Shown here one piece after another: positions 1 to 64,000 of a stretch of DNA of 64,000 nt. Numbering within the stretch: position 1 is the stretch's first letter; every line of letters starts with the position of its first letter. The translations under genes and the position numbers were made by a program. The stretch covers positions 124,001 to 188,000 of the IMG/VR virus record IMGVR_UViG_3300017786_003484; one strand, written 5' to 3'. The notes beneath the pieces are model-generated. The model was not told the origin of the DNA. It worked only from the letters and a program-made list of their open reading frames with translations, and ran no database searches.

Positions 1-2
1 AT

Positions 3-683
3 GTCTTTGGAGAAATGTCAGCTAATGTTGATCTATCCTCAGACGGAGCAGACGATGTAACAACTCGGTTTGGTTATATTGGCGTAGGTACCAATGCATT
101 GGGAGAAATTTCACTTGGACGTACAATGAGCATTATGGATTCATTTGTTGATAAAGCAGATGTGTTTATGGGTGCAGGAAATCAAGGAGTTCAGAAGACT
201 CCTTTTACTATGAATAACAGTTTGAAGTATACTGGTAGTTTTAGCGGAGTCGATGTTGGCTTTCAAACACAAATGACTGATGATGCACAAGACCATGACT
301 TGGATTTATATCAAATTGGTTTAGGCTACAAAGGCATTGGTGTTGCATATGCAAGAGATGAAATTAATTCATCTGACTACTATGGCTTGGGTGTTTCTCA
401 AAAGTTTGGAAAAATTGGAGCATATGCTAGTGTATCGGTATTAGATGATGATACACAAGCAAATGATGCAGTTGGATATGAACTTGCTGGTTCATATGAT
501 TTAAACGAAAAACTAACACTACAAGGCGGTTGGCAAGATACTGATGTTACATCAGATGACGGTAACTTGACAATTGAATCACAGTATGAGATTGCAACTC
601 AATCAGTATTTTTTACTAATATTGATTATGACTTAACAACAGAAGATGCAACTCTTCGAACAGGTCTTAGCTTTACATTCTAA
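3..683 (+). CDS. Gram-negative-type outer-membrane porin (5' end truncated by the window)
   Basis: Frame is open to the window edge; TRFGYIG..G.ISLGR and NNSLKY motifs, amphipathic beta strands, C-terminal Phe (TGLSFTF). Confidence 0.85.
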   Translation, partial: VFGEMSANVDLSSDGADDVTTRFGYIGVGTNALGEISLGRTMSIMDSFVDKADVFMGAGNQGVQKTPFTMNNSLKYTGSFSGVDVGFQTQMTDDAQDHDLDLYQIGLGYKGIGVAYARDEINSSDYYGLGVSQKFGKIGAYASVSVLDDDTQANDAVGYELAGSYDLNEKLTLQGGWQDTDVTSDDGNLTIESQYEIATQSVFFTNIDYDLTTEDATLRTGLSFTF

Positions 684-698
684 GCTAGTTTTGAATAC

Positions 699-745
699 TT
701 ACCCTCCTCTAGTAATGATATATAATATTATATAGAGGAGGGTAA
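699..745 (+). promoter_or_regulatory. 13-bp perfect hairpin covering the SD of the next gene, with an AT-rich promoter-like loop
   Basis: TTACCCTCCTCTA (699-711) pairs with TAGAGGAGGGTAA (733-745); GAGGAGG lies in the 3' arm; TTG start at 749. Confidence 0.6.
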
Positions 746-748
746 AGT

Positions 749-1471
749 TTGCCACTAATAGAGCAATATCCTAATTATAAATTCTTAGAAACCGTGTTTA
801 GACTCGGACATCTAGATAAACTCAAAAAAGCATTTTATGACAGCAAGCCAGTATGGAACCAAAGAGCAACAAAAACATTCTTTGCTGATTGCGGCTGGTA
901 TAAGTATCCTTATTGTTGTTTCGTTCCTGGTTATGAAGAATTAAATGCTCCAAACGTTATTGGTTTACTGCAATCTGAGATATACAATGCAACAGTTAAC
1001 ATTGTTAAAGAACTGTGGGTAGCACTATATAAAGAAACTGACGAAGAATGGATGCCTTTCGGAGCAGAACTTAACTTAGTAAATCCTGGCAGGAAAATTC
1101 AACCTCACACAGATAATCATTTCTATAGCAATTATGCAACTAGATGTCATGTTGTATTAGAAACTAATAGTAATGTAGAATTTACATTTGGAAACAACGA
1201 ATCACCAACATTTAATGTAGGACATTCTTTTATTTTCAACAATAAAAGAAGGCACGAAATATGCAATTTTGGAAGCACAAACAGAGTTCATTTAGTAGTA
1301 GATTTTTTACCCAAGAACATATTTCCTTATACAGAAAGAACTCTTGCTCCGTTTGGTACTGACAACTCGTGTCATATCATTAATACTATACGTTCAAGAG
1401 ATCATCCTTTGCATAATAAATATGTAGACTATGTTGATAATATACCTATACCTAAAAGAAAAACTATATGA
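749..1471 (+). CDS. AspH-like 2OG-Fe(II) oxygenase
   Basis: PHTD...RCHVVL...HEICN..NRVHLVVD (HxD..H..R). Confidence 0.8.
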   Translation: MPLIEQYPNYKFLETVFRLGHLDKLKKAFYDSKPVWNQRATKTFFADCGWYKYPYCCFVPGYEELNAPNVIGLLQSEIYNATVNIVKELWVALYKETDEEWMPFGAELNLVNPGRKIQPHTDNHFYSNYATRCHVVLETNSNVEFTFGNNESPTFNVGHSFIFNNKRRHEICNFGSTNRVHLVVDFLPKNIFPYTERTLAPFGTDNSCHIINTIRSRDHPLHNKYVDYVDNIPIPKRKTI

Positions 1472-2127
1472 TTTCAGACAATGTTAATCAACCTGTTCAG
1501 GCACATCCTGAATATTTTATCCCTCTAAATTTAACACTACCTCAAGTAGATATCGAAGCACTTAAAGGCGGCATTATTGCTGATTTAAGCGTCAAGCACA
1601 AGGATAGCGATAGATTATGGTTTAATACTGCTATCGCATCTGGTAATCCATTAGAAGAAACGCAGAGAGTAGCAAATGATTTCTTAGAACAATATAATCT
1701 TGAGGCAAGTACTATGGGAATATTTGTTGTTAATGCTAATACATACGATTGGAATATACATAGCGATTCTCAACTTTTAGAAACTAGATTAAATTTTTAT
1801 GAGCTAACAACGGCACCTGGAATAGTAAGATGGTTTCCGGATACAAATGATGGGTATGAAGAGATACATAAAAATATAGAAGGCAATGAATTTGTTGACT
1901 ATGTATGGCCCTGGGTAATAGAATTCAAGCAACAACATAGAGATTGGAGCAAAGTACCACCGGCTATTTGGTCAACTTCTACATCTTGCACTAGTGCATT
2001 GGTTAGAACAAATTTGCCTCATCATGTAGTACAAGGAAACGGAACTAGAATAACCATTACTTGTAAGGTAGTAGATAAAGATACAAAGAGTACAGTTAAT
2101 ACATGGAGCAGATTACAAAAATGTTAA
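1468..2127 (+). CDS. Putative 2OG-Fe(II)/DSBH-fold oxygenase
   Basis: IHSD...RLNF...VRTNLPHHV...RITITCK. Confidence 0.6.
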   Translation: MISDNVNQPVQAHPEYFIPLNLTLPQVDIEALKGGIIADLSVKHKDSDRLWFNTAIASGNPLEETQRVANDFLEQYNLEASTMGIFVVNANTYDWNIHSDSQLLETRLNFYELTTAPGIVRWFPDTNDGYEEIHKNIEGNEFVDYVWPWVIEFKQQHRDWSKVPPAIWSTSTSCTSALVRTNLPHHVVQGNGTRITITCKVVDKDTKSTVNTWSRLQKC

Positions 2128-2555
2128 AAAGAGTTACAAACTTAACTTATGGCATGGCCGAAGAGTTAAAGAAAGATCCTGTTAGGCCGAAGATTTCGCC
2201 TTCAAAGAGGATTGGCAGAAATAAAGACGTTTTCTACGAAATGTCCAATGAGGGAGAAATTGATGCAGTAGTTTGTGTTACATATACAAATGATGTACCT
2301 ACTGATGAATCAAATTTATTTGATATGCCAGGTAAAGACGTTGCTATTTTTTATAGTGTCTGGAGTAACAAGGCCGGTGCTGGACGCAAGATAATCTTTG
2401 ATACAGTCGATGTAATAACAAATGAAAATAAAAATATACAACGTTTTGTAACACTAAGCCCAGACACTAAAATAGCAGAAAGATTTCATCTAAGAAACGG
2501 AGCAATAGTATTCCGTACCAATGACAATACTGTAAATTATGAGTATTTAAAGTAA
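2121..2555 (+). CDS. Small GNAT-fold protein with malonyl-CoA decarboxylase-like motifs
   Basis: AIFYSVWS, RFVTLSP, AERFHLRNGA; alternative start at 2103. Confidence 0.55.
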   Translation: MLKRVTNLTYGMAEELKKDPVRPKISPSKRIGRNKDVFYEMSNEGEIDAVVCVTYTNDVPTDESNLFDMPGKDVAIFYSVWSNKAGAGRKIIFDTVDVITNENKNIQRFVTLSPDTKIAERFHLRNGAIVFRTNDNTVNYEYLK

Positions 2556-2567
2556 TATGCATAAACT

Positions 2568-2598
2568 GGTTGACAGACACAATATATTGTGTTAGTAT
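2568..2598 (+). promoter_or_regulatory. Sigma70-type (early) promoter with a palindromic spacer
   Basis: GG-TTGACA-17 nt-TAGTAT; the spacer contains ACACAATATATTGTGT. Confidence 0.7.
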
Positions 2599-2633
2599 AC
2601 ATTATAAAGTTAAAAAAATGAAAGGACTTTAAT

Positions 2634-2849
2634 ATGAATAAAACAAAATATATCGCAACTAGATTATCCTTAATTGCACTTGCAACATTACTATTCGTAC
2701 AAGTAGTAAGGTTTATTGCAGTACTTGGAACAGACTATGGATTTACTCTACAACAAGTAGGTGCTGGTATTAGTCTTGTTGTAATATTTTCAGTTATGGG
2801 CTTTTGGTTGTCTTCCGATTATGACATGAAGAAGTTAGGTGATAAGTAG
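2634..2849 (+). CDS. Small membrane protein (2 TM), unknown function
   Basis: AAGGA SD; two hydrophobic segments. Confidence 0.7.
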   Translation: MNKTKYIATRLSLIALATLLFVQVVRFIAVLGTDYGFTLQQVGAGISLVVIFSVMGFWLSSDYDMKKLGDK

Positions 2850-2863
2850 AACGGAAATAAAGT

Positions 2864-2939
<76 letters not shown>

Positions 2940-2966
2940 CTTATAACGTAGAAAGAAAAAATAATA

Positions 2967-3212
2967 ATGAAATGGTTTTTTATATTAATGGTAATGACAC
3001 AAAATACTCCTGTGCAAGATCACCTATACCTTATCCAAGATCCAAAGTTTAGTACTGCTCCTGAATGTTTGCAGTTTGTTAATAATCAAATACAAATGTT
3101 AAAGGCTTTACAGATGCAAAAATTTCCTACTCAGGATATTGAAAATGTATATTGTATGACTCAGGATGCTTTAGATGAATTAGTTAAAGATAGAAGTAAG
3201 AAGGACATATAA
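2967..3212 (+). CDS. Hypothetical protein
   Basis: Hydrophobic N-terminus, two Cys; TAATG coupling to the next gene. Confidence 0.65.
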   Translation: MKWFFILMVMTQNTPVQDHLYLIQDPKFSTAPECLQFVNNQIQMLKALQMQKFPTQDIENVYCMTQDALDELVKDRSKKDI

Positions 3213-3865
3213 TGGAAATATTAAATAAAGACGGCATGCTAGATAAAAGAAATACAATGTACCCTTCTTATGCCGAAAAGATTACAAATGCATTTAAAAC
3301 TTCTGAGGCCTATAGTTCAACTTATGGATATGTACTAAACGGAGAAGTTGAATTACCAAATAAATGGATTGCAAGAGAGAAGGAATATTTTTCTTTTGCA
3401 AGTCATGAATCAACAGATTTTGAAGTAACAGGGACGGCAGTATTTTTTACTAGACTAGGACATATGCATCAAAACAACTTAGGAGGTCCTATTGAAGACA
3501 GTGGACGACTTTGTTATATAGATGGTTGTAGTGATAGTTTATTAATATATCCAAGTCGTGCAGGAGATCCAAGTGTTAACCTTTTAGCTTTCCCTGCAGG
3601 CATTAACCAAACATTTCATATTCACCCTAGTGTAAGATTAGGATTTGTTGCTGAAGGATCAGGTAATGCAGAAATGATAACAGGTGAAGTGTATCCGTTA
3701 GAAGCAGGAAGTATCTTTTGTATTGAAGAAAGAGAAAATCATAGATTTCAAACAATAAACGATACAATGAAAATTATTGCATACCATCCAGATGGAGATT
3801 GGGGACCAACTGATCAAAATCATACAATGTTAAATCGTACATATATACTCGACGGTGGCCAATAA
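3212..3865 (+). CDS. Cupin-domain protein
   Basis: YIDGCSDSLL...QTFHIHPSVRLG...HRFQT...IAYHPD. Confidence 0.75.
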   Translation: MEILNKDGMLDKRNTMYPSYAEKITNAFKTSEAYSSTYGYVLNGEVELPNKWIAREKEYFSFASHESTDFEVTGTAVFFTRLGHMHQNNLGGPIEDSGRLCYIDGCSDSLLIYPSRAGDPSVNLLAFPAGINQTFHIHPSVRLGFVAEGSGNAEMITGEVYPLEAGSIFCIEERENHRFQTINDTMKIIAYHPDGDWGPTDQNHTMLNRTYILDGGQ

Positions 3866-4569
3866 TGTTCACAACAGAACCAACACTACAATATCTAATT
3901 GTAGATGGTAGAACTAATATCATTCTAGTTGGAACAACAAATGCAGATGTAGCATCTGCATTGATGCTAAGAAGATCCTATTATAGATCAGAAGTAGACT
4001 ACATGAACAATTCAAATAAGAACAAAGGTCTTTTTGCTACTGGTTTAGATAGAGAGTTTGCTCAGATGCAAGTCACCTATAGAATGAATTATCATGTTAA
4101 GTGGGGCGGTACTCCAAACAAATCAGGTCGGCATGAAATAGAGACTGTTAGGGATTGGACTAATCTTAATAAACATGATGTTACAGAAACTAGACAAGAA
4201 GCAATGACAGCTGAAACATTCTATGCTAGTGCATGGCAGATTCTTATGCATTCTTTAAGATGGACACCTCCAGAAAATGACATGGTGATTAGATTTTATC
4301 CTGAACTGTTAGATGCAGTTAATAAATGTATCCCACTCCAAGATTATTATGTTGATGATATTATTGAATATGCTTCTATTACTGGAATAACACCTAAGCA
4401 AGCCTATAATGAAATTAACAACCAACTAATACCTATACGCAAACAACGTATTCGTGCGTATGCCCTCTGGCAAAAATATACCCAAAAGATGCTAATGGTA
4501 GACACTAAACAAGAATTTCAGAATATACTTTCAGAAATTAGAAACAACGTATTTTTAGGAACAGAGTAG
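3865..4569 (+). CDS. Hypothetical protein; candidate partner of the downstream PP-loop ATPase
   Basis: 234 aa; similar size and position to 12790 and 25314, but sequence similarity is weak. Confidence 0.65.
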   Translation: MFTTEPTLQYLIVDGRTNIILVGTTNADVASALMLRRSYYRSEVDYMNNSNKNKGLFATGLDREFAQMQVTYRMNYHVKWGGTPNKSGRHEIETVRDWTNLNKHDVTETRQEAMTAETFYASAWQILMHSLRWTPPENDMVIRFYPELLDAVNKCIPLQDYYVDDIIEYASITGITPKQAYNEINNQLIPIRKQRIRAYALWQKYTQKMLMVDTKQEFQNILSEIRNNVFLGTE

Positions 4570-4570
4570 A

Positions 4571-4888
4571 ATGTATAGACCATTACCAGACGGATTAACA
4601 ATAAGAGAATCAAATGTACAAGGATTAGGATTATTTGCAACCAAAGATTTTGATGCAGATGTAGTATTAGGAATTGTACATGTTATGAATAAAAACTTTC
4701 CTCATGGAAGTATTAGAACGGCATTAGGTGCTTTTTATAATCATTCAGATGACCCTAATTGCAAAAACCATGAAGGCTTCTGGCATCAGATTCCTGTCCG
4801 TTATTTAACTACAACTAAACCTATCAAAGCAGGTGATGAATTAACTGCAAAGTACACTTTATATAATAATTTTGAGGATGTAGCATAA
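4571..4888 (+). CDS. SET-domain protein (minimal lysine methyltransferase fold)
   Basis: GLGLFATKD, FYNHSDDPNC, IKAGDELTAKY. Confidence 0.85.
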   Translation: MYRPLPDGLTIRESNVQGLGLFATKDFDADVVLGIVHVMNKNFPHGSIRTALGAFYNHSDDPNCKNHEGFWHQIPVRYLTTTKPIKAGDELTAKYTLYNNFEDVA

Positions 4889-5979
4889 TGGGCGAATTGT
4901 TATTATCTACAGTTTCTAGTCAAGTACATACCGCAACAAACAAAACACAAGACCAACTGGATTTTTATTCCATTTATAAGGTTATTGCTCCAACAGTTAA
5001 TTTATGTGACAGAACTGGTCACGTTATAACTCCTTACAATTATAAAATTACATTACCATTACCAGATAATGGTAAAGTAGGAACATTTGAAGAAATTGCA
5101 ATCGCCAGGGCAAAAGAGTTATTAGAGTTAAGTAGGGCAACTAATAAGCCTTGTTTAGTTTTGTGGAGTGGAGGCATTGATAGTACAACAGTATTAACAG
5201 CATTAATTATAGCCGCTGATGGAGATTATAGTAATATTAAAGTTTGTATGAATGCTCAATCAATAAGAGAAAATCCTAAATTTTATTATAATTATGTTAG
5301 AGGTAAAATGGAAATTGCTCCTAGTGAAATAATGTTTGATTATATTAACAAAGATCATATTATTTGTAGCGGAGAGGGTTGTGATCAGTTATTTGGAACT
5401 GACATATATCTAGCAATTCAGGGCTGGGATAATAATGCAAGTATGTTCCAACCATATAGTTTTGAAAATGTTGGTGCATTTTTCGTACACAAAGGAATGT
5501 CTAACAGACAAGCAAGAATTTGGTTTGATATAATGGATAACCAAATTAAAGCAAAACAGCCTTGTGAAATTACAGATTTTAAAGATTTCTTTTGGTGGTA
5601 CAACTTCTGTTATAAATGGCAAAATGTATATTATAGACTTTTTAATATGGGAAAGAGAATGTCTATAACACTTGACCAAGATTTCTTTGATAACAACTAC
5701 CATAACTTTTTTATGAATGACGACTTTCAAAGATGGAGTATAAACAATCCTGATAAGAAAATTACAAAGGACTGGGCTTCTTATAAATTTACAGCCAAAG
5801 AGTTTATATATTCATTTGATAAGGATGAGGAATACTTTAATAATAAAGTTAAGATTCCAAGTCTGATAAACGTGTTTCGAACTATAGAGCATGTTGGCGG
5901 ACTAAATTCTGATTTTGAATTTTTACCTAAAAACTTTGATATTGAACCTTATATTAACAAAACAAACAGTTTTACTTAG
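4888..5979 (+). CDS. Asparagine-synthetase-like PP-loop ATPase lacking a glutaminase domain, paralog A
   Basis: WSGGIDST, SGEGCDQLFG, DFFWW, FQRWS, YK..AKEFIY. Confidence 0.8.
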   Translation: MGELLLSTVSSQVHTATNKTQDQLDFYSIYKVIAPTVNLCDRTGHVITPYNYKITLPLPDNGKVGTFEEIAIARAKELLELSRATNKPCLVLWSGGIDSTTVLTALIIAADGDYSNIKVCMNAQSIRENPKFYYNYVRGKMEIAPSEIMFDYINKDHIICSGEGCDQLFGTDIYLAIQGWDNNASMFQPYSFENVGAFFVHKGMSNRQARIWFDIMDNQIKAKQPCEITDFKDFFWWYNFCYKWQNVYYRLFNMGKRMSITLDQDFFDNNYHNFFMNDDFQRWSINNPDKKITKDWASYKFTAKEFIYSFDKDEEYFNNKVKIPSLINVFRTIEHVGGLNSDFEFLPKNFDIEPYINKTNSFT

Positions 5980-6015
5980 GCTAACAATGTCACCCAAAAA
6001 CTAATATATACTAAC

Positions 6016-6957
6016 ATGGAATATGGATTAGACAACAAACAAGAATTTTATGTTGATTATACATCTTGTACTAGACCAGTAGGTAACATGCGAGATGAAA
6101 TGGAAATTGCATGTACTAACTTAGCAGAAGATGCACAAAGTAGAAATACTTCTGTACTCATCAGCCTTAGTAGTGGATTAGATAGTCAGGTATTGTTGCA
6201 CACATTTCATTCTTTAGGACTGCCATTTAGTACAGCCTTCTGCCATTGGCCAGGTTATAATGATAACGAACGTAGTAATATAGATATACTAGATAACAAG
6301 TATAATAATAAAACTACTATTATTGAAATTAATCCAGATGATCATAAAGAAGAAGTTGAAAAACTAGCAATCAGTACTGGAATTCCAGCAGAACATCATT
6401 TAATGAAAATGTTTTTAAAGCAACTACCAAATGAATTAGATATATTACAAGGTATTGAGAGTTTTGATTTTATATTCCGTAATAAAAAAACATATTGTAT
6501 GGAAAGTTGGACTGCAATAGAAATAGCAAGTCAAAGAGCATTACAAGAAGTTGACCGAGAAGGTAAGATAGTATCAATTGACAGACGTTCTAATTTTAAC
6601 GAGTTTACACTAGCATTGTTAAGTGATTCAATAGTTGAAGGCTATTGCAATTCTATTAGGTATATTGCTGGCAATGGATTAATTGAGAAAAAATCAGGAG
6701 AGTCACCTCCTCTAATATTTTCATGGGAATATTATGTCAAACCTTTATTATATGGTTTATATTGGAAAGGTGAATTGGAGTTATTTCCAAAAGATGTTAG
6801 TGCAAATAATATTGCTTGGATAATGAATCCAAGCGACAACAGGCTAAGGCACAATTATAAAAATAAATGCGCCTATGTTGAAAGGAACGAATTAATAAAC
6901 CATCTAAAAGATTTTGGGTCTAATAAGACTCGTAGATGGCATCAGTATAAAGGATAA
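6016..6957 (+). CDS. PP-loop (adenine-nucleotide alpha-hydrolase-like) protein
   Basis: ISLSSGLDSQ. Confidence 0.6.
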   Translation: MEYGLDNKQEFYVDYTSCTRPVGNMRDEMEIACTNLAEDAQSRNTSVLISLSSGLDSQVLLHTFHSLGLPFSTAFCHWPGYNDNERSNIDILDNKYNNKTTIIEINPDDHKEEVEKLAISTGIPAEHHLMKMFLKQLPNELDILQGIESFDFIFRNKKTYCMESWTAIEIASQRALQEVDREGKIVSIDRRSNFNEFTLALLSDSIVEGYCNSIRYIAGNGLIEKKSGESPPLIFSWEYYVKPLLYGLYWKGELELFPKDVSANNIAWIMNPSDNRLRHNYKNKCAYVERNELINHLKDFGSNKTRRWHQYKG

Positions 6958-6961
6958 AAAT

Positions 6962-8272
6962 ATGCCGGCACCACTTATAGATCCAAACGGATCTTTACCA
7001 GAAAAGAATATAATTGTAAATCCTTATATTAATAAGAAGTTAGGATATTATATTGTAGACGGCTTTGAATTTGATTCAAAAATTAGAGCAGGGTTACATT
7101 CTGTTAAAGTAAATAAGCCAGTACAATGGATATTTAACAACAAAGAATTTAGATCGCACGACTGGAGTGTTGAACCTAGTGAAACTTTAGATCAGTTATA
7201 TGATGCAAGAGCTTTTGACCTAAGAGTAAAATATGATTATCTTATTTTAAGTTTTAGTGGAGGAAGCGATTCTTGGAATATTTATAAAGCATTTCAACGA
7301 CAAGGCTTACATATTGACGAGGTAATTGTTAATACAATGTCTAAGGCAAGTAAAGGATTAGTAACAGATACTAGTACTAAAGCATTTAATGCTCCTGAAA
7401 GCGAACATGTAAGAAACACAGTACCTAGGCTTAAAGAAATACAAAAAGAAATGCCTATGACAAAGATTACTGTTACTGATCAAAGTGACTATCTGTTTGA
7501 AAGCCTAGAGGCGGCCGGAGATGCTAGTTGGGTATTAGAGAAACGTGAGGGATTAAATCCTGCAGGTATTACTAGATTCAATTATTTGCATTTTATGGAA
7601 GTAAGAAAGAGATTTGATAAAGATAAAAAGATAGGGCTGATAGTTGGTATTGAAAAGCCTAGAACACTTGTTCACCAAGGACGTTTCTTTGTTAGATTTG
7701 CAGACAGAAGTACCAATATGATTACAGTAGCAGAACATTTAAAAGACTATCCTAATTCAACAGTTGAATTCTTTTACTGGTCTCCAGATTGTGTTCCTTT
7801 GCTTATTAAACAAGCTCATGTTGTTAAGAAATACCTTGAGGCTAATCCTTCTATGCAAGTTCATTTCAATAGTGAAAATTCTACAGGAAAAGTATATAGA
7901 TTATTGCACGAGCCTTTACTTAGAAACTTATTATACAGTACCTGGGATCAACGTTGGTTCCAAGCAGAGAAAGCAGTATTAGATTGGGATAGTGAATTTG
8001 ATCAATGGTTTAGAGTTGGTTATCAAGATACTAAAGCATATCAAGTTTGGATGGAAGGTCTAAAGTATGTAGCAGACAACTTAAAGCCCTTTCTACGTTA
8101 TGTAGAAGATCCTGATAATGATATATGGAATACTAGTGTAATGAATTCTTTTATTGATAGGGGTGATGAATTAGTTGGACAACGTCCGGATGGTTTGGCT
8201 CCGGTCCTTCATAACTACGAAGTTGGTAGAATGAAAGTAACCGGGCCAGGTGTTAATACGTTTATGCGTTAG
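6962..8272 (+). CDS. PP-loop ATPase family protein
   Basis: YDYLILSFSGGSDSWN, GIEKPR, EFFYWSPD; start moved to ATG 6962 after AAGGA. Confidence 0.7.
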   Translation: MPAPLIDPNGSLPEKNIIVNPYINKKLGYYIVDGFEFDSKIRAGLHSVKVNKPVQWIFNNKEFRSHDWSVEPSETLDQLYDARAFDLRVKYDYLILSFSGGSDSWNIYKAFQRQGLHIDEVIVNTMSKASKGLVTDTSTKAFNAPESEHVRNTVPRLKEIQKEMPMTKITVTDQSDYLFESLEAAGDASWVLEKREGLNPAGITRFNYLHFMEVRKRFDKDKKIGLIVGIEKPRTLVHQGRFFVRFADRSTNMITVAEHLKDYPNSTVEFFYWSPDCVPLLIKQAHVVKKYLEANPSMQVHFNSENSTGKVYRLLHEPLLRNLLYSTWDQRWFQAEKAVLDWDSEFDQWFRVGYQDTKAYQVWMEGLKYVADNLKPFLRYVEDPDNDIWNTSVMNSFIDRGDELVGQRPDGLAPVLHNYEVGRMKVTGPGVNTFMR

Positions 8273-9189
8273 TTCTTCTGTAATGGAATATTATTGTCTA
8301 TTAAAAATGCTTTTAATTTAACATTATTACGGAAAGCAAAAAGTTTTGTTTCTAAGTCTGTTCCTGCAATAGGAAACAATCCAATATTTTTAAGTCCTTG
8401 AACAAACTCTTTTCTCTTAAAAACATTGCTAATATCTTCTTTAATACTATCTAAGTTAGGCGACTTCCTTGATGCAATTAATCCAATAGGACTAACAAAC
8501 GGAAACTCTTCCTTGTACACATCTTGCCATGTAGGAATGTCTAATCCTAGATCTTGACTTGACATGATACTTGTAATATTAGCATTTAAATGATTTTTTA
8601 CAGTTGGATAATTTGCAAACATACAATCAATATTTCCTGCAAGTAGATCACTTAATGCAGTAGTTCCTCCTTTGGCATAAGGAATAACCTTACTTTCAAT
8701 TTTTAAGTTTTTAATAAGAACTTCAGTAGCAAGATGCTCACTACTACCATATCCTGCCGCTCCAAAAAGAATTTTGCCTTTGCTGAATTTTTCAAGGTCG
8801 CTAACAGTAAAAAACTTTCTGTCGTTGTTGCAGACTAGTACGTTTGGCATTGTAGCAACAACACCAACTAGTTCAAAGTCTTTAATAGGATCATATGGTA
8901 AATCGTTAAACCTAATTTCGTTAGTAACATAGATTTGTGCCATTGTTGCTGTAATAATAGCATTATTGGTTTTTAACATATGTTTGATTGCAATTTTGCC
9001 TGCGGCACCTGGCCTGTTTACAACATTATATTTGTTATCAGAATTAATAACATTTTTTTCAATTAGTCTTGTAGTCTGATCACTTGGGCCTCCGGGTCCG
9101 TGATGTACTGTAAATTCAATATCTGCGGCTGAGGCAGTCGAAACAGCAAATGCCATAATTGCGGCACTAGTTAAAATATTTTTAATCAT
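8269..9189 (-). CDS. Tripartite tricarboxylate transporter substrate-binding protein (TctC/Bug family)
   Basis: Signal peptide, PGGPSD, NRPGAAG, IPYAKGG..ALSDLLAG. Confidence 0.85.
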   Translation of the reverse strand: MIKNILTSAAIMAFAVSTASAADIEFTVHHGPGGPSDQTTRLIEKNVINSDNKYNVVNRPGAAGKIAIKHMLKTNNAIITATMAQIYVTNEIRFNDLPYDPIKDFELVGVVATMPNVLVCNNDRKFFTVSDLEKFSKGKILFGAAGYGSSEHLATEVLIKNLKIESKVIPYAKGGTTALSDLLAGNIDCMFANYPTVKNHLNANITSIMSSQDLGLDIPTWQDVYKEEFPFVSPIGLIASRKSPNLDSIKEDISNVFKRKEFVQGLKNIGLFPIAGTDLETKLFAFRNNVKLKAFLIDNNIPLQKN

Positions 9190-9208
9190 GTATCTTTCTT
9201 CTCTTTTA

Positions 9209-9239
9209 GGTTGACTTCTTTGTCAATATGCTATACTAT
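9209..9239 (+). promoter_or_regulatory. Sigma70-type promoter
   Basis: GG-TTGACT-17 nt-TACTAT. Confidence 0.6.
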
Positions 9240-9285
9240 ATATTATAAATTAACCATTGGTGTTTACCAAGAAAGTGAGATATGA

Positions 9286-9594
9286 GTGACATATGATAAG
9301 AAGCTAGATGATAAGATTGCTGATCTTAATTCTACTAGGGTCTATAAGAAAATTACTCCATTGCATACTACTGATTGGTATATTAAGTGGGCCGCCTCCG
9401 GAGTTATACTTCTAGCAGTTATGTGCCGTAGTGTTGAAGAAGTTCCAAAGATATACGATCTTGTATTATCCTTTGTTGGATGTAGTGGATGGGCTTTAGT
9501 TGGCTATCTATGGCATGATAGAGCATTATTAATGCTTAATAGTGTATTGTTGTTTGTATTAGGAACGGGAATCTTAACATACATATTTAAATAG
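9286..9594 (+). CDS. Small membrane protein (DUF6552-like)
   Basis: WYIKWAAS...GW..VGYLWHDRAL..LN; 3 TM. Confidence 0.6.
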   Translation: MTYDKKLDDKIADLNSTRVYKKITPLHTTDWYIKWAASGVILLAVMCRSVEEVPKIYDLVLSFVGCSGWALVGYLWHDRALLMLNSVLLFVLGTGILTYIFK

Positions 9595-9629
9595 CCAAAC
9601 CGGTAAATAGTTATACGGAGGATATTTAA

Positions 9630-10067
9630 ATGGATGCAACAAAACTTGGGATTGATTTTGCAGAACTTATAACACCTGGTTTAACAATTTTAATCGCACT
9701 AGTATTTACTATGTGGTTTAAAGATCTAGCAACAAAAATGGCAAAAGGTGTAATGTTCAAAATGAACAGAGCATTTAACGAAGGCGATTCTGTTATCATT
9801 GATGGACAAGATGCAGTTATTGTTCGCATTGGAATGACAGAAACAGTTTTTGGAATATACGGAGAAAAAGGCTATACCTGGAGATATGTTCCTAACGAAC
9901 GTATTCCTATGTTAAAATTGGAAAAAATTGTTAATAAAGATGTACATTTAGATACTCCAATGGAAAAGGCTCTACAAATACAAAAACAACTTGACGAGTT
10001 ACAGAATCAACGTATCAGCGAAAATCAAGCAAAAATTGACGAAATGTCTAAATCAAAAAAGAAGTAA
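9630..10067 (+). CDS. Truncated MscS-like mechanosensitive channel protein
   Basis: One TM, then FNEGDSVIIDG..AVIVRIG beta domain; GGAGG SD. Confidence 0.6.
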   Translation: MDATKLGIDFAELITPGLTILIALVFTMWFKDLATKMAKGVMFKMNRAFNEGDSVIIDGQDAVIVRIGMTETVFGIYGEKGYTWRYVPNERIPMLKLEKIVNKDVHLDTPMEKALQIQKQLDELQNQRISENQAKIDEMSKSKKK

Positions 10068-10207
10068 TGGTATATACAAAACAACAAATTGATAGACTAC
10101 TAACAAATGCTAGAATTGCCTATGATACATGTAAAGGTGATTGGGGTAAAAATTATTGGTCAAATGTTTTATATGAATTACAGAAGAAATTTAATTTGTT
10201 AAACTAG
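10067..10207 (+). CDS. 46-aa hypothetical protein (not in the ORF track)
   Basis: TAATG-coupled start; MVYTKQQIDRLLTNARIAYDTCKGDWGKNYWSNVLYELQKKFNLLN. Confidence 0.6.
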   Translation: MVYTKQQIDRLLTNARIAYDTCKGDWGKNYWSNVLYELQKKFNLLN

Positions 10208-10855
10208 ATAGCCTTTTTTGTCTAAACGTTCTACAAGTTCTATCCATGAAATTTGTGGTTCAAGTTCAACAGTAATATTAACTCTATGTTCTTGTATATC
10301 ATCAAGATCTAACTTATGAGCCTTATCAACATGGTTCCAACAAGGTCCAGGATCTTGTTCAACATGTACTGGTTCGCCCCAGTCCCCATCTCCTGCCAAG
10401 TAACTGAAACCTCGTTCCATTCTTTGTGTTTTACTATTCCATTGCTCAAATTTTCTTTCTAGCATTTTAGGATCTTCTACGCCAGTTTTCCACCAACTTA
10501 TTTTAGCACCAACAATTCCTTGTATTGGTACGTTTAGCCTAGCAATCATAGGTATATCAAATTTATGTGCGTCACAATGTGGTTTTGCGGCATGAGCACC
10601 TTTATAACCAATAAACAAACAAAATCTTCTAAAGCCTAATTCTAATTCTTCTACATGATCTTTCATACGTTTACCAATAGGACTGTTATCAAATATAGCC
10701 TGATCTAAATTTGCTTTATCAAATTTTGCTCCGTACTTTTCATATAATTTATCTAGTGCTACCTGTGCATGTGGCATTAAGTCAGTTTTAGCCCATTCCA
10801 ACTCTTCTTTAGTTGGTTCTAAGTGTGGCATTGGTATATGATAATCTAAGTTCAT
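10199..10855 (-). CDS. Putative 2OG-Fe(II)/DSBH-fold oxygenase
   Basis: PHCD...RLNVP...AHKL...RVNITV. Confidence 0.6.
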   Translation of the reverse strand: MNLDYHIPMPHLEPTKEELEWAKTDLMPHAQVALDKLYEKYGAKFDKANLDQAIFDNSPIGKRMKDHVEELELGFRRFCLFIGYKGAHAAKPHCDAHKFDIPMIARLNVPIQGIVGAKISWWKTGVEDPKMLERKFEQWNSKTQRMERGFSYLAGDGDWGEPVHVEQDPGPCWNHVDKAHKLDLDDIQEHRVNITVELEPQISWIELVERLDKKGYLV

Positions 10856-11610
10856 TTAATATTGTTTCCATATTTTTCAATACTACGGTCTAATAGTTCT
10901 TCGTAACCTTTCCATTCCCAACTAAGACTAATACTACACAGAATTTTACTATAGAAACTACCATCTTCTTTTTGTAGTTTATGAGCTCCATGACACCATG
11001 TATCATTGTTGTAAACAAAGGCACTACTTTCTAAACCTCTTGTTTCAACATAACAAGCTCTTTCTGTATCAAATGGAATTCTTTCTGCTCCAATACCTTG
11101 TGATCCTTCGCCTAATGGCTGTAACCAAAATGTTGGTGTAGGATTTTCGTCTTGTATCATAATTCTGAGACTATTTGGATAAGGTAACTGCTCGTTTTTA
11201 TCTTTGTGTATTCCAATAGGTCGTTGGTTACTCCAAAATAATATTTGACTTATTCCGTTTGTTGGAATGTTTGTATGAAGGTAATCAATAAACTTAGGTA
11301 GTATATTTTTACCATCTATCATTGGTTTTGTCCAACGGTCATCTGCTCCTGGGCTATCAATAATATTAATGCCATTCCAATTTGGCATTGTATATTCATT
11401 TAGTTTTCCTGTCAGTTTATGCATACGTTCTGCTTCGTAAGGACTATCAGTATATCTTTCATCTGGTTTTAGTCTAACGATAGGAGCATTATGAGTATTC
11501 CACATTTCCTGAAATGCATCATCCATAACAACAGGAGGAATGTCTAAAACCACAAATGGAATTCCTTTATATTTCTCCGCAAAGTGTCTTGGATAGTTAC
11601 TGTTTCTCAT
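10852..11610 (-). CDS. Putative 2OG-Fe(II)/DSBH-fold oxygenase, paralog of 56061
   Basis: IHKD..PNSLRIMIQDENPTPTF...CHGA; probable start MRNSNY, 5 nt after TATAAATA. Confidence 0.6.
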   Translation of the reverse strand: MRNSNYPRHFAEKYKGIPFVVLDIPPVVMDDAFQEMWNTHNAPIVRLKPDERYTDSPYEAERMHKLTGKLNEYTMPNWNGINIIDSPGADDRWTKPMIDGKNILPKFIDYLHTNIPTNGISQILFWSNQRPIGIHKDKNEQLPYPNSLRIMIQDENPTPTFWLQPLGEGSQGIGAERIPFDTERACYVETRGLESSAFVYNNDTWCHGAHKLQKEDGSFYSKILCSISLSWEWKGYEELLDRSIEKYGNNIK

Positions 11611-11615
11611 ACTAC

Positions 11616-11623
11616 TATTTATA
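11616..11623 (-). promoter_or_regulatory. T4-late-type promoter motif TATAAATA
   Basis: TATAAATA-GTAGT-ATG on the minus strand. Confidence 0.55.
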
Positions 11624-11685
11624 TTTAGGTAATACAAGGGTTGCTCAAAACTATAATTATTAGTATAAAAACATTGGGGACTACA

Positions 11686-11880
11686 TTGGCAGAAAATAAA
11701 AAACCTAAAGCACAAAAAACAACAGAAGAAGAAATTGCAGAATTTCTAGCAAAAGGTGGAGTAATAAAAAAGATTCCAATGGGAGAAAAAGGATATACTG
11801 CCGTTAATGTTTGGGGCAGACGTGTTAAGAAGCCTGACACAAAAACACCTTCTAAGACTACTAAAACTAAGAAAAAGTAA
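11686..11880 (+). CDS. Small basic protein with a SutA-like RNA-polymerase-binding motif
   Basis: EEEIAEFLAKGGVIKKIP; TTG start after GGGGA. Confidence 0.55.
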   Translation: MAENKKPKAQKTTEEEIAEFLAKGGVIKKIPMGEKGYTAVNVWGRRVKKPDTKTPSKTTKTKKK

Positions 11881-11922
11881 TAGTACGCCTTTAACTCAAT
11901 ATAAAACTATTTTAAATATTAG

Positions 11923-12081
11923 ATGAAAAACATAATCTCATTCGTAGGTGTCTTTCATATTTGTGTTTTCCTATTTTTCTATACATTTTTATGGGTAGAA
12001 TATCCTCCCTTAATGTATATGATGTTAATATGGGCAATTCCTGCTTGGCTACTTTTATTATATATTTCTATTACTAAATAA
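11923..12081 (+). CDS. 52-aa membrane protein (not in the ORF track)
   Basis: MKNIISFVGVFHICVFLFF...WLLLLYISITK, 2 TM; preceded by TTTAAATA-TTAG. Confidence 0.5.
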   Translation: MKNIISFVGVFHICVFLFFYTFLWVEYPPLMYMMLIWAIPAWLLLLYISITK

Positions 12082-12146
12082 TTGGTAAGGCAAACTTATA
12101 AAGAAATGTTAAGTAACATTATAAGCAAATTCGTAGGAGAATACAC

Positions 12147-12512
12147 ATGGCAGAATATTGGGGTTATCATACACTCTTTGACTGTTTACACGGCGATATT
12201 GATAAAGTACGTTCTGGAGAAAATATTAAAAACTTCATAGAAGAACTAGTTGATGCTATCGGAATGAAAGCATATGGCGATCCTATAATTGAACATTTTG
12301 CAACACATGATCCAGATGCGGCAGGACATAGTTTAGTTCAACTAATTGAAACAAGTTCTATAACAGGACATTTCGTTGATAAAAACGGAGACCTTTATAT
12401 AGATGTGTTTTCCTGTATGGAATATGATGTACAAGTAGCACAGTCTGTTGTACAAAAATATTTTTCTCCTGAAAGAATTAGAGTAAATTACTTAACTAGA
12501 CAGGCTAGTTAA
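12147..12512 (+). CDS. speD: Pyruvoyl-dependent AdoMetDC (SpeD/SpeH)-family decarboxylase
   Basis: WGYH..FD, G.SLVQLIETSSITGHF, YIDVFSC; substrate uncertain. Confidence 0.8.
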   Translation: MAEYWGYHTLFDCLHGDIDKVRSGENIKNFIEELVDAIGMKAYGDPIIEHFATHDPDAAGHSLVQLIETSSITGHFVDKNGDLYIDVFSCMEYDVQVAQSVVQKYFSPERIRVNYLTRQAS

Positions 12513-12513
12513 T

Positions 12514-12786
12514 ATGTCAAAGAAAAAATACCCCTTCTGGGCTAGAGCAAATCATCACTTAGATCATTCTAATATGGGATATTGGTATCACCTTTGGCAT
12601 TCGTTTTATAACGGAAGTAGACTTTTGGCATTTGTTCTAACCAGTTATATTCATGGTATTTTTCCTTGGTTGTTTAAGTTTCATGCCGCCCACGGAGTCA
12701 TTCGTATTAATGAGGAATTAAAAAGAATGCCTCATTTAAAAAAGGCAATGGACGAGATAGCAGAAGAGTATAAAAAGAAGGATTAA
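12514..12786 (+). CDS. DUF6356-like small protein, paralog of 46968
   Basis: HL....MGYWYHL...IHGIFPWLF. Confidence 0.6.
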   Translation: MSKKKYPFWARANHHLDHSNMGYWYHLWHSFYNGSRLLAFVLTSYIHGIFPWLFKFHAAHGVIRINEELKRMPHLKKAMDEIAEEYKKKD

Positions 12787-12789
12787 GTT

Positions 12790-13590
12790 TTGTCTTGGGG
12801 TAACCAAATTAAAGAGAAGGTCTCTTTCTTCCATATGAATGCATGGAAAAGAAGGCCTAATGCTAACATATTTTATAGTCCAGGAGTTGACAGATGTTTT
12901 GCAGTCGACACCTTTGATCCTTATACAGCATTTGATGTTGCTAAGATATTAAGCAGTAAAATGCCAGCCATTGCAGTAATTGTATTACATTTTGAAGATA
13001 GAACAGATGTTAATAATAGTAATGTTACAGATTTTACAATAACAGATAAACAAGTAATTGGTGGAGCCGCTGGGTTATTATTCAGTAGGCAGACTCCTGT
13101 ATTTAGAAAAATGCAAAAGCCAGTTTTAGAATTCTGTGAAAGTATGCCTTTAGATTATATGCCAGGCTCAAATGGATATAATACTTTTATGAAGTTCTCA
13201 GAATATACTAAATTTGTAATACGTTGTTGGCATGCAACAAAATTGTTTGATATGGTGCATAACTTTTTACCAATGGAAGAGTTTGCAAACGAATATCTTT
13301 CTGGAGAAGTACCAGACGATATGTGCTTACCAGCAGATAGTAGTAACACAACAACATCTGACTTAGGACCTAAAAATGAAATTCGTAGAATACTTTATAA
13401 TGCAGATTCTATAGACGAAGCAATGTCTAAGATTGCTGATATGTGGAGAAATAACAATACTCCACATTCCTTTCCTATGCGAAAGATGTTTTATGCAATA
13501 CTTAATCACCCTGACTATCCAGAACCAGAAGATTTAGGTAAGTCACAATCAGATACTGATTTAACACATTACTCAGGTTATCTATTATGA
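12790..13590 (+). CDS. Unknown protein; partner of PP-loop paralog B, paralog of 25314
   Basis: YSPGVDR...AKILSSK.P and RILY...IDEA.S.I..W shared with 25314; ATGA overlap with the next gene. Confidence 0.75.
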   Translation: MSWGNQIKEKVSFFHMNAWKRRPNANIFYSPGVDRCFAVDTFDPYTAFDVAKILSSKMPAIAVIVLHFEDRTDVNNSNVTDFTITDKQVIGGAAGLLFSRQTPVFRKMQKPVLEFCESMPLDYMPGSNGYNTFMKFSEYTKFVIRCWHATKLFDMVHNFLPMEEFANEYLSGEVPDDMCLPADSSNTTTSDLGPKNEIRRILYNADSIDEAMSKIADMWRNNNTPHSFPMRKMFYAILNHPDYPEPEDLGKSQSDTDLTHYSGYLL

Positions 13591-14888
13591 ACTTAGATAC
13601 AAAGTTATATTACACATCAGTTAATTGGGACGGCCAGGAAGGAAATAAGTTTTGGGAGAAAACTTACGACGAAGTAGGAGCAGGAGGCAAGTTTGTAATT
13701 GACTTTGCCAGAAGAATTAATCCAAATAGATTCTCTACAAGAGATAATTCAACATGGACTCTTCCTTGGCCTGACGAGATTTTACCCAAGTACAAACTAG
13801 TTCAATACGATCCTAACTATACAGGTTCTTTTGCTGAAGCGTCAGATAGTAAAGCAATGGAATATGCTAGACGTATTGATAAGAATAATGAGAAATTTGC
13901 TATCATGTATTCCGGAGGATTAGACTCAACAATCATTACAACGGCGTTAATTAAAAATTTAACAAAAGAACAACTTAAAAACGTTTCTATCTGTACTAGT
14001 GTTCAGGCAGTAGTTGAAAATCCAAATTACTGGAGAAAGTTTATCTTTGGTAAATTTAAAATTATTGATTCGATGGTAAACAAATATGATACTTTACTAG
14101 AACTAGGATATACTCCAGTAACAGCAGATGACGGAGATTGTATTCATGGAACAGTATTAGGTTTAAACTTTTATCATGCATGGGAACAAAAGATTGGCGA
14201 AAGGTTAACAGCAGATCAGAGGGCTCATGTAAGAAACAACTTGCATAAACTTAGTGATAAAGACACACATTTTAGTGTATTTGAAGATGCATTAGTTGAG
14301 TACTTTCAGTATAGCAATACACCATGGTGGCCTGTTCCTAAGAATTTAAATCCAGATCCAATGTTTGGTCGTAAACTATACGACAAGTATGCCTTAAATG
14401 CAAAAACAGCATCTTGTCCTGTTATTAGTTTGCAAGATTTCTTTTGGTGGTTAATTTTTAATGTTAAAATGATAAACTGTGGAGTTCGAGGTGCAATGTA
14501 TTATAACGATCGTTATGATATGAATATAGCAATAAACAAGATTGAGAATTGGTACTTATGGCCAGCATATCAACAGTGGTCAATGAATAACAATAATAAC
14601 GGACAAAAAATTGGATACGGTGCTGGTACATATAAGAAAGTCGCAAGGGACTATATTTTTGAGTTAGATCAAAATATATGGTATAGAGATTTTAAGTTGA
14701 AACTTGAAAGCATGGGACAGAATAGTGTTCGTCAAAAAGTTGATACAACTGTTTACCCAAAACCCATGCATAGGTTTGGTATTACAACTGACTACAAGAT
14801 GTTAGATGTATTAGATGTAAATGTACAAGATTATATTAAGCATCATTTGTCCAAATTTGAGATTACTTGGAGTGAGGAAACAAAATGA
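13587..14888 (+). CDS. Asparagine-synthetase-like PP-loop ATPase, paralog B
   Basis: YSGGLDST, TADDGDCIHGT, DFFWWLIFNVK, YQQWSM, YK..ARDYI. Confidence 0.8.
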   Translation: MNLDTKLYYTSVNWDGQEGNKFWEKTYDEVGAGGKFVIDFARRINPNRFSTRDNSTWTLPWPDEILPKYKLVQYDPNYTGSFAEASDSKAMEYARRIDKNNEKFAIMYSGGLDSTIITTALIKNLTKEQLKNVSICTSVQAVVENPNYWRKFIFGKFKIIDSMVNKYDTLLELGYTPVTADDGDCIHGTVLGLNFYHAWEQKIGERLTADQRAHVRNNLHKLSDKDTHFSVFEDALVEYFQYSNTPWWPVPKNLNPDPMFGRKLYDKYALNAKTASCPVISLQDFFWWLIFNVKMINCGVRGAMYYNDRYDMNIAINKIENWYLWPAYQQWSMNNNNNGQKIGYGAGTYKKVARDYIFELDQNIWYRDFKLKLESMGQNSVRQKVDTTVYPKPMHRFGITTDYKMLDVLDVNVQDYIKHHLSKFEITWSEETK

Positions 14889-15457
14889 GAATAAAAGGTA
14901 GAGTGAAACAAGATGCTAAAGGTATGGATGTTCAAATATGGCACACAGATACCATTGGGCAGGAACCACTTTTAACAGCATCTTATTATAGAGCAACATT
15001 ATTTTTACTAGAAAAAGGTTGGGGTATGACTCCTTATGAATTAGCATCAAGTTCACATAGAGCAATATTTTTAACAACTACAACAGAACCAGAAGAATTT
15101 TTAGGTGGAGTTATTTGGGAATATCATTCTTATAACAAACAGGCAATGATTGTTTTAATCTGGACAGAGGACAAGTGGAGAGGTAGACACTTATATACTT
15201 TACTACAACACGAACTTGAAAGAGAAAGTGTAATATGCGGAGGTACTAGTATTGCAAGTATGGCTCATGCTGATAACGAGCCAAGACTAAAAGCTGGAGC
15301 AAGAGAAGGCATGTTTCCTCAATTTCATAGGCTTTATAAAGATCTAACTCCAGATCTATTTGAGAGAAAAAAGCAAATATCCGAAGAAGCCGGAAAGCCC
15401 TGGAGAGAAATTAATCGAGACAGATATAAATTAGAATCTCGTATGACAACAAAATAG
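14885..15457 (+). CDS. GNAT-family acyltransferase
   Basis: IWTEDKWRGRHLY (acyl-CoA motif), HADN...K.G. Confidence 0.7.
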   Translation: MRIKGRVKQDAKGMDVQIWHTDTIGQEPLLTASYYRATLFLLEKGWGMTPYELASSSHRAIFLTTTTEPEEFLGGVIWEYHSYNKQAMIVLIWTEDKWRGRHLYTLLQHELERESVICGGTSIASMAHADNEPRLKAGAREGMFPQFHRLYKDLTPDLFERKKQISEEAGKPWREINRDRYKLESRMTTK

Positions 15458-15487
15458 GTTGACAGCAGTATTCTAATAGTGTATTAT
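15457..15487 (+). promoter_or_regulatory. Sigma70-type promoter for tRNA-Arg
   Basis: GG-TTGACA-17 nt-TATTAT. Confidence 0.7.
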
Positions 15488-15506
15488 AACGAACAATTTG
15501 GAATAA

Positions 15507-15583
15507 CTGCCCTTAGCTCAGCTGGATAGAGCAACTGCCTTCTAAGCAGTAGGTCGCAAGTTCGAATCTTGCAGGGCAGGCCA
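15507..15583 (+). tRNA. tRNA-Arg(UCU)
   Basis: CTGCCCT/AGGGCAG acceptor stem, ACTGC-CT-TCT-AA-GCAGT, T-loop, CCA. Confidence 0.97.
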
Positions 15584-15599
15584 AATGCAAGGATTAATA

Positions 15600-16259
15600 A
15601 TGTCTGAGAAAAGAATACTAACATTTGAAGAGACAGAGCGAGATCAAAAATTACACGTTGACTGGGTTTTAGAAAAAACAAATTTTAAAAGAAATGGCTT
15701 CTTTGTTGAAATGGGTGCAGTTGATGGCATCAGACTGAGTAATACATTAACATTAGAACGAGATTATAATTGGTCAGGAATCTTAGCAGAGCCTGATCCA
15801 AGACATCACGAAAGCCTAAAAAACAATAGACCTGGTAGTAGTATTGAGTTTGATTGTGTTTGGGCAAACTCTGGAAAAACAAAAACATTCTTTCAATCTA
15901 AAAAAATTACAGATCAACGCAGTACACTTTCAGATTTTGCAGAAGAAGGCGATGCAAAAGAAATTCGAAAAAAATGGCCTACATTTGATGTTAAAACTAT
16001 AAGCCTATTAGATATGCTTGATAAGCATAATGCACCAAAGTATATAGACTATCTTAGCCTTGACACTGAAGGTAGTGAATATCAAATTCTTAGAACTTTT
16101 GATTTTAGCAAATACAAGTTTGGATTGATTACAGTAGAGTGGAATCATCATAAAAGAAGAGGACAACGTATCTGCGATCTTCTAACATCTAATGGTTATT
16201 ACATACCTGAAGACTCGAAAGACATATTTGAATTTGACTATGCATTTGTTAATAAATAG
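15600..16259 (+). CDS. FkbM-family methyltransferase
   Basis: FFVEMGAVDG..SNT, GILAEP, IDYLSLDTEGSE. Confidence 0.9.
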   Translation: MSEKRILTFEETERDQKLHVDWVLEKTNFKRNGFFVEMGAVDGIRLSNTLTLERDYNWSGILAEPDPRHHESLKNNRPGSSIEFDCVWANSGKTKTFFQSKKITDQRSTLSDFAEEGDAKEIRKKWPTFDVKTISLLDMLDKHNAPKYIDYLSLDTEGSEYQILRTFDFSKYKFGLITVEWNHHKRRGQRICDLLTSNGYYIPEDSKDIFEFDYAFVNK

Positions 16260-16263
16260 TGGT

Positions 16264-16626
16264 ATGGAAGCCGTTTTTCTTTTCTTATTAATATTCAAAC
16301 ATGCCATAGTAGACGTTGGACTACAAAGACACTTGGGTGTACAAAAGAAACACCAATGGCTTAGCCCTAAAGCCCAAATACATTATCTAAGTCACGGTGC
16401 TGGTACTTTTATAGTATTAGTGACACTTGATCCTGCTCTAGCATTAATTGCTGGATTATGTGATTGGATTGCACATTGGCATATTGACTTTACAAAAACT
16501 AACATTAACAACAAATACGAACTAAACAATGCAGATTATGCTTATTGGTGGCTCCTTACTATTGATCAATTATTGCATTACACAACATATTTTCTTATAA
16601 TATATTTTATATTTTTGAATCTTTAA
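16264..16626 (+). CDS. DUF3307-like membrane protein
   Basis: KH..VD..LQ, HWHID..K, IDQLLH; start after AATAAATA-GTGGT. Confidence 0.7.
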   Translation: MEAVFLFLLIFKHAIVDVGLQRHLGVQKKHQWLSPKAQIHYLSHGAGTFIVLVTLDPALALIAGLCDWIAHWHIDFTKTNINNKYELNNADYAYWWLLTIDQLLHYTTYFLIIYFIFLNL

Positions 16627-16681
16627 ATGTCTAGTTTATCCTTTATTTTGGTAAATATTGACGTTATAAAGGATTTAAAAT

Positions 16682-17464
16682 ATGCTATCAGAAATGGATT
16701 TTAAGGAGCAATCTCATCTATTTTCGCTCCTAGCGGGTATCGCTTACAAGGATGAAAAACAAGCCACTAAAGAATACAAGAGTCACGGTTTTACTCAAGT
16801 TAAATTTGTTGATGTTGATTCAAGTCAGGCATATGTTATCTGGAACACGAAAGATCTAGTTATATGCTGTCGAGGAACTGAACCAACTGAATTTAAGGAT
16901 ATTGCCGCTGATGTTAGATGTTTTTTAGTTCGGCCAGCTACAGGTCAAAAAGGAAGAGTACACAAAGGATTTAAAGTAAGTGTTGATAGAATCTGGCCTA
17001 GTATTACAAGCACATTAAAATTAAAAAAACAAAAAGTATGGGTTTGTGGACATTCATTAGGAGGTGCTATGGCATGCCTAATAGGAAATCGTTTCCACGA
17101 AATAGAAGACTTACCTTTGGTTGAAGGAGTATTTACTTACGGAGAACCACGGTCAGGTAATAAAAAGTTTGTCAACCATAGTCTTAGTGTACCGCATATT
17201 AGGTGGGTTAATGGTGCTGATATTGTGCCTAAGGTTCCACCGGATATCCTAAACCGATATAAGCATCACGGAGATTTACATTATATGAACCATTGGGGTA
17301 ATGTAAGAACTATGACATATTGGCAAGCAGTAAAGGATCAATGGAGAGGATTTTGGAAAGGAATTGTAAGAGGTAAAATCAATTTTTTTATCAACCACAG
17401 CATTGATAGATATCAAGCAAATTTAGAACGTTATAAGAACGGCGACGAACGCCCTCAAATATAA
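16682..17464 (+). CDS. Class 3 lipase (alpha/beta hydrolase)
   Basis: CRGTE, VHKGF, GHSLGGA, TYGEPR, DIVPKVP, C-terminal His. Confidence 0.9.
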   Translation: MLSEMDFKEQSHLFSLLAGIAYKDEKQATKEYKSHGFTQVKFVDVDSSQAYVIWNTKDLVICCRGTEPTEFKDIAADVRCFLVRPATGQKGRVHKGFKVSVDRIWPSITSTLKLKKQKVWVCGHSLGGAMACLIGNRFHEIEDLPLVEGVFTYGEPRSGNKKFVNHSLSVPHIRWVNGADIVPKVPPDILNRYKHHGDLHYMNHWGNVRTMTYWQAVKDQWRGFWKGIVRGKINFFINHSIDRYQANLERYKNGDERPQI

Positions 17465-17483
17465 AGCAAAGGTAATTCATTAA

Positions 17484-19019
17484 ATGGAACAATCAGAAAC
17501 AGGCAACAAAGATACTGGTGCATCAGCATCAGCAGAAGCAGAGGCTCATGCCGAAGCAAACGCCCACGCAGGAACAGAAGTCACTGATTCAAGTGTTAGT
17601 GCAGAAGCAGGAGCCCATGCAGAAGCAGGAGTATCCGCTGGTGCAGATGGCGAAGCTCATGCAACTCAAGGAGCATTGAGTGAAACTGCCGAAGGTAGTG
17701 CCGGTGTTAGTGCAACTGCTGAAGTAACTGCAGAAGCATATGCCGGAGCAGGGTTTGATGGTAGCGACGCTAGTATTGGAGCAGGTGCTATGGTTGAAGC
17801 AAGAGCAGAAACAGAAGCTCATGTAGATGGTAGTGCAGAAGCCACAGTTGATGCTGGACCATTAGGAGATGTTACTCTTGCCGGAGCAGAAGGCGAAGCT
17901 CATGCTGGAGCATATGCAGAAACTCATGCCGGTGTAGAAGCTCATGCAAGTGTTGGAGAACATGGTGTTGATGTTGGCGGTGGAGCAATAGCAGGCGCAA
18001 GCACAGGAGTTGATGCTGGTGCATCAGGTACAATAGACACTCCAATTGGATCAGTTGGCGGAGAAGCCGAAGCAGGAGTTAGTGTTGGTACACAAGTAGG
18101 TATAGAAGGCGAAGGTCATGCAACAATGAATGATGGTGTTGCAAGTGTAGGTGTTAGTGGCAAGGCCGCAGTACTAGCAGGAATAGATGCAGACTTAAAT
18201 GTTGAAGTTGATCTCAATCCAATTCTTGATATTAGTAAATGTACATATAATGTAATTACTCATCCAAACGAAGCAATTTCTGAAGCTAGAAATATTATGT
18301 CTGATGCAGAAAAACAGGTAGACTCTGCAATGGCCAATGCTGAAAAAATGAAGAATGCAACTATTAAAGCCGCAAACGATGAAGCAGACAGAGTTAAGAA
18401 AGAAGCAACCAGAGAACTAAAAGCAACAGAAGAACATTGTCAAGGTGTAATTGCTGGTGCTCAAAGAGCTCTAAATGAAGCCGCTGAAGAAACAGCAAGA
18501 CTGGCGGCCGAACAAGCACAGAAAGCAAAAGAAGCCGCTGAATTGGCCGCAAAGCAAGCCGCGGATCAAGCACAGAAACAGGCCGCTGAAGCCGCCCACA
18601 GAGCTGAAATGGTTAAGCAGAAAGCCGCTGAACAAGCCGCTAAAGCACAAGCCGAAGCTCAACGTGCCGCAGAGTTAGCTCAACAGCAAGCACTTCAAGC
18701 TCGTAGACAAGCAGAAGCACAAGCACAAGCCGCCGCAAATGCCGCTCAAAGATCTGCAAATGCCGCAAAGGATGCCGCTAAAAAATCTGGTAGAAAGATT
18801 AAGAAATTCTTTAGTGATATTAGAGTAAAAGAAAATATTAAATTAGAGAACGTTGATGCTGTTACAGGACTTTCATGGTATTCATATAATTATGTTTGGG
18901 ATAGCGAAGTAAGACAAACAGGTGTTATGGCTCAAGACTTATTAGGTACAAAATATCAAGATGCTGTTAGTGTCCATCATGGACATTTTGTAGTTGATTA
19001 TAGTAAACTTCCTAACTAG
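17484..19019 (+). CDS. Ala/Gly-rich repeat and coiled-coil protein with a C-terminal peptidase S74 (autocleaving chaperone) domain
   Basis: AEAHAGA-type repeats, AEQAAK coiled coil, FSDIRVKENI...GVMAQD...VDYSKL. Confidence 0.75.
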   Translation: MEQSETGNKDTGASASAEAEAHAEANAHAGTEVTDSSVSAEAGAHAEAGVSAGADGEAHATQGALSETAEGSAGVSATAEVTAEAYAGAGFDGSDASIGAGAMVEARAETEAHVDGSAEATVDAGPLGDVTLAGAEGEAHAGAYAETHAGVEAHASVGEHGVDVGGGAIAGASTGVDAGASGTIDTPIGSVGGEAEAGVSVGTQVGIEGEGHATMNDGVASVGVSGKAAVLAGIDADLNVEVDLNPILDISKCTYNVITHPNEAISEARNIMSDAEKQVDSAMANAEKMKNATIKAANDEADRVKKEATRELKATEEHCQGVIAGAQRALNEAAEETARLAAEQAQKAKEAAELAAKQAADQAQKQAAEAAHRAEMVKQKAAEQAAKAQAEAQRAAELAQQQALQARRQAEAQAQAAANAAQRSANAAKDAAKKSGRKIKKFFSDIRVKENIKLENVDAVTGLSWYSYNYVWDSEVRQTGVMAQDLLGTKYQDAVSVHHGHFVVDYSKLPN

Positions 19020-19692
19020 GAATTTTTAGGTTGGCCCATGGTTGTTGAAATCTTATTGATAAAAGCAATCGTGGGCTTTTACCATCCCAATTAATAGAAT
19101 GTAAGATATCAGTTCTAACAAAAGAAGATTCTTGATTTAACTTGGCTAAAGTATTGCATTTGAAATCCGGATCTCCTAATAATTTATATTGTCCAGCTCT
19201 ACTTTTTTCAGCACCACCTTTGGCTTGTAAACGTTTAGCAGGAACACCATTAGGTCTTGGAAATTCAGCAACACGAACCTTCCAATGATCTCTATCACAA
19301 TTCCACCAAAACATCTCTTGGTCTTCGTCGCCATTTAATAAAACATTAAAGCGAACTGGTATATCATATTTGTCTCCGGTATATCTATCAGGACCAGTAG
19401 TATCAATATGTGGATTACCACGAGGATCTTCTAAAGGTTCGTTAAGTGACTTATAAATGAAGAAATTTACCTCTCCATCTTCTAGTCCATATGTTTTTGT
19501 AAAGGCATTAATTTCAGCATATGCTTTTGACTCTTTCCAAGCCTGTATCATATCAGGTTCCGGTGTTATTAATGCCGCTGAAAGAGGAGCATTATCTTGG
19601 TAGTCTTGAACCATTGGTTTGGTTATTTCCTGAGCCCACGACCAGGCTTCAGGTGAAAGTTTAAAAGAAACGGTTAAATAAGGTTGCTCCAT
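19012..19692 (-). CDS. Putative 2OG-Fe(II)/DSBH-fold oxygenase
   Basis: PHID...RFNV...VRTDILHSI...RLLLSIRF; start MEQPY, 5 nt after CATAAATA. Confidence 0.6.
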   Translation of the reverse strand: MEQPYLTVSFKLSPEAWSWAQEITKPMVQDYQDNAPLSAALITPEPDMIQAWKESKAYAEINAFTKTYGLEDGEVNFFIYKSLNEPLEDPRGNPHIDTTGPDRYTGDKYDIPVRFNVLLNGDEDQEMFWWNCDRDHWKVRVAEFPRPNGVPAKRLQAKGGAEKSRAGQYKLLGDPDFKCNTLAKLNQESSFVRTDILHSINWDGKSPRLLLSIRFQQPWANLKIPS

Positions 19693-19704
19693 ACCAATAT
19701 TTAT

Positions 19705-19735
19705 GGTTGACATTATAGATAATATACCATATAAT
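19705..19735 (+). promoter_or_regulatory. Consensus sigma70 promoter for tRNA-Gly
   Basis: GG-TTGACA-17 nt-TATAAT. Confidence 0.85.
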
Positions 19736-19745
19736 AGTAAAATAA

Positions 19746-19819
19746 GCGGGTATTGTGTAGTGGTAAGACCTTAGCCTTCCAAGCTAATGACAGGAGTTCG
19801 ATTCTCCTTACCCGCTCCA
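19746..19819 (+). tRNA. tRNA-Gly(UCC)
   Basis: GCGGGTA/TACCCGC acceptor stem, TTAGC-CT-TCC-AA-GCTAA, U73, CCA. Confidence 0.96.
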
Positions 19820-19835
19820 ACTATGAGGAATAAAA

Positions 19836-20114
19836 ATGATTGGTTCAAAAGATATAGTCCATATTGATGTGGGCATTGATAAAAGAGAAGGCAAATGGCT
19901 AGGAGAATGGACACCTAAGAATCCTGATGCTGTCGCACAATTATATAATGAGGAGCCTTCAACTCATCATATTACAGCCAACAGGCGTGAGGAACTTGAA
20001 CGTAAACTTGAGAAAGCATTACGTCTTGCTTTTCCTAAAGCAAATTATATAGTTCAGCATCGTGAATCGTTGACAGAAGCACAAGATCCTTTAACAGGTT
20101 ATATCAATGCGTGA
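19836..20114 (+). CDS. Hypothetical protein
   Basis: GAGGA SD. Confidence 0.65.
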   Translation: MIGSKDIVHIDVGIDKREGKWLGEWTPKNPDAVAQLYNEEPSTHHITANRREELERKLEKALRLAFPKANYIVQHRESLTEAQDPLTGYINA

Positions 20115-20373
20115 TACCAACCATGAAAAGATAGGTATTAGGATAATGCGTTCTTTAATGGGATGGTTGATGGTATTTGGTACAATTGGTTTACTTCTAG
20201 GTTCTCAAATTTGGGTATGGGAAAATTATAGTGCCACTCCTGGATTATTGGTACTATTTGAAGGTTTATGGTGTATTGGATCTGCTATATTTTTAGGTAT
20301 AATCGTATCAGCCGCTGAAAAAAGTTTACCTTTAGGCAAAATTAATTTACAACCTCTTGATAAACAAGACTAA
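20107..20373 (+). CDS. Small membrane protein
   Basis: 2 TM. Confidence 0.6.
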   Translation: MRDTNHEKIGIRIMRSLMGWLMVFGTIGLLLGSQIWVWENYSATPGLLVLFEGLWCIGSAIFLGIIVSAAEKSLPLGKINLQPLDKQD

Positions 20374-20395
20374 TTTTTCCTACTATTTTCAACAA

Positions 20396-20449
20396 AAAGG
20401 TTGACCTTTGGGCCTGTTTGTCATATACTGTATATAATAAGAAATTAGG
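20396..20449 (+). repeat. Early-promoter cassette, copy 1 (52/54 identical to 32512-32565)
   Basis: AAAGG-TTGACC-17 nt-TATACT-GTATATAATAAGAAATTAGG. Confidence 0.9.
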
Positions 20450-20469
20450 TTAATTAGGAGATACATTAT

Positions 20470-20982
20470 ATGGCTTATTTAAGTGCAAAAGATACCCAAG
20501 CAATTAGAAAAGAACTTAAAGTACAATTTCCAGAGTTTAGATTTAATGTTAGCAAAAGATCAGGTGGTGCCTGTATTGTAACTATAACAAGCGGTCCTAC
20601 TGATTTCTCAGATATTTACAGACAAGATGCATATGGAGATGACGGCTATTGTCAAGTTAATGTTTATCATATAAAAGGAGACAATTATAATAAGCATACA
20701 GAATTCTTAGCAGATGTTCTTAACGTGATTAAAACTGCTCCTGCAAAAGGAGAAGGTTTTCATAAAGGTAGAGGTTGGTTTGATGAGTCAGATAGTATGT
20801 CTGACTATTTCCATACTGCTTTTTATATTGATTTAAACATTGGACAATACTCAAAGCCTTATGTGCAAAGTGGTTGTGCAAAAAAAGCTCCTACTAAAGA
20901 AGTAAAAACTTTAGAACAATTAGTTGGTGCTGAAATGGCTTCAACCTTAAGAGAACTTGCAATGGTTAAGGAAAACGTATAA
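20470..20982 (+). CDS. Early phage protein, LPD29-like domain
   Basis: IRKELKVQFPEFRFNV...DESDSMSDYFH..FY. Confidence 0.6.
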   Translation: MAYLSAKDTQAIRKELKVQFPEFRFNVSKRSGGACIVTITSGPTDFSDIYRQDAYGDDGYCQVNVYHIKGDNYNKHTEFLADVLNVIKTAPAKGEGFHKGRGWFDESDSMSDYFHTAFYIDLNIGQYSKPYVQSGCAKKAPTKEVKTLEQLVGAEMASTLRELAMVKENV

Positions 20983-21941
20983 TGAATATTAATTTTAAAA
21001 ATATTGCATTAGCAATTACTTCGGTAGCAGTTCTTAGTGCATGTCAAACAACTAATTCACTAGCAGTTAATAACGAAACATCTGCTATACAGTATGATGG
21101 TAAAGCAGTTACTAATAATAATGTATCTGTTATGCCTGGATATGCTCATTATATGAAACTAAATCCTTTGAAATCTCAAATTCCAAGTTATGACGGTAAA
21201 GGTTTACTTGCCGCAAGTTGGAATCCTTCCGATGATGTTGCTAATAATCCAACTATTGTTATAATGCATGGTGGACATGGCGTTGGTAGCGGTATGTGGA
21301 TTAAAGCAAGAGATCTAAAGCAACGTATTAATGCCAACGTATTACTTCTTGATAGTTTTATGTCACGTGATATGCCTAATAATTGGGATAGAGGTGTAGA
21401 AGCTGATGCAATCGTTCGTACATTTGATGTTATTGCAGTTGGTAAATGGTTAAAGACACAAGGGTCTGATCCTAGCAAAACTTATATGATGGGCGGTTCA
21501 CAAGGTGGATGGACAACTCTTAAGGCAATGTCTGCAGGAGCAACTCAACTTGCTGAAGTAAAGCCTCTTTATGCAGGTGGTATTGCATACTATCCTGTTT
21601 GCGACAACTACAATCGTAATGGTAACCTAAGAGCAGGACAACGATTTGTTTCGTTAGCAAAGAATGGTTTCTGGGGACCTGTACTACTTCTAACTGGTGA
21701 TGAGGACTATGCTACTCGTATTGAAGATTGTCAACAGTCTGTAGTTGAACATGCCACTAAGCATGTTAGGTTTGAAAGAGGAACACATGGTTGGGAAATC
21801 CGTTGGAGAGAAAACGGAGAGATGAACAAGGATGGTTCTTGTAAGTGGTCTGGTAACAAAAACTTTAAGATGTGTTATGATGCCAAGCACACTACTGAAA
21901 TGTATATTGAAATGACTAAATTTATAAATGGAGCAAAATAA
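20982..21941 (+). CDS. Dienelactone-hydrolase-like alpha/beta hydrolase lipoprotein
   Basis: Lipobox LSAC, MHGGHG, GGSQGG, YYPVC, GTHGW. Confidence 0.8.
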   Translation: MNINFKNIALAITSVAVLSACQTTNSLAVNNETSAIQYDGKAVTNNNVSVMPGYAHYMKLNPLKSQIPSYDGKGLLAASWNPSDDVANNPTIVIMHGGHGVGSGMWIKARDLKQRINANVLLLDSFMSRDMPNNWDRGVEADAIVRTFDVIAVGKWLKTQGSDPSKTYMMGGSQGGWTTLKAMSAGATQLAEVKPLYAGGIAYYPVCDNYNRNGNLRAGQRFVSLAKNGFWGPVLLLTGDEDYATRIEDCQQSVVEHATKHVRFERGTHGWEIRWRENGEMNKDGSCKWSGNKNFKMCYDAKHTTEMYIEMTKFINGAK

Positions 21942-23074
21942 TGAATAGTAAATTTATATTTGGTACCTTAACAGTTTTAACAACTGTTTGGGTTGTTTCG
22001 GGTGTTGTACAAAGTGCATTAGCAAAAGAAGCAAAGGTAAACGTTGTCCGTACTACAGGAGGCAATGCAGTAGAGTTTCCTAACGTTCATTTACAAAGTG
22101 GTATGGGAAGAAACCTGCTTCAACCTTTCAATGAAGAACTGCAAACAACACATGACATAAAATCAGCAGACAGAGCTCAACGAATGATGGAACGAAACAG
22201 TTCAGCTCTTACTGGATTATTAATTAATAAAGGACGTATTGTATTTGAAGGTTATAGAGAACCAGCTAGGCGCAATAGCAAAATGCATAGTATGTCAATG
22301 TCAAAGAGTCTAACTGCTCTTGTAATTGGTAACCTATATTGTGACGGCAAGATCAATAGCCTCGATGATAAAGCAGTAAAATATGCTCCTCAATTAGAAG
22401 GAACTCCATATGGAGATACTTCAATCCGTAATCTACTAATGATGGCTAGTGGTATAAAGAAGCTTGGCAGTCACGGACAGCCTAAACATAAAACTTATGT
22501 TAGGATGAGGAATCAGCGAGCAACTGGATTGTTTATGCTAAAAGGACACACAAGACAATATGAAGAAGGAACCAATCATCTTTATAACTCAGGAGATACA
22601 TTAGCATTATCTCAAGTAATGGAGTCAATGGGAGGACTAGTTAATAACTTTAATTTTTATATTTGGTCTAGGATTGGTACTGAAACAGGTGGATCCTGGA
22701 TGGTGGATAAACGGGGTCAGCCAATTGCCTTTGCTGGATTTAATGCAAGTCTAAGAGACTGGGGTAAACTTGGAATGTATACAATAGATATGGTAAAAGG
22801 CCGAGGCGGTTCGTGTATGCAAGAATTTGCTACAGACATGAACTCTAAGCAAATTAGGAATGAGAGGCGTCCGGGAGAAGCAGGAAGAGCATTCTCGCAC
22901 TATGGTTACCAAACTTGGATTATGCAAAATGGAAATGCATGGTGGATTGGCTATGGCGGACAACGAGTAGGATTAAATTTTGAATTAGAAAAAGTAATGG
23001 TAGTACATAGTTACATTGAAAACTATATGACTGAAGCACATGACGTGTTTAATTATTTTGCAGATTGGGATTAA
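21941..23074 (+). CDS. Secreted serine hydrolase, beta-lactamase/AmpC-like fold
   Basis: Signal peptide, SMSK (SxxK), LLMMASG, YNS, YGYQTW, GYGGQ. Confidence 0.85.
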   Translation: MNSKFIFGTLTVLTTVWVVSGVVQSALAKEAKVNVVRTTGGNAVEFPNVHLQSGMGRNLLQPFNEELQTTHDIKSADRAQRMMERNSSALTGLLINKGRIVFEGYREPARRNSKMHSMSMSKSLTALVIGNLYCDGKINSLDDKAVKYAPQLEGTPYGDTSIRNLLMMASGIKKLGSHGQPKHKTYVRMRNQRATGLFMLKGHTRQYEEGTNHLYNSGDTLALSQVMESMGGLVNNFNFYIWSRIGTETGGSWMVDKRGQPIAFAGFNASLRDWGKLGMYTIDMVKGRGGSCMQEFATDMNSKQIRNERRPGEAGRAFSHYGYQTWIMQNGNAWWIGYGGQRVGLNFELEKVMVVHSYIENYMTEAHDVFNYFADWD

Positions 23075-23343
23075 TGGAAGAAGTTTTAATAAAAATATTA
23101 AACATGGGAGACCCTGATGACTGGGATTTATATGCCAACTTAGCAATAGGCGAATGGACCAAGTCAGATGAATATGCAAAAATTAAAGCATATGGATTAA
23201 CGGCTCAATCCTACAAGTACTTAGAACAAAATAGCTGGGGAGGTGATTATAATCTCTCCGGCTGTGGTGTATATTGCTTAGATTATGATCCTAAAGATCT
23301 TATGATGGCAAAATTAGCAGGTGTAATTCCACATTACGGTTAA
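23074..23343 (+). CDS. Hypothetical protein
   Basis: TAATG-coupled start. Confidence 0.6.
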   Translation: MEEVLIKILNMGDPDDWDLYANLAIGEWTKSDEYAKIKAYGLTAQSYKYLEQNSWGGDYNLSGCGVYCLDYDPKDLMMAKLAGVIPHYG

Positions 23344-23395
23344 ACCTGCAACTTATTCGACAGTAAGTAATTTATTAAACAAAAGGAGGAACAAT

Positions 23396-24001
23396 ATGTT
23401 CTCATTTAAAGACGTAGATAAAAGTATGCTATTAAAACTAGTAGCATTACATGTTTTAGTTATTGTAGTTAGTAATGCCTTAGTTAGTATTCCAGTTGAA
23501 ATTTTTGGTGTTAAACTAACATGGGCGGCATTTACTTTTCCACTAGTGGTATTAGCAACTGATTTGACAGTACGACTATTAGGAAAGGAAATTGCTCGAA
23601 GTACAATTACCGCGGCATATCCGCTGGCTATTATTGGATCTATTCTAGTAGTACTAGCAGAAGGTGCTCCTACAAGTGTAGCACTTCGTATTGGTTTTGC
23701 CAGTGCAACAGCCTATGCAGTAGGTACAATGCTTGACGTATATGTATTCCAACATATTAGAGAAAAGTTAGTAGACAACTGGTGGTTAGCACCGGCTGTA
23801 TCAACAGTAGCCGCTAACGTTATTGACACTTATGCATTCTTTGCAGTAGCCTTTCACAATTCAGCAGACGAGTATATGTCAGCAAACTGGATGGAAGTAG
23901 CAGGTTCGCAAGTCATAATTAAGATTGCAGTAGGACTAATTGTCTTCCTACCAGCTTATGGTGTATTACTAAGACACCTTAAAAATAAAGTAGAAGGATA
24001 A
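23396..24001 (+). CDS. yhhQ: Queuosine-precursor (preQ0/preQ1) transporter, YhhQ/VUT family
   Basis: SNALV.IP, TWAAFTFP...ATDLTVR, RIGFAS..AY..G..LD, WWLAP..ST, DTY.FF. Confidence 0.88.
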   Translation: MFSFKDVDKSMLLKLVALHVLVIVVSNALVSIPVEIFGVKLTWAAFTFPLVVLATDLTVRLLGKEIARSTITAAYPLAIIGSILVVLAEGAPTSVALRIGFASATAYAVGTMLDVYVFQHIREKLVDNWWLAPAVSTVAANVIDTYAFFAVAFHNSADEYMSANWMEVAGSQVIIKIAVGLIVFLPAYGVLLRHLKNKVEG

Positions 24002-24005
24002 ACGT

Positions 24006-24689
24006 ATGAGCTTAAATACAGATGGTTTATTTTTAGCACCAGCTAATCCTCAACTGTCAAAGTATGATGGGGTTAAACTTCCTCCGTTAGTTATACCGGA
24101 CGGAAGTGGCCCCTGGGCTCTGCGATATATCTGGGTAAAGCATAAAACTAAAAACGATGAATTTGTAAAAAATTATTTTAACAAAGGAAATAATGCAACA
24201 GGTTCCGGACTAAATTTAAGAAAACAAACATCTCACATGAAAGAGACAGCATGGAATCCTCATAACAATATTTTTGATACTAGCAGAGAAAACGGTAACT
24301 TGATTTGGAGAGTTAAAGTACATAATCATTTAGCCGATACGATTGATTATATTGAGATATGGCGTAGCAAAGAAATTATTAAAGAAACATTTGGTGTTAA
24401 AAAAGGCGACACTACAAAAAATGATGTTCCTGTAACCGAATCAGAAAGTAAATCAGATTTAGCAAGATCTGCAGAAGAAATTATTACATTAAGAAAAGGA
24501 TTAGAAGAAGCAGGTTTTGAGCCAAGAGCTTGGTCTACCTTTCCTAATGTCCATCCAATTGTTGCAATGAGATGGTATCTTTACTTTTTAGACAGACGAA
24601 ATGGAAATAAGCAATGTGTTATAAACACACCTTATAATAAAAAATTAAACGATTGGGAACCTTTTAAAAATAACAAAGGAGTTAATTAA
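24006..24689 (+). CDS. Hypothetical protein
   Basis: 227-aa ORF in operon-like context. Confidence 0.65.
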
Positions 24690-24690
24690 A

Positions 24691-25317
24691 ATGGCACTTG
24701 TACCTATGGTAGTAGAAAAGACCTCTGAAGGAGAAAGAGCATACGATATCTATAGTCGTTTGCTTAAAGAAAGAATTGTTATGGTTGAAGGAGTAGTAAA
24801 CGATAACATGGCTAATTTAATTGTTGCACAATTACTTTACCTTGAGGCAGAAAACGATAACGATATTACAATGTTTGTTAACAGTCCAGGCGGATCAGTT
24901 ACTGCTGGCTTAGCAATTTATGATACTATGCAATTTATTGGTTGTGATGTTGCAACTTATGCTATGGGCCAAGCATGTTCTATGGGATCAGTATTAGCAA
25001 TGGCAGGTGCAAATGGAAAGAGATATGTATTGCCTAGCTGTCGTACAATGATTCATAGAGTTAGTTCTGGAACACACGGAACAAGCGGAAGTGTTCATGT
25101 ACAAGAATTACAGTTTGAAGATGCTATTCGTAGTATGGAAGAATCTAAAAAACTTAACGAACGTTTAACTCAACTATATGTTACCCACAATACAAAAGGT
25201 AAGACATATGATCAGATGTTTGAAACTATGAAGTTTGATACTTTTCTTGACGCCGCCGCAACTGTTGAATTTGGACTTGCAGATAAAGTTATTGCAAACA
25301 GGGCTGATGTAAAATGA
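24691..25317 (+). CDS. clpP: ATP-dependent Clp protease proteolytic subunit
   Basis: [37 protein letters not shown]. Confidence 0.96.
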
Positions 25318-26048
25318 GTATAATGACTGAACAAGGTTTAAAGGAACTAGTCGCTAAACAAGATACTTTAGGTAGAGTTCCTTTTGATGGTAGTAGATTT
25401 TATTCAGCAGATGCAAACTACCTTATATATTCTGTTGGAGTAGACAGATTTATATTATCTGATAGACTTGATCTATGGACTACATTAGAAACTGCTAAGA
25501 TACTTTCTTCAAAGATTCCATTAACTTTAATTGCACTCACAAACTGTAGTAAAGATATTAACAACGAAAATTGTTTGTTTTATACAGTATCTGAGAAAAC
25601 TGGTTGGAAGATGTCTGAGAATGCATGTCCAGAATTAGGTGCAGTATCAGGCGAGGATGCAGTAGAAGAGGCTGGCATTGCTTTAGACTTTAAAGATCCT
25701 ATTAGTGCTAATTGGTTAGTTAACTTACAAAACTATGCATTCTTTTGCCAGAGGATATTACATGCAATTAGAATTGCTGATGCTGAAACCAATTCAGACG
25801 ATGCAGTATTTTTCAAAGAGTTACTAGATCACGGAATTGCGGCAGTATTACAATCAAGAGCTGATCATACAAGAACTCCGCAAGGAGCATTACTTTGGAC
25901 TAAAAGGGTACTATATACTTCAAAGAATATTGACGAAGCAATCAGTGGTATTAATAAGATATGGGATAGCAGGGTACTTAGAGATAAAGATATAAGAGAT
26001 AGATTTTTTGAGTATTCAGGATTACCTTTTAATCCTGGAGACAATTAA
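25314..26048 (+). CDS. Unknown protein; partner of PP-loop paralog C, paralog of 12790
   Basis: YSVGVDR...AKILSSKIP; RVLY...[11 protein letters not shown]. Confidence 0.75.
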
Positions 26049-26049
26049 T

Positions 26050-27474
26050 ATGTCTGAAAATTTTACCCATGATACTTTTAGTACTGAGCAATATTATTAT
26101 GATGAACAGGCAAGAAAACATCCTACAACGGTAGCAGTTAAGTCTAAACTACCAAAAGCAAAAGTAACATCTTCTGGCTTAAAAGTAGGAGATAGTTTAT
26201 TTCATCATGGTATAACATGGAATGTAAGAACAGAAGAAATATACACTCCAATATATAATGATTTGCCATTAGCAGGAAAATATCATGTTGACTTCGCAAA
26301 GCAGTTTACATATAATAGATTTTCTCCTAGGCACGGTCATTGGGCTCAACCTTATCCTGTAATTCCTTTACCAGAATTAGCTATGCCGTCTTTTGATCCT
26401 AATCACAATAAAACATGGACAGAATGTACAGATGAAAGAGCTCAATGGGTTAAGGCTTTATTAGAAAAAGAGTCCAATCGTAAAATTGCATTATACTATT
26501 CAGGTGGAATTGATAGTTTGGTTGTTCTTATTGCATTACTAAAAGCATTAGATACGAAAGAACTCCGTTCACGTTTAACTATTTGTTGCAGTATGGAAAG
26601 TGTAATTGAATATCCTGTTTTCTTTGAAAAAGAAGTGCTTGGAAAATTTAAGATTATAGATCTTAAAATGGGTACTGTTCGTTTTAATAATTTAATCAAT
26701 GAAGGATATACAGTTATTACAGCCGACTTAGGTGATGCTATGTTTGGAACTGAAGTGTCTACACAATTTTATTATACTTTTAGGAACCATGCTGAACGTT
26801 TAGGTTTTCAAGGAAGAAAAATGGTATCTGATTTACTTGAAGATATAGGTAAACCAGATGCACACTATTCTGTTTATAAAGATGTTTTAATTGCATATTT
26901 AGAAACTCCAAATGTTTATTCTATGCCAACTAAAAGTAGAGAGAATATATTAACACCAGGCTTTGGAGAATGGTATTATAATAAACTAGACAAATTAGCA
27001 CAGACATCTGATTATACGGTTCATAGTTTACATGATTTCTTTTGGCAGATTATTTTTAATGTTAAATGGATGCATTGCTCATGTCGTTGTTTTATGTTCT
27101 TTGGTGACCATACTAATAACAAACCATTGTTTCAACATAAACGGTATATAAACTGGTTTCAGTCTGATGATTATCAACGTTGGTCTATGGTTAATAACAA
27201 TACAGGACAAAAGATTAAAGGTGTAACTGCTTCTACATATAAGTGGGCGGCCAGAGAATACATATACGATTATACAAAAGATGAATGGGCATTATATTTT
27301 AAACTTAAGATTGCATCTTTTCAAAAGATTGCTCCTGTTCACAGTTATCCACATGCTATGGACATTATAGATAGATTTGCTTTAAACACAGATTATACTG
27401 TAGTTCGTCATAGCGATCCTGGAGTGATTGATTATATACATCATCACCTTTTTAACTACAATGACTTACTCTAA
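26050..27474 (+). CDS. Asparagine-synthetase-like PP-loop ATPase, paralog C
   Basis: YSGGIDSL, TADLGDAMFGT, DFFWQIIFNVK, YQRWSM, YK..AREYIY; GGAG SD. Confidence 0.8.
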   Translation: MSENFTHDTFSTEQYYYDEQARKHPTTVAVKSKLPKAKVTSSGLKVGDSLFHHGITWNVRTEEIYTPIYNDLPLAGKYHVDFAKQFTYNRFSPRHGHWAQPYPVIPLPELAMPSFDPNHNKTWTECTDERAQWVKALLEKESNRKIALYYSGGIDSLVVLIALLKALDTKELRSRLTICCSMESVIEYPVFFEKEVLGKFKIIDLKMGTVRFNNLINEGYTVITADLGDAMFGTEVSTQFYYTFRNHAERLGFQGRKMVSDLLEDIGKPDAHYSVYKDVLIAYLETPNVYSMPTKSRENILTPGFGEWYYNKLDKLAQTSDYTVHSLHDFFWQIIFNVKWMHCSCRCFMFFGDHTNNKPLFQHKRYINWFQSDDYQRWSMVNNNTGQKIKGVTASTYKWAAREYIYDYTKDEWALYFKLKIASFQKIAPVHSYPHAMDIIDRFALNTDYTVVRHSDPGVIDYIHHHLFNYNDLL

Positions 27475-27793
27475 ACTTACAATATGTATAGCAGATTATA
27501 ATATACAAACTTTGATGGATGCATATAGCGTCAAAGATCTAAAAGGCTATAAAGAAATTGATATTGCTGATGAGGATTTTGCTCCTATACCCACATCACT
27601 TAGTATGATACAATATCTAGCAGATTCAACACTAGCAAATATATCTGCAACAACCAAAGGACAAGACCGAGGATCTAGGTTCTGGGAGGAATTAGCCTTT
27701 GTTCCTAAATTGGTAGTTGAATTTGAAACTAATACTAGATCATTCCGCACATTTAAGCAATTTAATGGTACTTTTTTATTAAAAAACGGTTGA
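27461..27793 (+). CDS. Hypothetical protein
   Basis: Stop TGA lies inside the GGTTGAC of the next promoter. Confidence 0.55.
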   Translation: MTYSKLTICIADYNIQTLMDAYSVKDLKGYKEIDIADEDFAPIPTSLSMIQYLADSTLANISATTKGQDRGSRFWEELAFVPKLVVEFETNTRSFRTFKQFNGTFLLKNG

Positions 27794-27818
27794 CCTTTCG
27801 GATAGAAGGTGTTATACT
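27788..27818 (+). promoter_or_regulatory. Sigma70-type early promoter
   Basis: GG-TTGACC-TTTCGGATAGAAGGTGT-TATACT. Confidence 0.8.
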
Positions 27819-27848
27819 GTAAAGACAATAAGGAATTAGGAGTAGGGT

Positions 27849-28151
27849 TTGACAGGCGAGATTATTAATATGCCTCTTCATATTATGAGGCCTAAATTAG
27901 ATTTTTCAAAAACTAGTTTAACAGTCGAGACACAAGCAGGTCTGTCTCGTTATATTCTCGATCATAAAGAGCCGGGCGGATACCTAAGAGCAGTATTAGA
28001 AAACGATCTAATGACAGCAATACAAACTGCTGATCCACAAAACTTAAAGCAATTAAAAAACCTATGTAAATGGATATTTAATAATGCTCCAGGAGATAGT
28101 TGGGGAGATCAATTTACAGTTGATAATTGGATATATGGTGAGGAACTTTAA
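27849..28151 (+). CDS. Hypothetical phage protein
   Basis: RY...H.EPGGYL.AVLENDL..A...AD; AGGAG SD, TTG start. Confidence 0.7.
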   Translation: MTGEIINMPLHIMRPKLDFSKTSLTVETQAGLSRYILDHKEPGGYLRAVLENDLMTAIQTADPQNLKQLKNLCKWIFNNAPGDSWGDQFTVDNWIYGEEL

Positions 28152-28648
28152 TGAATTTGGTTGAGAAAGCAAAACTATTTGCAACAAAAGAACACGAAGG
28201 ACAAGTTCGCAAATACACTGGCGAGCCCTATATCATTCATCCAATTGAAGTTTCTGAGATTGTAGAAAGGTATAACGGCTCCAGAGAAATGATTGCGGCC
28301 GCCCTATTACATGATGTTGTTGAAGATACAGATGTTACTATTGAAGAAATTCGTAATGAGTTTGGTAACTCGGTTGCAATGTTAGTTGATGACTTAACAG
28401 ATGTTAGTAAAAAAGAAGACGGTAACAGAGCAGTAAGAAAAGCTATGGATCGAGAGCATACTGCAAAAGCAAGTGCCGCCGCAATGGTTGTTAAGGCCGC
28501 TGATATGATTAGCAATGGAAAGGATATTAAAGTAAATGATCCTCATTTTGCTAAAGTATATCTTAAAGAGATGAAAGCATTACTTGATGTAATGTTTAAG
28601 ATTAAAGAGATGGAAATTTATAAAGAAGCAAAAGGAGTAGTTGAATGA
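28151..28648 (+). CDS. HD-domain hydrolase, small alarmone ((p)ppGpp) hydrolase/Mesh1-like
   Basis: H.GQ.RK..GEPYI.HP, AALLHDVVEDT, VK.AD...N. Confidence 0.85.
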   Translation: MNLVEKAKLFATKEHEGQVRKYTGEPYIIHPIEVSEIVERYNGSREMIAAALLHDVVEDTDVTIEEIRNEFGNSVAMLVDDLTDVSKKEDGNRAVRKAMDREHTAKASAAAMVVKAADMISNGKDIKVNDPHFAKVYLKEMKALLDVMFKIKEMEIYKEAKGVVE

Positions 28649-28821
28649 ACGATATTTTAAATGATGTTTCAGATTTAGAAGGTGCAGTAGATTGTCTTAA
28701 AAAGCTAGACCATACTCCTGATGTTATAAATGCTATTATAAAAATAGATGATATTATTGAACGTAAAAAAACAGAATTTAATGATTATGAAAAATATATC
28801 GAGTCGTCATTTTCTGGTTGA
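28645..28821 (+). CDS. 58-aa hypothetical protein (not in the ORF track)
   Basis: AAGGAG SD, ATGA overlap; MNDILNDVSDLEG...ESSFSG; ends in the promoter's GGTTGA. Confidence 0.65.
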   Translation: MNDILNDVSDLEGAVDCLKKLDHTPDVINAIIKIDDIIERKKTEFNDYEKYIESSFSG

Positions 28822-28846
28822 CATTTCGGATAGCAGATGCTATACT
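28816..28846 (+). promoter_or_regulatory. Sigma70-type early promoter
   Basis: GG-TTGACA-TTTCGGATAGCAGATGC-TATACT; spacer related to 27788. Confidence 0.8.
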
Positions 28847-28872
28847 ATAAAAATAATAAAGGATTGGACAGT

Positions 28873-29673
28873 ATGGAAATATCAGACTTAAAAGAAGGCA
28901 GAACAGTTGAACTTAAAGTAAAGAATGTTATGTATCCTTACAGGGATCGGTATTCTGTGAATATGATTATTCCTGAGTTTAACTATTACACAGGTCAAGT
29001 TGTATATGAAAAATGGTATAAGCCTACTCAGGTCGGACTTACAACCGGAGAAGCATGGTTTAAGGTTCGTAGGATTGACATGCACCGTATTGTTGAAATT
29101 AATGGTGTAGAAATTGAACCTGTACCTGAGGAGATTCCAACTACTGCTAAAGTCTTTACTGTTTTAGGATCCAAAGGAGAAGAGTACGAAGTTACTTTTG
29201 ACGGACCTAACTCAAAGTGTACTTGCAAAGGTTTTCAGTTTAGAGGAACTTGCAAACACATTGCACAACAATTCAGCACCGTCCCTGACGTTGCTATTAA
29301 ACCTAATTTTACTGCAAGAGCAGTTGAATCCGAGCAGGCGGAACCTGTTATTGAAGAAGTAAAGGAAGAAAATATGTCTGAGAAACTTTTCACTGTCACT
29401 GGTTTTAGTACTAAAGACGGTAAGATTAAAGCACGTTTCGCAACTGATATGACTCGTATTAAGACTCTTATTAAAACTGGCCACACAGATATTCAATTGT
29501 ATGATCTATCAAAGCCGGCAACAAAATTAGAAGCTCTTAAATACTTGCATGATAAGAATATCCCTGGTGAAGCTGGTAGTGCGATTGCAAAAGAATATGC
29601 AAAACGTTCTAAAAGAGCCGTTGCTGATCTTGTCAAAGATGGCCCAGCTATCGAACAAGAAGCAGTAGCATAA
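28873..29673 (+). CDS. SWIM zinc-finger protein, multidomain
   Basis: GSKG..Y.V...CTCKGFQFRGTCKH; start moved downstream of the promoter. Confidence 0.75.
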   Translation: MEISDLKEGRTVELKVKNVMYPYRDRYSVNMIIPEFNYYTGQVVYEKWYKPTQVGLTTGEAWFKVRRIDMHRIVEINGVEIEPVPEEIPTTAKVFTVLGSKGEEYEVTFDGPNSKCTCKGFQFRGTCKHIAQQFSTVPDVAIKPNFTARAVESEQAEPVIEEVKEENMSEKLFTVTGFSTKDGKIKARFATDMTRIKTLIKTGHTDIQLYDLSKPATKLEALKYLHDKNIPGEAGSAIAKEYAKRSKRAVADLVKDGPAIEQEAVA

Positions 29674-29685
29674 TTATTTTGCCTA

Positions 29686-29717
29686 GGGGGCAGGCTAGAT
29701 AGAGGCCCCCCATTTCT
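29686..29717 (+). terminator. Possible intrinsic terminator
   Basis: GGGGGC/GCCCCC stem with a weak U-tract. Confidence 0.3.
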
Positions 29718-29737
29718 ATACTAAGGAGACAAGAAGT

Positions 29738-30274
29738 ATGATCGTAGGATTTAAACTACCTCACGTTACATTTAAGACCCGTGTTCGTGATGATTCAATT
29801 GAAGGGTCTAATCCATTTCGTTGGGAGGACAAAACTACCGACGATTATTTTAAAGGTAAACGAGTAGTATTGTTTAGCCTTCCTGGAGCATTTACACCAA
29901 CTTGCTCAACGTATCAGTTACCAGGTTTTGAAGAAAACTACAATAAAATTAAAGAGAATGGTATTGACGAAATTTATTGTATGAGTGTTAATGATGCCTT
30001 TGTTATGAATGCTTGGGCAAAAGCACAATGCGTCGAACGTGTAAAAGTTATTCCTGATGGCAGTGGTAACATGACACGTTTTATGGGTATGCTTATTGGT
30101 AAAAATCATTTAGGCTTTGGCAGTCGTAGTTGGCGTTTTATGGCTATTATCAATGATGGCGTTGTTGAGAAATGGTGGCAGGAACCAGGCATTAACAACG
30201 ACGGAGAAGACGAAGATCCGTATGTTGAGTCGACACCTGAAAACTGTCTAGAATATCTGTTAAATAAAGGTTAA
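29738..30274 (+). CDS. Peroxiredoxin (Prx5 family)
   Basis: LPGAFTPTCS, SVNDAFVMNAW, PDG, RSWR. Confidence 0.93.
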   Translation: MIVGFKLPHVTFKTRVRDDSIEGSNPFRWEDKTTDDYFKGKRVVLFSLPGAFTPTCSTYQLPGFEENYNKIKENGIDEIYCMSVNDAFVMNAWAKAQCVERVKVIPDGSGNMTRFMGMLIGKNHLGFGSRSWRFMAIINDGVVEKWWQEPGINNDGEDEDPYVESTPENCLEYLLNKG

Positions 30275-30316
30275 CCACAATCTAACAAAGTCGTACTCTA
30301 TAAAAGGAGTAACACT

Positions 30317-30712
30317 ATGAGACCTATATGTTGTAACCATGGATGCGATAAACTAGTATGTTGTAGTATTGGAAAAATCAGCGATCCAAATCCAAGATGG
30401 AGACCGGTCTGCGGACATTGTCAACAGGCAAGTTACGGTAAACGTCCTTATAGAGATGGTGTTACTCCCTTTGTTACTGGAATATGTAGTAACAAGGATG
30501 GTCATCTTGGATTTGTATGCTGGACGAACTTTAAGAAAATGCCTAAAGATTTTAAAGGTAGAACTCAAATAGATCATGTCGACGGCGATCATAGTAATAA
30601 TGTTTTAGAAAATTTAGACGAATTATGCACTTCTTGCCATCAATATAAAGGTCAAAGAAATGGTGATCACAATGGTTGGAGAAACGGAAATCGACGAATG
30701 CTAGTGGAATAG
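30317..30712 (+). CDS. Cys-rich HNH endonuclease-like protein
   Basis: IDHVDGDHSNN..ENL..LCTSCH. Confidence 0.75.
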   Translation: MRPICCNHGCDKLVCCSIGKISDPNPRWRPVCGHCQQASYGKRPYRDGVTPFVTGICSNKDGHLGFVCWTNFKKMPKDFKGRTQIDHVDGDHSNNVLENLDELCTSCHQYKGQRNGDHNGWRNGNRRMLVE

Positions 30713-30714
30713 AT

Positions 30715-31956
30715 ATGCTAGTATTTGCCTTTGATAAAGAATTCCCACAGAACCACATTCAACGTCGCGACGGGCCGGATCAGAATGGAGTTATGCATCA
30801 TCCTGATCAGTTACAAGCAAAAGGAAATGGTGCATTTCTACGTTGGTTAGATAGCCTTATAGAATATGAAATATCTGACAGTTATTCTTTTGACGATAAT
30901 CCTATAGCCTTATATACTATCTGGGCAGGCAGAGGTCAGACATTCTTTGAAAAACTTAATATAATATCTGACCATCTTCGTAACTCCTCAATAGTTAGAC
31001 ATAAGAATTTTAAAATATGGATTGACTTCTCAACTGAAGGTTGGGTTATAGGTAGAGAATTCCATGATTGGGTTGTTGCAAATGATCTGCAAGGTAGAGT
31101 ATTATATACAAGTGGTCAATTTGACCAGAAACGTATGTACGAAGCAGATATCTATCCAGAACAAACTGTAATGGATTTTATTCCTACTTCTATGTGGAGA
31201 AAGTTAATTCCACCTAATGAGGTCAAGCATCTGTCTGGACAAGAATTACTGCAAAGTTTTCCTAGTTACCGTCCTACTCAAAATAGAGTTATGTGTTTTA
31301 ATAGAATAGTCAGGGACCATAGGGTCCAAATAGCACTTGAACTAGAAAATTTAAATATACTAGATAAGATTACGTTTAGTCTAACAGATAAACTAGGTGA
31401 CGAATATGATAGTATAGGCAACCAATACAAAGATTATATTAGCAAAGATGTATTTGATAGATTAAAAGCAAAACTTCCGTTGGTAGTAGACACCGACCAG
31501 TTTGATTATAATTGGATTTATGTTGAGAAAGAACACACCTACAACATATTTAAATCTCATCCTATTAATGTTGTAACAGAAACTATGTATAGGAATGATG
31601 GTAGGTTCTTATCTGAAAAATCATTTAAGCCTATGGCACTTAGACAAATTTTTCTTATTGCTGGCAACAAAGGTACATTAGAACTTCTAAGGCATTATGG
31701 CTTTAAAACTTTTGCACAATGCGGAATAGATGAGAGCTACGATACAGTATTAGATCCAACTAAAAGAATGAAAGCATTAACATTAGAAATACAAAGATTA
31801 GTAAACCTATCTGAACATAAGTTTCAAGACATATTACTAAAAGCAGAAGAAGTAATAGAGCATAATCATATATTAGTATGGGACGATGAACATGTATTAA
31901 AGAATTCCTGGGGAGAATTAGTAAATTATTTGGATCTTTTTAATAAAAAAGGTTGA
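30715..31956 (+). CDS. Putative glycosyltransferase-like protein, paralog of 38112
   Basis: CFNR..R.HR, VTET, FLSEKSFKP, GFKTF, DESYD. Confidence 0.55.
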   Translation: MLVFAFDKEFPQNHIQRRDGPDQNGVMHHPDQLQAKGNGAFLRWLDSLIEYEISDSYSFDDNPIALYTIWAGRGQTFFEKLNIISDHLRNSSIVRHKNFKIWIDFSTEGWVIGREFHDWVVANDLQGRVLYTSGQFDQKRMYEADIYPEQTVMDFIPTSMWRKLIPPNEVKHLSGQELLQSFPSYRPTQNRVMCFNRIVRDHRVQIALELENLNILDKITFSLTDKLGDEYDSIGNQYKDYISKDVFDRLKAKLPLVVDTDQFDYNWIYVEKEHTYNIFKSHPINVVTETMYRNDGRFLSEKSFKPMALRQIFLIAGNKGTLELLRHYGFKTFAQCGIDESYDTVLDPTKRMKALTLEIQRLVNLSEHKFQDILLKAEEVIEHNHILVWDDEHVLKNSWGELVNYLDLFNKKG

Positions 31957-32003
31957 CTTCTGGTCCTAAATGTCGTATAGTATATACATAATAAGAATTT
32001 AGG
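31948..32003 (+). promoter_or_regulatory. Early-promoter cassette, diverged copy
   Basis: AAAGG-TTGACT-17 nt-TATAGT...ATAATAAGAATTTAGG. Confidence 0.8.
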
Positions 32004-32011
32004 AGAAACAT

Positions 32012-32362
32012 ATGTACAAAGGTTACCAAGAAGAATTGTTTAATAGTAATTGGGGTGTTAATTCTGGTTTTAAGAATCTAGCAGATAAACTTAATGAACT
32101 TTTACCATTTGACGGTAAGTGCGAAAATGCTAGAACTACTAGTAAAAAATTAGATAAGTTCAGAAGAGCACAAAATTGTGTATATGATTTGTTCAACAAT
32201 GGTCTTTGTAATAGACGTGGTGAGTTTAGAAGAATGTTTAATGGATATTCTCCTGCTCAAAATCATATGACTGATATGGCATGGCACAATACAGAACAAA
32301 GAGTAGAAGAGATGCTTACTCCAATTATATTAGAAGCCGCTAAAGAACAGGGGATTAAATAA
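32012..32362 (+). CDS. Hypothetical early phage protein
   Basis: AGGAG SD; FRRAQN.VYDLFNNGLCN. Confidence 0.7.
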   Translation: MYKGYQEELFNSNWGVNSGFKNLADKLNELLPFDGKCENARTTSKKLDKFRRAQNCVYDLFNNGLCNRRGEFRRMFNGYSPAQNHMTDMAWHNTEQRVEEMLTPIILEAAKEQGIK

Positions 32363-32520
32363 TGAAAATAAAAGGTGCAATGACAGTTCTTAAAAAGGAC
32401 TGTGAGTTTTTAGGATTAACATTTGAAGAATTGTGTATCTTTATTGAACGCAATCCTTATGCTATGAAGAATAGTACTATTGATGCATATGCAGTCTATA
32501 AAAAGGAAAATAAAGGTTGA
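32362..32520 (+). CDS. 52-aa hypothetical protein (not in the ORF track)
   Basis: TAATG coupling; MKIKGAMTVLKKDCEFLG...KENKG; ends in GGTTGA. Confidence 0.65.
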   Translation: MKIKGAMTVLKKDCEFLGLTFEELCIFIERNPYAMKNSTIDAYAVYKKENKG

Positions 32521-32565
32521 CTTTTGGTCCTGTTTGTCATATACTGTATATAATAAGAAATTAGG
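32512..32565 (+). repeat. Early-promoter cassette, copy 2
   Basis: 52/54 identity with 20396-20449. Confidence 0.9.
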
Positions 32566-32573
32566 GAGATTGA

Positions 32574-33884
32574 ATGTTTAATATAATTTCAAAACTAGAA
32601 GCTACTGCAAGCAAATTAGAAAAAGAAGCGATTGTTAGAGAACAAGCAGTTGCTAATAATACAGTATTCTTTGAAGGCTGTAGATTAGCATATGATGCTC
32701 TGGTAGTATTTGGTGTTAAGCAGGTCCCTGAAAAGAAGGAGCCAGGAGGAGAAGGTCTTGCATGGGACGATTTTATGGACCTTTGCAAAAGACTAATGAC
32801 TAGAGAAGTTACTGGACATGCGGCCGCTGATGCAATCCTTGTTGCTATGGTACAATCAACACAAGAAGAATGGAACGGTTGGTATCGTAGAATCCTCATC
32901 AAAGATATGAGAGCTGGCTTTCAAATTGGTACAATTAATCGTGTAGTTAAGAAAGACTTTCCTGATTATACAATCCCAGTATTTGAATGTCAGTTAGCTC
33001 ATGATAGTGCAAAGCATGAATCTAAAGTATCTGGTAAGAAACTAGTTGAAGTTAAGCTCGATGGTGTTAGAGTTATTACTATTGTATATCCAAACGGTGA
33101 TGTTACACAATACAGTCGTAATGGTAAAGAGCTTGTAAACTTCCCTCACATTAAAGAACAGTTTGCCGCAACTACATGTCATGAAGTGCCAATGGTGTTT
33201 GATGGTGAAGTTATGTCTGCAAACTTTCAAGACCTCATGCAAGTTATTCATAAGAAGAATGGTTCAACTGCCGCTAAAGATGCAGTTCTACATTTGTTTG
33301 ATATACTTACATTAGAAGATTTTCTTAATGGTATTAGCAATGTAACACAAATAGACAGAACGGCAGAATTAAAACGTTGGTTTGGTGTAGTAAGCTCTAC
33401 AGGTAAAGTAAATAACATTGCAATACTAGATCAAGAATTAATTGATTTAGATACTGATGAAGGGCAAAAAGCATATAGCGATATTAATGCAAAAGCAATC
33501 GCAGGTGGTTACGAAGGTATTATGATTAAAGATCTTGATGCACCATATGAGTGCAAAAGATCTGCTTCATGGTTAAAGTTAAAGCCTTTTATAGAGGTTT
33601 CGTTGGAGGTAATTGATGTCGAAGAAGGTACAGGTAAAAACAAAGGACGTTTGGGGGCTCTTGTTTGCGAAGGAAACGATGATGGGACGGATATTACCGT
33701 CAACGTTGGCTCGGGTCTTAGCGATAGTATGCGAGATAGTATTTGGGCTAACCGCGATAGTACTATTGGCCGTATTTGCGAAGTTCGTGCTGATGCTATA
33801 ACACAAAATAAAGACGGAACATATAGTTTACGTTTTCCAAGATTTAAAACATTTAGAGGCTTTGAAGCCGGAGAAAAAATATAA
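32574..33884 (+). CDS. ATP-dependent DNA ligase
   Basis: EVKLDGVR, FDGE, GYEGIMIK, WLKLKP, SLRFPRF. Confidence 0.95.
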   Translation: MFNIISKLEATASKLEKEAIVREQAVANNTVFFEGCRLAYDALVVFGVKQVPEKKEPGGEGLAWDDFMDLCKRLMTREVTGHAAADAILVAMVQSTQEEWNGWYRRILIKDMRAGFQIGTINRVVKKDFPDYTIPVFECQLAHDSAKHESKVSGKKLVEVKLDGVRVITIVYPNGDVTQYSRNGKELVNFPHIKEQFAATTCHEVPMVFDGEVMSANFQDLMQVIHKKNGSTAAKDAVLHLFDILTLEDFLNGISNVTQIDRTAELKRWFGVVSSTGKVNNIAILDQELIDLDTDEGQKAYSDINAKAIAGGYEGIMIKDLDAPYECKRSASWLKLKPFIEVSLEVIDVEEGTGKNKGRLGALVCEGNDDGTDITVNVGSGLSDSMRDSIWANRDSTIGRICEVRADAITQNKDGTYSLRFPRFKTFRGFEAGEKI

Positions 33885-34312
33885 TGAGAATTGCAATAGG
33901 AAATGATCACGGTGGATTAGAACTCGCAGATGCTTGCCGTGATTGGTTACAAGATAACGGCTATAGTGTTATTGATGTTGGAACCAATAACTCAGATAGT
34001 GTAGATTATCCTGTTTATGCAAAAAAGGTTGTTGAAGAAATAATTAGAGGACGAGTTGAATATGGCATACTAATATGCGGAACGGGCATAGGTATAAGCA
34101 TAGCGGCTAATAAATGGCCAGAGATACGGTGTGGTTTGTGCCATGATACAACTACTGCAAGGCTAACAAGGCTTCACAATGACGCTAATATCGTTGCTAT
34201 GGGCGGTCGTATAGTAGGAACTGAAGTAGGATTAGATATAATTAAGACATTTCTTAATACCGAATTCGAAGGTGGTAGGCATCAAAATCGTATTAACATG
34301 ATTGAAAGATAA
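33884..34312 (+). CDS. rpiB: Ribose-5-phosphate isomerase B
   Basis: GNDHGG, VDYP, ICGTGIG, AANK, HNDAN, FEGGRH. Confidence 0.95.
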   Translation: MRIAIGNDHGGLELADACRDWLQDNGYSVIDVGTNNSDSVDYPVYAKKVVEEIIRGRVEYGILICGTGIGISIAANKWPEIRCGLCHDTTTARLTRLHNDANIVAMGGRIVGTEVGLDIIKTFLNTEFEGGRHQNRINMIER

Positions 34313-34374
34313 GACCCATATTTTTCCAACATTATCTATAAGTATACTTGACGAATTAAGTTAGGAATAGAACA

Positions 34375-34761
34375 ATGAATGAAGGACTTTTCCAGTTCGA
34401 AATTATTGTATCGTTACTATTCTTGAAGCATTTTTTATTTGATTATGTATTACAAAGTAAGGCAATGTTGTTATCGAAGCACATCTACGGAAGATGGTCT
34501 GGAATATTACATGCGATTGCCCATGGCGCTGGCACGTTTTTTGTATTATCAATAACTTCTTTAACCTGTGCTCTTTTCTTTGCAGTATTAGATACTGTCG
34601 TACATTATCATATAGATTGGATAAGAGGACGATTCGGAAGTAAAGATGTGACATCCGATTGTTTTTGGGTTCATATAGGTTTAGATCAGTTAGCACACGG
34701 ATTCACTTATATAGCTATTACTTCGGCGGTTGTCCATAATGTAATAGGTTTCAACCTTTAG
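34375..34761 (+). CDS. DUF3307-like membrane protein, paralog of 16264
   Basis: KHFLFD..LQ, HYHIDW, GLDQLAH. Confidence 0.75.
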   Translation: MNEGLFQFEIIVSLLFLKHFLFDYVLQSKAMLLSKHIYGRWSGILHAIAHGAGTFFVLSITSLTCALFFAVLDTVVHYHIDWIRGRFGSKDVTSDCFWVHIGLDQLAHGFTYIAITSAVVHNVIGFNL

Positions 34762-34796
34762 GCTATCCATTCTTAAAAGTTTCAAGTAAGTAGTGT

Positions 34797-35093
34797 ATGC
34801 AAGAAAATATAGAAGAAGCATTAAAACAAGTATACGATCCAGAGATAAGCATCAACGTTTTTGATCTGGGACTTATCTATGATATTGATATCTCAAAAAT
34901 TCCACATGTAAATATTTTAATGACATTAACAAGTGCATTCTGTCCTTATGCAGATCAGTTAATTGAAGATGTTGAGCAAGCAGTATCTTCAGTTGAAGGT
35001 GTTGACACTTGTAAGGTTGAAGTTACCTTTGACCCGCCATTTGGTCCAGATAAAATGACAGAAGAAGTTAGAATGGTATTAGGTATTTTTTAA
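34797..35093 (+). CDS. DUF59/SufT-like Fe-S cluster assembly factor
   Basis: LKQVYDPEI..NVFDLGLIY, MTLTSAFCP, FDPP. Confidence 0.9.
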   Translation: MQENIEEALKQVYDPEISINVFDLGLIYDIDISKIPHVNILMTLTSAFCPYADQLIEDVEQAVSSVEGVDTCKVEVTFDPPFGPDKMTEEVRMVLGIF

Positions 35094-36637
35094 TGAGGAA
35101 TTGGGAAAAAAGTTGGAAAGATAAACTTAAAGAAGTAAAAGATCCAGTACAAATTGATAGGATGTCTCCTGATGAAGTAGAACGTGCTAAGAAAGAATAC
35201 TTGCTTAAACGTGGAGACGAAAACACAATAGAAGCCGGCAAGTTTAAAAGTGTTTATCAGTCAGATGCTAAGGCTGTCTTTGGTAAATTAAATCAGATAT
35301 CTCCTAGTTTCTGTTTAGCAAAATGGTTTAATGTTTCTTTACATATTCCAACTGGTAGAACACATTCCTGTTACCATCCTCCTGCACATTACGTTCCTCC
35401 GGGCGAACTTATAAACAATCCTAGTGCATTACATAACACAGAACATAAAAAGAAGCAACGAGAGATGATGCTTAACGGAGAACGTCCTAAGGAATGTTTC
35501 TTTTGTTGGAATATTGAAGATTCAGGCAATGAACTAAGTGACAGGGCATATAGAAGTAAAGATGTTTATCGTCCTGGTGTGTTTGAAGAAGTAGGAGAGC
35601 TAGGATCAACTGGAGATGCAAAGCCTAGGTATGTAGAGGTTAACTTTAACCAAGCCTGCAATTTAAAATGCTCTTACTGTAGTCCACATCTAAGTACAGC
35701 CTGGCATAAAGAAATAGACGAGAAAGGTCCTCTTAAATTAGCAGATGGTAGGGTGCATAATTCTACTGACTGGATGAAAAAAGATAACATGTGGCCTAAC
35801 AATAGTCCTGATAACATTTATCTAAAAGCATTTTGGGATTGGTTTCCAGATATATATCCTACATTACAAACTTTCCGAATGACAGGCGGAGAACCTTTGA
35901 TGGATAAAAATACTTTTAAAGTATTTGACTATGTCTTAGAAAGAAACGATAATCCGAAGTTACATTTAAGTATTACTAGTAATTGTTGTCCACCAGGTAA
36001 ACAATGGGAAAAGTTTTTAGTAAGTCTCAATCAATTAGAAGAAGCAAACGCCATTGATCACTTTATGCTATACTGTAGCCTCGATAGTTGGGGTAAACAA
36101 GCAGAGTACATAAGAACTGGTATGGACTTTGATATGCTACACAACAACGTTACAGAGTACTTAAATCGCGGTGTAAAGCATAGTCTAAACTTTATTGCAA
36201 CATTCTGTGCTATGAGCATACCTGGTTTTCAAACTTATTTAGAAAACATACTTGCATTAAGGAAAAAGTATAATACCAATAGACAACTTATTTGGTTTGA
36301 CACTCCTATGCTAATGGATCCAAATTGGTTGAGTTTAAAACTGCTTGACAAAGAGCAGTTAAATAGCTTGTTAACATGTATTGAATATATGGAAGATAAT
36401 AAAGAAGTAGTAGGCGAGCAATTTAAAGGATTTAAAGATTTTGAGATTGCCAAAGTAAAAAGATTATACGACTGGGCAATAGTACCAGATGACAATGTTG
36501 ATCAACTTCGTGCAAATTTCTATTCGTACATTGAACAACACGATACAAGGAGAGGGACAAATTTCTTAGAAACTTTTCCAGAGTTTGAAAAACTTTATAT
36601 TGAATCTAAGAAACAGTTTGATAGGTTAAAAACTTGA
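35093..36637 (+). CDS. Radical SAM protein with N-terminal twitch-like domain
   Basis: SFCLAKW..SCYHP..C..CW; CNLKCSYC; GGEP. Confidence 0.88.
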   Translation: MRNWEKSWKDKLKEVKDPVQIDRMSPDEVERAKKEYLLKRGDENTIEAGKFKSVYQSDAKAVFGKLNQISPSFCLAKWFNVSLHIPTGRTHSCYHPPAHYVPPGELINNPSALHNTEHKKKQREMMLNGERPKECFFCWNIEDSGNELSDRAYRSKDVYRPGVFEEVGELGSTGDAKPRYVEVNFNQACNLKCSYCSPHLSTAWHKEIDEKGPLKLADGRVHNSTDWMKKDNMWPNNSPDNIYLKAFWDWFPDIYPTLQTFRMTGGEPLMDKNTFKVFDYVLERNDNPKLHLSITSNCCPPGKQWEKFLVSLNQLEEANAIDHFMLYCSLDSWGKQAEYIRTGMDFDMLHNNVTEYLNRGVKHSLNFIATFCAMSIPGFQTYLENILALRKKYNTNRQLIWFDTPMLMDPNWLSLKLLDKEQLNSLLTCIEYMEDNKEVVGEQFKGFKDFEIAKVKRLYDWAIVPDDNVDQLRANFYSYIEQHDTRRGTNFLETFPEFEKLYIESKKQFDRLKT

Positions 36638-38112
36638 ATATAAGATTAAAATCAGACAAAGGCGGAGAACGGGTTTATAGAACCGACTTAGAAATTAAAG
36701 AACTTCTTGGTACAGTTAGTCCGTCATTCTGTATGGCTAAATGGTACAATGCTACAGTATGGCTTGGTTCAGGTCAAACTACTAGCTGTCATCACCCTTT
36801 ACCTCATCAGGCTGACTTAGAAGAAATTAAAAAGAATCCAAAAGCATTACACAATACCCAGCAAAAGAAAAAAGAACGTGCTATGATGCTGAAAGGCCAA
36901 AGGCCTGCTGGATGCGAATATTGCTGGAAAGTAGAGGACATTGGTAGAAATAATATTAGTGATAGAGTTTACAAAAGTGCAATCTATAATATGCCGTTGT
37001 TAGACGGGGCCGCAAAATTAGATCCTATGGAATCTGATTTTAATCTTCGTACTATGGAAATCAGTTTTGATAGGACTTGCCAGTTCGCATGTAGTTACTG
37101 CAACCCTGCATTCTCTACAACTTGGGTAAAAGACATTAGAAAAAACGGCCCTTATAAAGGTCTTAAAACAGACGGAGCGGGCCATTACGACCACGAAGCA
37201 GGTGATGCCGGAAAGTACGATAACAAAGATGATAACCCGTATGAAGAAGCATTTTTTAAATGGTGGGAAAGTGATTTACACAAGACATTAAAAGAATTAA
37301 GAGTTACAGGCGGAGAGCCATTAATGTCTAGAGGTACATGGAGATTGTTAGATTGGTTTGCAGAAGCATATCAGGACAAAGAAAAATATCCAGATTTTAA
37401 TAGACAGATGAGGCTTGCAATTAATAGCAATCTTTGTCCTAAGGACGACTTAATCGATAAGCTCGTTGAAAAAGCAATACACATTCCTGACTTAGACATT
37501 TATACATCTAACGAATCAACTAAAGAACATGCAGAATATATTCGAGACGGTTTAGATTGGGATCAATGGCTTAAAAACATTGAGAAGTTATGGACAGCAG
37601 GTCGTTTAACAAGATTCCATATGATGTGTACAGTTAATGCCTTATGCTTAGAAAGTCTACCAGAATTCTTAGAAATTTGTGTAGATATGAAAGAAAAATA
37701 TAATAGAGATTTTCCTACCTTTACGTTAAACATTTTAAGATTTCCTTCTTTTCAATCAGCAGTAGTTTTACCAGATGAGATCAGACAGAAGCATAAAGTT
37801 CGTTTAGAAAACTTTCTTAACAAGTATAAAGAGCATCCTTTGCAACATGAAATGGAGTGTAATCAAGTACAACGTTTGATAGACTACCTCGATGTAGTAA
37901 AAACTCCACATGCTGATTCATATGAACAAGCACAATTACAAGTAGACTTTAAACGTTACTATACACAATACGATAAAAGACGTGGCAAAGACTTTTGCTC
38001 TACTTTCCCTGGCTTAGCAGATTGGTATAGAACTATACCAGACCAGTATAGAAAGCCGTTGGATCCTAGTATAGAAGCCAAAAGGAAAAAGTCAATATTT
38101 GGTAGTATTTAA
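36634..38112 (+). CDS. Radical SAM protein with twitch-like domain (paralog)
   Basis: SFCMAKW..SCHHP..CEYCW; CQFACSYC; GGEP. Confidence 0.88.
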   Translation: MNIRLKSDKGGERVYRTDLEIKELLGTVSPSFCMAKWYNATVWLGSGQTTSCHHPLPHQADLEEIKKNPKALHNTQQKKKERAMMLKGQRPAGCEYCWKVEDIGRNNISDRVYKSAIYNMPLLDGAAKLDPMESDFNLRTMEISFDRTCQFACSYCNPAFSTTWVKDIRKNGPYKGLKTDGAGHYDHEAGDAGKYDNKDDNPYEEAFFKWWESDLHKTLKELRVTGGEPLMSRGTWRLLDWFAEAYQDKEKYPDFNRQMRLAINSNLCPKDDLIDKLVEKAIHIPDLDIYTSNESTKEHAEYIRDGLDWDQWLKNIEKLWTAGRLTRFHMMCTVNALCLESLPEFLEICVDMKEKYNRDFPTFTLNILRFPSFQSAVVLPDEIRQKHKVRLENFLNKYKEHPLQHEMECNQVQRLIDYLDVVKTPHADSYEQAQLQVDFKRYYTQYDKRRGKDFCSTFPGLADWYRTIPDQYRKPLDPSIEAKRKKSIFGSI

Positions 38113-39443
38113 TGACTATAGATGAAATTAAAAATGATGATGTTGTACTTGCAATAGAATCTTGGAACGGAAAGTATAACGTCTTCTCTCCTAATGCCTG
38201 GCCAAAGAATTGGATCGTAGATGGCGTTAGAACAATTCCTCCGCTTGAAGGTAGAGATTGGTTTGATCTCAAGCCAGGTGATGCTACATTATCAGACGAA
38301 GAAGTAATGTTAAACAGAAAGCCAGGAAAGCAGATGTTTCTTTCACATTACAAAGATGAGTTTAAACATAGGTTACTCGAAGATGTTCCAGTAAATAGGA
38401 AATACTTATATCCAATTGAAATCAATAGACCGGGTGCATTAGTTAGCAATGAACATCTTAATGATTTTATGCATGTCAGTCCAACAGTAAAGCAAGATGT
38501 AAGGAATGGTCGTGCTAAGATTATATTGCTTATGCCATATGAAGGAGATTATCCTGTAGAAGTATTTGACAAGTTACATACTTGGTGTACCAACTGTGAG
38601 TTTAATAAAGATGATGTATACTTTGTCAATGCAAATATAAAAAGTGAGAAGTTAAGTAAAGATTTAAACTTTTCTGTAAAAGTACTTCCAACTATATTTA
38701 CATCTATGTTTCCTATGTACAGAGCAAACTATGATGAGAATATCTATACTAACGAATGTACATATGAACCTACTTCTAATTTAACAAATTTGTATGTTTG
38801 TTACAATAGACGTCCTAGGTACCATAGGCTCATAATGCTATGTTCTTTGTTGTCTAATAATATATGGCACAGGGGATTAATTAGTCATAGGCCGGACAAC
38901 TTTAAACAGGACCTTAGTCAAATTAATTGGGAGTTTCAGAGCTATGTAAAGATGCTAGAAGCAATAGGACCAAAAGAACTTGATATGGATTTACTTGATA
39001 ATAATCCTGCTATACAATATAATATAGATCATTACAGCCAAACGTTTTTGAGTCTTATTCCTGAAACTGGATTTTCATCTCATAGTGTTTTCTTATCTGA
39101 GAAAATTTGGAAGTCAATTCGAGTTGGACATCCTTTTGTAGTAGTTGGAAATCCAGGAACATTAACAGAGTTACACAACTTAGGATTTAAAACATTTGGT
39201 GATTGGTGGGACGAAAGTTATGACGAAGAAATTAATTTAGAGAAACGTATTAAGAAAATATCGAAGGTGCTAGTAAAACTTTCACAACTAAGTATACTTG
39301 AGTTGAAGAACTTACGACGTGATCTAAGAGATACAGTTGAGTTTAATCAAAATTTAATTAATTCCTTTGGGTTAGAAAATCCTATGGACAAAATAGCAAC
39401 AGTGGTAAAAGAAATAAATGATTCCTTTCTTCCAAGAGATTAA
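38112..39443 (+). CDS. Putative glycosyltransferase-like protein, paralog of 30715
   Basis: CYNRRPR.HR, IPET, FLSEKIWK, HPF, GFKTF..WWDESYD. Confidence 0.55.
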   Translation: MTIDEIKNDDVVLAIESWNGKYNVFSPNAWPKNWIVDGVRTIPPLEGRDWFDLKPGDATLSDEEVMLNRKPGKQMFLSHYKDEFKHRLLEDVPVNRKYLYPIEINRPGALVSNEHLNDFMHVSPTVKQDVRNGRAKIILLMPYEGDYPVEVFDKLHTWCTNCEFNKDDVYFVNANIKSEKLSKDLNFSVKVLPTIFTSMFPMYRANYDENIYTNECTYEPTSNLTNLYVCYNRRPRYHRLIMLCSLLSNNIWHRGLISHRPDNFKQDLSQINWEFQSYVKMLEAIGPKELDMDLLDNNPAIQYNIDHYSQTFLSLIPETGFSSHSVFLSEKIWKSIRVGHPFVVVGNPGTLTELHNLGFKTFGDWWDESYDEEINLEKRIKKISKVLVKLSQLSILELKNLRRDLRDTVEFNQNLINSFGLENPMDKIATVVKEINDSFLPRD

Positions 39444-40767
39444 AGATAAATTAGATGCAGTTAGTCCGTCATTTTGTATTGCCAAATGGAAAACTCTCAC
39501 CTTACATTTAGGCTTAGGAGAAAACCATTCGTGCTATCACCCACCAATGCATAAGATTGATCCTTGGGCAATTAAAAGAGATCCAAGTGCATTACATAAT
39601 ACAGAACATAAAAAGCAAATTCGTAAATTAATGCTAGAAGGTGTTAGGCCAACAGAATGTGATTATTGCTGGCACGTTGAAAACTTACCTGGTAACCAAG
39701 CAAGTGATAGAGTCCGTCATAGTAGTAGCCCTGATATGTTTGGAGAATTAGACAAAATTAAAAGTTCTGCATTTGATGTTAATATTAATCCAAGTTGGTT
39801 AGAGTTAAGTTTTAGTAACCATTGTAATCTAAGATGTAGTTACTGTGGCCCTGGTGCAAGTAGTCGTTGGAGAGATGAGATAAAACGTTTTGGCGGGTAT
39901 CCTGTAAGAAATGATGCACAAGGTAACGGCCCTGATGCATTACACAAGCAGTATAAAGAAGAAGAAAATCCATATGTAGAAGCATTTTGGAAGTGGTGGC
40001 CTGATCTGTATCCAGATTTACGCACCTTGCGTATTACCGGTGGCGAGCCAATGATGACTACAGGATACTTTAAAATATTTGATTATGCAATGGAACATCC
40101 TAATAAGGAATTGTCGTTTAATGTTAATACTAATTTAAGTGTACCAACAAAAACTATTGAAAAGTTTATTAACGTTGCACAAAAATTAGAAGCAAGTGGC
40201 AATGTAAAAAGTATTGGATTGTTTACCAGTATTGACACAGGTAGCAAGCCAGCTGAATATATTAGAGACGGTTTATCAAACGAAAGATATTATAATCATT
40301 TAAAAATGATTATGGATGCAGTACCTAATATTGAAGTTAGTTTTATGATTACATTTGGTCCACTAAGTTTGTTTAACTTTACAGAACTCTTAGATTTTAT
40401 TGTAACATTGAGAGAAAGATATCCTAACAATAAAATTGGAATAGGAATTGCTGTTTTAAACTATCCTAGTCACTTTGATTTAAAAATATTACCTGAACGT
40501 TTTAGGCCTTGGTTTGATAAAATTACAGCTCATTTTGAAAACCCAATGAACAAATGGCCGCAATATGAAAGAGATTACTGGAAAACATTATTAACACATT
40601 GGGAAACAACCAAAGACGATAACGGACACCTTGATGACAGAATTGACTTTTATAGATTTTTTAAAGAACATGACTTTAGACGCAAGACAAGTATACTACT
40701 AAGTGTACCTGAGATTGAAGAATTTTATCTAGAGTGTGAGGAATTAAGTTATGCAAGAAACTACTAG
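39418..40767 (+). CDS. Radical SAM protein with twitch-like domain (paralog)
   Basis: SFCIAKW..SCYHP..CDYCW; CNLRCSYC; GGEP. Confidence 0.88.
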   Translation: MIPFFQEIKDKLDAVSPSFCIAKWKTLTLHLGLGENHSCYHPPMHKIDPWAIKRDPSALHNTEHKKQIRKLMLEGVRPTECDYCWHVENLPGNQASDRVRHSSSPDMFGELDKIKSSAFDVNINPSWLELSFSNHCNLRCSYCGPGASSRWRDEIKRFGGYPVRNDAQGNGPDALHKQYKEEENPYVEAFWKWWPDLYPDLRTLRITGGEPMMTTGYFKIFDYAMEHPNKELSFNVNTNLSVPTKTIEKFINVAQKLEASGNVKSIGLFTSIDTGSKPAEYIRDGLSNERYYNHLKMIMDAVPNIEVSFMITFGPLSLFNFTELLDFIVTLRERYPNNKIGIGIAVLNYPSHFDLKILPERFRPWFDKITAHFENPMNKWPQYERDYWKTLLTHWETTKDDNGHLDDRIDFYRFFKEHDFRRKTSILLSVPEIEEFYLECEELSYARNY

Positions 40768-41932
40768 ATGTGTTAATGCAGAACACGGAATTTCTTTAGA
40801 AAATCACGGAGCGGCAAAACCTTGTTGTATGGTAAACAAAAACTATAACTGGTTATCTGATAATACTAAACACTCTATCACTCAATCGAGTTTACAAGAT
40901 TGTTATACTAACGAAGTGTCCACTCAACTTAGAGAAAATTTAAAAAATGGTATAAGAGATCCTAATTGCTCAAGGTGTTGGGACGAAGAAGATGCTGGTA
41001 GACGTAGTAAACGTATGAGAGATAATGAACGTTATGAAGATGTAGAACTAACAGGACTTGCAATACTTGAATTGAATCTTGGCAATACATGTAATCTTGC
41101 ATGTAAAACTTGTGGTCCTACAGTTAGTACTGGATGGATTAAAGAAGCCTTTGTACATTCTAAAAGAACTGACCAAAAAGAATTCAATAAGCAATTTAAA
41201 AAGTTTCAAAGAGCATATGATGATGACGCAGACTTTTGGAAGCAACTTGAAGATAATTTGCCTAATGTAAGAGAGTTATTATTTTACGGAGGTGAACCTT
41301 TTATGATTAAGAGAATGTGGAAAGTACTCCAGCTCTGTGTAGATAAGGGATATGCTAAAGATATAGAAATACATTTTAATACTAACGGAACACATTGGCC
41401 TAAAGAAACAAGTGTATTTGAACACTTTAAACATGTTCATTTGTCATTCAGCATCGACGGTATAGGCGAACGTTTTAATAGTATGAGGTTTAACGCAGAC
41501 TGGATTCTAGTTTGTGACAACATGAGAAAAGCATCTGCAATAAGAGATAAGGTAAACATTAACTTGTCATGGTGTATTACTGTTAGTAGTCTTAATATCT
41601 ATTATATTGATGAGGTTATAAAAGAGATAGAAGAAAATTGGGAAGATTTAGGATTTCATTATTACCTAAATTTAGTACATCAGCCTGCACATTGGAACGT
41701 ACAAAATATTCCAAATAATATTAAAAATAAAATTAAAGAGCATTTATCAAAGTTTAATAAAGGCATGTCCACAGATTCTTATCAAGCAATTATTAATTTT
41801 ATGATGCAAGGAAATAGTGATCCAAAGCAATGGGAGTTATTTAAACATAACATTGACAAGCAGAATAAGACTCGTAACGAAGATTGGATTGCTATTAATA
41901 AAGATTACGGGAAGTTGATTTTAGATGGATAA
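40751..41932 (+). CDS. Radical SAM protein with twitch-like domain
   Basis: KPCC..CSRCW; CNLACKTC; GGEPF. Confidence 0.88.
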   Translation: MQETTRCVNAEHGISLENHGAAKPCCMVNKNYNWLSDNTKHSITQSSLQDCYTNEVSTQLRENLKNGIRDPNCSRCWDEEDAGRRSKRMRDNERYEDVELTGLAILELNLGNTCNLACKTCGPTVSTGWIKEAFVHSKRTDQKEFNKQFKKFQRAYDDDADFWKQLEDNLPNVRELLFYGGEPFMIKRMWKVLQLCVDKGYAKDIEIHFNTNGTHWPKETSVFEHFKHVHLSFSIDGIGERFNSMRFNADWILVCDNMRKASAIRDKVNINLSWCITVSSLNIYYIDEVIKEIEENWEDLGFHYYLNLVHQPAHWNVQNIPNNIKNKIKEHLSKFNKGMSTDSYQAIINFMMQGNSDPKQWELFKHNIDKQNKTRNEDWIAINKDYGKLILDG

Positions 41933-43250
41933 TTTTTGGAGTTATCAAAATATTAGACAAGTTCATATTGAACTAACAAATGCATGTAATGCAGGTTGTC
42001 CGATGTGTGTCCGTTTTTATCAAAGTAGTCCCTTAACTAGACCTGATATTGAAATAGGACAAATAACATTGGAGGACTTTAAAAAATTCTTTCCTCCTAA
42101 ATTTATAAAACAGTTGACAACGATACTTTTCTGTGGAGTATCAGGTGATGCAGGTACTGCTAGAGATACATTAGAGATAATGGAATATATTGCGTCTTGT
42201 GATAGTAGAGTATCAATAAGAATGAATACTAACGGAGGTATGCGTAAACCAGACTGGTGGACAAAACTAGGTAAAGTGTTTAAAAAACAAGAAAAATATA
42301 ATTGGGGGTTAACATTTAGTGTTGACGGTCTCAGAGATACTAATCATTTATATAGAAGGAATGTTGTTTGGAAAAATTTAATTAACAACATGGAGGCGTT
42401 TACTGATACAGGTGCTGATACTACATGGGATTATTTAATATTTGAACACAACGAACATCAAATTGAAACCGCAAGAGATATAGCCGAATCTATGGGAATA
42501 GCCTTTAGGCCAAAAAGAGCATTAGGAGTTGATGATGGAGAATACCTAAAACCAATTGCTGTAAGAAATAAATTAGGAACTATAGATTATTTTATTAGAG
42601 CTCCTAAAGATCCTGAAAACAGAAATTTAAAAAATCCTGTAGGTGTAAGAGATGATATGTATAATATCCGTCCTGATTTTGACACAGAAGAATATTGGAA
42701 TGTTAGAAATAAAAAGAAACCATTAGTAGGAAATCATGGACTTACTGAAGAGGCAGGATTAGCACATAACCAAGTTACGTTTGAAAAAAATATGAGCGAC
42801 GTTTATAAAACACTAGACTTAGTAGATACTACAAAACAAGATAAAACAGAAATAGATTGTAAAAGTAGTATGGATAATGGCGGCACAGAAATATTTGTTG
42901 ATCAAGCAGGTATTGTTCATCCGTGCTGTTACATAGGTACACATTTAAATAGTAAATTTTTTGCTCCAGTCACAACACAATTACATGATACAATGAATAA
43001 GCACGATGGATGGAAAAAAGTAAACCTTTATAATTATAGCTTAGAGCAAATTTTAAATTCAGGCGCCTTAAATACAATGTGGGCAAAGGCTTGGAATAAA
43101 CCAACAGTTCAACAAGGCAAGACAATGTTTTGTGCTGATACTTGTCCTAAAAATAAATTAAGTGCAGTTGATAAAATTTTCAGGCACAAAGACGACCCTA
43201 GGCCCGACGAAGGATCCTATCAAAGAAAAAAAGCACATATAAAGGAGTAA
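41925..43250 (+). CDS. Radical SAM/SPASM-type protein
   Basis: CNAGCPMC, TNGG, SVDG, C-terminal PCC..C...C. Confidence 0.85.
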   Translation: MDNFWSYQNIRQVHIELTNACNAGCPMCVRFYQSSPLTRPDIEIGQITLEDFKKFFPPKFIKQLTTILFCGVSGDAGTARDTLEIMEYIASCDSRVSIRMNTNGGMRKPDWWTKLGKVFKKQEKYNWGLTFSVDGLRDTNHLYRRNVVWKNLINNMEAFTDTGADTTWDYLIFEHNEHQIETARDIAESMGIAFRPKRALGVDDGEYLKPIAVRNKLGTIDYFIRAPKDPENRNLKNPVGVRDDMYNIRPDFDTEEYWNVRNKKKPLVGNHGLTEEAGLAHNQVTFEKNMSDVYKTLDLVDTTKQDKTEIDCKSSMDNGGTEIFVDQAGIVHPCCYIGTHLNSKFFAPVTTQLHDTMNKHDGWKKVNLYNYSLEQILNSGALNTMWAKAWNKPTVQQGKTMFCADTCPKNKLSAVDKIFRHKDDPRPDEGSYQRKKAHIKE

Positions 43251-43252
43251 AC

Positions 43253-43414
43253 ATGAATACCCGACCAACACTATATACATGTGAATGCGGACGCATTTTT
43301 GGAGCAGAGCTGAGTGGAGATATAGGAGTTGATCCTGATTTTCTTCCAAAGTTTAAATGTGATGATTGCTCAAAAAAACAAAAAGAGGAGAGTGTTGATG
43401 TTCATATGGCATGA
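43253..43414 (+). CDS. 53-aa Zn-ribbon-like microprotein (not in the ORF track)
   Basis: AAGGAG SD; MNTRPTLYTCECG...KCDDCSKK. Confidence 0.6.
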   Translation: MNTRPTLYTCECGRIFGAELSGDIGVDPDFLPKFKCDDCSKKQKEESVDVHMA

Positions 43415-44054
43415 TTTTGTTATAGTAGGAGATAGTTTTTGTATGTCTAGAAAAGCAAAAACAGACTGGCCGCAGTTAGTTTTATCAGGTCTTACTGGTG
43501 AGCCATTTGAGGATAATAAACCAGTTAGAGGTAGAGGTGTTGCAGGAGGGTCCTGGTGGAAAGCAAGAAGAATACTAAACCAAGAAGCATTTAGTAATGG
43601 TAGACCCAGAGTAATTATATTTTGTCATTCAGACTCCGCTAGAATTAACCATGATGGAAATGAACCATATAATGCCGCTACTATGGATTCTTATCCAGAA
43701 GTCAAGAGTTATTATGATCATATGTTTTCTCCTGATTTTCATAAATGGGCAAAGATTGCTTATTTTAGAGAATTAAATGCAAGATGGGACACTTCCTTAT
43801 GTTTACACTTTCATTGTTTTGACGAATTTCTAGATGACGAAGTACAACTTAACGGATTAGTTTATAAAAAGTCACTAACTAGTTTAGTTGGAGAAGATAG
43901 GTTAAAGGTAAAAGAATCTGGAATATCAAACCATATGACAAAGGACCAACAGAAAACATTTGCTGACAACATTATTAAAATGATAACTGAAAATAAAGTT
44001 GACAATACTATAGATATTATTAATGGAAATAGTAACGATGATCCGATGGACTAG
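43398..44054 (+). CDS. SGNH/GDSL-like protein
   Basis: VGDSF, RGVAGGS, SNH; GAGGAG SD. Confidence 0.65.
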   Translation: MFIWHDFVIVGDSFCMSRKAKTDWPQLVLSGLTGEPFEDNKPVRGRGVAGGSWWKARRILNQEAFSNGRPRVIIFCHSDSARINHDGNEPYNAATMDSYPEVKSYYDHMFSPDFHKWAKIAYFRELNARWDTSLCLHFHCFDEFLDDEVQLNGLVYKKSLTSLVGEDRLKVKESGISNHMTKDQQKTFADNIIKMITENKVDNTIDIINGNSNDDPMD

Positions 44055-44166
44055 AAATAGATTATTTGTTCAGTATTTTATCAACTTATGGACTAAGTTT
44101 AAAAGAAAACGCCGAATGGCACAAAATATCAAAGAAGCAAAAAAACGAGACCCGTTTATATACTAA
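44038..44166 (+). CDS. Small basic protein ending in KRDPFIY, coupled to the carbamoyltransferase (not in the ORF track)
   Basis: MIRWTRNRLF...KEAKKRDPFIY; TAATG overlap; alternative start at 44023. Confidence 0.65.
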   Translation: MIRWTRNRLFVQYFINLWTKFKRKRRMAQNIKEAKKRDPFIY

Positions 44167-45647
44167 TGAAAATACTTGGCATCACAACTCAAAACCATGA
44201 CGCTAGTTTAGCACTAGTAAGTGGAAATAGAATACTCTGGGCAGGCCACTCGGAAAGATATTCTCGCAACAAAAATGATTCTATTTTAAATCAAGACATA
44301 GTTGATGAGATGCTTTCATATGGAAAGCCTCAAAAAATTGTATTCTTTGAAGATGTAATTGAAAAGAGTTGGAGAAAATGGAGAGCAAGCGAAACACCTT
44401 ATAACCATCACAATTTAGTTAAAGAAGAACTTAGAAAGTATGGCTTGCTAGATACAGGTTGGAATTATGTAAAACATCATAGAGCTCATGCCGCCGGAGG
44501 ATTTTATACATCTGGCTTTAGGAATGCTCTAGTAATTAGCATTGATGCAATAGGAGAAAGAGATACGACTACATTCTGGAAAGCAAAGGACGGTGTATTA
44601 GATAAGAAGCCTTTCCTGCGTCAAAGTTATCCTGATAGTATTGGATTATTTTATAGTGCATTAACAGATTTTGTTGGGCTAAAAGCAAACGAAGAAGAAT
44701 ATATTTTTATGGGGATGGCGGCATATGGAAAAGTTATTCCTGAACTTAAGAAACTTATGCTACAGGACTTCTTTAAACAACTCAATCCTCCTTACTTTAA
44801 ACTAAGACATAACTTACATAGAGGTTGTCGTTGGTGGGAAGTTCCTAAAGAAATTAGTTATGGACATTATGATATAGCGGCCTGTGCCCAATCTATTGTA
44901 GAGGATTATCTTATTGATTCTGTAAATTATTTAAAAAAATATTGGACAGTATCATCCAATTTAGTGTTCATGGGAGGCGTTGCATTAAATTGTGTTGCGA
45001 ATACAAAACTATCTAAATTATTTAAAAATACATACATCATGCCTAACCCAGGGGATTCAGGAAGTGCTATTGGAGCAGTAGCGGCTTACCTAGATAAACC
45101 ATTATCGTGGAAAGGTCCTTACCTAGGAACTAATATTGAAGGAGAACTTAATATTAAAAAAGCAATAGCCTCATTGATGCAAGGAAATGTTATAGGAATT
45201 GCCAAAGGTCGTGCTGAATTTGGTCCTAGAGCATTAGGCAATAGAAGTTTACTATGCGATCCACGAGGTGCCAATGCTAAGAACAAAATGAATGAAATAA
45301 AGAAAAGGCAAAAATTTAGACCCTTTGCACCTGCAGTATTAGCGGAACATGCAAACACATATTTTGATATGCCAATGAAAGAAACGCCTTACATGCAGTA
45401 TGTAACTCAGTGCAAACAGCCTAACGAGTTTCCTGCTATATGTCATGTGGACAATAGTAGCAGAGTTCAAACTGTAAATAATACAACAGATAATAAAATG
45501 TTTAGAGCCTTACTAGAAGAATGGTATAAAGTATCAGGTTGCCCAATGTTAATGAATACTAGTTTAAACATCAAAGGAGAGCCTTTAGTAAACTCATGGG
45601 AAGATGCTAAACGTTTTGAAGAATTACATAATATTGAGATTTTTTAA
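44166..45647 (+). CDS. Carbamoyltransferase (NodU/CmcH/TobZ family)
   Basis: HDAS, ERYSR.K, HH.AH, GGVALNC.AN, EFGPRALGNRS, FRPFAP, NTSLN..GEP. Confidence 0.95.
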   Translation: MKILGITTQNHDASLALVSGNRILWAGHSERYSRNKNDSILNQDIVDEMLSYGKPQKIVFFEDVIEKSWRKWRASETPYNHHNLVKEELRKYGLLDTGWNYVKHHRAHAAGGFYTSGFRNALVISIDAIGERDTTTFWKAKDGVLDKKPFLRQSYPDSIGLFYSALTDFVGLKANEEEYIFMGMAAYGKVIPELKKLMLQDFFKQLNPPYFKLRHNLHRGCRWWEVPKEISYGHYDIAACAQSIVEDYLIDSVNYLKKYWTVSSNLVFMGGVALNCVANTKLSKLFKNTYIMPNPGDSGSAIGAVAAYLDKPLSWKGPYLGTNIEGELNIKKAIASLMQGNVIGIAKGRAEFGPRALGNRSLLCDPRGANAKNKMNEIKKRQKFRPFAPAVLAEHANTYFDMPMKETPYMQYVTQCKQPNEFPAICHVDNSSRVQTVNNTTDNKMFRALLEEWYKVSGCPMLMNTSLNIKGEPLVNSWEDAKRFEELHNIEIF

Positions 45648-46483
45648 TGATAATAAGAAAAAGAAGCAAAGTTAACACACCTGATAAGACTATTCTAATA
45701 TTAGGAGATAGTTTTGCTTTTGGTCACGGATGCTCTGATAGGTCTTATTGGGTTGATGAAGATGGAAACGAACATGGCAAAAAGTTTGATTTTAGATACC
45801 CAAGTGAATATTGCTATGCTTCTCTAATTGCAAAAGACAATCCAACTTGGAGAGTAATTAATAAAGGCAAACCTGGTTTAGATAGTTTATCTATGTTTCA
45901 GGACGTATTAAAATGTAGGAAAGAAATAGGACATATTGACTATATTTTGGTTTCTTTGAGTTTTGACGATCGTATATTAGTTAGGAATCCTCATTTAGAG
46001 GAAGATAAAAGCAAGTTTCTTTCTTGGCCAAGATTTGGCTTTTCACCTAAAAACGAAAAAGATCATATTTTTGGTTATCCAGAACCTATGGTGTTTAGAC
46101 TAGCGAGTAGTGATAACGAAATTCCAACAATAGAACAAGAACATCACGAAGCACTAAAGGCATATAGAAATGAACTGTTTAATCCAAGAGTTACAAACCT
46201 TGCTTCTTTAAGTTTAGTTCATGCTTTTTATTCAATTTGTATTACTAATGATACACAATATAATTGGTCAGCTCCACCTAATTCATCACTTTCAAAGACC
46301 GATATGTATGATCATATATCAGACACAATCAGAAACAGCCAGGTCCCTGGAATTCTTACACATTTAAATTATAACAATACACCACCTTTCTCAAAATACA
46401 GGGCGCCAGATGGTCATGCAAATGACTTAGGACATAGTAAGTACTACGAAGATGTTCTAAAGCCAATTATGGACCGTTTATAA
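45647..46483 (+). CDS. SGNH/GDSL-like protein
   Basis: LGDSFAFGHG, N.G.PG, DGHAN..GH. Confidence 0.75.
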   Translation: MIIRKRSKVNTPDKTILILGDSFAFGHGCSDRSYWVDEDGNEHGKKFDFRYPSEYCYASLIAKDNPTWRVINKGKPGLDSLSMFQDVLKCRKEIGHIDYILVSLSFDDRILVRNPHLEEDKSKFLSWPRFGFSPKNEKDHIFGYPEPMVFRLASSDNEIPTIEQEHHEALKAYRNELFNPRVTNLASLSLVHAFYSICITNDTQYNWSAPPNSSLSKTDMYDHISDTIRNSQVPGILTHLNYNNTPPFSKYRAPDGHANDLGHSKYYEDVLKPIMDRL

Positions 46484-46521
46484 TAAATAATGTTACGTTT
46501 TAACGAAAGGTAACATTAGTA

Positions 46522-46971
46522 ATGTATGAGTATAAAGCAAAATTAGTCAAAGTCGTAGACGGAGACACAGTAGATGTAGATATTGATTTAGGATTTGGAA
46601 TGTGGATGCTAGACGAAAGAGTTCGTATAATGGGCATTGATACTCCAGAATCTAGAACAAGAGATTTAGTAGAAAAGCAATTTGGATTGGCCGCTAAAGC
46701 AAGGCTTAAAGAGTTATTAGGTAAGACTTGTATTTTAAAAACTCAAGTAGGTAAAGGCGGAGAAGATATGAAAGGTAAGTTTGGAAGAATACTAGGAGAC
46801 TTTTTAGTAGAGGGACATGACATACCAGCTGGTGAAGTTCTGATTCAAGAAGGACATGCAGTACCATATGAAGGACAAGCTAAAGAAGACGTAGATGCTC
46901 TTCACTTAATTAACAGAGAACGATTAATAAAAGAGGGCAAAGTAGTCTTGAAAGAAAAGAAAAAGAAATGA
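46522..46971 (+). CDS. Thermonuclease (SNase-like)
   Basis: VVDGDT, RVRIMGIDTPE, GKFGRILG. Confidence 0.9.
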   Translation: MYEYKAKLVKVVDGDTVDVDIDLGFGMWMLDERVRIMGIDTPESRTRDLVEKQFGLAAKARLKELLGKTCILKTQVGKGGEDMKGKFGRILGDFLVEGHDIPAGEVLIQEGHAVPYEGQAKEDVDALHLINRERLIKEGKVVLKEKKKK

Positions 46972-47180
46972 TAAACAGAAAACATCCGTCCGATGTTGGA
47001 TTGACATATTGGTCACATCTAAAGTTTGCTTGGGGCGAATGTTTCCGTTTAATTTGTATAAGTCTTGTAATGTTTATACATGGTTTTATACCTTGGGTGT
47101 GGGACTGGAAATATTCAGACTATATAGATAGAGCAAAGAAAAGAATTGAGCCACAGGACGATTTTAGAAACAGGAAGTAA
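46968..47180 (+). CDS. DUF6356-like small protein
   Basis: HP..VG.TYW.HL.FA...IHGFIPW. Confidence 0.65.
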   Translation: MINRKHPSDVGLTYWSHLKFAWGECFRLICISLVMFIHGFIPWVWDWKYSDYIDRAKKRIEPQDDFRNRK

Positions 47181-47181
47181 A

Positions 47182-47952
47182 ATGCAACATTGGAAACAAA
47201 GTATTAATAAAGAAAATAGGAAAGATGGATTTCTATTTGTACACGGAAAGACAGATGGCCCAAACAATCCAATTTGTGGCTATTCAGATGCAATTGAAGA
47301 GTTCTGCAAAAATAACTTAGTGGACTATAGAGAGTATCCTTGGGGATATTCAGATCCTTATAGTGAAGACTTCTTAGAATCTATGAAATATATTAATGAT
47401 GCAAAGAAGTCCTTAATTGAGCAAGGAGCAACTCATATACATGTTTTAGGACATTCTTTAGGTTGTACTGCTATATTACTTTATGCAACTCAGGTTGTTG
47501 ATATATCAAGTTTAATAATGATGTCACCTGGACATAATGCTCACTTGCCTAGTATTAGAAAAAATGTTGTTTGGTCTATTGCAGAAGCTAATCGTTTAAT
47601 CGAAGAAGGAAACAATGAGCCTGCACATTTTATTGATTTTAACAATGGTATGATTATGCCAATAAAAGCAAGACCCTCAAATTATCTAAGTTACTTCTAT
47701 CACGAAGGTCCGGGTAGTGCTACAAATAGTGCAATTACAATCAAACAGAAGTATGGTAACAACCCTCCTTTTTCTATTATATTAGTCAGCGGAACCGATG
47801 ATATGACACAAGGAACTGTTAAAGGAGGTATATGGGATATACTTCCTAAGAACAAGCAAAGCAAGTATATAGAGAAGATTGGGTACGATCATTTTCAAAC
47901 TGTACCATTTACTCTCGATTATATGCCAGAATTAATGAAATTTGTTAATTAA
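47182..47952 (+). CDS. Alpha/beta hydrolase
   Basis: FVHGK, GHSLG, SGTDD, YDH. Confidence 0.8.
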   Translation: MQHWKQSINKENRKDGFLFVHGKTDGPNNPICGYSDAIEEFCKNNLVDYREYPWGYSDPYSEDFLESMKYINDAKKSLIEQGATHIHVLGHSLGCTAILLYATQVVDISSLIMMSPGHNAHLPSIRKNVVWSIAEANRLIEEGNNEPAHFIDFNNGMIMPIKARPSNYLSYFYHEGPGSATNSAITIKQKYGNNPPFSIILVSGTDDMTQGTVKGGIWDILPKNKQSKYIEKIGYDHFQTVPFTLDYMPELMKFVN

Positions 47953-48020
47953 GTACTAATAAAACCCCTAAAAACAAGCGATCTAACGCCGTATGATATT
48001 GTGCCATAGGTACATTTTCT

Positions 48021-48051
48021 GGTTGACATCTGTTAAATATTTTGCTATAAT
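48021..48051 (+). promoter_or_regulatory. Consensus sigma70 promoter, ATG 9 nt after the -10 box
   Basis: GG-TTGACA-17 nt-TATAAT. Confidence 0.85.
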
Positions 48052-48060
48052 GAAATCATA

Positions 48061-48576
48061 ATGAAAGTAATTAATGTTTTATCAGGACCAGGCGCAGGAA
48101 AATCGACACTAGCGGCTGGGCTTTATTATACAGCAAAGTGTAAGAAATTGCACGTTGAATTAGTCACTGAGGTCGCGAAAGACCTTGTGTGGGAAGGAAG
48201 GGAAAAGGCGTTAAAGAATCAAGCATATGTATTTGGACGTCAAGTACAACGAGTGGATAGAGTTTCACATAATGATCTCGTTATAACTGACAGTCCTTTT
48301 TTACTAAGTGCAACTTATGCTCCTAAAGATTATCCTAAATCTTGGGAGGATGTAGTCGTGCAGATTTGGAAGAAGTATAACAATTATGTAATATTTCTTA
48401 ACCGCGGTCACAAATACGAAAGTGAAGGCCGTCTGCATAATTTCCAAGAGTCGTTGGAGATTGATACGATGATAGTAGACTTGCTGGCGAGGCATGATAT
48501 ACAATACACAAGTGTTGATCATGACTATAGCAATCTAGACGAATTGCTCGAAATTGTTTTACAAAAACGAGCTTAG
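48061..48576 (+). CDS. P-loop kinase/ATPase (NadR-like AAA_28)
   Basis: GPGAGKST, E.AKD, ITDSP, GR. Confidence 0.8.
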   Translation: MKVINVLSGPGAGKSTLAAGLYYTAKCKKLHVELVTEVAKDLVWEGREKALKNQAYVFGRQVQRVDRVSHNDLVITDSPFLLSATYAPKDYPKSWEDVVVQIWKKYNNYVIFLNRGHKYESEGRLHNFQESLEIDTMIVDLLARHDIQYTSVDHDYSNLDELLEIVLQKRA

Positions 48577-48606
48577 TTAACTATTAAGATTGAGATTGAA
48601 AGGGCA

Positions 48607-49473
48607 ATGTTAATGAGACGATTAATTAGACAAACATGTATTATACTTTCCGTAGTTGGATTAATGTTTTTAGTTTTTGCAAACGGAAAAGATTCTACAG
48701 AAGAAGAAACTAAAGTAGTAGAAGCTAAACAAACAACAAGTGTTTGGATAGTAGAGAGAAACAAAGAAACACATACAGAAACATGGACCAGACTGGATAA
48801 ACCAGTATTGTTTGACAGACATATCAAACCTCCAGCAGTTCCTGTAGCAAAAGTAAAGTACACAAAGACATTTGTTGACAACGACGTAAAACAAAATGTC
48901 AGTATTGAAAAGCCAGTAGAAAAACCAGAAGATAAGATTAGACACGAGTCAATTACAAAGACCATTGAATTTTATCTAACCAGATTAGACGAGTTAGGAG
49001 GATCTGCTCGTATAGCATCTGATGAGTTATACTGTATGGCTGAAAACATTTACTATGAAGCAAGAAGCGAACCATTAGAAGGTCAAGTCGCTGTCGCTCT
49101 AGTAACAATGAATAGAGTTAATAGCCCGGATTACCCTAGTACAGTTTGTGGTGTAATCAAGCAAGGGCCAATGGTTGAGTCCTGGAAAACAAGAGGTAAA
49201 GATATTCCGGACGAAGACAGGAAGTACTATCCTAGACGTCATAAATGTCAGTTCAGTTGGTGGTGTGATGGTAAGGCAGAAGGCCGTAAAGTACCTAAAT
49301 ACTGGGACACGGCGCTTGCAATATCTTTAGCAGTAGTTATGGATAAGGCCATTTCAGACTTAACAAATGGAGCAACACATTATCATGCAACTTATGTTAA
49401 TCCAAAATGGGCAAAGAAAGCACTTGTTAAACACCAGATTGGTGAGCATATATTTTATAGACTAAAGGATTAA
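48607..49473 (+). CDS. SleB/Hydrolase_2 cell-wall hydrolase, membrane-anchored
   Basis: CMAENIYYEAR.E, NRV..P.TVC.V, CQFSW, GATHYHA.YV.P.W, IG.HIFY. Confidence 0.92.
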   Translation: MLMRRLIRQTCIILSVVGLMFLVFANGKDSTEEETKVVEAKQTTSVWIVERNKETHTETWTRLDKPVLFDRHIKPPAVPVAKVKYTKTFVDNDVKQNVSIEKPVEKPEDKIRHESITKTIEFYLTRLDELGGSARIASDELYCMAENIYYEARSEPLEGQVAVALVTMNRVNSPDYPSTVCGVIKQGPMVESWKTRGKDIPDEDRKYYPRRHKCQFSWWCDGKAEGRKVPKYWDTALAISLAVVMDKAISDLTNGATHYHATYVNPKWAKKALVKHQIGEHIFYRLKD

Positions 49474-49475
49474 AC

Positions 49476-49829
49476 ATGAAAAGAATATACCCTGCAAAGT
49501 TAGTTGAAGTTAGAGGATCAGATACAGTCGAAGTTGATGTAGATCTAGGCTTTAACATGTTTACAAAGCAAAAGGTACGTTTGTTTGGCGTTAAAACTGC
49601 CGGCAAAGATTCAGAGGTTAGAAAAGTACTTCTAGAGCTATGTGAAGGTGGAATCATTATTGAACCTATCATTACAAAACGAGCAAAATTAGGAAGAATA
49701 CTAGGGTGGGCTTATATACCTACTTCAGATACTGGTGAACCTGGATTAAATATAAACCAAGTTCTAGTAGAAAAAGGTTTAGCAGAAGGATTTTCTGCTC
49801 CTGAAGAGCAATATGAGGCTGAGGAATAA
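49476..49829 (+). CDS. Degenerate SNase-like protein
   Basis: GSDTVEVDVDLGF, VRLFGVKT, LGRILG; catalytic acidic residues lost. Confidence 0.7.
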   Translation: MKRIYPAKLVEVRGSDTVEVDVDLGFNMFTKQKVRLFGVKTAGKDSEVRKVLLELCEGGIIIEPIITKRAKLGRILGWAYIPTSDTGEPGLNINQVLVEKGLAEGFSAPEEQYEAEE

Positions 49830-49831
49830 AT

Positions 49832-50590
49832 TTGTACGAAGAAGGGTTAACATGTCGTAAGGTTGCTTACTTTGATGATTCGATCTTTGACCAATTTAGA
49901 CTTGAGTTATCTGAGTTTAATTGGAACCCAATTGAGTACAAAGGAAAACCTAATTTTAAAAAGCATTTAAGGCCTGACGGAACTTATATGATATACTTTC
50001 CTAACAATGCTGAACGTATTGTTGGGTTTGCAAAAGAAATGAATCCAATATGGGAACCAGTTATGGACTTAACCGGTACCATACTACCAGCTATCCGGCA
50101 TCTATTGTTGTTAACTGGTATTGAAGATCCATATCTAGCTCAGTTAGATTTAGCACATATGCCTCCTGGAGGACGTACTATTTTACATACTGATACTAGA
50201 GTAGTACAACGTTATAGCCGACGTTATAACGTAGCCATTGCAACAAACGATAATTGTTTTCTGTATCATAACAGTTACAATATTGAGGATGGCGGAACAA
50301 GAGATCACATCGCTCTCGGCGAAATGTATGAGTTGAATAATAAGATTCCGCATGATGCCGTAAATGATGGCAATGAATGGCGTACACATTTAGTATTAGA
50401 TGTTATGCCTAAAATGTATTGGGATAGGTTATTAGAATTGCATCCTGATCCGTTTGAAAAAGTACCAAATCCACAAGGGTTAAATACAACATACGATTAT
50501 GACGAGAACAATAATCTAATTAATTTTCCTAGTTTATTTGAGGATAAGGAACATTGCTTTAAAGCGAGGATAGATACACATGATGAATAA
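49832..50590 (+). CDS. AspH-like 2OG-Fe(II) oxygenase
   Basis: LHTD, ELNNKIPHDAVN.G..WRTHLVLD. Confidence 0.8.
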   Translation: MYEEGLTCRKVAYFDDSIFDQFRLELSEFNWNPIEYKGKPNFKKHLRPDGTYMIYFPNNAERIVGFAKEMNPIWEPVMDLTGTILPAIRHLLLLTGIEDPYLAQLDLAHMPPGGRTILHTDTRVVQRYSRRYNVAIATNDNCFLYHNSYNIEDGGTRDHIALGEMYELNNKIPHDAVNDGNEWRTHLVLDVMPKMYWDRLLELHPDPFEKVPNPQGLNTTYDYDENNNLINFPSLFEDKEHCFKARIDTHDE

Positions 50591-52415
50591 AACAAGTATT
50601 AAACATGATGTAGCATTAGGATTTCTAGTTTTAATCACGGCACTTACGATTAGTGCGGTGGCGATTTACTATTCTGTTGCTGGTTTAGCCGCGATATTTG
50701 CGGCCGCAGTTATACCTATTATTATAATGGGTAGCATTTTAGAGGTTGCGAAACTAGTAACGGCAGTATGGCTTCATAGATTTTGGTCTGAAACAATGTG
50801 GTGGTTAAAAGCCTATTTGTCAGCGGCTGTTATAATCTTAATGTTTATAACAAGTATGGGTATTTTTGGATTTTTATCAAAAGCTCACGTTGAACAGACA
50901 AGTGCAAGTACAGAGTCCTTAGCACAAGTAGAACGCATTGATAGCGAACTTGCTAGATTTGAAGATATTATTGTTAAATCTGAGAAAAAGATCAAAACAC
51001 TTGAAACAAGTGGAACAGGAGCAGATCAGAATATACAATCTCAGATTGATAAAGAGCAAAAACGTATTGATACAGCCTACAGTAGAATAGAGCCTGCTAT
51101 TCAAGAACAAAAAGATATAATAAAAGGTCAAACTTCACTTTATACTTCGCAAATAGAAGCACTTGATAAAAGTGTAAACACATTACAGAAATATATTGAC
51201 CAAGGTGAAATTAAAAAAGCACAAGGTATGATTGGTGCTAAAGCAGATGGAGCATTTGGTCCTAAAACTGCTGAAGCATTTAAGGCTTGGCAAGATGCAA
51301 AGAAAATTGAGAGGGCTGAATTAGTTACTAAGGTTGAAACACTTTCTAAAAATAATGACGCTATTAAAGATGCAAGAAAAGAAATTAAACGTCTAAGAAG
51401 AAATGCTGAAATAGAAATTGCTGAATCAAATAAGTTAATTAATAGACTTAGAGCTAATGTAGGTGCAAGCGAAACAGATAAAGCTAATATTGATACTCTT
51501 GTAGACGAACAGATCAAGAGGATTAAAAATGCAAACAACGAAATTGAAATTCTTACTAATAAGAAATATGAAATTGAAGGAGAATATCGTAAGTTAGAAG
51601 CAGAAGTAGGTCCTATCAAATATATTGCTGAATTTATATACGGAGAAGCAGATAAGAATATTTTAGAAGAAGCAGTTCGTTGGGTTATTATGACAATTAT
51701 ATTTGTTTTTGATCCACTTGCAGTTTTACTTCTTATTGCTAGTCAGTATACCTTTGCATGGTCTAGGCAACGTAGAGAAGAGGAAGGAGAGGATCCAAAA
51801 GATCCTACTCCGGACAATACAGACGAAGAACGTTTTGAAGATGTTAGTGATGAAGAACTAAGAAACGAAGAATTGTCTGATGAAGATAAACAACAAAGAG
51901 ACTTTATGTTCCTAGCCAATGCAGGAGCACCGGTTGGTAATGTTTCAAGTTATGTTATAAAGCCTGAAGACATTAAAATTACTATGCCTGAGGCAGTTAC
52001 TGTTGATGAACCAGATTACGTTCCTATTGAAGAGGATTTATTTGACGAACCAGAAGATGAAGGTGAAGATGATCCGTTTGAAGAACTGTTTGCTGAAATT
52101 GATGCTAAAGAAGAAGCAGAAGCCAAAGCCAAGGATGAACCTGCACATGCAGTAACAGAATCTATATATGAAGATCCTGCAGAAGTTGATCAAGAAGTAG
52201 AAACTACTGTAGATCCTCGTATTGAAGATTTGCCAAGAGCACCTCAAGGAACTCCAGAAGAAGTTTGGATAGAGCCTAATGAGGAAACTGTAGGAAACGA
52301 TGAACAAGAGCCTGATGAGATGGATAAAATATATAGTGAGGCACAACAGGAGTCAGCTCGTACAGTACGATCTAAGAGTTGGTTATCTGGAGGCTTTCCT
52401 ACTAAAGAGGAATAA
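50580..52415 (+). CDS. Membrane-anchored coiled-coil protein with a peptidoglycan-binding-like motif and acidic tail
   Basis: 3 N-terminal TM (LEVAK, TSMGIFGFLSKAH), AQ..IG.KADG.FGPKT, EAEVGPIKY, FDPLAV. Confidence 0.7.
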   Translation: MMNKTSIKHDVALGFLVLITALTISAVAIYYSVAGLAAIFAAAVIPIIIMGSILEVAKLVTAVWLHRFWSETMWWLKAYLSAAVIILMFITSMGIFGFLSKAHVEQTSASTESLAQVERIDSELARFEDIIVKSEKKIKTLETSGTGADQNIQSQIDKEQKRIDTAYSRIEPAIQEQKDIIKGQTSLYTSQIEALDKSVNTLQKYIDQGEIKKAQGMIGAKADGAFGPKTAEAFKAWQDAKKIERAELVTKVETLSKNNDAIKDARKEIKRLRRNAEIEIAESNKLINRLRANVGASETDKANIDTLVDEQIKRIKNANNEIEILTNKKYEIEGEYRKLEAEVGPIKYIAEFIYGEADKNILEEAVRWVIMTIIFVFDPLAVLLLIASQYTFAWSRQRREEEGEDPKDPTPDNTDEERFEDVSDEELRNEELSDEDKQQRDFMFLANAGAPVGNVSSYVIKPEDIKITMPEAVTVDEPDYVPIEEDLFDEPEDEGEDDPFEELFAEIDAKEEAEAKAKDEPAHAVTESIYEDPAEVDQEVETTVDPRIEDLPRAPQGTPEEVWIEPNEETVGNDEQEPDEMDKIYSEAQQESARTVRSKSWLSGGFPTKEE

Positions 52416-52847
52416 ATGGCAGTAAAAAAAGATTTATCTGTATACTTGGTGGCGCCGCCTACATTACACCTTCCGCCATCAGGTTTCAGTATCTGTTTAA
52501 TGAGTAACGACGAGTCTTTTCAAACAGAGCTAGTTAACTTATTAGACAAAGGTATTGCAAGAGAGCAACTTACCATCTATCTAAATCCCAATTTTAAATC
52601 AGTAGATCCAAAGTTATGGATATGGTATTGGCATATTATTAATTTTACTGACTTGACTATTATTGATACTAAGAATGTAACAGAGCAAGAACTAAGAATG
52701 TCAATAGCCATAGCAAACACTAAACCTATTATATTTAAAACTGGATATGATGATGAATTAGATACACTTTTTAAAACAATTAGATGTCCAACATACAGTA
52801 CACTTGAACAACTTGACTTTTTCATGGAAGGTATTTTTGGAGAATGA
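52416..52847 (+). CDS. Hypothetical protein
   Basis: GAGGA SD; ATGA overlap with clpX. Confidence 0.65.
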   Translation: MAVKKDLSVYLVAPPTLHLPPSGFSICLMSNDESFQTELVNLLDKGIAREQLTIYLNPNFKSVDPKLWIWYWHIINFTDLTIIDTKNVTEQELRMSIAIANTKPIIFKTGYDDELDTLFKTIRCPTYSTLEQLDFFMEGIFGE

Positions 52848-54112
52848 GTGATAAAAAGAAACAAGATAAGTTAGAATGTAGTTTTTGTGGTAAATCAAGA
52901 GAGCTGGTTACTAGTTTAATTGCCGGAGAGAAAAGTTTTATTTGTAATGAGTGTGTTGATCTTTGTGTTCAGGTTTTAGCAGGAGAAGAAGACCCTAGAG
53001 AACATAGTTTTGATAATGCAACAACTCCTAGCCAAATTAAAGAATACTTAGATAGATTTATTGTTAGTCAGGATAGTGCTAAAATAGCCCTTAGTGTAGA
53101 AGTAAGAAATCATTACAAAAGAGTACACCAGAAAAAGAAAAATATTATTAAAAAAAGTAACGTATTGTTAATTGGTCCTACTGGGTCCGGCAAAACTTTA
53201 TTAGCTCAGAAGTTAGCAGAAAATTTAAATGTTCCTTTTGCCGTTGCAGATGCAACTACTCTAACAGAATCTGGGTATGTAGGTGATGATGTTGAAAATG
53301 TTATTCACAGGTTATTACAAAATGCAAACTATGATATTAGGTTAGCAGAACGTGGTATCATATACATTGATGAAATTGATAAAAAAGGACGTAAAAGCGA
53401 AGGCTCTAGTATCACAAGAGATGTTTCCGGCGAAGGTGTGCAACAAGCATTACTTAAACTTATTGAAGGATCAGAAATACGAGTACCTCCGCAAGGTGGA
53501 AGAAAACATCCTGGTAAAGAAACAATATTGATTAACACTAAGAATATACTGTTTATACTTGGTGGTGCTTTTATTGGATTAGAAGAATCTGTTAATAAAC
53601 GTATACAAGGTAATGGAAGTACTATGGGCTTTGGTGCAAAATTACAAAATAAAGAAAAAAGTACAGATGACTGGCTTAGAAATGTAGAACCAGAAGATTT
53701 TGTTAAGTATGGCATGATTCCAGAGTTTATAGGTCGTATTCCTGTAATTACTGCATTAAAATCATTAGATGTTAACGACCTAGTTCGTATATTAAGTGAG
53801 CCCGAAGATAGTATTATCAAAGAGTTTATTGAGATATTTGATATGGATCATGTAGAACTAGAATTTACCAAAGAAGCACAATACTGGATAGCACAAGAGT
53901 CGGTAAATAAAAAAACAGGTGCAAGAGGTTTAAGAAACATCATCGAAGACCTTTTGAGGGAAGTACAATTTACACTTCCGGAACAAGCCCTAGATGGGCT
54001 TACAAAGGTTATTGTCCAAGCACCTAGAGATGGCAATGATAAACTAGTATTACTATATAGGCAGAGTCCTAAAAGAAAAAATAGTAATGCCACCAAACAA
54101 CAAGAGAGTTAA
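52844..54112 (+). CDS. clpX: Clp protease ATP-binding subunit
   Basis: CSFCGK..ICNEC, GPTGSGKT, GYVG, IDEIDK, RDVSGEGVQQALLK, RKH, MGF loop, GARGLR. Confidence 0.96.
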   Translation: MSDKKKQDKLECSFCGKSRELVTSLIAGEKSFICNECVDLCVQVLAGEEDPREHSFDNATTPSQIKEYLDRFIVSQDSAKIALSVEVRNHYKRVHQKKKNIIKKSNVLLIGPTGSGKTLLAQKLAENLNVPFAVADATTLTESGYVGDDVENVIHRLLQNANYDIRLAERGIIYIDEIDKKGRKSEGSSITRDVSGEGVQQALLKLIEGSEIRVPPQGGRKHPGKETILINTKNILFILGGAFIGLEESVNKRIQGNGSTMGFGAKLQNKEKSTDDWLRNVEPEDFVKYGMIPEFIGRIPVITALKSLDVNDLVRILSEPEDSIIKEFIEIFDMDHVELEFTKEAQYWIAQESVNKKTGARGLRNIIEDLLREVQFTLPEQALDGLTKVIVQAPRDGNDKLVLLYRQSPKRKNSNATKQQES

Positions 54113-54409
54113 ATGGCTTACCAAAAGAAAATGAGACGCGGAAATAAAGAGACTATTGGAAACGGAATTTATGTTGCTGTCAAAGATGGCAATGTAGAAA
54201 AAGCAATTAAACGTTTTAAGAAGAAAGTACAAGAGTCTGGTATTCTAGATGAGTATCGTGCAAAGAAAGAATATGTTAAACCAAGTACAGTAAAAAGGCT
54301 TGCTAAGAATGCCGCAAAAAGGCGTGCTACAAAGCAAAGACTAAAAGATGAAGCTGAGGGTTTAAACGGTTATAATCCAAATACGCCACGTAAAGGCAAA
54401 AAACGGTAA
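54113..54409 (+). CDS. rpsU: Ribosomal protein bS21 with terminal extensions
   Basis: V.V.DGNVEKAIKRFKKK..ESGIL.E.R....YVKPS. Confidence 0.9.
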   Translation: MAYQKKMRRGNKETIGNGIYVAVKDGNVEKAIKRFKKKVQESGILDEYRAKKEYVKPSTVKRLAKNAAKRRATKQRLKDEAEGLNGYNPNTPRKGKKR

Positions 54410-54427
54410 AATAAACCTAAAAAACCA

Positions 54428-54457
54428 CTTGACTTTTAGGTTGAGAATAACTATATT
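54428..54457 (+). promoter_or_regulatory. hsp20 promoter (sigma70- or sigma32-like)
   Basis: CTTGACT-17 nt-TATATT. Confidence 0.55.
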
Positions 54458-54463
54458 ATAGTA

Positions 54464-54555
54464 GTAGGCATTGCTCATGAGAGAATGCTACATTACTCGA
54501 GAAAGTCCATTATGGATTTCTCATTACAATCTTGCTTAATAAAGGAGATAAAATT
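54464..54555 (+). ncRNA. ROSE-like RNA thermometer in the hsp20 5' UTR
   Basis: Three hairpins; in the last, ATCTTGCTT pairs with AAGGAGAT with a bulged G (UUGCU motif). Confidence 0.7.
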
Positions 54556-55002
54556 ATGACAAGAATTACTACACTAGACCTACCATTTTTATTTAAAAGC
54601 GGTATCGGTTTCGACAGAGTTTTTAACCAAATGGAAACTCAATTTGCAAATAGCAAAACCCAAAATTACCCACCATATAATATTATTAGGAATAGTAACG
54701 AAAACTACCTAATCGAAATTGCGGCCGCTGGTTTCCTAAAACCGGATATTGCAATTACTATGGAAAACGGTACATTAACTGTAAATGGTCAACAGACTAA
54801 AGAAGATACTGATGGCGAAGACGAAGCCAATGGTATTGAATATTTGCACAGGGGACTTTCAAGACGTAACTTTGTATTGACATTTAACTTAGCAGAATAT
54901 GTAGAAGTTAAAAGTGCTGATATGAATAACGGAATCTTGAGTATTCACTTAGAGAAAAAGATCCCAGAAGCAATGAAGCCTCAAGTTATTTCTATTAAAT
55001 AA
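54556..55002 (+). CDS. Small heat-shock protein (Hsp20/IbpA family)
   Basis: IGFD, YPPYNI, IEIA.AGF, YLHRGLS.RNF, A.M.NGIL.I.L. Confidence 0.95.
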   Translation: MTRITTLDLPFLFKSGIGFDRVFNQMETQFANSKTQNYPPYNIIRNSNENYLIEIAAAGFLKPDIAITMENGTLTVNGQQTKEDTDGEDEANGIEYLHRGLSRRNFVLTFNLAEYVEVKSADMNNGILSIHLEKKIPEAMKPQVISIK

Positions 55003-55020
55003 CTTAAATGCATAACATGA

Positions 55021-55049
55021 AGAGGGAGGATAACACCTCCCTCTTTTTC
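55021..55049 (+). terminator. Intrinsic terminator
   Basis: AGAGGGAGG-ATAACA-CCTCCCTCT-TTTT. Confidence 0.85.
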
Positions 55050-55051
55050 TT

Positions 55052-55059
55052 TATAAATA
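55052..55059 (+). promoter_or_regulatory. TATAAATA late-type promoter motif
   Basis: Directly after the terminator, upstream of clpS. Confidence 0.5.
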
Positions 55060-55089
55060 TCATTGTAGCAAATGAGAAAGGTTACCTAA

Positions 55090-55407
55090 ATGAATACAAC
55101 AGACACCGCACTTGAAGTAGTAAAGGAAGTTACAGAAGAAGTTTTTTTAAAGGAGCCAGATAGATTTAGAGTGGTTATCTTAAATGATAATACAACTCCA
55201 ATGGAATTTGTTATTGAGCTTTTAGGAGTTATTTTCCATCATTCAAATGAAACGGCTACGGCTATTATGATGCAAATACATGAAAAGGGAAAAGGAACTG
55301 CTGGTGTCTACACGTTTGAAATTGCAGAACAGAAAGCACAAGAAAGTACACAGATTGCAAGAACTAACGGTCACACCCTAGGAGTTACTGTTGAGCTTGA
55401 CAGTTAA
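55090..55407 (+). CDS. clpS: Clp adaptor (N-degron recognin)
   Basis: VVILNDNTTPMEFV..LL..IF, M.IH.KG.G.AG.Y.FEIAE.K. Confidence 0.93.
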   Translation: MNTTDTALEVVKEVTEEVFLKEPDRFRVVILNDNTTPMEFVIELLGVIFHHSNETATAIMMQIHEKGKGTAGVYTFEIAEQKAQESTQIARTNGHTLGVTVELDS

Positions 55408-56056
55408 AAATGTTAAACACTCAAAGATAATTTCATCTAACAATCCAAATCCAGTTTTATTTGTTGATGTAGATGACACCTGCCTAGAGTTACTTGGTGG
55501 CTTAGTAATGTGGCTTAATAAACTAAACCGTTTAAAAGATTATAAGCCCGGAAAAATAATCAAAGATAGAAGCAACCTACATGATTGGTTAAACATACCA
55601 GAGCCCTTAATGAACACATGGAAACATGAGTTCACTACATACTCATGGGAATGGGGAGCATTAAACGGTAGAGCAGATGCTTCTGAGGCTTTTAAAGTTT
55701 TTAGATATTATGGTTGGAGAGTAATTGGAGTTGGACACGGCTCTTCGACAGTTGATAGAGCTATCTTAAGACGTGCTAATTTAGAATTAGTATATCCAGG
55801 TGTATTTGAAGATTATTTTATTGCTCCTGGAGATAAAAGTTTTTCTCCATACATGAGAGATTATGAAGATCCAATATGCATTACTTCTGTTGTAAAATAT
55901 GCCAAAGACATGGTTGATGCTGGACACATTACTTTCTTGTTAAAGCAACCGTGGAATAAAGAGCATAAAGATATTCGCATAAAGTCCTTTAATAATTGGA
56001 AACAGATATGCGATAATATTATGGCTAACCATCACAAAATCATCAAAGATAATTAG
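55391..56056 (+). CDS. HAD-family 5'(3')-nucleotidase-like protein
   Basis: FVDVDDT (DxDxT), G...FL..QPWN, NNW..I. Confidence 0.65.
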   Translation: MSLTVKNVKHSKIISSNNPNPVLFVDVDDTCLELLGGLVMWLNKLNRLKDYKPGKIIKDRSNLHDWLNIPEPLMNTWKHEFTTYSWEWGALNGRADASEAFKVFRYYGWRVIGVGHGSSTVDRAILRRANLELVYPGVFEDYFIAPGDKSFSPYMRDYEDPICITSVVKYAKDMVDAGHITFLLKQPWNKEHKDIRIKSFNNWKQICDNIMANHHKIIKDN

Positions 56057-56060
56057 TAGT

Positions 56061-57041
56061 ATGAACAACAACATTCCAAGTTCACTATGGGGACAATATG
56101 ATACAGTAACCTTTAGGTTTAATGGCAATTTGGAATGGCAACCAACTCCTCCAGGATCTAATTGGAATAAACTGCAGGTTGCTAATGTTATGAGTTTTAT
56201 TTCTGGTGATATTCCTTGGAATCATCTAGCAAGAACAAGTAGAAGTACAATAGCAGTTATTGATCCGTCTGTTGATTTAAGGTACCTTCATCATATTCCT
56301 TCACATGTTTGGCAAGGTAGTAATTTTGTAAGTGAAAGATGGACTAAGGTTCCGTACATACCTGTTGATGTTCCTAAGATAGAACCTGATAACTGGGATT
56401 TATTTTGGGAATTATGGGATAAAGAAAAAGATAGAATTAAGAGAGAAGCCAACGAGCCAGACTATTGGCGAGGAGTAATGATATATTTAAATGAGACTAT
56501 AGACCCTTCTAACTTTAATTTTAATACTACTCCAATTTCAGATTGGACTATGCATTTTCCTAAGATGTTTGATGCTATACGAAATGCAGTCCCTTTTAAA
56601 TTTATTGAAAAGATTGTTCTCTGGCAAAATGTAAGAGAAATAGATCCTCATTTTGATCCAGACCATTGGGTACTTCCGTGGCCTGATAGTTTAAGAGTTA
56701 TGTTGCATGACACTAATAAGAAGCCAACATTGTACATGACTAAATGGCCTGAACGTGATGACAACTATAACCCTTCTCCAGTAACATCTATAAAAGGAGG
56801 AGACTTTGGAACTAATGCAAGTAATGTAGACAACAAAGATAAATTTTATGTAGAAGTTCCAGAAGAAACAAACACCTTTCTATTAAATAACGGTGCGTTC
56901 TTACATGGAGCAGATATGGGAACAGAAAAAATTATAATGGCTATCAAAGGAACACCGGATCACTTTACTTGGCTAAAAAGTTTAGAATCTAGTTACAACA
57001 AATATAAAAGGGATGACTATGACAGTTTCTTTAAATCTTAG
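56061..57041 (+). CDS. Putative 2OG-Fe(II)/DSBH oxygenase, paralog of 10852
   Basis: PHFD..WPDSLRVML.D.N..PT...LHGA. Confidence 0.6.
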   Translation: MNNNIPSSLWGQYDTVTFRFNGNLEWQPTPPGSNWNKLQVANVMSFISGDIPWNHLARTSRSTIAVIDPSVDLRYLHHIPSHVWQGSNFVSERWTKVPYIPVDVPKIEPDNWDLFWELWDKEKDRIKREANEPDYWRGVMIYLNETIDPSNFNFNTTPISDWTMHFPKMFDAIRNAVPFKFIEKIVLWQNVREIDPHFDPDHWVLPWPDSLRVMLHDTNKKPTLYMTKWPERDDNYNPSPVTSIKGGDFGTNASNVDNKDKFYVEVPEETNTFLLNNGAFLHGADMGTEKIIMAIKGTPDHFTWLKSLESSYNKYKRDDYDSFFKS

Positions 57042-57951
57042 AAGAAATACAAACGAACATAATGTATCAGGGTCTCTAAATCATAGAGCACCATTTCTAA
57101 AAAATCAGATGAAACCATCTAAAACTTTTAATGATTTAATTAAGTTTGAAATGACTGAAACAGATTGTATTAAGTTAAAAGAAGATACACTAGGTGCGGT
57201 TGAGAAGTTTGGTAATTGGGGATATAGATTAAAAAACTATAAAGATGATGCTGGATATTTAGGAACAGGTTTAACCTATAATCCAAGGCACATTGATAGC
57301 ACAAACGATTTCAAAGAACAAGATATACATCAACAAGTACAAGGAAACTATGACCCTGGTGCAAAAGGTCTTAATGGACAAAATCCTTATAGTAGGCTTA
57401 CTGGCAAAGATTCTGTATTTGCTAAAGTAAATACCCATTATGACACCTTCTCGATGTGTTACCGTACTCCTGCTAGTAAACATGGCTATTTGGGCGACTT
57501 TTGTAATACTTTTAAAAGAAGCATGGTTAGAAGCAGTATAAGGGTTATTAACGCCGCCGCTACGGGTCATAATATGGGTAAAGATATTAATGACAAGAAA
57601 ATGAGAGCAGGAGTAGCATGGCATACAGACGAATCAATTTTTGAGAATTTAAGGATTAATATTCCTGTTGAAACTCATCCTATTTTTGTATTAGAACAAA
57701 AAGGATATCCACCTCAACATTTACAAGCAAATTATGCTTACAGTTGGAACACATCATTATTACATAGAGCATATTGTACAGAGAGAACACAAAGTCCGTT
57801 ATACAGAACACATATTATGTTAGGCTTTTCATGTTGGTGGGATTTTAATGAAACAACAGAAACTTGGACACAAAATGAATTTTTTGGTAAAAAACATCCA
57901 TGGGATATGTTACATGACGGAGAAGTTATACCAGGGTTAAAATTGGTATAA
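57013..57951 (+). CDS. AspH-like oxygenase
   Basis: WHTD..LRINIPV...WNT..LHR...RTHIMLG. Confidence 0.7.
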   Translation: MTMTVSLNLRRNTNEHNVSGSLNHRAPFLKNQMKPSKTFNDLIKFEMTETDCIKLKEDTLGAVEKFGNWGYRLKNYKDDAGYLGTGLTYNPRHIDSTNDFKEQDIHQQVQGNYDPGAKGLNGQNPYSRLTGKDSVFAKVNTHYDTFSMCYRTPASKHGYLGDFCNTFKRSMVRSSIRVINAAATGHNMGKDINDKKMRAGVAWHTDESIFENLRINIPVETHPIFVLEQKGYPPQHLQANYAYSWNTSLLHRAYCTERTQSPLYRTHIMLGFSCWWDFNETTETWTQNEFFGKKHPWDMLHDGEVIPGLKLV

Positions 57952-57981
57952 CAGTTAGTAGAAAGGAAAATATATAGTAGT

Positions 57982-58731
57982 ATGAGTGTATTCAGTAGTC
58001 AAAATCCAAATGCCGTGCAGGGAGTTGGTGCTTCGCATAGTAAGCAAGGAATTAGAGTTAATGATCTAAAATTAGAGAACGTTGCCGCTGAGGTTGCATT
58101 GTCAGCAATAGGCAACTTTGAACCTCTGGACTATAAGTTAGACATTCATGGGATTCATAGTGTTATTAATGAAAAATATGGAAATGATTGGGTTGACTAT
58201 CTTCCTCGTACAGACAGACCTAATAATAGAAAAGCTATGTCTCTAACAACAATACCAGGATGGACGCATCAAAGTCCACCAAGTATACCAGAAGCTATAA
58301 AGCATATGAAAAGAGATGTAAAGGAGTTTGAATTTTCAACTCCAACAGATTTGTATAAAGATTGCGATCGTGCATACCCAGGCAATACAAGTTTGAAATC
58401 ATTCTTAGACGAATGGCAACCCCTAGGACGTACCTTTATTGTTAATGCTGGCATTGGCGGATATTTTGTACCTCATAGAGACCATCCTGGAATGCCTCGA
58501 CCAGCTCTACGCCTAATTGCATTTTTACAAAATTGCGGTCCTATGGATTATGACTGGATGATGGACAACAGAAAGGTTGACATTGAACTTGGAAGAGTGT
58601 ATTATGTTAATACTAGAATGACTCATAGAACTATGAGTTGGGTTAATGACAGTTGGCATCTTATATTGAACGTTCCTTTTAATGCAAGTAATGTTTCAAA
58701 AGTACTAGAAAATTTACAACACCGTCATTAA
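57982..58731 (+). CDS. AspH-like oxygenase
   Basis: GGYFVPHRD...VNTRMTHRT...HLILNV. Confidence 0.7.
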   Translation: MSVFSSQNPNAVQGVGASHSKQGIRVNDLKLENVAAEVALSAIGNFEPLDYKLDIHGIHSVINEKYGNDWVDYLPRTDRPNNRKAMSLTTIPGWTHQSPPSIPEAIKHMKRDVKEFEFSTPTDLYKDCDRAYPGNTSLKSFLDEWQPLGRTFIVNAGIGGYFVPHRDHPGMPRPALRLIAFLQNCGPMDYDWMMDNRKVDIELGRVYYVNTRMTHRTMSWVNDSWHLILNVPFNASNVSKVLENLQHRH

Positions 58732-58750
58732 AATAACATAGGAGAAATAA

Positions 58751-59383
58751 ATGCGATATTATAATATTGATCTTAGTGGCTATGGCGGTGAAGTAGTCTA
58801 CGGAAAACTTACAAAAGAACAACACGATTTTTGGCACGATAAAGAAGAGAGTGATATTACAGCTCATGCTTTTTGGGATCCGTTTGATGAAGGTGATGAA
58901 AACTTAGTTCAAGACGAAGAAGATCCTAGGTGGTTAGGTTATTGGCATGACCTTGATGATATTGTACATCTAAATGGAGGCACAATGTCCGATGCTTGGA
59001 TTACTGTTGAAGAAGTTTCAAGTGCAGACTATGCCGCCTCAAGTATAAAAGAAATTGTTGATAGAGTTGATGTAGCAGAATTTATTAAAACTAATAAGAA
59101 TGAGTTAACACAAGAAGCTATCGACTTAGATGATTATGCAAACGAAGATGGACATAACTATATCTTTTATGGCATGAGTATTGAAAAAGGACAGTTCCAT
59201 TTATCAACTATTGAGCTTCCTGATGATGAAGAATTTGATCTTTCTAAGATTAATTTCTGTGCAACTGAGCTTGATAATGGTGATAACATTGTTGAAGTGT
59301 TGTCGTATGGAGATATTGATTTAGATAACGTAGGCGGTGATTCAACTGGAAAAGGTTATAGTACAACCATATTTGATTACTAA
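58751..59383 (+). CDS. Highly acidic hypothetical protein
   Basis: AGGAG SD; GYGGE, EKG, STGKG motifs. Confidence 0.7.
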   Translation: MRYYNIDLSGYGGEVVYGKLTKEQHDFWHDKEESDITAHAFWDPFDEGDENLVQDEEDPRWLGYWHDLDDIVHLNGGTMSDAWITVEEVSSADYAASSIKEIVDRVDVAEFIKTNKNELTQEAIDLDDYANEDGHNYIFYGMSIEKGQFHLSTIELPDDEEFDLSKINFCATELDNGDNIVEVLSYGDIDLDNVGGDSTGKGYSTTIFDY

Positions 59384-59394
59384 TAAATAACGAT

Positions 59395-60021
59395 ATGAAA
59401 CTTACAGTAGGTCCATCTGATTGTATTAGAGAAATAGAAGTCTTGTTACCAGATGTCTTAGATGTTGGGGTTATGTTAAGTGGAGGTGCTGACTCTGCTA
59501 TACTACTTTACATGTTAATTGAAGAAAGACGAAATACAAATTCACAACATATAATTAGACCTTTTACTGTTGCTCGTCCTGATGGTGCTTGGAATTATGT
59601 TGCTCCTATAGTAGATTGGATTAGAACAAAAACTGATATTCATATTGATGCTCCAATTAAAGTAGGCAATCCAGACTTACATCATAGTAAACAAGGACGT
59701 TCAGGAGCAGATGAAGCCTTTAGTAAATATGGAATTGAGCATATCTTCTATGGTAGTCAAGCACATCCTCCTGTAAAAATGCCAGGTGATTACCCATCAA
59801 GACCTAGTGCAGTTAACCTACCTCATACTACTTGTCCTTTTGCACTTGTTGATAAAAGACATACGTTACATTTATATGATAAACTTCAAGTATGGGATCT
59901 AATTAAACTAACTCATTCATGTACACATAGAACCGAAGGCCGATGCGGAGAGTGTTATAATTGTACAGAACGTTCCTGGGCATTAGAAGAGCTTGGGTTC
60001 GCTGACCCTGGAGAAAAATAA
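59395..60021 (+). CDS. QueC-like PP-loop ATPase with C-terminal Zn motif
   Basis: LSGGADS, PF...DK, THSC......CGECYNC.ER. Confidence 0.75.
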   Translation: MKLTVGPSDCIREIEVLLPDVLDVGVMLSGGADSAILLYMLIEERRNTNSQHIIRPFTVARPDGAWNYVAPIVDWIRTKTDIHIDAPIKVGNPDLHHSKQGRSGADEAFSKYGIEHIFYGSQAHPPVKMPGDYPSRPSAVNLPHTTCPFALVDKRHTLHLYDKLQVWDLIKLTHSCTHRTEGRCGECYNCTERSWALEELGFADPGEK

Positions 60022-61595
60022 TGGCTCAGATAATAATTTGTGCTGGCATATCAGTTATTCCATATATTAGACCTGTTGGAACATTTCAATTAGCAAATGT
60101 ATTAAGACAAGCTGGATACACAGTTCAAGTTATTGATCAATATCCATGGATTGCACATTTAGGTTTAGATGTTGTTAAGCAGTTATTAGATAAGTTTGTA
60201 GGACCCGAAACATTATGGATTGGGTATAGTAGCACTTGGTTTCGTAAGATTGAACAGATGGTTCCTGGCTCTCCAATGGCCTGGCACCTGCCAAGTAAGC
60301 CAGGAACAACTCCTGGTAATGAAGATTTAAGAACTAATACATTATTATTTTCAGAAGAGGAAATACATGACTTACGAGCATTTGTACATAAGAAAAATCC
60401 TAATGTTAAATTTGTATTAGGAGGTGCTAGATCTCCCAAAGGACGTATTGCTTTATTTTCTCCATTGGTTGACATTTATATAGAAGGTTATGCTGATAAT
60501 ACAGTAGTACGACTTAGTAAGTATTTAGAAGGAAAACTTCCTAGCCTAGATGCCAAGCCAGTTAGTTACGGAGGCAAAGAAATACCAGATGTATATATGA
60601 TTAATGATGATGTTAAAGCAGAATCATTTGATTATAATAACTTTAAATTTTCTTGGCATGATTCTGATTTAGTTAATTGGGGAGAAACCTTACCTATGGA
60701 AATTGCTCGAGGTTGTATTTTTAATTGTGCTTTTTGTTCATACCCATTAAACGGACGTAAGAAAATGGATTACTTAAAGGATCCGCTAATATTAAGAGAA
60801 CAAATGATAGAAAACTATGAAAGATTTGGTACAACAAACTATTTCTTTTTAGACGATACATTCAATGAAAGTGTAGACAAACTTGAGATATTAGCAGAAC
60901 ATACATTTTCTAACTTAGATTTTAGGCCACGGTTTGGAGCCTTTATGAGGGCAGACTTAATTGCACATAATCCTAGGCAGATACAACTATTAAAAGATAT
61001 AGGTGTCAGCGGTGCATTCTTTGGCATTGAAAGTTTAAATTATGAAGCAAACAAATCTGTAGGTAAAGGTATTAAGAAGGATAAACTTTATGATTCCTTG
61101 TGTAGAATTAGAGAAGAATGGCCAGATGATGTTGTTACTGACTCTCAGTTTATTATGGGGTTGCCTAATGATAGCGAAGAAACAATTACAGAATGGGTTA
61201 CAGAATTATTACATCCTGACTTTCCTTTAGATGCGGCAAAGATTGAACCACTTGCATTAGATAAAGATCAAGTTAAGTCTACATGGGTAAGCAGTTTTGC
61301 CCGATTCCCTGACAGGTATGGATTTAGTTTTCCAGATGATACAAAACCTTGGCTTTGGGTAAACAATACAGGATTTTCCAGTGATGATGCACAAAAACTT
61401 AAAATGAAAATGGCCTCACAATGGAGAGTTAAAGATAAGCCTGCATGGGTAGGAGACTACGGATTAATGAATGTTGGTGTACCAGCAGATGTTATTGAGG
61501 ATAGGAAAAAAGGTGCAAAATTTGATGGTAGGGACCGTGGTAGACGTATATCTTTTGTAAAGGAATATATTAAGAAGCTATTGGCTCTACCTTAA
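60021..61595 (+). CDS. Radical SAM protein with B12-binding-like N-terminus (class B-like)
   Basis: R..G...LA..LR..G, VLGG, EIARGCIFNCAFC, DDTFN, FGIES, IMGLP. Confidence 0.85.
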   Translation: MAQIIICAGISVIPYIRPVGTFQLANVLRQAGYTVQVIDQYPWIAHLGLDVVKQLLDKFVGPETLWIGYSSTWFRKIEQMVPGSPMAWHLPSKPGTTPGNEDLRTNTLLFSEEEIHDLRAFVHKKNPNVKFVLGGARSPKGRIALFSPLVDIYIEGYADNTVVRLSKYLEGKLPSLDAKPVSYGGKEIPDVYMINDDVKAESFDYNNFKFSWHDSDLVNWGETLPMEIARGCIFNCAFCSYPLNGRKKMDYLKDPLILREQMIENYERFGTTNYFFLDDTFNESVDKLEILAEHTFSNLDFRPRFGAFMRADLIAHNPRQIQLLKDIGVSGAFFGIESLNYEANKSVGKGIKKDKLYDSLCRIREEWPDDVVTDSQFIMGLPNDSEETITEWVTELLHPDFPLDAAKIEPLALDKDQVKSTWVSSFARFPDRYGFSFPDDTKPWLWVNNTGFSSDDAQKLKMKMASQWRVKDKPAWVGDYGLMNVGVPADVIEDRKKGAKFDGRDRGRRISFVKEYIKKLLALP

Positions 61596-62532
61596 ATTTA
61601 TCTAATTGCAAGTCGACAGCAGTCTTACAATATCTTTTAGTACATATAATATTTTCCTGTAGTAAGTCAAATTTATCTATACGTCCTAACTTTTGTATAC
61701 TACAAATACCAGCATATGCATTACCATCAAAGTTTACACGAATACCACTATTACCAGCAGTACAACTCCAGCCTTGCATTTGATGCTGATTGGTAGTTAC
61801 AAGATCAAAAGGATTAACTAAATTGTAAGAAGTTTGATCATCGTTATAAGCAAATACTTTTCTATCTACTTCATCAAATCTTCTCATTATACCTGACCAG
61901 CCGCTTTTCTTTTCTCTAATATATTGCAACTGACTTTCTTCGTATTCATAAGGCTTGCCATCATTTATACCGCCGGAATGATCTGTTAGTATCTTTCCAT
62001 TTACTTGTTTCTTAAGTCTGTCTGTTAATGCGTCATATAAATGCTTAACCGTTTCCCATTGTATTGGATCACACATCATATTAAACGATACATCACAACC
62101 ATTATCTAGTAAGTATTCTCCTAGTAAATTAATACGATCCATCTTACTAAACCCTGGATGTAAGCTCATAGTCACCTTGTCCGGTAGGCTTTCTAATCCT
62201 TGCCACCATTTTAAAGCACGACTGCCATTACTTACAGTTTCCAATATACCGTGTGGTTTAAGTCTGTGTATAATTTCTCCATACATAGGATGCAATGTTG
62301 GCTCACCGCCTGATAAACATACCTGTAAAAACCTATCACCTTTGTGTACATTTATTAGCCTGTCTAAGAAACCATCTATTTCTTCGTTAGTTGGGTAACC
62401 CATTTTACGTCCGTGATGATGATCACCTGAATGTAGGTTAGTAGGACAATAAGCACATTCAAAATTGCAGAAATCAGTAATTGTCCAATACACATATAAT
62501 GTAGGAGTAACCTTTCTTATTTCTCTAAGCAC
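61570..62532 (-). CDS. Radical SAM protein
   Basis: CNFECAYC, SGGEPTL, SNGS, C-terminal Cys cluster. Confidence 0.88.
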   Translation of the reverse strand: MLREIRKVTPTLYVYWTITDFCNFECAYCPTNLHSGDHHHGRKMGYPTNEEIDGFLDRLINVHKGDRFLQVCLSGGEPTLHPMYGEIIHRLKPHGILETVSNGSRALKWWQGLESLPDKVTMSLHPGFSKMDRINLLGEYLLDNGCDVSFNMMCDPIQWETVKHLYDALTDRLKKQVNGKILTDHSGGINDGKPYEYEESQLQYIREKKSGWSGIMRRFDEVDRKVFAYNDDQTSYNLVNPFDLVTTNQHQMQGWSCTAGNSGIRVNFDGNAYAGICSIQKLGRIDKFDLLQENIICTKRYCKTAVDLQLDKFKVEPIAS

Positions 62533-63364
62533 TTTTTTCTTTCCATGTTTTATTATGCTCTTCTAATTGTTCTGATAATATTTTTTGCTTAGGAGGCTGT
62601 ACCATTTGAGGTGAGTCTTTTGTAGCCCAATCCCAATGTTTATCTGCATCAGTTAGTTTTTTACTTGTAAAGATACTTAATCCAATTTTACGTTTAACAC
62701 CCCATCTAGGAAATGCAGTACTACAATGTAGCCTGTCTCTTGGAAATGTCATTGGTATCCCAGGTGTCCATTGAAAATGTTTATCTACTGATAGTCCTTC
62801 GAATGTACTTTGTGGTATATGTTTAGCATATTTTAATAGTATAGGATCAAAATAGCCATCTTCTTTTAATCCAATTACATCACTATAATCAGTAACATCA
62901 GTATTCCATTCTTTTCTATCAGTCTTCCAACCTTTGTTATCATTTTTCATTCTATCTTTGTTTACGTTTCCTTTTGCAAAGAAACCTGCATCTTTCTTCC
63001 ATTGCTGATCCATTACTATAAATCTATTATTTTCTGGAAAATATTCTAATTCTAAATTACGTTCAATGAATAAAGGAAATACAAATGTTTGCAAAACCTG
63101 ATCTGGGGATTCTCCTCTTCCTGTATCAGTATGCACCATATACCCTGCTTCTGTTGAAAAATAGTTTCCACCGGTAACCACCCATTCTTCTCCTAGGTAT
63201 TCGTTTATCATAGGACCTAGTAAATGCAAAGCACTAGTCATTCCAAAAGCAAATTTTCTTCCAAATGCATGTTCGGTGGTGTGTACGTTATTTTCAAATT
63301 CATAAAGTAACTTATCAATTACACTTTGATCTATTTCATTTAATGTGGTTACGGGAGTTCTCAT
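62525..63364 (-). CDS. Putative 2OG-Fe(II)/DSBH oxygenase
   Basis: VHTD...FVFPL...W.PG...F.RDRLHCS...K.GLSIF. Confidence 0.6.
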   Translation of the reverse strand: MRTPVTTLNEIDQSVIDKLLYEFENNVHTTEHAFGRKFAFGMTSALHLLGPMINEYLGEEWVVTGGNYFSTEAGYMVHTDTGRGESPDQVLQTFVFPLFIERNLELEYFPENNRFIVMDQQWKKDAGFFAKGNVNKDRMKNDNKGWKTDRKEWNTDVTDYSDVIGLKEDGYFDPILLKYAKHIPQSTFEGLSVDKHFQWTPGIPMTFPRDRLHCSTAFPRWGVKRKIGLSIFTSKKLTDADKHWDWATKDSPQMVQPPKQKILSEQLEEHNKTWKEKSA

Positions 63365-64000
63365 CTTCTGTTTTCATAACTTCCTGGCTGAGCCATTTTA
63401 GGAACAGGAAATATCACGTCTACCTGTTCTTTTATACTATTAGTTATCTTCGGTACAAACTCTCCTGCTTTTAAATTATCTATTAGGTGAGGAATTTTAT
63501 GGCTTCTTGGTATTGATACTGCCCACGGAAACCTTAGATTAAAATATGCAATTAAGAATTGAGGAACCGTTGCTCCAATGCTTTCTGCTATAGGTTCTAC
63601 TTGCTTCAATTCAGGCATATCCCAAAAGTCTCCTCTATAAGATTCTGTTGGATTCTGTTGCGGTCTTTGATATCCACTAGCTCTACCTCCACCAAATACA
63701 CTATGTGGCATACCTGTTAGTTCTGCATCAAATTTAGTGTTCCATGAAACAACTCTCTCATATCCATTAGCACCTTTTTCTGTGTAAAATTGATCCGGAT
63801 ATCTATGCTTAGGTCCGTAACGAAATTGTATAACTTGCAGTCTTTGTTCTTTAGGATAGTTTTCAGCCTCTTCAAAAGTTCTCCATTCATGTATTGCTCT
63901 GCCTTTTAAATTACTACAACCTACACTCCTAATTGTTCCTTCGGATTGACATTCAGCCATCCATTCTGCACATTTTTCTATACTAACACCTTCCATAAAA
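63361..64000 (-). CDS. Aldo/keto reductase (5' part outside the window)
   Basis: G.IRSVGCSN, Q..Y, T.PQ, IPRS...HL.DNL.A. Confidence 0.75.
   Translation of the reverse strand, partial: FMEGVSIEKCAEWMAECQSEGTIRSVGCSNLKGRAIHEWRTFEEAENYPKEQRLQVIQFRYGPKHRYPDQFYTEKGANGYERVVSWNTKFDAELTGMPHSVFGGGRASGYQRPQQNPTESYRGDFWDMPELKQVEPIAESIGATVPQFLIAYFNLRFPWAVSIPRSHKIPHLIDNLKAGEFVPKITNSIKEQVDVIFPVPKMAQPGSYENRR

What the first reader, a model, noticed from the sequence alone, without database searches (positions are those of the whole stretch)
6003..59397. TATAAATA-like motif fixed 4-5 nt before ATG: a class of probably leaderless late mRNAs
Seen: TATAAATA-GTAGT-ATG (minus, ATG at 11610), CATAAATA-TTGGT-ATG (minus, 19692), AATAAATA-GTGGT-ATG (16264), AATAAATA-ACGAT-ATG (59395), AATATATA-CTAAC-ATG (6016), AATATATA-GTAGT-ATG (57982), GATAATTA-GTAGT-ATG (56061), and 4-nt variants at 11923 and 34797. 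These starts lack a well-spaced SD, whereas most other genes have AGGAG. Known: T4-type late promoters (TATAAATA) initiate a few nt downstream of the motif. Inference: transcription starts at or next to the A of AUG, so many of the oxygenase and PP-loop genes are late and leaderless. It also corrects several start calls in the ORF track.
Basis: partly seen in the sequence, partly recalled or inferred. Interest (0 to 1): 0.7.

Follow-up and report, generated by a model that had tools for sequence, protein, structure and literature searches.

The report
Late promoters fused to start codons
In this uncultured marine jumbo phage, about 8% of genes have a T4-type late-promoter box (NATAAATA) exactly 5 bases before their ATG and no ribosome-binding site, so their late mRNAs probably begin at the start codon; wild relatives keep this layout, but cultured relatives and T4 do not.

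Summary
In the 244-kb phage genome, ATAAATA is strongly depleted: 41 copies against 96-176 expected. Of these, 36 point toward a nearby gene start and 9 lie exactly 5 nt before an ATG. Among candidate start ATGs, 23 carry a ≥6/7 match at that spacing, against about 5.8 at any other offset (P≈6e-8). None of the 23 has a Shine-Dalgarno (SD) site, 19 have T at -1, and GTG/TTG starts show no enrichment.

The same box lies 14-125 nt upstream of SD-led tail sheath, tube, adaptor and fibre genes. The genome also encodes a gp55-type late sigma factor. The box is therefore a T4-type late promoter, and 5 nt is the T4 distance from box to transcription start.

Four gene families keep box-N5-ATG across diverged environmental relatives while the flanks change:
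- gp25-like baseplate wedge
- PAAR
- a virion protein
- the window gene at 11610

Enterobacterial Rak2-like phages, T4, KVP40 and cyanophages show no such spike.

Low-depth metatranscriptome contigs begin 1 and 3 nt before the ATG at 57982 in two runs. One contig at 59395 does not fit.

Leaderless late mRNAs are the best explanation, but no transcription start has been mapped directly. I class this as a new variant of known kinds.

The parts
11608..11623 (-). TATAAATA-GTAGT-ATG. A perfect T4 late consensus 5 nt before the ATG of a 252-aa gene (10852-11610).
   Evidence: Sequence; no SD. Five orthologues at 49-87% identity keep [G/T/C]ATAA[A/G]TA-N5-ATG and the N-terminus MRNS.YP, while the flanks differ. 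There is no same-strand gene within 400 nt upstream. Atlas lead: Asp/Arg-hydroxylase-like.
16251..16266 (+). AATAAATA-GTGGT-ATG. Start of a 120-aa DUF3307 membrane protein (16264-16626).
   Evidence: PF11750 aligns residues 6-116 to profile positions 2-109, and phrog_2470 aligns from residue 4. The upstream gene ends at 16259, so the longer ORF call from 16192 would overlap it by 68 nt.
19690..19705 (-). CATAAATA-TTGGT-ATG. Start of a 226-aa gene (19012-19692), the first gene of a minus-strand unit.
   Evidence: The divergent gene lies 143 nt away. The orthologue at 88% identity keeps CATAAATA-CTGGT-ATG, and the alternative upstream ATG (19713) is AGT there.
59382..59397 (+). AATAAATA-ACGAT-ATG. 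Start of a 208-aa QueC-like PP-loop gene (59395-60021).
   Evidence: Orthologues at 59-65% identity start at the same Met but lack the box, so the promoter has turned over. One RNA contig from a ~96% identical strain begins at 59384, inside the box; this is ambiguous or contrary evidence.
57969..57984 (+). AATATATA-GTAGT-ATG. A one-mismatch variant at the start of a 249-aa gene (57982-58731).
   Evidence: RNA contigs begin at 57981 (run X15) and 57979 (run X16), with no coverage in the 460 nt upstream. The orthologue at 65% identity has the same N-terminus but no box. Atlas lead: Asp/Arg-hydroxylase-like, score 0.98.
56048..56063 (+). GATAATTA-GTAGT-ATG. A one-mismatch variant at the start of a 326-aa gene (56061-57041).
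   Evidence: No SD. The upstream gene's TAG stop overlaps the end of the box. There is no RNA coverage of its 5' end.
6003..6018 (+). AATATATA-CTAAC-ATG. A one-mismatch variant at the start of a 313-aa gene (6016-6957) that is weakly QueC-like.
   Evidence: No SD. Position -1 is C rather than the usual T, so this is a weaker member.
11911..11925 (+). TTTAAATA-TTAG-ATG. A 4-nt gap before a 52-aa hydrophobic ORF, divergent from the 11610 gene. Weak candidate.
   Evidence: Spacings of 4 and 6 nt occur in a minority of gp25 orthologues and in the relative G001.
34785..34799 (+). AGTAAGTA-GTGT-ATG. A 4-nt gap and a 5/7 match, before a 98-aa Fe-S assembly (PF01883) gene. Weak candidate.
   Evidence: PF01883 aligns from residue 3. 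The ATAAGTA variant recurs at gap 5 elsewhere in the genome and in 11610 orthologues.
55053..55059 (+). ATAAATA late box with a leader. It lies 30 nt before the ATG at 55090, and the predicted TSS is 55065.
   Evidence: RNA contigs of four runs begin at 55076-55097 and none begins upstream of 55065.
46483..46489 (+). ATAAATA late box with a leader, 32 nt before the ATG at 46522.
1416..1422 (+). ATAAATA late box with a leader, 45 nt before the ATG at 1468.

Best explanation
NATAAATA (core TAAATA) is the -10-type box of this phage's late promoters. Host RNA polymerase carrying the phage's gp55-family sigma recognises it. As in T4, transcription should start 6 nt after the box.

The genome has two layouts:
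- For most late structural genes, the box lies 14-125 nt upstream and the mRNA has a short leader with an AGGAG site.
- For about 20 genes (7-9 in the window), the box lies exactly 5 nt before the ATG. The transcript then begins at, or within about 3 nt of, the A of AUG. Ribosomes would have to initiate on the 5'-terminal AUG without an SD site.

What is shown: the motif, its depletion elsewhere, its orientation and position, the sigma gene, the absence of SD, the restriction to ATG, and the conservation of the spacing.

What is inferred: the exact start site and the leaderless mode of translation.
For: Promoter identity:
- ATAAATA is depleted 2.5- to 4-fold.
- 36 of 41 copies point toward a downstream ORF start.
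- It precedes tail sheath, two tail-tube paralogues, head-tail adaptor, fibre and virion protein genes.
- A gp55-like sigma is present.
- There is no conserved -35 region in the logo.
- A predicted ATAAATA late motif was already reported for the related phages CBB and GAP32 (PMC5259590).

Geometry:
- The T4 box occupies -13 to -6 (PMC1524935). The class has the box at -13 to -6 relative to the A of ATG.
- Leadered copies also favour T at box+5 (15/30) and A at box+6 (15/30), the usual -1/+1 preference.

Leaderless signatures:
- 23 starts at gap 5 against 5.8 expected (P = 6e-8); T at -1 in 19 of 23.
- 0 of 23 have an SD.
- ATG is enriched, while GTG/TTG are at chance (3 observed, 2.4 expected).
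- One member lies 15 nt after a strong intrinsic terminator (-20 kcal/mol; genome position 242604, minus strand).

Conservation:
- The gp25-like baseplate gene has TAAATA at gap 5 in 46 of 52 related contigs, gap 4 in 4 and gap 6 in 2. In 51 of the 52 loci there is a single possible ATG, and the flanks have diverged.
- The PAAR gene keeps it in 26 of 50 loci, and a virion protein in 12 of 12.
- The window gene at 11610 keeps it in 5 of 5.
- A 71-kb relative shows the same spike at gaps 4-5.

RNA:
- Contigs of two metatranscriptomes begin at -1 and -3 of the ATG at 57982.
- Contig starts also fit the predicted sigma70-like and leadered late promoters nearby.
Against: - No 5'-end-specific data exist. 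The RNA evidence is a few low-depth assembled contigs at 2-5x.
- Those contigs start 1-3 nt upstream of the A, not at it.
- One contig from a ~96% identical strain starts 11 nt upstream of the ATG at 59395, inside the box.
- A second 6-kb stretch gave no informative ends.
- The boxes at 57982 and 59395 are absent from orthologues at 59-65% identity.
- One gap-5 ATG (genome position 73544) is followed by AGGAG and an out-of-frame real start, so box-N5-ATG is not always a start codon.
- No gp33 or gp45 homologue was found, so activation may differ from T4.
- The host and its capacity for leaderless translation are unknown.
Confidence: 0.7

Rival explanations
1. The box is a late promoter, but initiation occurs a few nt upstream or is heterogeneous. 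The mRNAs would then carry mini-leaders of 1-5 nt instead of starting exactly at the A. Functionally they would still lack an SD.
For: RNA contigs begin at -1 and -3, not +1, at 57982. Spacings of 4, 6 and 8 nt also occur.
Against: The modal spacing of 5 nt equals the T4 distance from box to +1. T at -1 with A at +1 is the usual initiation context. Contig ends at 2-5x depth do not resolve single nucleotides.
Confidence: 0.15
2. TAAATA at -11 to -6 is a translational signal inside polycistronic mRNAs, not a promoter at these sites. It could be an A/U-rich SD-independent ribosome loading or re-initiation element, partly built from upstream TAA stop codons.
For: 7 of 23 sites overlap or abut the upstream gene's stop codon. 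One RNA contig crosses the box at 59395. Upstream genes are often on the same strand.
Against: The identical box lies at variable distances (14-125 nt) before SD-led late structural genes. 16 of 23 sites have no stop within 14 nt. Three sites (11610, 19692 and genome 237314) have no same-strand gene upstream within 400 nt, and another directly follows a terminator. A gp55-type sigma is present. ATAAATA is depleted genome-wide, as expected for a promoter word.
Confidence: 0.1
3. The pattern is a compositional accident of an AT-rich, tightly packed genome, or the ATGs are not the real starts.
For: The genome is 65% A+T. Some single-mismatch variants are individually unremarkable. One gap-5 ATG is not a gene start.
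Against: Other offsets and internal ATGs give 5.8 and about 4 matches, against 23 (P = 6e-8). The exact spacing is conserved across diverged orthologues of four families. Protein similarity and profile alignments start at these Met residues.
Confidence: 0.03

Closest known systems
T4 late promoters (TATAAATA at -13 to -6) read by gp55, with gp33 and the gp45 clamp (PMC2988020, PMC1524935)
   Same: It has the same 8-bp box with a variable first base, no -35 element, and a gp55-family sigma encoded by the phage. The box precedes virion genes. The 5-nt distance from the box to the ATG equals T4's distance from box to +1.
   Different: T4, KVP40 and the cyanophages S-PM2, Syn9 and P-SSM2 show no excess of ATAAATA-N5-ATG. 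Their late mRNAs are generally described as having SD-containing leaders; I did not check this here. The sigma here is 322 aa against 185 aa in T4, because of an N-terminal extension. No gp33 or gp45 homologue was detected.
Predicted ATAAATA late motif of Rak2-like jumbo phages CBB and GAP32 (PMC5259590)
   Same: They are the nearest cultured relatives by sigma (46% identity to 121Q, PBECO4 and A4). They have the same motif before structural genes, and gp33/gp45 were likewise not found.
   Different: In 121Q, RaK2, GAP32 and CBB there is no gap-5 spike. The gp25 orthologue there has a classical AAGGAG-type SD and no box. Leaderless starts are not mentioned in that paper.
Leaderless genes of bacteria and archaea with a -10 box at a fixed distance from the start codon (for example mycobacteria, PMC4633059, and the GeneMarkS-2 leaderless model, PMC6028130); lambda cI from PRM (from my own knowledge)
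   Same: A -10-type element lies at a fixed distance from the start codon, there is no SD, and the start is strongly restricted to AUG.
   Different: Here the promoter belongs to a phage late sigma, and the class includes virion parts of a lytic jumbo phage. It coexists with a majority of SD-led genes in the same genome.
Variant late boxes in other T4-like phages: NATAAATA in S-PM2 (PMC2984593) and CTAAATA in Aeh1 (PMC1524935)
   Same: Positions -13 and -12 are degenerate. This clade also uses GCTAAATA, GGTAAATA and GTTAAATA.
   Different: No fusion of the box to the start codon was noted in the passages I read for those phages.

Membership tests
T4-type (gp55-dependent) late promoter | 8-bp TATA-like box NATAAATA | tested here: met
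   The logo of 23 sites has T, A, A, A, T, A nearly invariant at -11 to -6 and A in 16 of 23 at -12. The exact ATAAATA word is depleted elsewhere in the genome.
T4-type (gp55-dependent) late promoter | A gp55-family sigma encoded by the phage | tested here: met
   The T4 gp55 query hits G000 33819-34091 at E = 4.8e-6. The ORF matches phrog_12791 'sigma factor for late transcription' at E = 8.5e-85 and phrog_234 at E = 5e-25.
T4-type (gp55-dependent) late promoter | Located in front of late (virion) genes | tested here: met
   It precedes tail sheath, tube, adaptor, fibre and virion proteins, and gp25-like wedge, PAAR and virion proteins.
T4-type (gp55-dependent) late promoter | No conserved -35 element | tested here: met
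   Positions -25 to -14 show no conservation. Upstream flanks of orthologues diverge freely.
T4-type (gp55-dependent) late promoter | Transcription starts 6 nt after the box | tested here: inconclusive
   RNA contig starts fall at box+3 and box+5 for the 57982 site. For the leadered box at 55053 they fall at or beyond box+17. Depth is only 2-5x.
T4-type (gp55-dependent) late promoter | Activation through gp33 co-activator and gp45 sliding clamp | tested here: not met
   No match to T4 gp33 or to PF02916, the gp45 family. The record is only ~74% complete, and these are sequence searches only. The same absence was reported for CBB.
Leaderless mRNA | 5' end of the mRNA at, or within a few nt of, the A of AUG | tested here: inconclusive
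   Two runs give contig starts at -1 and -3 of the ATG at 57982. One contig starts at -11 of the ATG at 59395. No 5'-end-specific data exist.
Leaderless mRNA | No Shine-Dalgarno sequence | tested here: met
   0 of 23 starts have a >=4-nt SD core, against 182 of 302 genes overall. There is no room for one between the box and the ATG.
Leaderless mRNA | AUG (not GUG/UUG) start | tested here: met
   ATG: 23 observed against 5.8 expected. GTG plus TTG: 3 observed against 2.4 expected.
Leaderless mRNA | Promoter -10 element at a fixed distance from the start codon, kept in evolution | tested here: met
   Gap 5 is kept in 46 of 52 gp25 orthologues, 26 of 50 PAAR orthologues, 12 of 12 orthologues of a virion protein, and 5 of 5 orthologues of the 11610 gene.

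The most novel reading that the evidence does not exclude
Fusing the gp55-type late promoter to the start codon may be a clade-wide expression strategy of abundant, uncultured aquatic jumbo phages related to the Rak2-like group. It is ancient enough to be conserved at the gp25 baseplate gene across sigma identities of about 50%. It may set low, SD-independent translation for low-copy virion parts (gp25-like wedge, PAAR tip) and accessory enzymes, while high-copy parts (sheath, tube) keep SD leaders. Alternatively, it may keep late translation running when SD-dependent or S1-dependent initiation is compromised late in infection. That would be a previously undescribed link between phage late transcription and leaderless translation.
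Probability: 0.3. Interest if true: 0.7.

Novelty: new variant of a known kind. Interest (0 to 1): 0.55.

Why it matters
- **Annotation.** Gene callers that expect an SD site misplace these starts. Three calls in this window are corrected, and the rule can be applied to hundreds of related metagenomic contigs.
- **Regulation.** The motif yields a late-promoter map for an uncultured phage that is common in seawater. At least 14 DNA runs hold ≥98% of the sampled words, and the phage is seen in metatranscriptomes.
- **Mechanism.** If confirmed, a phage late sigma would produce a dedicated class of leaderless mRNAs. That makes two questions testable: how leaderless translation is used for dosage or timing in a lytic cycle, and what this says about the unknown host's translation apparatus.
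- **Evolution.** Enterobacterial relatives are SD-led at the same gp25 gene. This gives a natural comparison for how such a switch evolves.

Tried and rejected
- **DNA similarity.** Megablast of 4.3 kb of the window against cultured phages found nothing. Relatives were reached only at protein level.
- **Sigma search by Pfam.** Sigma70_r2 (PF04542) found no sigma. T4 gp55 itself has no significant Pfam family, so the T4 protein and PHROGs were used instead.
- **Second read-laying.** The call on the structural region (G000 86.4-92.4 kb) gave only sparse contigs. None had an end near the three candidate ATGs, and one spanned the gap-4 site. This was uninformative.
- **Orthologues without the box.** Orthologues of the 57982 and 59395 genes lack the box. 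I read this as promoter turnover, not as refutation, because four other families conserve it.
- **Stop-codon overlap** as the source of the motif was rejected: only 7 of 23 sites have a stop within 14 nt.
- **Terminators upstream of the class.** A search found only one clear case, at genome position 242604 on the minus strand.
- **Gene functions.** Pfam and PHROGs gave no function for most window members. Atlas look-alikes are leads only.
- **Literature.** Five full-text searches, three of them using the term 'leaderless', found no description of gp55-type leaderless late mRNAs. The library is incomplete, so this is not proof of absence.

Full report
**Context.** The window is bases 124001-188000 of a single 244,432-bp IMG/VR virus record. 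The record has about 35% G+C and CheckV rates it about 74% complete. It has no close DNA match among cultured phages. Its late sigma is most similar (46% identity) to that of the Rak2-like jumbo phages 121Q, PBECO4 and A4. The sequence is near-identical in many seawater metagenomes and is partly covered in six metatranscriptomes.

All nine quoted sequences are at the stated places. I called 302 genes with a codon-usage model and tested the spacing in ways that do not depend on the choice of start.
- ATAAATA occurs only 41 times on both strands. Markov models predict 96-119 and base composition predicts 176. It is the second rarest A/T 7-mer, after ATATATA.
- 36 of the 41 copies point toward a nearby downstream ORF.
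- The distance from the box to the next ATG has a sharp spike at 5 nt: 9 of 41, against about 0.8 expected.
- Among 757 candidate start ATGs, 23 have a ≥6/7 match at gap 5. The mean over 30 other offsets is 5.8 and the maximum is 10 (P = 5.6e-8). Internal in-frame ATGs show no spike.
- None of the 23 has an SD core, whereas 182 of 302 genes do.
- Position -1 was not used for selection, yet it is T in 19 of 23 (P = 9e-7).
- GTG and TTG codons are not enriched at this spacing: 3 observed against 2.4 expected.
- Only 7 of 23 sites have an upstream stop codon within 14 nt. Three sites have no same-strand gene upstream within 400 nt. One lies 15 nt after a -20 kcal/mol terminator.

**What the motif is.** The same ATAAATA box lies 14-125 nt upstream of SD-led genes for a head-decoration or fibre protein, a tail fibre, the head-tail adaptor, the tail sheath, two tail-tube paralogues and virion proteins.
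- The genome encodes a gp55-family late sigma at 33330-34298 (T4 gp55 match E = 4.8e-6; phrog_12791 E = 8.5e-85).
- There is no conserved -35 region.
- An ATAAATA late motif was already predicted for the related phages CBB and GAP32 (PMC5259590).

The box is therefore a T4-type late promoter.

**Why leaderless.** In T4 the box occupies -13 to -6 relative to the transcription start (PMC1524935). In the gap-5 class it occupies -13 to -6 relative to the A of ATG, so +1 falls on the A. Leadered copies of the box also prefer T at box+5 and A at box+6 (15/30 each), which is the usual -1/+1 context. With 5 nt between box and ATG there is no room for an SD site, and none is present.

**Evolutionary test.** I fetched 80 contigs that encode a related sigma, at 49-71% identity, about 1.07 Mb in all. 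More than 500 such contigs exist.
- The gap-5 spike recurs in all identity groups.
- Many instances belong to one orthologous gene, a gp25-like baseplate wedge subunit (phrog_43; the profile aligns from residue 6).
- Of 52 orthologues, 46 have TAAATA exactly 5 nt before the ATG, 4 have it at 4 nt and 2 at 6 nt. In 51 of the 52 loci this ATG is the only possible one. The flanks and the 5-nt spacer have diverged.
- The same holds for a PAAR protein (26 of 50 loci, across several unrelated flanks) and a virion protein (12 of 12, down to 59% identity).
- It also holds for the window gene at 11610 (5 of 5, down to 49% identity, with an ATAAGTA variant).
- A 71-kb relative shows enrichment at gaps 4 and 5 across its whole length.

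**Contrast with cultured phages.**
- 121Q, RaK2, GAP32 and CBB show no spike.
- They carry a classical AAGGAG-type SD and no box before their gp25 orthologue.
- T4, KVP40, S-PM2, Syn9 and P-SSM2 show no spike either.

**RNA evidence.** Only assembled, low-depth metatranscriptome contigs were available.
- On window 54001-60000, contigs of two runs begin at 57981 and 57979 (the ATG is at 57982). Neither run has coverage in the 460 nt upstream.
- Contig starts also fit the other predicted promoters nearby. A sigma70-like TTGACT-17-TATATT lies at 54429-54457, and the contigs downstream of it start at 54474-54535. The leadered late box at 55053-55059 has a predicted start at 55065, and the contigs downstream start at 55076-55097.
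- Against the model, a contig from a ~96% identical strain begins at 59384. That is 11 nt before the ATG at 59395 and inside the box. It may be read-through from the expressed upstream gene.
- A second stretch was uninformative.
- Taken together, the RNA data are compatible with 5' UTRs of 0-3 nt at one site but do not prove the model.

**Sub-claims.** The three start corrections hold.
- 11610 replaces TTG 11715.
- 16264 replaces 16192.
- 19692 replaces 19713.
- The support comes from orthologue N-termini, non-conserved upstream starts and profile alignments.

The functional labels are weaker.
- The genes at 59395 and, weakly, 6016 are QueC-like.
- The genes at 11610 and 57982 have only language-model leads to Asp/Arg-hydroxylase-like cupins.
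- The genes at 19692 and 56061 are unassigned.
- The one-mismatch variants and the two 4-nt variants are weaker members of the class.

**Comparison and novelty.** gp55-type late promoters are known. So are leaderless genes with a fixed -10 box, for example in mycobacteria, in the GeneMarkS-2 leaderless model, and in lambda cI. The new element is their combination: a conserved class in which a phage late promoter is fused to the start codon. This class is present throughout a large environmental clade and absent from its cultured relatives and from the canonical T4-like phages. I found no description of it in the searchable literature. No gp33 or gp45 homologue was detected, and the sigma has an N-terminal extension, so activation may differ from T4. 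I rate it a new variant of a known kind, with about 0.7 confidence in the leaderless reading and moderate interest.

Noticed in passing
window 54429-54457 (+), gene 54556-55002: A near-consensus sigma70-type promoter (TTGACT, 17 nt, TATATT) precedes a phage-encoded HSP20 small heat-shock protein (PF00011, E = 6e-14). This gene has the highest RNA contig depth in the stretch, and its contigs start at 54474-54535.
   Followed up: partly
window 35093-45647 and 60021-61595 (+): A run of five to seven similar-sized genes includes at least four radical-SAM enzymes (36733-43250). A carbamoyltransferase follows (44166-45647) and a small Fe-S assembly protein precedes (34797-35093). Further on lie a B12-binding radical-SAM gene (60021-61595) and QueC-like PP-loop genes. 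Together they look like a large auxiliary biosynthetic or modification island of unknown product.
   Followed up: partly
G000 33330-34298 (L002:1012-1980): The gp55-like late sigma is 322 aa against 185 aa in T4. The T4-like part aligns to residues ~161-307, so there is a ~150-aa N-terminal extension shared with Rak2-like phages (phrog_12791). No gp33 or gp45 homologue was found in the 244-kb record.
   Followed up: partly
G000 242604-242660 (minus strand; L012): A strong intrinsic terminator (cccggtctagtgccggg plus a T-run, -20 kcal/mol) ends 15 nt before an ATG. GTTAAATA-TTACT fills the gap. Termination and re-initiation are packed into about 30 nt.
   Followed up: no
G000 73532-73562 (L006): In AATAAATA-AGAGT-ATG-AGGAGATAT..ATG, the gap-5 ATG is out of frame with the real, SD-led start 16 nt downstream (a virion protein gene). 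The predicted transcript would begin with an AUG that is not the gene's start.
   Followed up: no
whole genome G000: ATATATA (34 copies) and ATAAATA (41 copies) are the two rarest A/T-only 7-mers, against a median of 142. The depletion of ATATATA may mean it also acts as a late box, as at 6003 and 57969, or it may only reflect general TA avoidance.
   Followed up: no
window 54001-60000; runs X1-X20: The phage is near-identical (>=98% of sampled words) in at least 14 seawater or marine DNA runs from 2018-2025, and it is transcribed in several marine and estuary metatranscriptomes. It is an abundant, widespread and uncultured jumbo phage, and its host is unknown.
   Followed up: no
L145-L157, L176-L183 (PAAR orthologues): Some lineages of the same clade have replaced the box-N5-ATG arrangement before the PAAR gene. 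One group has an AGGA SD and another has a shifted TTAAAT-CCATA-ATG. These show gains and losses of the leaderless layout within one gene family.
   Followed up: partly

What the first reader, a model, noticed from the sequence alone, without database searches (positions are those of the whole stretch)
12147..15457. Decarboxylase, amide ligase module and GNAT in one apparent operon: possible polyamine-conjugation pathway
Seen: speD-like, DUF6356-like, partner, PP-loop B and GNAT are separated by 1-3 nt or overlap. The decarboxylase has ETSS where canonical AdoMetDC has ESH. Known: some marine-phage SpeD homologues decarboxylate arginine or ornithine instead of SAM. Inference: the amine product (agmatine, putrescine or dcSAM) could be ligated by the ATPase to a protein, nucleotide or glycan and then acylated. 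No spermidine synthase is visible in the window.
Basis: inference. Interest (0 to 1): 0.6.

Follow-up and report, generated by a model that had tools for sequence, protein, structure and literature searches.

The report
Phage amide-ligase pair beside ornithine decarboxylase
A jumbo phage carries a widespread but uncharacterised two-protein, asparagine-synthetase-like amide ligase with an acetyltransferase; the decarboxylase beside it looks like a common, separate phage gene for making putrescine, and nothing shows that the two form one pathway.

Summary
The five ORFs exist as described, and the ETSS motif is real. The window lies in a 244-kb viral record (CheckV estimate: 74% complete).

- **Decarboxylase:** it is not a standard AdoMetDC. 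It keeps the Ser/His/Cys self-processing triad. It also carries the four residues (Gln, Thr, Phe, Tyr) that mark pyruvoyl ornithine decarboxylases (SpeDC). It scores far below the AdoMetDC equivalog cut-off. No speE or agmatinase was found in the record.
- **PP-loop protein:** it folds confidently. Its best structural matches are the synthetase domains of the asparagine synthetase B group (Z 10-13). It lacks a glutaminase domain.
- **Partner:** it has no recognisable fold. A partner-like gene sits directly upstream of 77 of 88 distinct family members in phage contigs. This genome has six family members, at least five with such a gene directly upstream or close by.
- **Fifth protein:** it is a GNAT.
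- **Linkage:** DUF6356, partner, PP-loop and GNAT stay together down to 44% identity. speD does not. More distant relatives carry a gamma-carbonic-anhydrase-like gene in its place. Of the 80 closest phage speD loci, only near-identical kin have the module adjacent.
- **Spacing:** tight spacing is the genome norm, so it is not evidence of an operon.

The real novelty is the ligase pair. The polyamine-conjugation pathway remains unsupported speculation.

The parts
12147..12512 (+). SpeD homologue, predicted pyruvoyl-dependent ornithine decarboxylase (SpeDC type). Proposed pyruvoyl precursor Ser70, with His75 and Cys90.
   Evidence: Pfam AdoMet_dc 5.9e-17; phrog_3125 1.4e-25. TIGR03330 scores 34.2 bits against a cut-off of 75.65. 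The motif LVQLIETSSITGHF...YIDVFSC matches the ODC domains shown in PMC10407285 Fig. S5. An AGGAG lies 9 nt before the ATG.
12514..12786 (+). DUF6356 small His-rich protein with one hydrophobic segment. Role unknown.
   Evidence: Pfam PF19883, 31.3 bits against a cut-off of 24.4. It sits upstream of the partner in 5 of 19 non-redundant closest pairs. Tyr23, His26, His47 and Pro51 are invariant.
12790..13590 (+). Partner B, a 266-aa protein of unknown fold that is always coupled to the PP-loop gene.
   Evidence: No Pfam, PHROG or NCBIfam hit. Only 19 clusters found among 5.8 billion proteins. AF2 model pLDDT 78.6 with no fold match: Z 4.7 or less, TM 0.33 or less. Complex prediction with the PP-loop protein: ipSAE 0.47 against a best control of 0.00, rated weak support.
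13587..14888 (+). PP-loop B, an asparagine-synthetase-B-type synthetase domain without a glutaminase domain. Predicted carboxylate-adenylating amide ligase.
   Evidence: SGGLDS at residues 109-114. AF2 pLDDT 90.7. The top 12 structural matches are all AsnB-group synthetase domains, Z 10.1-13.3; other PP-loop enzymes score 8.1 or less. The family has 669 representatives.
14885..15457 (+). GNAT acetyltransferase with a roughly 40-aa C-terminal extension.
   Evidence: A GNAT lies within five genes of 9 of 19 non-redundant closest pairs.
15459..15583 (+). Promoter-like site (11 of 12 matches) and tRNA-Arg(TCT). These probably mark the 3' boundary of the unit.
25314..27474 (+). Paralogous pair A: partner A (25314-26048) and PP-loop A (26008-27474). 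ClpP (24691-25317) lies directly upstream.
   Evidence: PP-loop A is 36% identical to B (E 4e-80); partner A is 25% identical to B (E 4e-12). ClpP.
3865..5979 (+). Pair C: a partner-like gene of another subtype (3865-4569), a SET-domain gene (4571-4888) and PP-loop C (4888-5979).
   Evidence: the cluster-14 partner profile scores E 1e-18.
8269..9189 (-). TctC-family solute-binding protein with a signal-peptide-like N-terminus. This kind of gene recurs next to the pairs in relatives.
   Evidence: Pfam TctC 3e-22. TctC or DctP genes lie near the pairs in L016, L017, L024, L026-29, L031-33, L035, L037, L038 and L041.
46968..47180 (+). Second DUF6356 copy, not next to any PP-loop pair.
   Evidence: Pfam 1.4e-13.

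Best explanation
Two separate things lie side by side.

(1) The speD-like gene encodes a self-processing, pyruvoyl-dependent decarboxylase of the SpeDC type. It most likely turns L-ornithine into putrescine. It is a common auxiliary gene of aquatic phages and probably raises polyamine supply during infection.

(2) The conserved unit is partner + PP-loop protein, here with DUF6356 upstream and a GNAT downstream. The PP-loop protein is an asparagine-synthetase-B-type synthetase domain. I infer that it activates a carboxylate as an acyl-adenylate (ATP to AMP + PPi) and passes it to an amine or ammonia, forming an amide. It has no glutaminase domain. I infer that the partner replaces that domain as the subunit that binds the substrate or delivers the nucleophile. 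The GNAT would acetylate an amino group of the same substrate or product.

Shown: the gene families, the fold, the synteny and the paralogue expansion. Inferred: the chemistry and the heterodimer. Unknown: the acid and the amine. Putrescine from the neighbouring gene as the nucleophile is possible in this lineage only, and is not supported.
For: Decarboxylase:
- Ser70, His75 and Cys90 are spaced 5 and 15 residues apart, as in T. maritima S63/H68/C83 (PMC10407285).
- Gln65, Thr69, Phe76 and Tyr84 match the ODC domains of the assayed fusion enzymes and the stated diagnostic residues.
- It fails the AdoMetDC equivalog cut-off.
- No speE or arginase/agmatinase was found in the record.
- 245 phage loci carry this type of gene.

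Ligase:
- pLDDT 90.7. AsnB-group synthetase domains fill ranks 1-12 at Z 10.1-13.3, then a drop to 8.1.
- The PP-loop residues are invariant in 50 aligned relatives.

Pair:
- 77 of 88 distinct PP-loop genes have a same-strand ORF of 150-300 aa immediately upstream, and 74 of these overlap it.
- The genome has six paralogues, five with partner-like genes directly upstream or close by.
- Complex score 0.47 against a best control of 0.00; the tool rates this weak support.

Synteny:
- DUF6356-partner-PP-loop-GNAT is kept at 44-73% partner identity.

speD is unlinked.
Against: - No enzyme activity or substrate is known for any member of the PP-loop/partner family. The chemistry is inferred from fold alone, at 8-13% identity to solved enzymes.
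- Pfam Asn_synthase scores below threshold (13.9 against 21).
- The complex prediction gives only weak support.
- Two enzymes assayed by the cited authors warn against reading substrate from clade membership: the Sinorhizobium phage phiN3 SpeD is a true AdoMetDC that clusters with the ODC clade (PMC9992855), and the pelagiphage HTVC201P homologue is an arginine decarboxylase placed in the SpeDC clade (PMC10407285).
- speD also lies within 1-5 kb of PP-loop genes in two unrelated arrangements (L035, L065). A loose functional link therefore cannot be excluded.
Confidence: 0.55

Rival explanations
1. The five genes are one operon. The decarboxylase makes putrescine (or agmatine). The partner/PP-loop ligase joins it by an amide bond to a carboxylate on a metabolite, protein, nucleotide or glycan. 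The GNAT acetylates the free amine.
For: - The five genes are co-directional and adjacent, with an AGGAG before speD and a promoter-like site only after the GNAT.
- The arrangement is kept in close relatives L003-5, L020, L034 and L100-102.
- The ligase lacks a glutaminase domain, so an amine other than glutamine-derived ammonia is plausible.
- speD lies near PP-loop genes in L035 and L065.
Against: - The speD slot is filled by a gamma-carbonic-anhydrase-like gene in relatives that keep the other four genes.
- 76 of the 80 closest speD loci have no PP-loop gene within 10 kb.
- Tight spacing is the norm in this genome.
- With six PP-loop genes per genome, chance proximity to any given gene is likely.
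- The GNAT is closer to N-alpha-acetyltransferases than to SSAT (E 0.7), and no SpeG appears at E up to 1.
Confidence: 0.15
2. Peptide or protein modification. The pair forms amide or isopeptide bonds on Asp/Glu side chains or C-termini of a phage or host peptide, as lasso-peptide cyclases do. The partner would recruit the substrate and the GNAT would acetylate an N-terminus.
For: - Lasso cyclases, which act on peptides, are known AsnB homologues (established knowledge; none appeared among the structural matches).
- The GNAT profile's best named hits are N-terminal acetyltransferases: NAA30 at 2e-6 and Ard1 at 5e-5.
- Neighbours of the paralogues are protein-acting enzymes: a SET-domain gene inside pair C, ClpP abutting pair A, peptidase S9, Asp/Asn beta-hydroxylases and four radical SAM paralogues.
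- A D-Ala-D-Ala carboxypeptidase lies next to the partner in L021/22 and L009.
Against: - No precursor-like hypervariable small ORF was found.
- DUF6356 is conserved along its whole length and is His-rich, which does not look like a precursor.
- The partner has no invariant Cys or catalytic-triad signature and no match to transglutaminase-like or PqqD-like folds.
- Carboxylate solute-binding proteins (TctC, DctP) are the most recurrent neighbours, which points to small molecules.
Confidence: 0.2
3. Cell-envelope or nucleic-acid modification. The pair amidates, or adds an amine to, a peptidoglycan stem-peptide or sugar-acid carboxylate, or a nucleobase carbonyl as TilS or GMP synthetase do.
For: - AsnB homologues that amidate peptidoglycan meso-diaminopimelate are known (established knowledge, not tested here).
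- Peptidase_S11 and beta-lactamase-family genes lie near pairs.
- FkbM methyltransferase genes lie beside the module in the window and in L026-28.
- A tRNA-Arg gene follows the module.
Against: - TilS, tRNA thiolases and QueC score well below the AsnB group (Z 4.5-6.9).
- No RNA-binding domain is present.
- No glycosyltransferase or Mur-ligase genes appear in the conserved neighbourhood.
Confidence: 0.1

Closest known systems
Pyruvoyl-dependent L-ornithine decarboxylase SpeDC (neofunctionalised class 1b AdoMetDC; Li et al., PNAS 2023 PMC9992855 and JBC 2023 PMC10407285)
   Same: - Size: 121 aa, against 117-122 aa for the assayed phage enzymes.
- AdoMet_dc fold family.
- Ser/His/Cys processing triad with the same spacing.
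- The Gln/Thr/Phe/Tyr diagnostic residues.
- No partner speE.
- Phage-encoded.
   Different: - Activity has not been measured.
- The best hit in isolated phages (34% identity) is the Sinorhizobium phage SpeD family. One member, phiN3, was shown to be a true AdoMetDC, but its motif reads QDSH, not ETSS.
- The HTVC103P pelagiphage copy compared here has ETSH but lacks the Gln, Phe and Tyr; its own activity has not been assayed.
Asparagine synthetase B group synthetase domains (AsnB/ASNS, beta-lactam synthetase, carbapenam synthetase, TsnB9)
   Same: - PP-loop SGGxDS.
- Whole-domain structural similarity, with 189-274 aligned residues at Z 10-13.
- Implied carboxylate adenylation followed by amide formation.
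   Different: - Only 8-13% identity.
- Below the Pfam threshold.
- No N-terminal Ntn glutaminase (or degenerate) domain.
- Instead it has a roughly 100-aa N-terminal extension and an obligatory separate partner of unknown fold.
- It is phage-specific and multi-copy.
Lasso-peptide B/C system (protease plus AsnB-like cyclase)
   Same: A two-gene unit in which an AsnB-like ATP-dependent amide-forming enzyme is preceded by a smaller partner. Some clusters also include an acetyltransferase.
   Different: - The partner lacks the Cys-His-Asp protease signature and shows no recognition-element fold.
- No precursor gene was identified.
- The cyclase N-terminal domain is absent.
GNAT N-acetyltransferases (Acetyltransf_1)
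   Same: Profile match to solved GNATs (E 5e-11). The R-G-x-G/A acetyl-CoA loop is conserved across the family alignment.
   Different: - The window copy reads RGRH in that loop and scores below the Pfam threshold by itself.
- It carries a 40-aa C-terminal extension.
- It shows no specific likeness to SpeG or SSAT polyamine acetyltransferases.

Membership tests
S-adenosylmethionine decarboxylase, class 1b (SpeD/SpeH; TIGR03330 equivalog) | AdoMet_dc fold family (Pfam PF02675) | tested here: met
   62.4 bits against a cut-off of 25.
S-adenosylmethionine decarboxylase, class 1b (SpeD/SpeH; TIGR03330 equivalog) | Self-processing Ser with catalytic His and Cys (T. maritima S63/H68/C83) | tested here: met
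   Ser70, His75 and Cys90 are invariant in alignments A4, A5 and A7, with spacing 5 and 15 as in the reference (PMC10407285).
S-adenosylmethionine decarboxylase, class 1b (SpeD/SpeH; TIGR03330 equivalog) | Score above the curated equivalog cut-off | tested here: not met
   34.2 bits against a cut-off of 75.65.
S-adenosylmethionine decarboxylase, class 1b (SpeD/SpeH; TIGR03330 equivalog) | ESH cleavage motif and the conserved Pro after the catalytic His (H-x-W-P-E) | tested here: not met
   The window reads ETSS...GHFVDK, with no Pro. The paper states that this Pro is fully conserved in true AdoMetDCs.
S-adenosylmethionine decarboxylase, class 1b (SpeD/SpeH; TIGR03330 equivalog) | Spermidine synthase (speE) available in the same genome | tested here: not met
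   No PF01564 match in the 244-kb record, which is about 74% complete. The host genome is unknown.
SpeDC pyruvoyl ornithine decarboxylase | Four diagnostic residues (Gln, Thr, Phe, Tyr) in the central region | tested here: met
   Gln65, Thr69, Phe76 and Tyr84 are invariant in A7. They align with LVQLIETSLVSGHF...YIDIFSC of the assayed ODC domains. The positions were deduced from the text and Fig. S5, because the logo figure itself is not held.
SpeDC pyruvoyl ornithine decarboxylase | Decarboxylates L-ornithine and not SAM | not testable with these tools
   Needs an enzyme assay.
Asparagine synthetase B group (Pfam Asn_synthase PF00733) | PP-loop ATP pyrophosphatase motif SGGxDS | tested here: met
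   S109, G110, G111, D113 and S114 are invariant in 50 sequences.
Asparagine synthetase B group (Pfam Asn_synthase PF00733) | Synthetase-domain fold | tested here: met
   Z 10.1-13.3 for TsnB9, beta-lactam synthetase, ASNS, AsnB and CarA. The next class scores 8.1 or less.
Asparagine synthetase B group (Pfam Asn_synthase PF00733) | Sequence score above the Pfam gathering threshold | tested here: not met
   13.9 bits against 21. Only 3 of 50 relatives hit at E below 0.01.
Asparagine synthetase B group (Pfam Asn_synthase PF00733) | N-terminal Ntn glutaminase (or degenerate) domain | tested here: not met
   The structural alignments start at about residue 34-70 of the model and at chain residues 135-208 of the targets. 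Neither the PP-loop protein nor the partner matches an Ntn fold.
Lasso-peptide B/C maturation system | B protein with a transglutaminase-like Cys-His-Asp protease and/or a PqqD-like recognition element | tested here: not met
   The partner family has no invariant Cys or His and no fold match.
Lasso-peptide B/C maturation system | Adjacent precursor peptide gene | tested here: inconclusive
   The only small conserved upstream ORF is DUF6356. It is conserved along its whole length and is absent from most pairs. No systematic small-ORF search was done.
GNAT (Pfam Acetyltransf_1 PF00583) | Family profile match and acetyl-CoA-binding loop | tested here: met
   The L006 orthologue scores 22.5 against 20.7. 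Profile A6 against PDB GNATs gives 5e-11. The R99-G100 loop is conserved. The window copy alone is below threshold.
Polyamine N-acetyltransferases (SpeG/SSAT) | Specific sequence similarity to SpeG or SSAT | tested here: not met
   SSAT appears only at E about 0.7, and no SpeG chain is listed at E up to 1.
DUF6356 (PF19883) | Score above the gathering threshold | tested here: met
   31.3 against 24.4. The second copy scores 51.2 bits.

The most novel reading that the evidence does not exclude
The partner/PP-loop pairs would be a new, phage-specific class of two-subunit amide synthetases. They are multiplied to five or six pairs per jumbo-phage genome and often arranged in tandem. Together they would build or decorate an unknown amide-linked metabolite or envelope/protein modification during infection. 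In this lineage, one pair would use putrescine from the adjacent SpeDC-type decarboxylase as its nucleophile, giving an N-acetylated putrescine conjugate.
Probability: 0.12. Interest if true: 0.75.

Novelty: new variant of a known kind. Interest (0 to 1): 0.45.

Why it matters
The PP-loop/partner pair has 669 representative clusters and no Pfam, PHROG or NCBIfam model. It is present in many large aquatic phages, often in several copies, and no function is known for it. Working out its substrate would reveal what amide-forming chemistry these phages bring into their hosts. The decarboxylase adds one more likely member to the recently described phage pyruvoyl ornithine decarboxylases. The case is also a caution: tight gene spacing in a phage genome is not evidence of a shared pathway.

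Tried and rejected
- **DNA and protein searches against isolated phages.** Nothing was found for the module. Only SpeD hits came back.
- **Partner fold.** Atlas features, Foldseek PDB, the VIA wide search and Atlas shape search gave no credible match.
- **Partner subtypes.** Profile-profile tests gave only a partial link: clusters 1 and 2 share a 62-residue N-terminal block (81% probability), and clusters 6 and 14 match at 55%. Common ancestry of all partner subtypes is therefore not shown.
- **Complex prediction.** ipSAE was 0.47 against a best control of 0.00, with at least 65% contact agreement between runs and partner pLDDT of at least 71. That mark was reached by 58 of 80 solved complexes and 2 of 110 mismatched pairs. 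At scores of 0.60 or under it was reached by only 7 of those 80 solved complexes and by both of the mismatches that passed, so the tool rates it weak support.
- **Bacterial context of DUF6356.** This could not be obtained. The single paper naming DUF6356 says nothing about its function.
- **Literature search for the phage PP-loop family.** Nothing relevant was found.
- **DUF6356 as a RiPP precursor.** Rejected because it is conserved along its whole length.
- **TilS, QueC or thiolase-type nucleic-acid enzymes.** Rejected as the closest kind because their structural scores are lower.
- **Not used.** The read-mapping tools were not used.


Full report
**What is there.** The window is bases 124,001-188,000 of a 244,432-bp IMG/VR viral record that CheckV rates about 74% complete. 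GC content is about 0.35, and 246 of 312 called ORFs are on the + strand. This is a jumbo phage.

An AGGAG precedes the first ATG. The best promoter-like site in the region (11 of 12 matches) lies just after the last stop codon, ahead of a tRNA-Arg(TCT) gene.

Tight spacing carries little weight here. In this genome 52% of same-strand junctions have gaps of 3 nt or less, and runs of four or more such junctions occur 11 times.

**The decarboxylase.**
- It belongs to the AdoMet_dc fold family (Pfam 5.9e-17; phrog_3125).
- It scores 34.2 bits against a cut-off of 75.65 for the curated AdoMetDC equivalog TIGR03330.
- Ser70, His75 and Cys90 have the same spacing as the T. maritima residues S63, H68 and C83 that are needed for self-processing and catalysis.
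- The central region reads LVQLIETSSITGHFVDKNGDLYIDVFSC.
- Li et al. (PMC10407285) state that Gln, Thr, Phe and Tyr in this region identify the ornithine-decarboxylating SpeDC group, and that a Pro after the catalytic His is fully conserved in true AdoMetDCs.
- Their Fig. S5 shows the assayed ODC domains as ...LVQLIETSLVSGHF...YIDIFSC, and the AdoMetDC domains as ...VIAESHFSVHSWPE...DVFTCGE.
- The window protein has all four ODC residues and lacks the Pro.
- Its best match among isolated phages is the Sinorhizobium phage SpeD family (34% identity). The phiN3 member restores spermidine synthesis and clusters with the ODC clade (PMC9992855), but its motif reads QDSH.
- The pelagiphage HTVC103P copy reads ETSHITLHSW, without the Gln, Phe and Tyr.
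- No spermidine synthase or arginase/agmatinase gene was found in the record.

I therefore predict a pyruvoyl ornithine decarboxylase that makes putrescine. Activity on arginine is not excluded.

**The PP-loop protein and its partner.**
- The 433-aa protein has SGGLDS at residues 109-114 but no significant Pfam, PHROG or NCBIfam match.
- An exhaustive profile search found 669 representative clusters at E up to 0.001, none of them named.
- With 50 relatives, AlphaFold gave a model with pLDDT 90.7.
- Structure comparison puts TsnB9, beta-lactam synthetase, human and E. coli asparagine synthetase and carbapenam synthetase at ranks 1-12 (Z 10.1-13.3, 189-274 aligned residues). All other PP-loop enzymes score Z 8.1 or less.
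- The alignments cover only the synthetase domains of those enzymes, so there is no glutaminase domain.
- All these enzymes adenylate a carboxylate and form an amide. I infer the same chemistry here.
- The 266-aa partner has only 19 related clusters among 5.8 billion proteins. Its model (pLDDT 78.6) matches no fold in the PDB or the ESM Atlas.

**The pair is the conserved unit.**
- The window holds a second pair at 25314-27474 and a third PP-loop gene at 4888-5979.
- The whole record holds six PP-loop genes. Five have a partner-like gene directly upstream or close by.
- In 89 phage or metagenome loci, 77 of 88 distinct PP-loop genes have a same-strand ORF of 150-300 aa immediately upstream, and 74 of these overlap it. 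Pairs often sit in tandem arrays of two to four.
- The upstream ORFs fall into four sequence clusters that are only partly linkable by profile comparison.
- A complex prediction for partner B with PP-loop B scored 0.47 against 0.00 for the best control. The tool rates this weak support.

**The other two genes.**
- The 190-aa protein is a GNAT. Orthologues pass or approach the Acetyltransf_1 threshold. The family profile hits solved GNATs at 5e-11, followed by N-terminal acetyltransferases. SSAT appears only at E about 0.7 and SpeG not at all.
- DUF6356 passes its Pfam threshold. It is a small His-rich protein with one hydrophobic segment. A second copy elsewhere in the window is not next to a pair.

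**Is speD part of the unit?**
- Metagenome contigs whose partner is 73-84% identical keep speD-DUF6356-partner-PP-loop-GNAT.
- Contigs at 44-53% identity keep DUF6356-partner-PP-loop-GNAT, but the slot of speD holds a hexapeptide-repeat protein of the gamma-carbonic-anhydrase/PaaY/CaiE kind.
- Among 19 non-redundant pairs of the closest subtype, the neighbours within five genes are: GNAT in 9, a 100-aa unknown protein in 7, TctC in 6, DctP in 6, DUF6356 in 5 and speD in 2.
- In the other direction, IMG/VR holds 245 loci with this type of speD. Of the 80 closest, only three near-identical relatives have the module adjacent. One more has a PP-loop gene 5.4 kb away on the other strand.
- speD also lies three genes from a PP-loop gene in L035 and about 5 kb from one in L065. 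With up to six pairs per genome, that is not clearly more than chance.

**What the module acts on.** This is not known, but three sets of neighbours give hints.
- Secreted-type carboxylate-binding proteins (TctC, DctP), cupins and FkbM methyltransferases recur nearby, which fits a small-molecule acid.
- A SET-domain gene lies inside pair C, and ClpP abuts pair A. Asp/Asn hydroxylases and a D-Ala-D-Ala carboxypeptidase lie nearby in relatives. The GNAT resembles N-alpha-acetyltransferases. All of this fits a peptide, protein or cell-wall substrate.
- Neither reading is established.

**Verdict.** The part worth following is the uncharacterised, widespread and multi-copy phage ligase pair.

Noticed in passing
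window 35093-41932: Four consecutive paralogous ORFs of 393-514 aa (23-36% identical to each other). The first has a weak radical SAM match. A B12-binding radical SAM gene lies at 60021-61595.
   Followed up: partly
window 24691-25317: A ClpP protease gene (Pfam 5e-59) ends 4 nt inside the start of partner A. Upstream lie a Vut_1 transporter-like gene, a beta-lactamase-family gene, a peptidase S9 gene and an LPD29 gene (20470-24001).
   Followed up: partly
window 4571-4888: A 105-aa SET-domain gene sits between a partner-like gene (3865-4569) and PP-loop C (4888-5979).
   Followed up: no
window 8269-9189 (-); L016, L017, L024, L026-L041: Phage-encoded TctC- and DctP-family solute-binding proteins recur beside the PP-loop pairs. 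The window copy has a signal-peptide-like N-terminus.
   Followed up: partly
L006:5043-5522, L009:5194-5718, L040:4220-4744: In relatives, the position of speD is taken by a gamma-carbonic-anhydrase/PaaY/CaiE-like hexapeptide-repeat protein. L006 also has a pyruvoyl aspartate decarboxylase (PanD) gene about 5 kb upstream, and two DUF6356 genes in tandem.
   Followed up: partly
window 17484-19019: A 511-aa protein with an Ala/Glu/Gly-rich repetitive N-terminal half and an Ala/Gln/Lys-rich coiled-coil-like middle. It is conserved downstream of the lipase gene in relatives (L003).
   Followed up: no
window 2864-2939, 15507-15583, 19746-19819: Three tRNA genes: Thr-TGT, Arg-TCT and Gly-TCC. Compared with the otherwise collinear relative L003, the tRNA-Arg gene and the following FkbM methyltransferase gene (15585-16259) appear to be insertions.
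   Followed up: partly
window 10852-11715 (-) and 56061-57041 (+): Paralogous ORFs of unknown function (27% identity, E 2e-15). Homologues recur near the pairs in relatives (cluster 13).
   Followed up: no
window 749-1471, 49832-50590, 3212-3865, 44166-45647: Two Asp/Asn beta-hydroxylase-like genes, a cupin with a weak ectoine-synthase-like match, and a carbamoyltransferase gene. The window as a whole is an island of modification enzymes.
   Followed up: no
L048, L052, L062, L067, L085, L096: Tandem arrays of two to four partner/PP-loop pairs in other phage contigs. Some are next to ferritin, DesA-type desaturase, DsbA-like and family B DNA polymerase genes.
   Followed up: partly

What the first reader, a model, noticed from the sequence alone, without database searches (positions are those of the whole stretch)
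12790..14888. Repeated two-gene module: unknown partner plus glutaminase-less asparagine-synthetase-like ATPase
Seen: three paralogous PP-loop proteins (4888, 13587, 26050) share SGG(I/L)DS, an AsnB-like (S/T)x(E/D)xxDxxxGT motif, DFFW, Q(R/Q)WS and YK..A(R/K).(Y/F)I. None has an N-terminal Ntn glutaminase domain. Copies B and C each sit directly behind a ~250-aa gene (12790, 25314), and those two genes are clear paralogs of each other (YSxGVDR...AKILSSKxP; RxLY...IDEA.S.I..W). Copy A has a similar-sized gene (3865) one ORF upstream. Known: AsnB-fold synthetases that work without a glutaminase (lasso cyclases, beta-lactam synthetase) adenylate a carboxylate and couple it to a non-ammonia amine. 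Inference: the pair was duplicated together as enzyme plus substrate-recognition subunit of an undescribed amide-forming system. This is my best candidate for a new system in the window.
Basis: partly seen in the sequence, partly recalled or inferred. Interest (0 to 1): 0.82.

Follow-up and report, generated by a model that had tools for sequence, protein, structure and literature searches.

The report
Paired phage amide-ligase gene modules
A marine jumbo phage carries several copies of a two-gene unit: a fast-evolving protein of unknown fold followed by a stripped-down asparagine-synthetase-like ATP enzyme. The same unit is inherited together in hundreds of uncultured phages and some bacteria, so it looks like a widespread uncharacterised enzyme system, but its substrate is still unknown.

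Summary
The window encodes three paralogous PP-loop proteins: A at 4888, B at 13587 and C at 26050. All lack a glutaminase domain. B and C each follow a paralogous ~250-aa gene, with overlapping stop and start codons. The same phage contig holds a fourth pair outside the window.

Across 79 viral and 80 cellular loci, chosen only by similarity to the ATPase, about 90–98% of homologues have a gene abutting upstream on the same strand. The ATPase and partner trees are almost congruent (24 of 26 strong splits shared), including paralogous pairs within tandem arrays. The pair is therefore inherited as a unit.

Gene 3865 is not a paralog of the B and C partners. It belongs to a second partner family that sits directly upstream of A-type ATPases in other phages; in this window a SET-domain gene is inserted between them. 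A-type units often include a cupin, here at 3212.

The ATPase is a very divergent PP-loop enzyme. Its nearest relatives are AsnB-family enzymes; copy A keeps an SGEGCDQLFG motif. The partner has no known fold or family.

Function is inferred, not shown: an adenylating amide ligase whose partner supplies specificity or is itself the co-substrate, as in QatB–QatC.

The parts
12790..13590 (+). Partner B (266 aa, TTG start), partner family 1. No Pfam, PHROG, NCBIfam or PADLOC hit. Novel fold.
   Evidence: Paralog of 25314. Homologues sit directly upstream of the ATPase in all B/C-type loci. AF2 pLDDT 74; no PDB match with E<2. The only fold matches are uncharacterised proteins of uncultured Caudovirales. 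The family has 434 representative clusters, all standalone among the 150 listed.
13587..14888 (+). ATPase B (433 aa): glutaminase-less PP-loop enzyme. SGGLDS at residue 109; second motif TADDGDCIHGT.
   Evidence: AF2 pLDDT 90.5. Best Foldseek hits are TsnB9, AsnB, BLS and CarA, at E about 5e-3. ATGA overlap with the partner's stop codon.
14885..15457 (+). 190-aa gene overlapping the stop codon of ATPase B. It belongs to a cluster found in 23 of the fetched loci (directly downstream of the B-type ATPase in about a dozen distinct ones). The L001 and L005 members carry weak or significant GNAT (Acetyltransf_1) hits.
   Evidence: Cluster c4. L001 and L005 Pfam annotation. The window copy itself has no significant Pfam hit.
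25314..26048 (+). Partner C (244 aa), partner family 1. Its start overlaps the stop codon of the ClpP gene.
26050..27474 (+). ATPase C (474 aa): SGGIDS at residue 151; second motif TADLGDAMFGT. Long-branch B/C-type paralog.
3212..3865 (+). Cupin protein (217 aa), the third component of A-type units. Same family as the cupin next to the ATPase in bacterial loci.
   Evidence: Pfam Cupin_2, E=2.4e-8. Hits the HMM built from bacterial cupins at E=3.7e-68. Lies within 3 genes of 13 of 51 A-type phage ATPases and 43 of 84 cellular ones.
3865..4569 (+). Partner family 2 member (234 aa). Not detectably related to family 1.
   Evidence: BLAST-clusters (E 1e-7 to 1e-10) with proteins that sit directly upstream of A-type ATPases in about 20 other phage loci. 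hhalign against family 1 gives probability 2-3%.
4571..4888 (+). SET-domain gene (105 aa) inserted between the family-2 partner and ATPase A. None of the other fetched loci has a gene at this position.
   Evidence: Pfam SET, E=8e-11. Neighbourhood tables.
4888..5979 (+). ATPase A (363 aa), short A-type. SGGIDS at residue 94; AsnB-like motif SGEGCDQLFGT at residue 163.
   Evidence: A-type clade.
6016..6957 (+). Further, more distant PP-loop-like protein (313 aa, SSGLDS) directly downstream of ATPase A. Its cluster recurs near the units in 16 loci.
   Evidence: sequence. Cluster c6. Weak TilS-N and ThiI hits.

Best explanation
Each unit encodes an obligate, cognate two-protein enzyme.

The downstream protein is a very divergent PP-loop ATP pyrophosphatase of the asparagine-synthetase (AsnB) type. 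It has lost the whole N-terminal glutaminase domain. By analogy with AsnB, beta-lactam synthetase and lasso cyclases, it uses ATP (giving AMP + PPi) to adenylate a carboxylate. An amine that is not glutamine-derived ammonia then attacks, forming an amide.

The fast-evolving ~200-270-aa protein is encoded immediately upstream, in the position and roughly the size of the missing N-terminal domain. It is made with the ATPase through translational coupling, binds it, and supplies the second-substrate site or specificity.

What is shown: the ATPase is a PP-loop enzyme; there is no glutaminase domain; the pair is strictly adjacent, co-inherited and co-diverging; units are multiplied within genomes.

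What is inferred: physical complex formation, carboxylate adenylation, amide formation, and the partner's role.
For: PP-loop and AsnB-type character:
- SGGxDS is invariant across the family.
- Copy A has SGEGCDQLFGT where E. coli AsnB has SGEGSDEVFGG.
- The best fold matches are AsnB-family enzymes: TsnB9, ASNS, AsnB, BLS and CarA.
- 13 of 50 family members give weak Asn_synthase hits, more than for any other family.
- ESM Atlas neighbours include Asn_synthase clusters.

Coupling of the pair:
- 105 of 107 ATPase ORFs in the viral and assembly loci, and 76 of 84 in cellular loci, have an abutting upstream same-strand ORF.
- Start and stop codons overlap.
- 30 of 53 tree splits are shared, against a random mean of 0.28 and maximum of 3. 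24 of 26 strongly supported ATPase splits recur in the partner tree, including the pairing of paralogs from tandem arrays.
- Mantel r is 0.89 and 0.92 for the two partner families.

The partner is always a standalone protein and always upstream.
Against:
- AsnB membership is sub-threshold: Pfam is not reached, Foldseek TM is only about 0.29, and profile-profile alignment covers only the PP-loop.
- The upstream proteins fall into at least six sequence families with no detectable mutual homology. One family even has an N-terminal membrane helix. That is less expected for a conserved enzyme subunit than for varied substrates.
- The partner model does not resemble the Ntn glutaminase domain it would be replacing.
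- No residue is invariant across the wide partner family 1.
- A few ATPases lack a partner of their own: L025, L080, L097 and L101.
Confidence: 0.4

Rival explanations
1. The partner is not a subunit but the dedicated protein co-substrate. The PP-loop enzyme adenylates a carboxylate, either on a small molecule or on the partner itself, and the product is a covalently modified partner protein. This is as proposed for QatB-QatC and shown for CdnD-Cap9 (N-terminal deazaguanylation), or, for peptides, lasso macrolactam formation.
For: - There is precedent for a PP-loop enzyme plus an adjacent motif-less protein that inserts a tail into the active site and is modified (PMC13376578).
- The upstream proteins are of several unrelated families while the ATPase is conserved.
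- The partner evolves about twice as fast as the ATPase, judged by median terminal branch length (0.58 vs 0.28).
- The genes are paired 1:1, even in tandem arrays.
- The partner model has disordered termini (residues 1-20 and 256-266). A C-terminal hydrophobic hexapeptide (YSGYLL-like) is conserved in most B-type partners, and bacterial family g3 has a conserved C-terminal tail.
- Neighbouring genes are of protein-modifying types: SET, Asp/Arg hydroxylase, cupin, GNAT-like and ClpP.
Against: - There is no conserved Gly2 or N-terminal tail. Several partners start directly at the first beta-strand.
- The C-terminal tail is absent from partner C and from several clades.
- No single residue is conserved across the wide family as a candidate modification site.
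- The ATPase is closer to AsnB than to QueC, Cap9 or QatC.
Confidence: 0.3
2. The ATPase is a nucleobase-, tRNA- or DNA-modifying PP-loop enzyme (like QueC, TilS, MnmA or ThiI). The partner acts as a nucleic-acid or substrate adaptor.
For: - Copy A has a weak PHROG QueC-like hit, and some related clusters show QueC Pfam traces.
- tRNA genes lie nearby.
- A Vut_1 (queuosine-precursor transporter family) gene sits three genes upstream of ATPase C, with one uncharacterised gene and ClpP between it and partner C.
- In one phage group the unit sits just upstream of PolB.
- GenBank annotates the only homologue in a cultured phage as MnmA.
Against: - The second motif and the fold neighbours are AsnB-type, not TilS, MnmA or QueC.
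- There is no invariant Cys for sulfur transfer or a QueC-type zinc site.
- Proteins are neutral to acidic: median pI 6.6 for the ATPase and 5.7 for the partner.
- The proteins next to the bacterial homologues, guessed to be QueE and QueD, turned out to be a cupin and an unknown protein.
- The MnmA label is an automatic annotation.
Confidence: 0.12
3. The pair is an accessory factor for virion or tail-fibre maturation, for example cross-linking or chaperoning receptor-binding proteins, rather than a metabolic enzyme.
For: - In Xanthomonas, Comamonas and Undibacterium the unit follows Baseplate_J and a 335-aa gene, which is a prophage or tailocin tail-fibre position.
- In the L050/L051 group it lies between a Peptidase_S74 fibre gene and a Gly_rich_2 fibre gene.
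- The window has an S74 fibre gene 2.6 kb downstream of ATPase B.
- In phage Cygsa01 it follows baseplate and large tail genes.
Against: - Tail-fibre regions are general hot spots for cargo genes.
- Most loci show no structural neighbours. In Bacteroidota the triad sits alone in the chromosome.
- No Caudo_TAP or chaperone domain was found in 75 partners.
Confidence: 0.08
4. Adjacency is only inherited synteny among related phages, and the two genes are functionally independent.
For: Many of the loci come from related marine phages with shared neighbours such as DctP, TctC, FA desaturase and GNAT-like genes.
Against: - Adjacency with overlapping codons holds across A-type and B-type clades at 20-25% identity. 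It also holds in bacteria of several phyla where all other neighbours differ.
- Paralogous pairs within one genome co-segregate in both trees.
Confidence: 0.04

Closest known systems
Asparagine synthetase B and its glutaminase-inactive relatives (beta-lactam synthetase, carbapenam synthetase CarA, TsnB9)
   Same: Both have the PP-loop SGGxDS. The second signature is SGEGxD(E/Q)(L/V)FG in copy A and degenerate in B and C. They are the best structural neighbours. Expected chemistry: carboxylate adenylation followed by attack by an amine.
   Different: All known members keep a fused N-terminal (Ntn-type) domain, active or not. Here that domain is absent and a separate, unrelated protein is encoded upstream. 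The ATPases fall below the Pfam Asn_synthase threshold. TM-score is only about 0.29. The C-terminal helical domain carries its own invariant motifs: DFFWW, QxWS and NNNNGQKI.
Lasso-peptide B/C pair (leader peptidase/RRE plus AsnB-like cyclase)
   Same: A ~200-aa protein is encoded just upstream of a glutaminase-less AsnB-like ATP enzyme, and the two act together.
   Different: The partner has no invariant Cys-His-Asp and no PqqD or transglutaminase hit in 75 members. There is no fold match. The ATPase lacks the N-terminal domain of lasso cyclases. No short precursor gene is consistently adjacent.
QatB-QatC and CdnD-Cap9 (QueC-like PP-loop enzymes that act on an adjacent partner protein)
   Same: A PP-loop adenylating enzyme is paired with a motif-less partner protein and forms a stable heterodimer, with the partner proposed or shown to be the second substrate (PMC13376578). 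This is the closest functional analogy for a PP-loop enzyme with its own dedicated protein.
   Different: Those enzymes are QueC-type; the ATPases here are AsnB-type. The partners here lack the conserved Gly2 N-terminal tail. There are no PADLOC hits. The units sit in phage genomes and are multiplied, and are not part of four-gene defence operons.
Ctu1-Ctu2 / Ncs6-Ncs2 and CysD-CysN (PP-loop enzymes with obligate non-identical partners)
   Same: They show that PP-loop enzymes can depend on a dedicated second subunit (from general knowledge; not tested here).
   Different: Those partners are a degenerate PP-loop paralog or a GTPase. The partner here is neither: there are no Pfam hits and the fold is unknown.

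Membership tests
PP-loop ATP pyrophosphatase superfamily | SGGxDS(T) pyrophosphate-binding loop after the first beta-strand of a Rossmann-like domain | tested here: met
   S-G-G-x-D is invariant and the following Ser nearly so in the 50-sequence alignment; all six positions are invariant in the 24-sequence alignment. The AF2 model places the motif after strand 103-107 and before helix 112-124. Profile hits to the PP-loops of GMPS, ASNS, TilS and LarE.
PP-loop ATP pyrophosphatase superfamily | Overall alpha/beta nucleotide-binding fold shared with solved members | tested here: met
   49 of the top 50 Foldseek PDB hits are PP-loop enzymes (AsnB, NadE, LarE, TtuA, GMPS; the other is the methyltransferase GtmA), though they are weak: best E=5e-3.
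Asparagine synthase family (Pfam PF00733; AsnB, BLS, CarA, lasso cyclases) | Score above the Pfam gathering threshold | tested here: not met
   No hit for A, B or C. 13 of 50 family members reach only sub-threshold E-values, best 0.0016.
Asparagine synthase family (Pfam PF00733; AsnB, BLS, CarA, lasso cyclases) | Second ATP-site signature SGEGSDE(V/L)FGGY | tested here: met
   Copy A has SGEGCDQLFGT where E. coli AsnB has SGEGSDEVFGG. B has TADDGDCIHGT and C has TADLGDAMFGT, which are degenerate forms. The Asp of this motif is nearly invariant across the family (>=90% of 50 sequences; D184 invariant in the 24-sequence alignment).
Asparagine synthase family (Pfam PF00733; AsnB, BLS, CarA, lasso cyclases) | Fused N-terminal class-II (Ntn) glutaminase-type domain, active (Cys after Met) or degenerate | tested here: not met
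   Only 93-150 residues precede the PP-loop, against 234 in AsnB. There are no GATase hits, and residue 2 is G, N or S.
Asparagine synthase family (Pfam PF00733; AsnB, BLS, CarA, lasso cyclases) | Whole-domain structural or profile similarity | tested here: inconclusive
   Foldseek TM 0.29, E=5e-3. hhalign against E. coli AsnB aligns only 25 columns around the PP-loop, probability 35%.
Lasso peptide B/C system | B protein with a transglutaminase-like Cys-His-Asp triad and/or a PqqD-like RRE | tested here: not met
   No invariant Cys or His in the partner alignment. No such Pfam hit in 75 partners. No PDB fold match.
Lasso peptide B/C system | Short precursor peptide gene adjacent | tested here: inconclusive
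   No recurrent small ORF appears next to the units in the neighbourhood tables (ORFs of at least 50 aa only). ORFs shorter than 50 aa were not searched.
QueC / QatC / Cap9 type | QueC-family sequence match and a C-terminal Cys cluster | tested here: not met
   Only a weak PHROG QueC-like hit for copy A (E=8.6e-4, with no stretch passing on its own). No invariant Cys in the family. No PADLOC hit.
QueC / QatC / Cap9 type | Partner with a conserved Gly2 N-terminal tail that enters the active site | tested here: not met
   Residue 2 of the partners is S, W, T, A, N and others. Several partners have no N-terminal tail at all. Entry into the active site cannot be tested with these tools.

The most novel reading that the evidence does not exclude
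The units could be a new class of protein-conjugation systems carried by phages and bacteria. In this reading each AsnB-type PP-loop ligase covalently modifies its own dedicated partner protein: an ATP-dependent amide or isopeptide linkage, cyclisation, or attachment of a small carboxylate or amine. The cupin, GNAT-like, SET and hydroxylase genes would act as further tailoring enzymes. This would parallel the recently found QueC-type protein deazaguanylation, but with a different enzyme lineage and with several orthogonal enzyme-substrate pairs per genome.
Probability: 0.25. Interest if true: 0.85.

Novelty: new variant of a known kind. Interest (0 to 1): 0.62.

Why it matters
The unit is abundant. 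The partner family has 434 clusters at 50% identity. ESM Atlas clusters with hundreds of members exist. The window's copy is found nearly identically in at least 14 marine metagenome runs from 13 studies.

It is absent from Pfam, PHROGs, NCBIfam and PADLOC, apart from weak sub-threshold PP-loop hits.

If the pair is a split amide ligase, it shows a new way of building AsnB-type enzymes, with the N-terminal domain replaced by a separate co-evolving protein. It would also give a set of naturally orthogonal enzyme-partner pairs, up to three or four per genome.

If the partner is the substrate, it adds a second enzyme lineage to the newly discovered protein modifications catalysed by PP-loop enzymes.

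Either way it assigns a testable role to a large block of unannotated phage genes. Cultured bacteria that carry the triad make experiments possible: Aquimarina, Tenacibaculum, Neolewinella, Comamonas, Undibacterium and Xanthomonas.

Tried and rejected
1. The partner as a split-off Ntn glutaminase domain. Rejected: there is no fold match to any PDB chain (best E=2) and no N-terminal Cys.
2. The partner as a lasso B protein or RRE. Rejected: no conserved Cys or His, no Pfam hit in 75 members, and no fold match.
3. The bacterial neighbours g1 (210 aa) and g3 (127 aa) as QueE and QueD, which would have pointed to 7-deazaguanine chemistry. Refuted: g1 is a cupin and g3 has no family.
4. Homology between partner family 1 and family 2, and with the bacterial upstream families g2, g3 and g24. 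hhalign gives 0.1-5% probability. Only a similar N-terminal beta-hairpin/helix pattern is visible by eye.
5. Partner-ATPase fusions as 'Rosetta stone' evidence. None appears among the top 150 partner representatives; all are 135-297 aa. The 603-aa ORF in L055 is open at the contig end, and it has a collagen-like Gly-X-Y stretch in frame upstream of the ATPase. It has no partner-HMM hit, so it is not used as evidence.
6. A better AsnB profile. The last word-indexed search returned only near-identical enterobacterial AsnB sequences and was uninformative. hhalign against single AsnB aligned only the PP-loop.
7. A defence-system identity. There are no meaningful PADLOC hits.
8. Nucleic-acid binding judged from charge. 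The pI values are neutral to acidic.
9. Expression. Six marine RNA libraries hold 10-20% of the sampled words. The four laid on the region gave only sparse, read-length, exact-match contigs over SpeD, the partner and the ATPase. DNA carry-over cannot be excluded.
10. Cultured phages. tblastn with B found nothing in 50,697 phage records. Copy A found only Pseudomonas phage Cygsa01, where the gene is auto-annotated as MnmA.
11. Literature. Full-text searches found no description of this pair.
Full report
**What is in the window**

The window is positions 124,001-188,000 of a 244-kb IMG/VR phage contig (UViG_3300017786_003484, L007). GC content is about 35%. Almost all genes are on the + strand, and there are three tRNAs.

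The finding's coordinates hold two ORFs:
- 12790-13590: 266 aa, TTG start. The start is confirmed by homologues that begin MTWGNQ and similar.
- 13587-14888: 433 aa.

They overlap in ATGA.

- B against C: 36% identity, E=5e-82.
- B against A: 23% identity, E=1e-18.

All the quoted motifs are present. The two ~250-aa upstream genes, 12790 and 25314, are paralogs at E=4e-14. Gene 3865 shows no similarity to them. A fourth pair, 43% identical to B, lies on the same contig about 9 kb beyond the window's end (L032).

**The ATPase**

None of A, B or C reaches any Pfam, PHROG, NCBIfam or PADLOC threshold.

A 24-sequence profile against PDB sequences matches only the PP-loop of GMP synthase, asparagine synthetase, TilS and LarE, at E about 0.04-0.3.

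The AF2 model of B is confident (pLDDT 90.5). Its best PDB neighbours are AsnB-family enzymes (TsnB9, human ASNS, E. coli AsnB, beta-lactam synthetase, carbapenam synthetase), followed by NadE, LarE and TtuA. All are weak: E at best 5e-3, TM about 0.29.

When 50 diverse family members were scanned, Asn_synthase was the most frequent weak Pfam hit (13 members, best E 0.0016), followed by the generic PP-loop family (6 members). ESM Atlas neighbours include Asn_synthase clusters.

At the sequence level, copy A has SGEGCDQLFGT where E. coli AsnB has SGEGSDEVFGG. B and C carry degenerate versions.

The PP-loop lies 94-151 residues from the N-terminus, against 235 in AsnB, so there is no room for a glutaminase domain.

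My conclusion is that this is a new, very divergent PP-loop family. Its nearest known kin are AsnB-type synthetases, but it is not a member of Pfam PF00733.

**The partner**

Partner family 1 (12790, 25314) has no hit in any of the four libraries. The AF2 model (pLDDT 74) has:
- a disordered first 20 and last 11 residues;
- a beta-rich N-terminal half;
- a helical C-terminal half.

It matches no PDB chain (best E=2). In BFVD it matches only uncharacterised ~200-aa proteins of uncultured Caudovirales (TM 0.52/0.65, E=6e-5).

A profile search of 1.84 billion representatives found 434 clusters at E<=1e-3. The 150 listed are all 135-297 aa, nearly all with a single matched stretch, so these are standalone proteins.

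Within the B-type clade many polar residues are invariant: D34, R35, D40, D43, K57, N76, N78, K87 and D183. Across the wide family none is. Most B-type partners end in a hydrophobic hexapeptide such as YSGYLL, VSTFIV or ITGFAV. Partner C does not.

**Is the pairing more than chance or synteny?**

Every B/C-type ATPase has a family-1 partner ending within −84 to +15 nt of its start. There are two exceptions. In one, three genes are inserted between the pair. In the other, a second ATPase shares a locus with one partner.

Overall, 105 of 107 ATPase ORFs have an upstream same-strand ORF of at least 100 aa within −130 to +150 nt.

The upstream proteins of the short A-type ATPases fall into two BLAST clusters. 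One contains 12790 and 25314. The other contains the window's 3865, with E 1e-7 to 1e-10 to nine members.

So 3865 is a genuine partner of a second family. In this genome a SET-domain gene (Pfam E=8e-11) has been inserted between it and ATPase A.

Several phages carry tandem arrays of partner-ATPase units: three in L049 and L064, two in L053, L061, L069 and L083.

**Co-divergence**

For 56 non-redundant family-1 pairs I built maximum-likelihood trees of the ATPase and of the partner.
- They share 30 of 53 splits. Label permutation gives a mean of 0.28 and a maximum of 3.
- 24 of 26 ATPase splits with SH-aLRT of at least 95 recur in the partner tree, and 18 of 20 the other way.

This is not just phage phylogeny. 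Paralogs from one tandem array separate and pair with their orthologues from other phages identically in both trees. Examples are L053_7670 with L049_5183, L061_5824 with L064_7513, and L064_5767 with L061_3949.

In the window's genome:
- B groups with L008 inside the same 8-member clade in both trees.
- The fourth copy groups with L023 in both.
- C is a deep long branch in both.

Distance matrices correlate at r=0.89 (family 1) and r=0.92 (family 2), Mantel p<=0.0005. Partner branches are about twice as long as ATPase branches.

The unit is therefore inherited, duplicated or transferred as a pair. The data do not tell in-genome duplication from acquisition of whole units.

**Beyond phages**

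A scan of one genome per prokaryotic species found 83 relatives at 20-38% identity. They include:
- Isolates of Xanthomonas albilineans, Comamonas phosphati, Undibacterium, Duganella, Polynucleobacter, Neolewinella, Aquimarina, Tenacibaculum and Bernardetia.
- Bdellovibrio-like MAGs, which carry B-type pairs.

76 of 84 ATPases again have an abutting upstream ORF:

| Upstream family | Count |
|---|---|
| Family 1 | 7 |
| Family 2 | 14 |
| g2 (~165 aa, N-terminal membrane helix) | 16 |
| g3 (~127 aa, conserved C-terminal tail) | 15 |
| g24 | 4 |
| Cupin (g1) or another ATPase | 5 |
| Others | 15 |

No homology is detectable among these families.

43 of 84 have a ~210-235-aa cupin within three genes. 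The window's gene 3212-3865, directly upstream of 3865, is the same cupin: E=3.7e-68 to the bacterial cupin HMM. 13 of 51 A-type phage units have it, but only 1 of 36 B/C-type units.

B-type units are often followed instead by a small GNAT-like gene, found in 23 of the fetched loci and directly downstream in about a dozen distinct ones. Here it is 14885-15457, overlapping B's stop codon.

**Context**

The units sit among accessory genes:
- porin, Asp/Arg beta-hydroxylase, cupin, SET and TctC;
- SpeD, DUF6356 and an FkbM methyltransferase;
- lipase and an S74 tail fibre;
- a beta-lactamase-fold protein, Vut_1, ClpP and an HD domain.

In other phages the unit lies just upstream of PolB, or between tail-fibre genes together with a radical SAM enzyme. 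In Xanthomonas, Comamonas and Undibacterium it follows Baseplate_J, which is a prophage or tailocin position. No neighbour is universal, so context does not fix a substrate.

**Mechanism**

Established knowledge of PP-loop enzymes (summarised in PMC13376578) is that they AMPylate a carboxyl or keto oxygen of a first substrate, releasing PPi. A nitrogen or sulfur nucleophile of a second substrate then attacks. The AsnB-type second motif and the fold neighbours point to carboxylate activation and amide formation.

Every known glutaminase-less AsnB relative keeps its N-terminal domain as a scaffold. Here that domain is missing, and a separate protein of similar size is always encoded at its position, upstream and translationally coupled.

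My best reading (confidence 0.4) is a split two-protein ligase in which the partner supplies the second-substrate site or specificity.

The main rival (0.3) is that the partner is itself the co-substrate and becomes modified. This has been shown for CdnD-Cap9 and proposed for QatB-QatC (PMC13376578).
- For the rival: the upstream families are diverse and unrelated, they evolve fast, their termini are disordered or carry conserved tails, and the neighbours are protein-modifying genes.
- Against the rival: there is no universally conserved terminus or residue.

Less likely are nucleobase or tRNA chemistry (0.12), a tail-fibre maturation role (0.08) and mere synteny (0.04).

**Occurrence and expression**

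The B unit occurs nearly identically (at least 96% of sampled words) in 14 DNA runs from 13 marine or seawater studies, 2018-2025. Six marine RNA libraries hold 10-20% of the sampled words; in the four laid on the region, only scattered exact read-length contigs lie over the unit. That is compatible with transcription but is not proof.

**Verdict**

I found no description of the pair in four protein-family libraries or in the searchable literature.

I rate it a new variant of a known kind: a PP-loop/AsnB-type adenylating ligase with a novel split architecture and a partner of novel fold.

Noticed in passing
window 35093-43250 (+) and 44166-45647 (+): Tandem array of six ORFs of 393-514 aa. Five of them hit Pfam Radical_SAM weakly (E 1e-4 to 5e-9). 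A carbamoyltransferase follows shortly downstream (Carbam_trans_N/C, E=6e-53). This looks like a large tailoring-enzyme block.
   Followed up: no
window 4571-4888 (+): A minimal 105-aa SET-domain protein (Pfam E=8e-11) is inserted between the family-2 partner and ATPase A. None of the other fetched loci has a gene at this position.
   Followed up: partly
window 6016-6957 (+): Another, more distant PP-loop-like protein (SSGLDS motif, 313 aa) lies directly after ATPase A. Its cluster recurs near the units in 16 phage loci, often beside a ~275-aa protein (cluster c33). This may be a further enzyme-partner pair.
   Followed up: partly
same contig, outside the window (L032:5240-7278; contig about 196964-199002, minus strand): A fourth partner + ATPase pair in the same phage genome, 43% identical to B. 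Its orthologue is in L023.
   Followed up: partly
window 12147-12512, 12514-12786, 23396-24001, 8269-9189(-), 15-683, 749-1471: Host-like accessory genes lie around the units: SpeD (AdoMet decarboxylase), DUF6356, Vut_1 (vitamin/queuosine-precursor transporter family), a TctC-type solute-binding protein, a porin fragment and an Asp/Arg beta-hydroxylase. DctP- and TctC-type binding proteins are also the commonest downstream neighbours of B-type units in other phages.
   Followed up: partly
L051:2711-3121 (+), with equivalents in L047, L050 and L071: A 136-aa ORF with an extremely Cys/Asn-rich C-terminal half (NC.NC repeats ending in a run of CA repeats, then DGGGG) lies directly upstream of a 477-aa radical SAM gene. 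It is three genes upstream of an A-type unit and sits between tail-fibre genes. It looks like a RiPP-style precursor.
   Followed up: no
L055:3-1814 (+): A collagen-like Gly-X-Y stretch (GPQGPTGITGPQ...) is in frame immediately upstream of an A-type ATPase, in an ORF that is open at the contig end. It could be a fusion or an unusual upstream gene.
   Followed up: no
L086 (Pseudomonas phage Cygsa01, PP179332.1 11421-13570): This is the only cultured-phage relative found. It has two PP-loop genes annotated 'tRNA-specific 2-thiouridylase MnmA', each preceded by a hypothetical gene, just after baseplate and large tail genes. The MnmA names are probably transferred from the PP-loop motif alone.
   Followed up: no
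L095, L096, L098, L100, L105 (Xanthomonas, Comamonas, Undibacterium): In these bacteria, family-2 partner + ATPase + cupin lie right after a Baseplate_J gene and a ~335-aa gene. This is the tail-fibre region of a P2-like prophage or tailocin.
   Followed up: partly
window 2864-2939, 15507-15583, 19746-19819: Three tRNA genes: Thr-TGT, Arg-TCT and Gly-TCC. The Arg tRNA is the only part of 12000-16000 with DNA similarity to cultured phages (Melnitz, Mosig and others). It also collects many unrelated contigs in RNA libraries.
   Followed up: no
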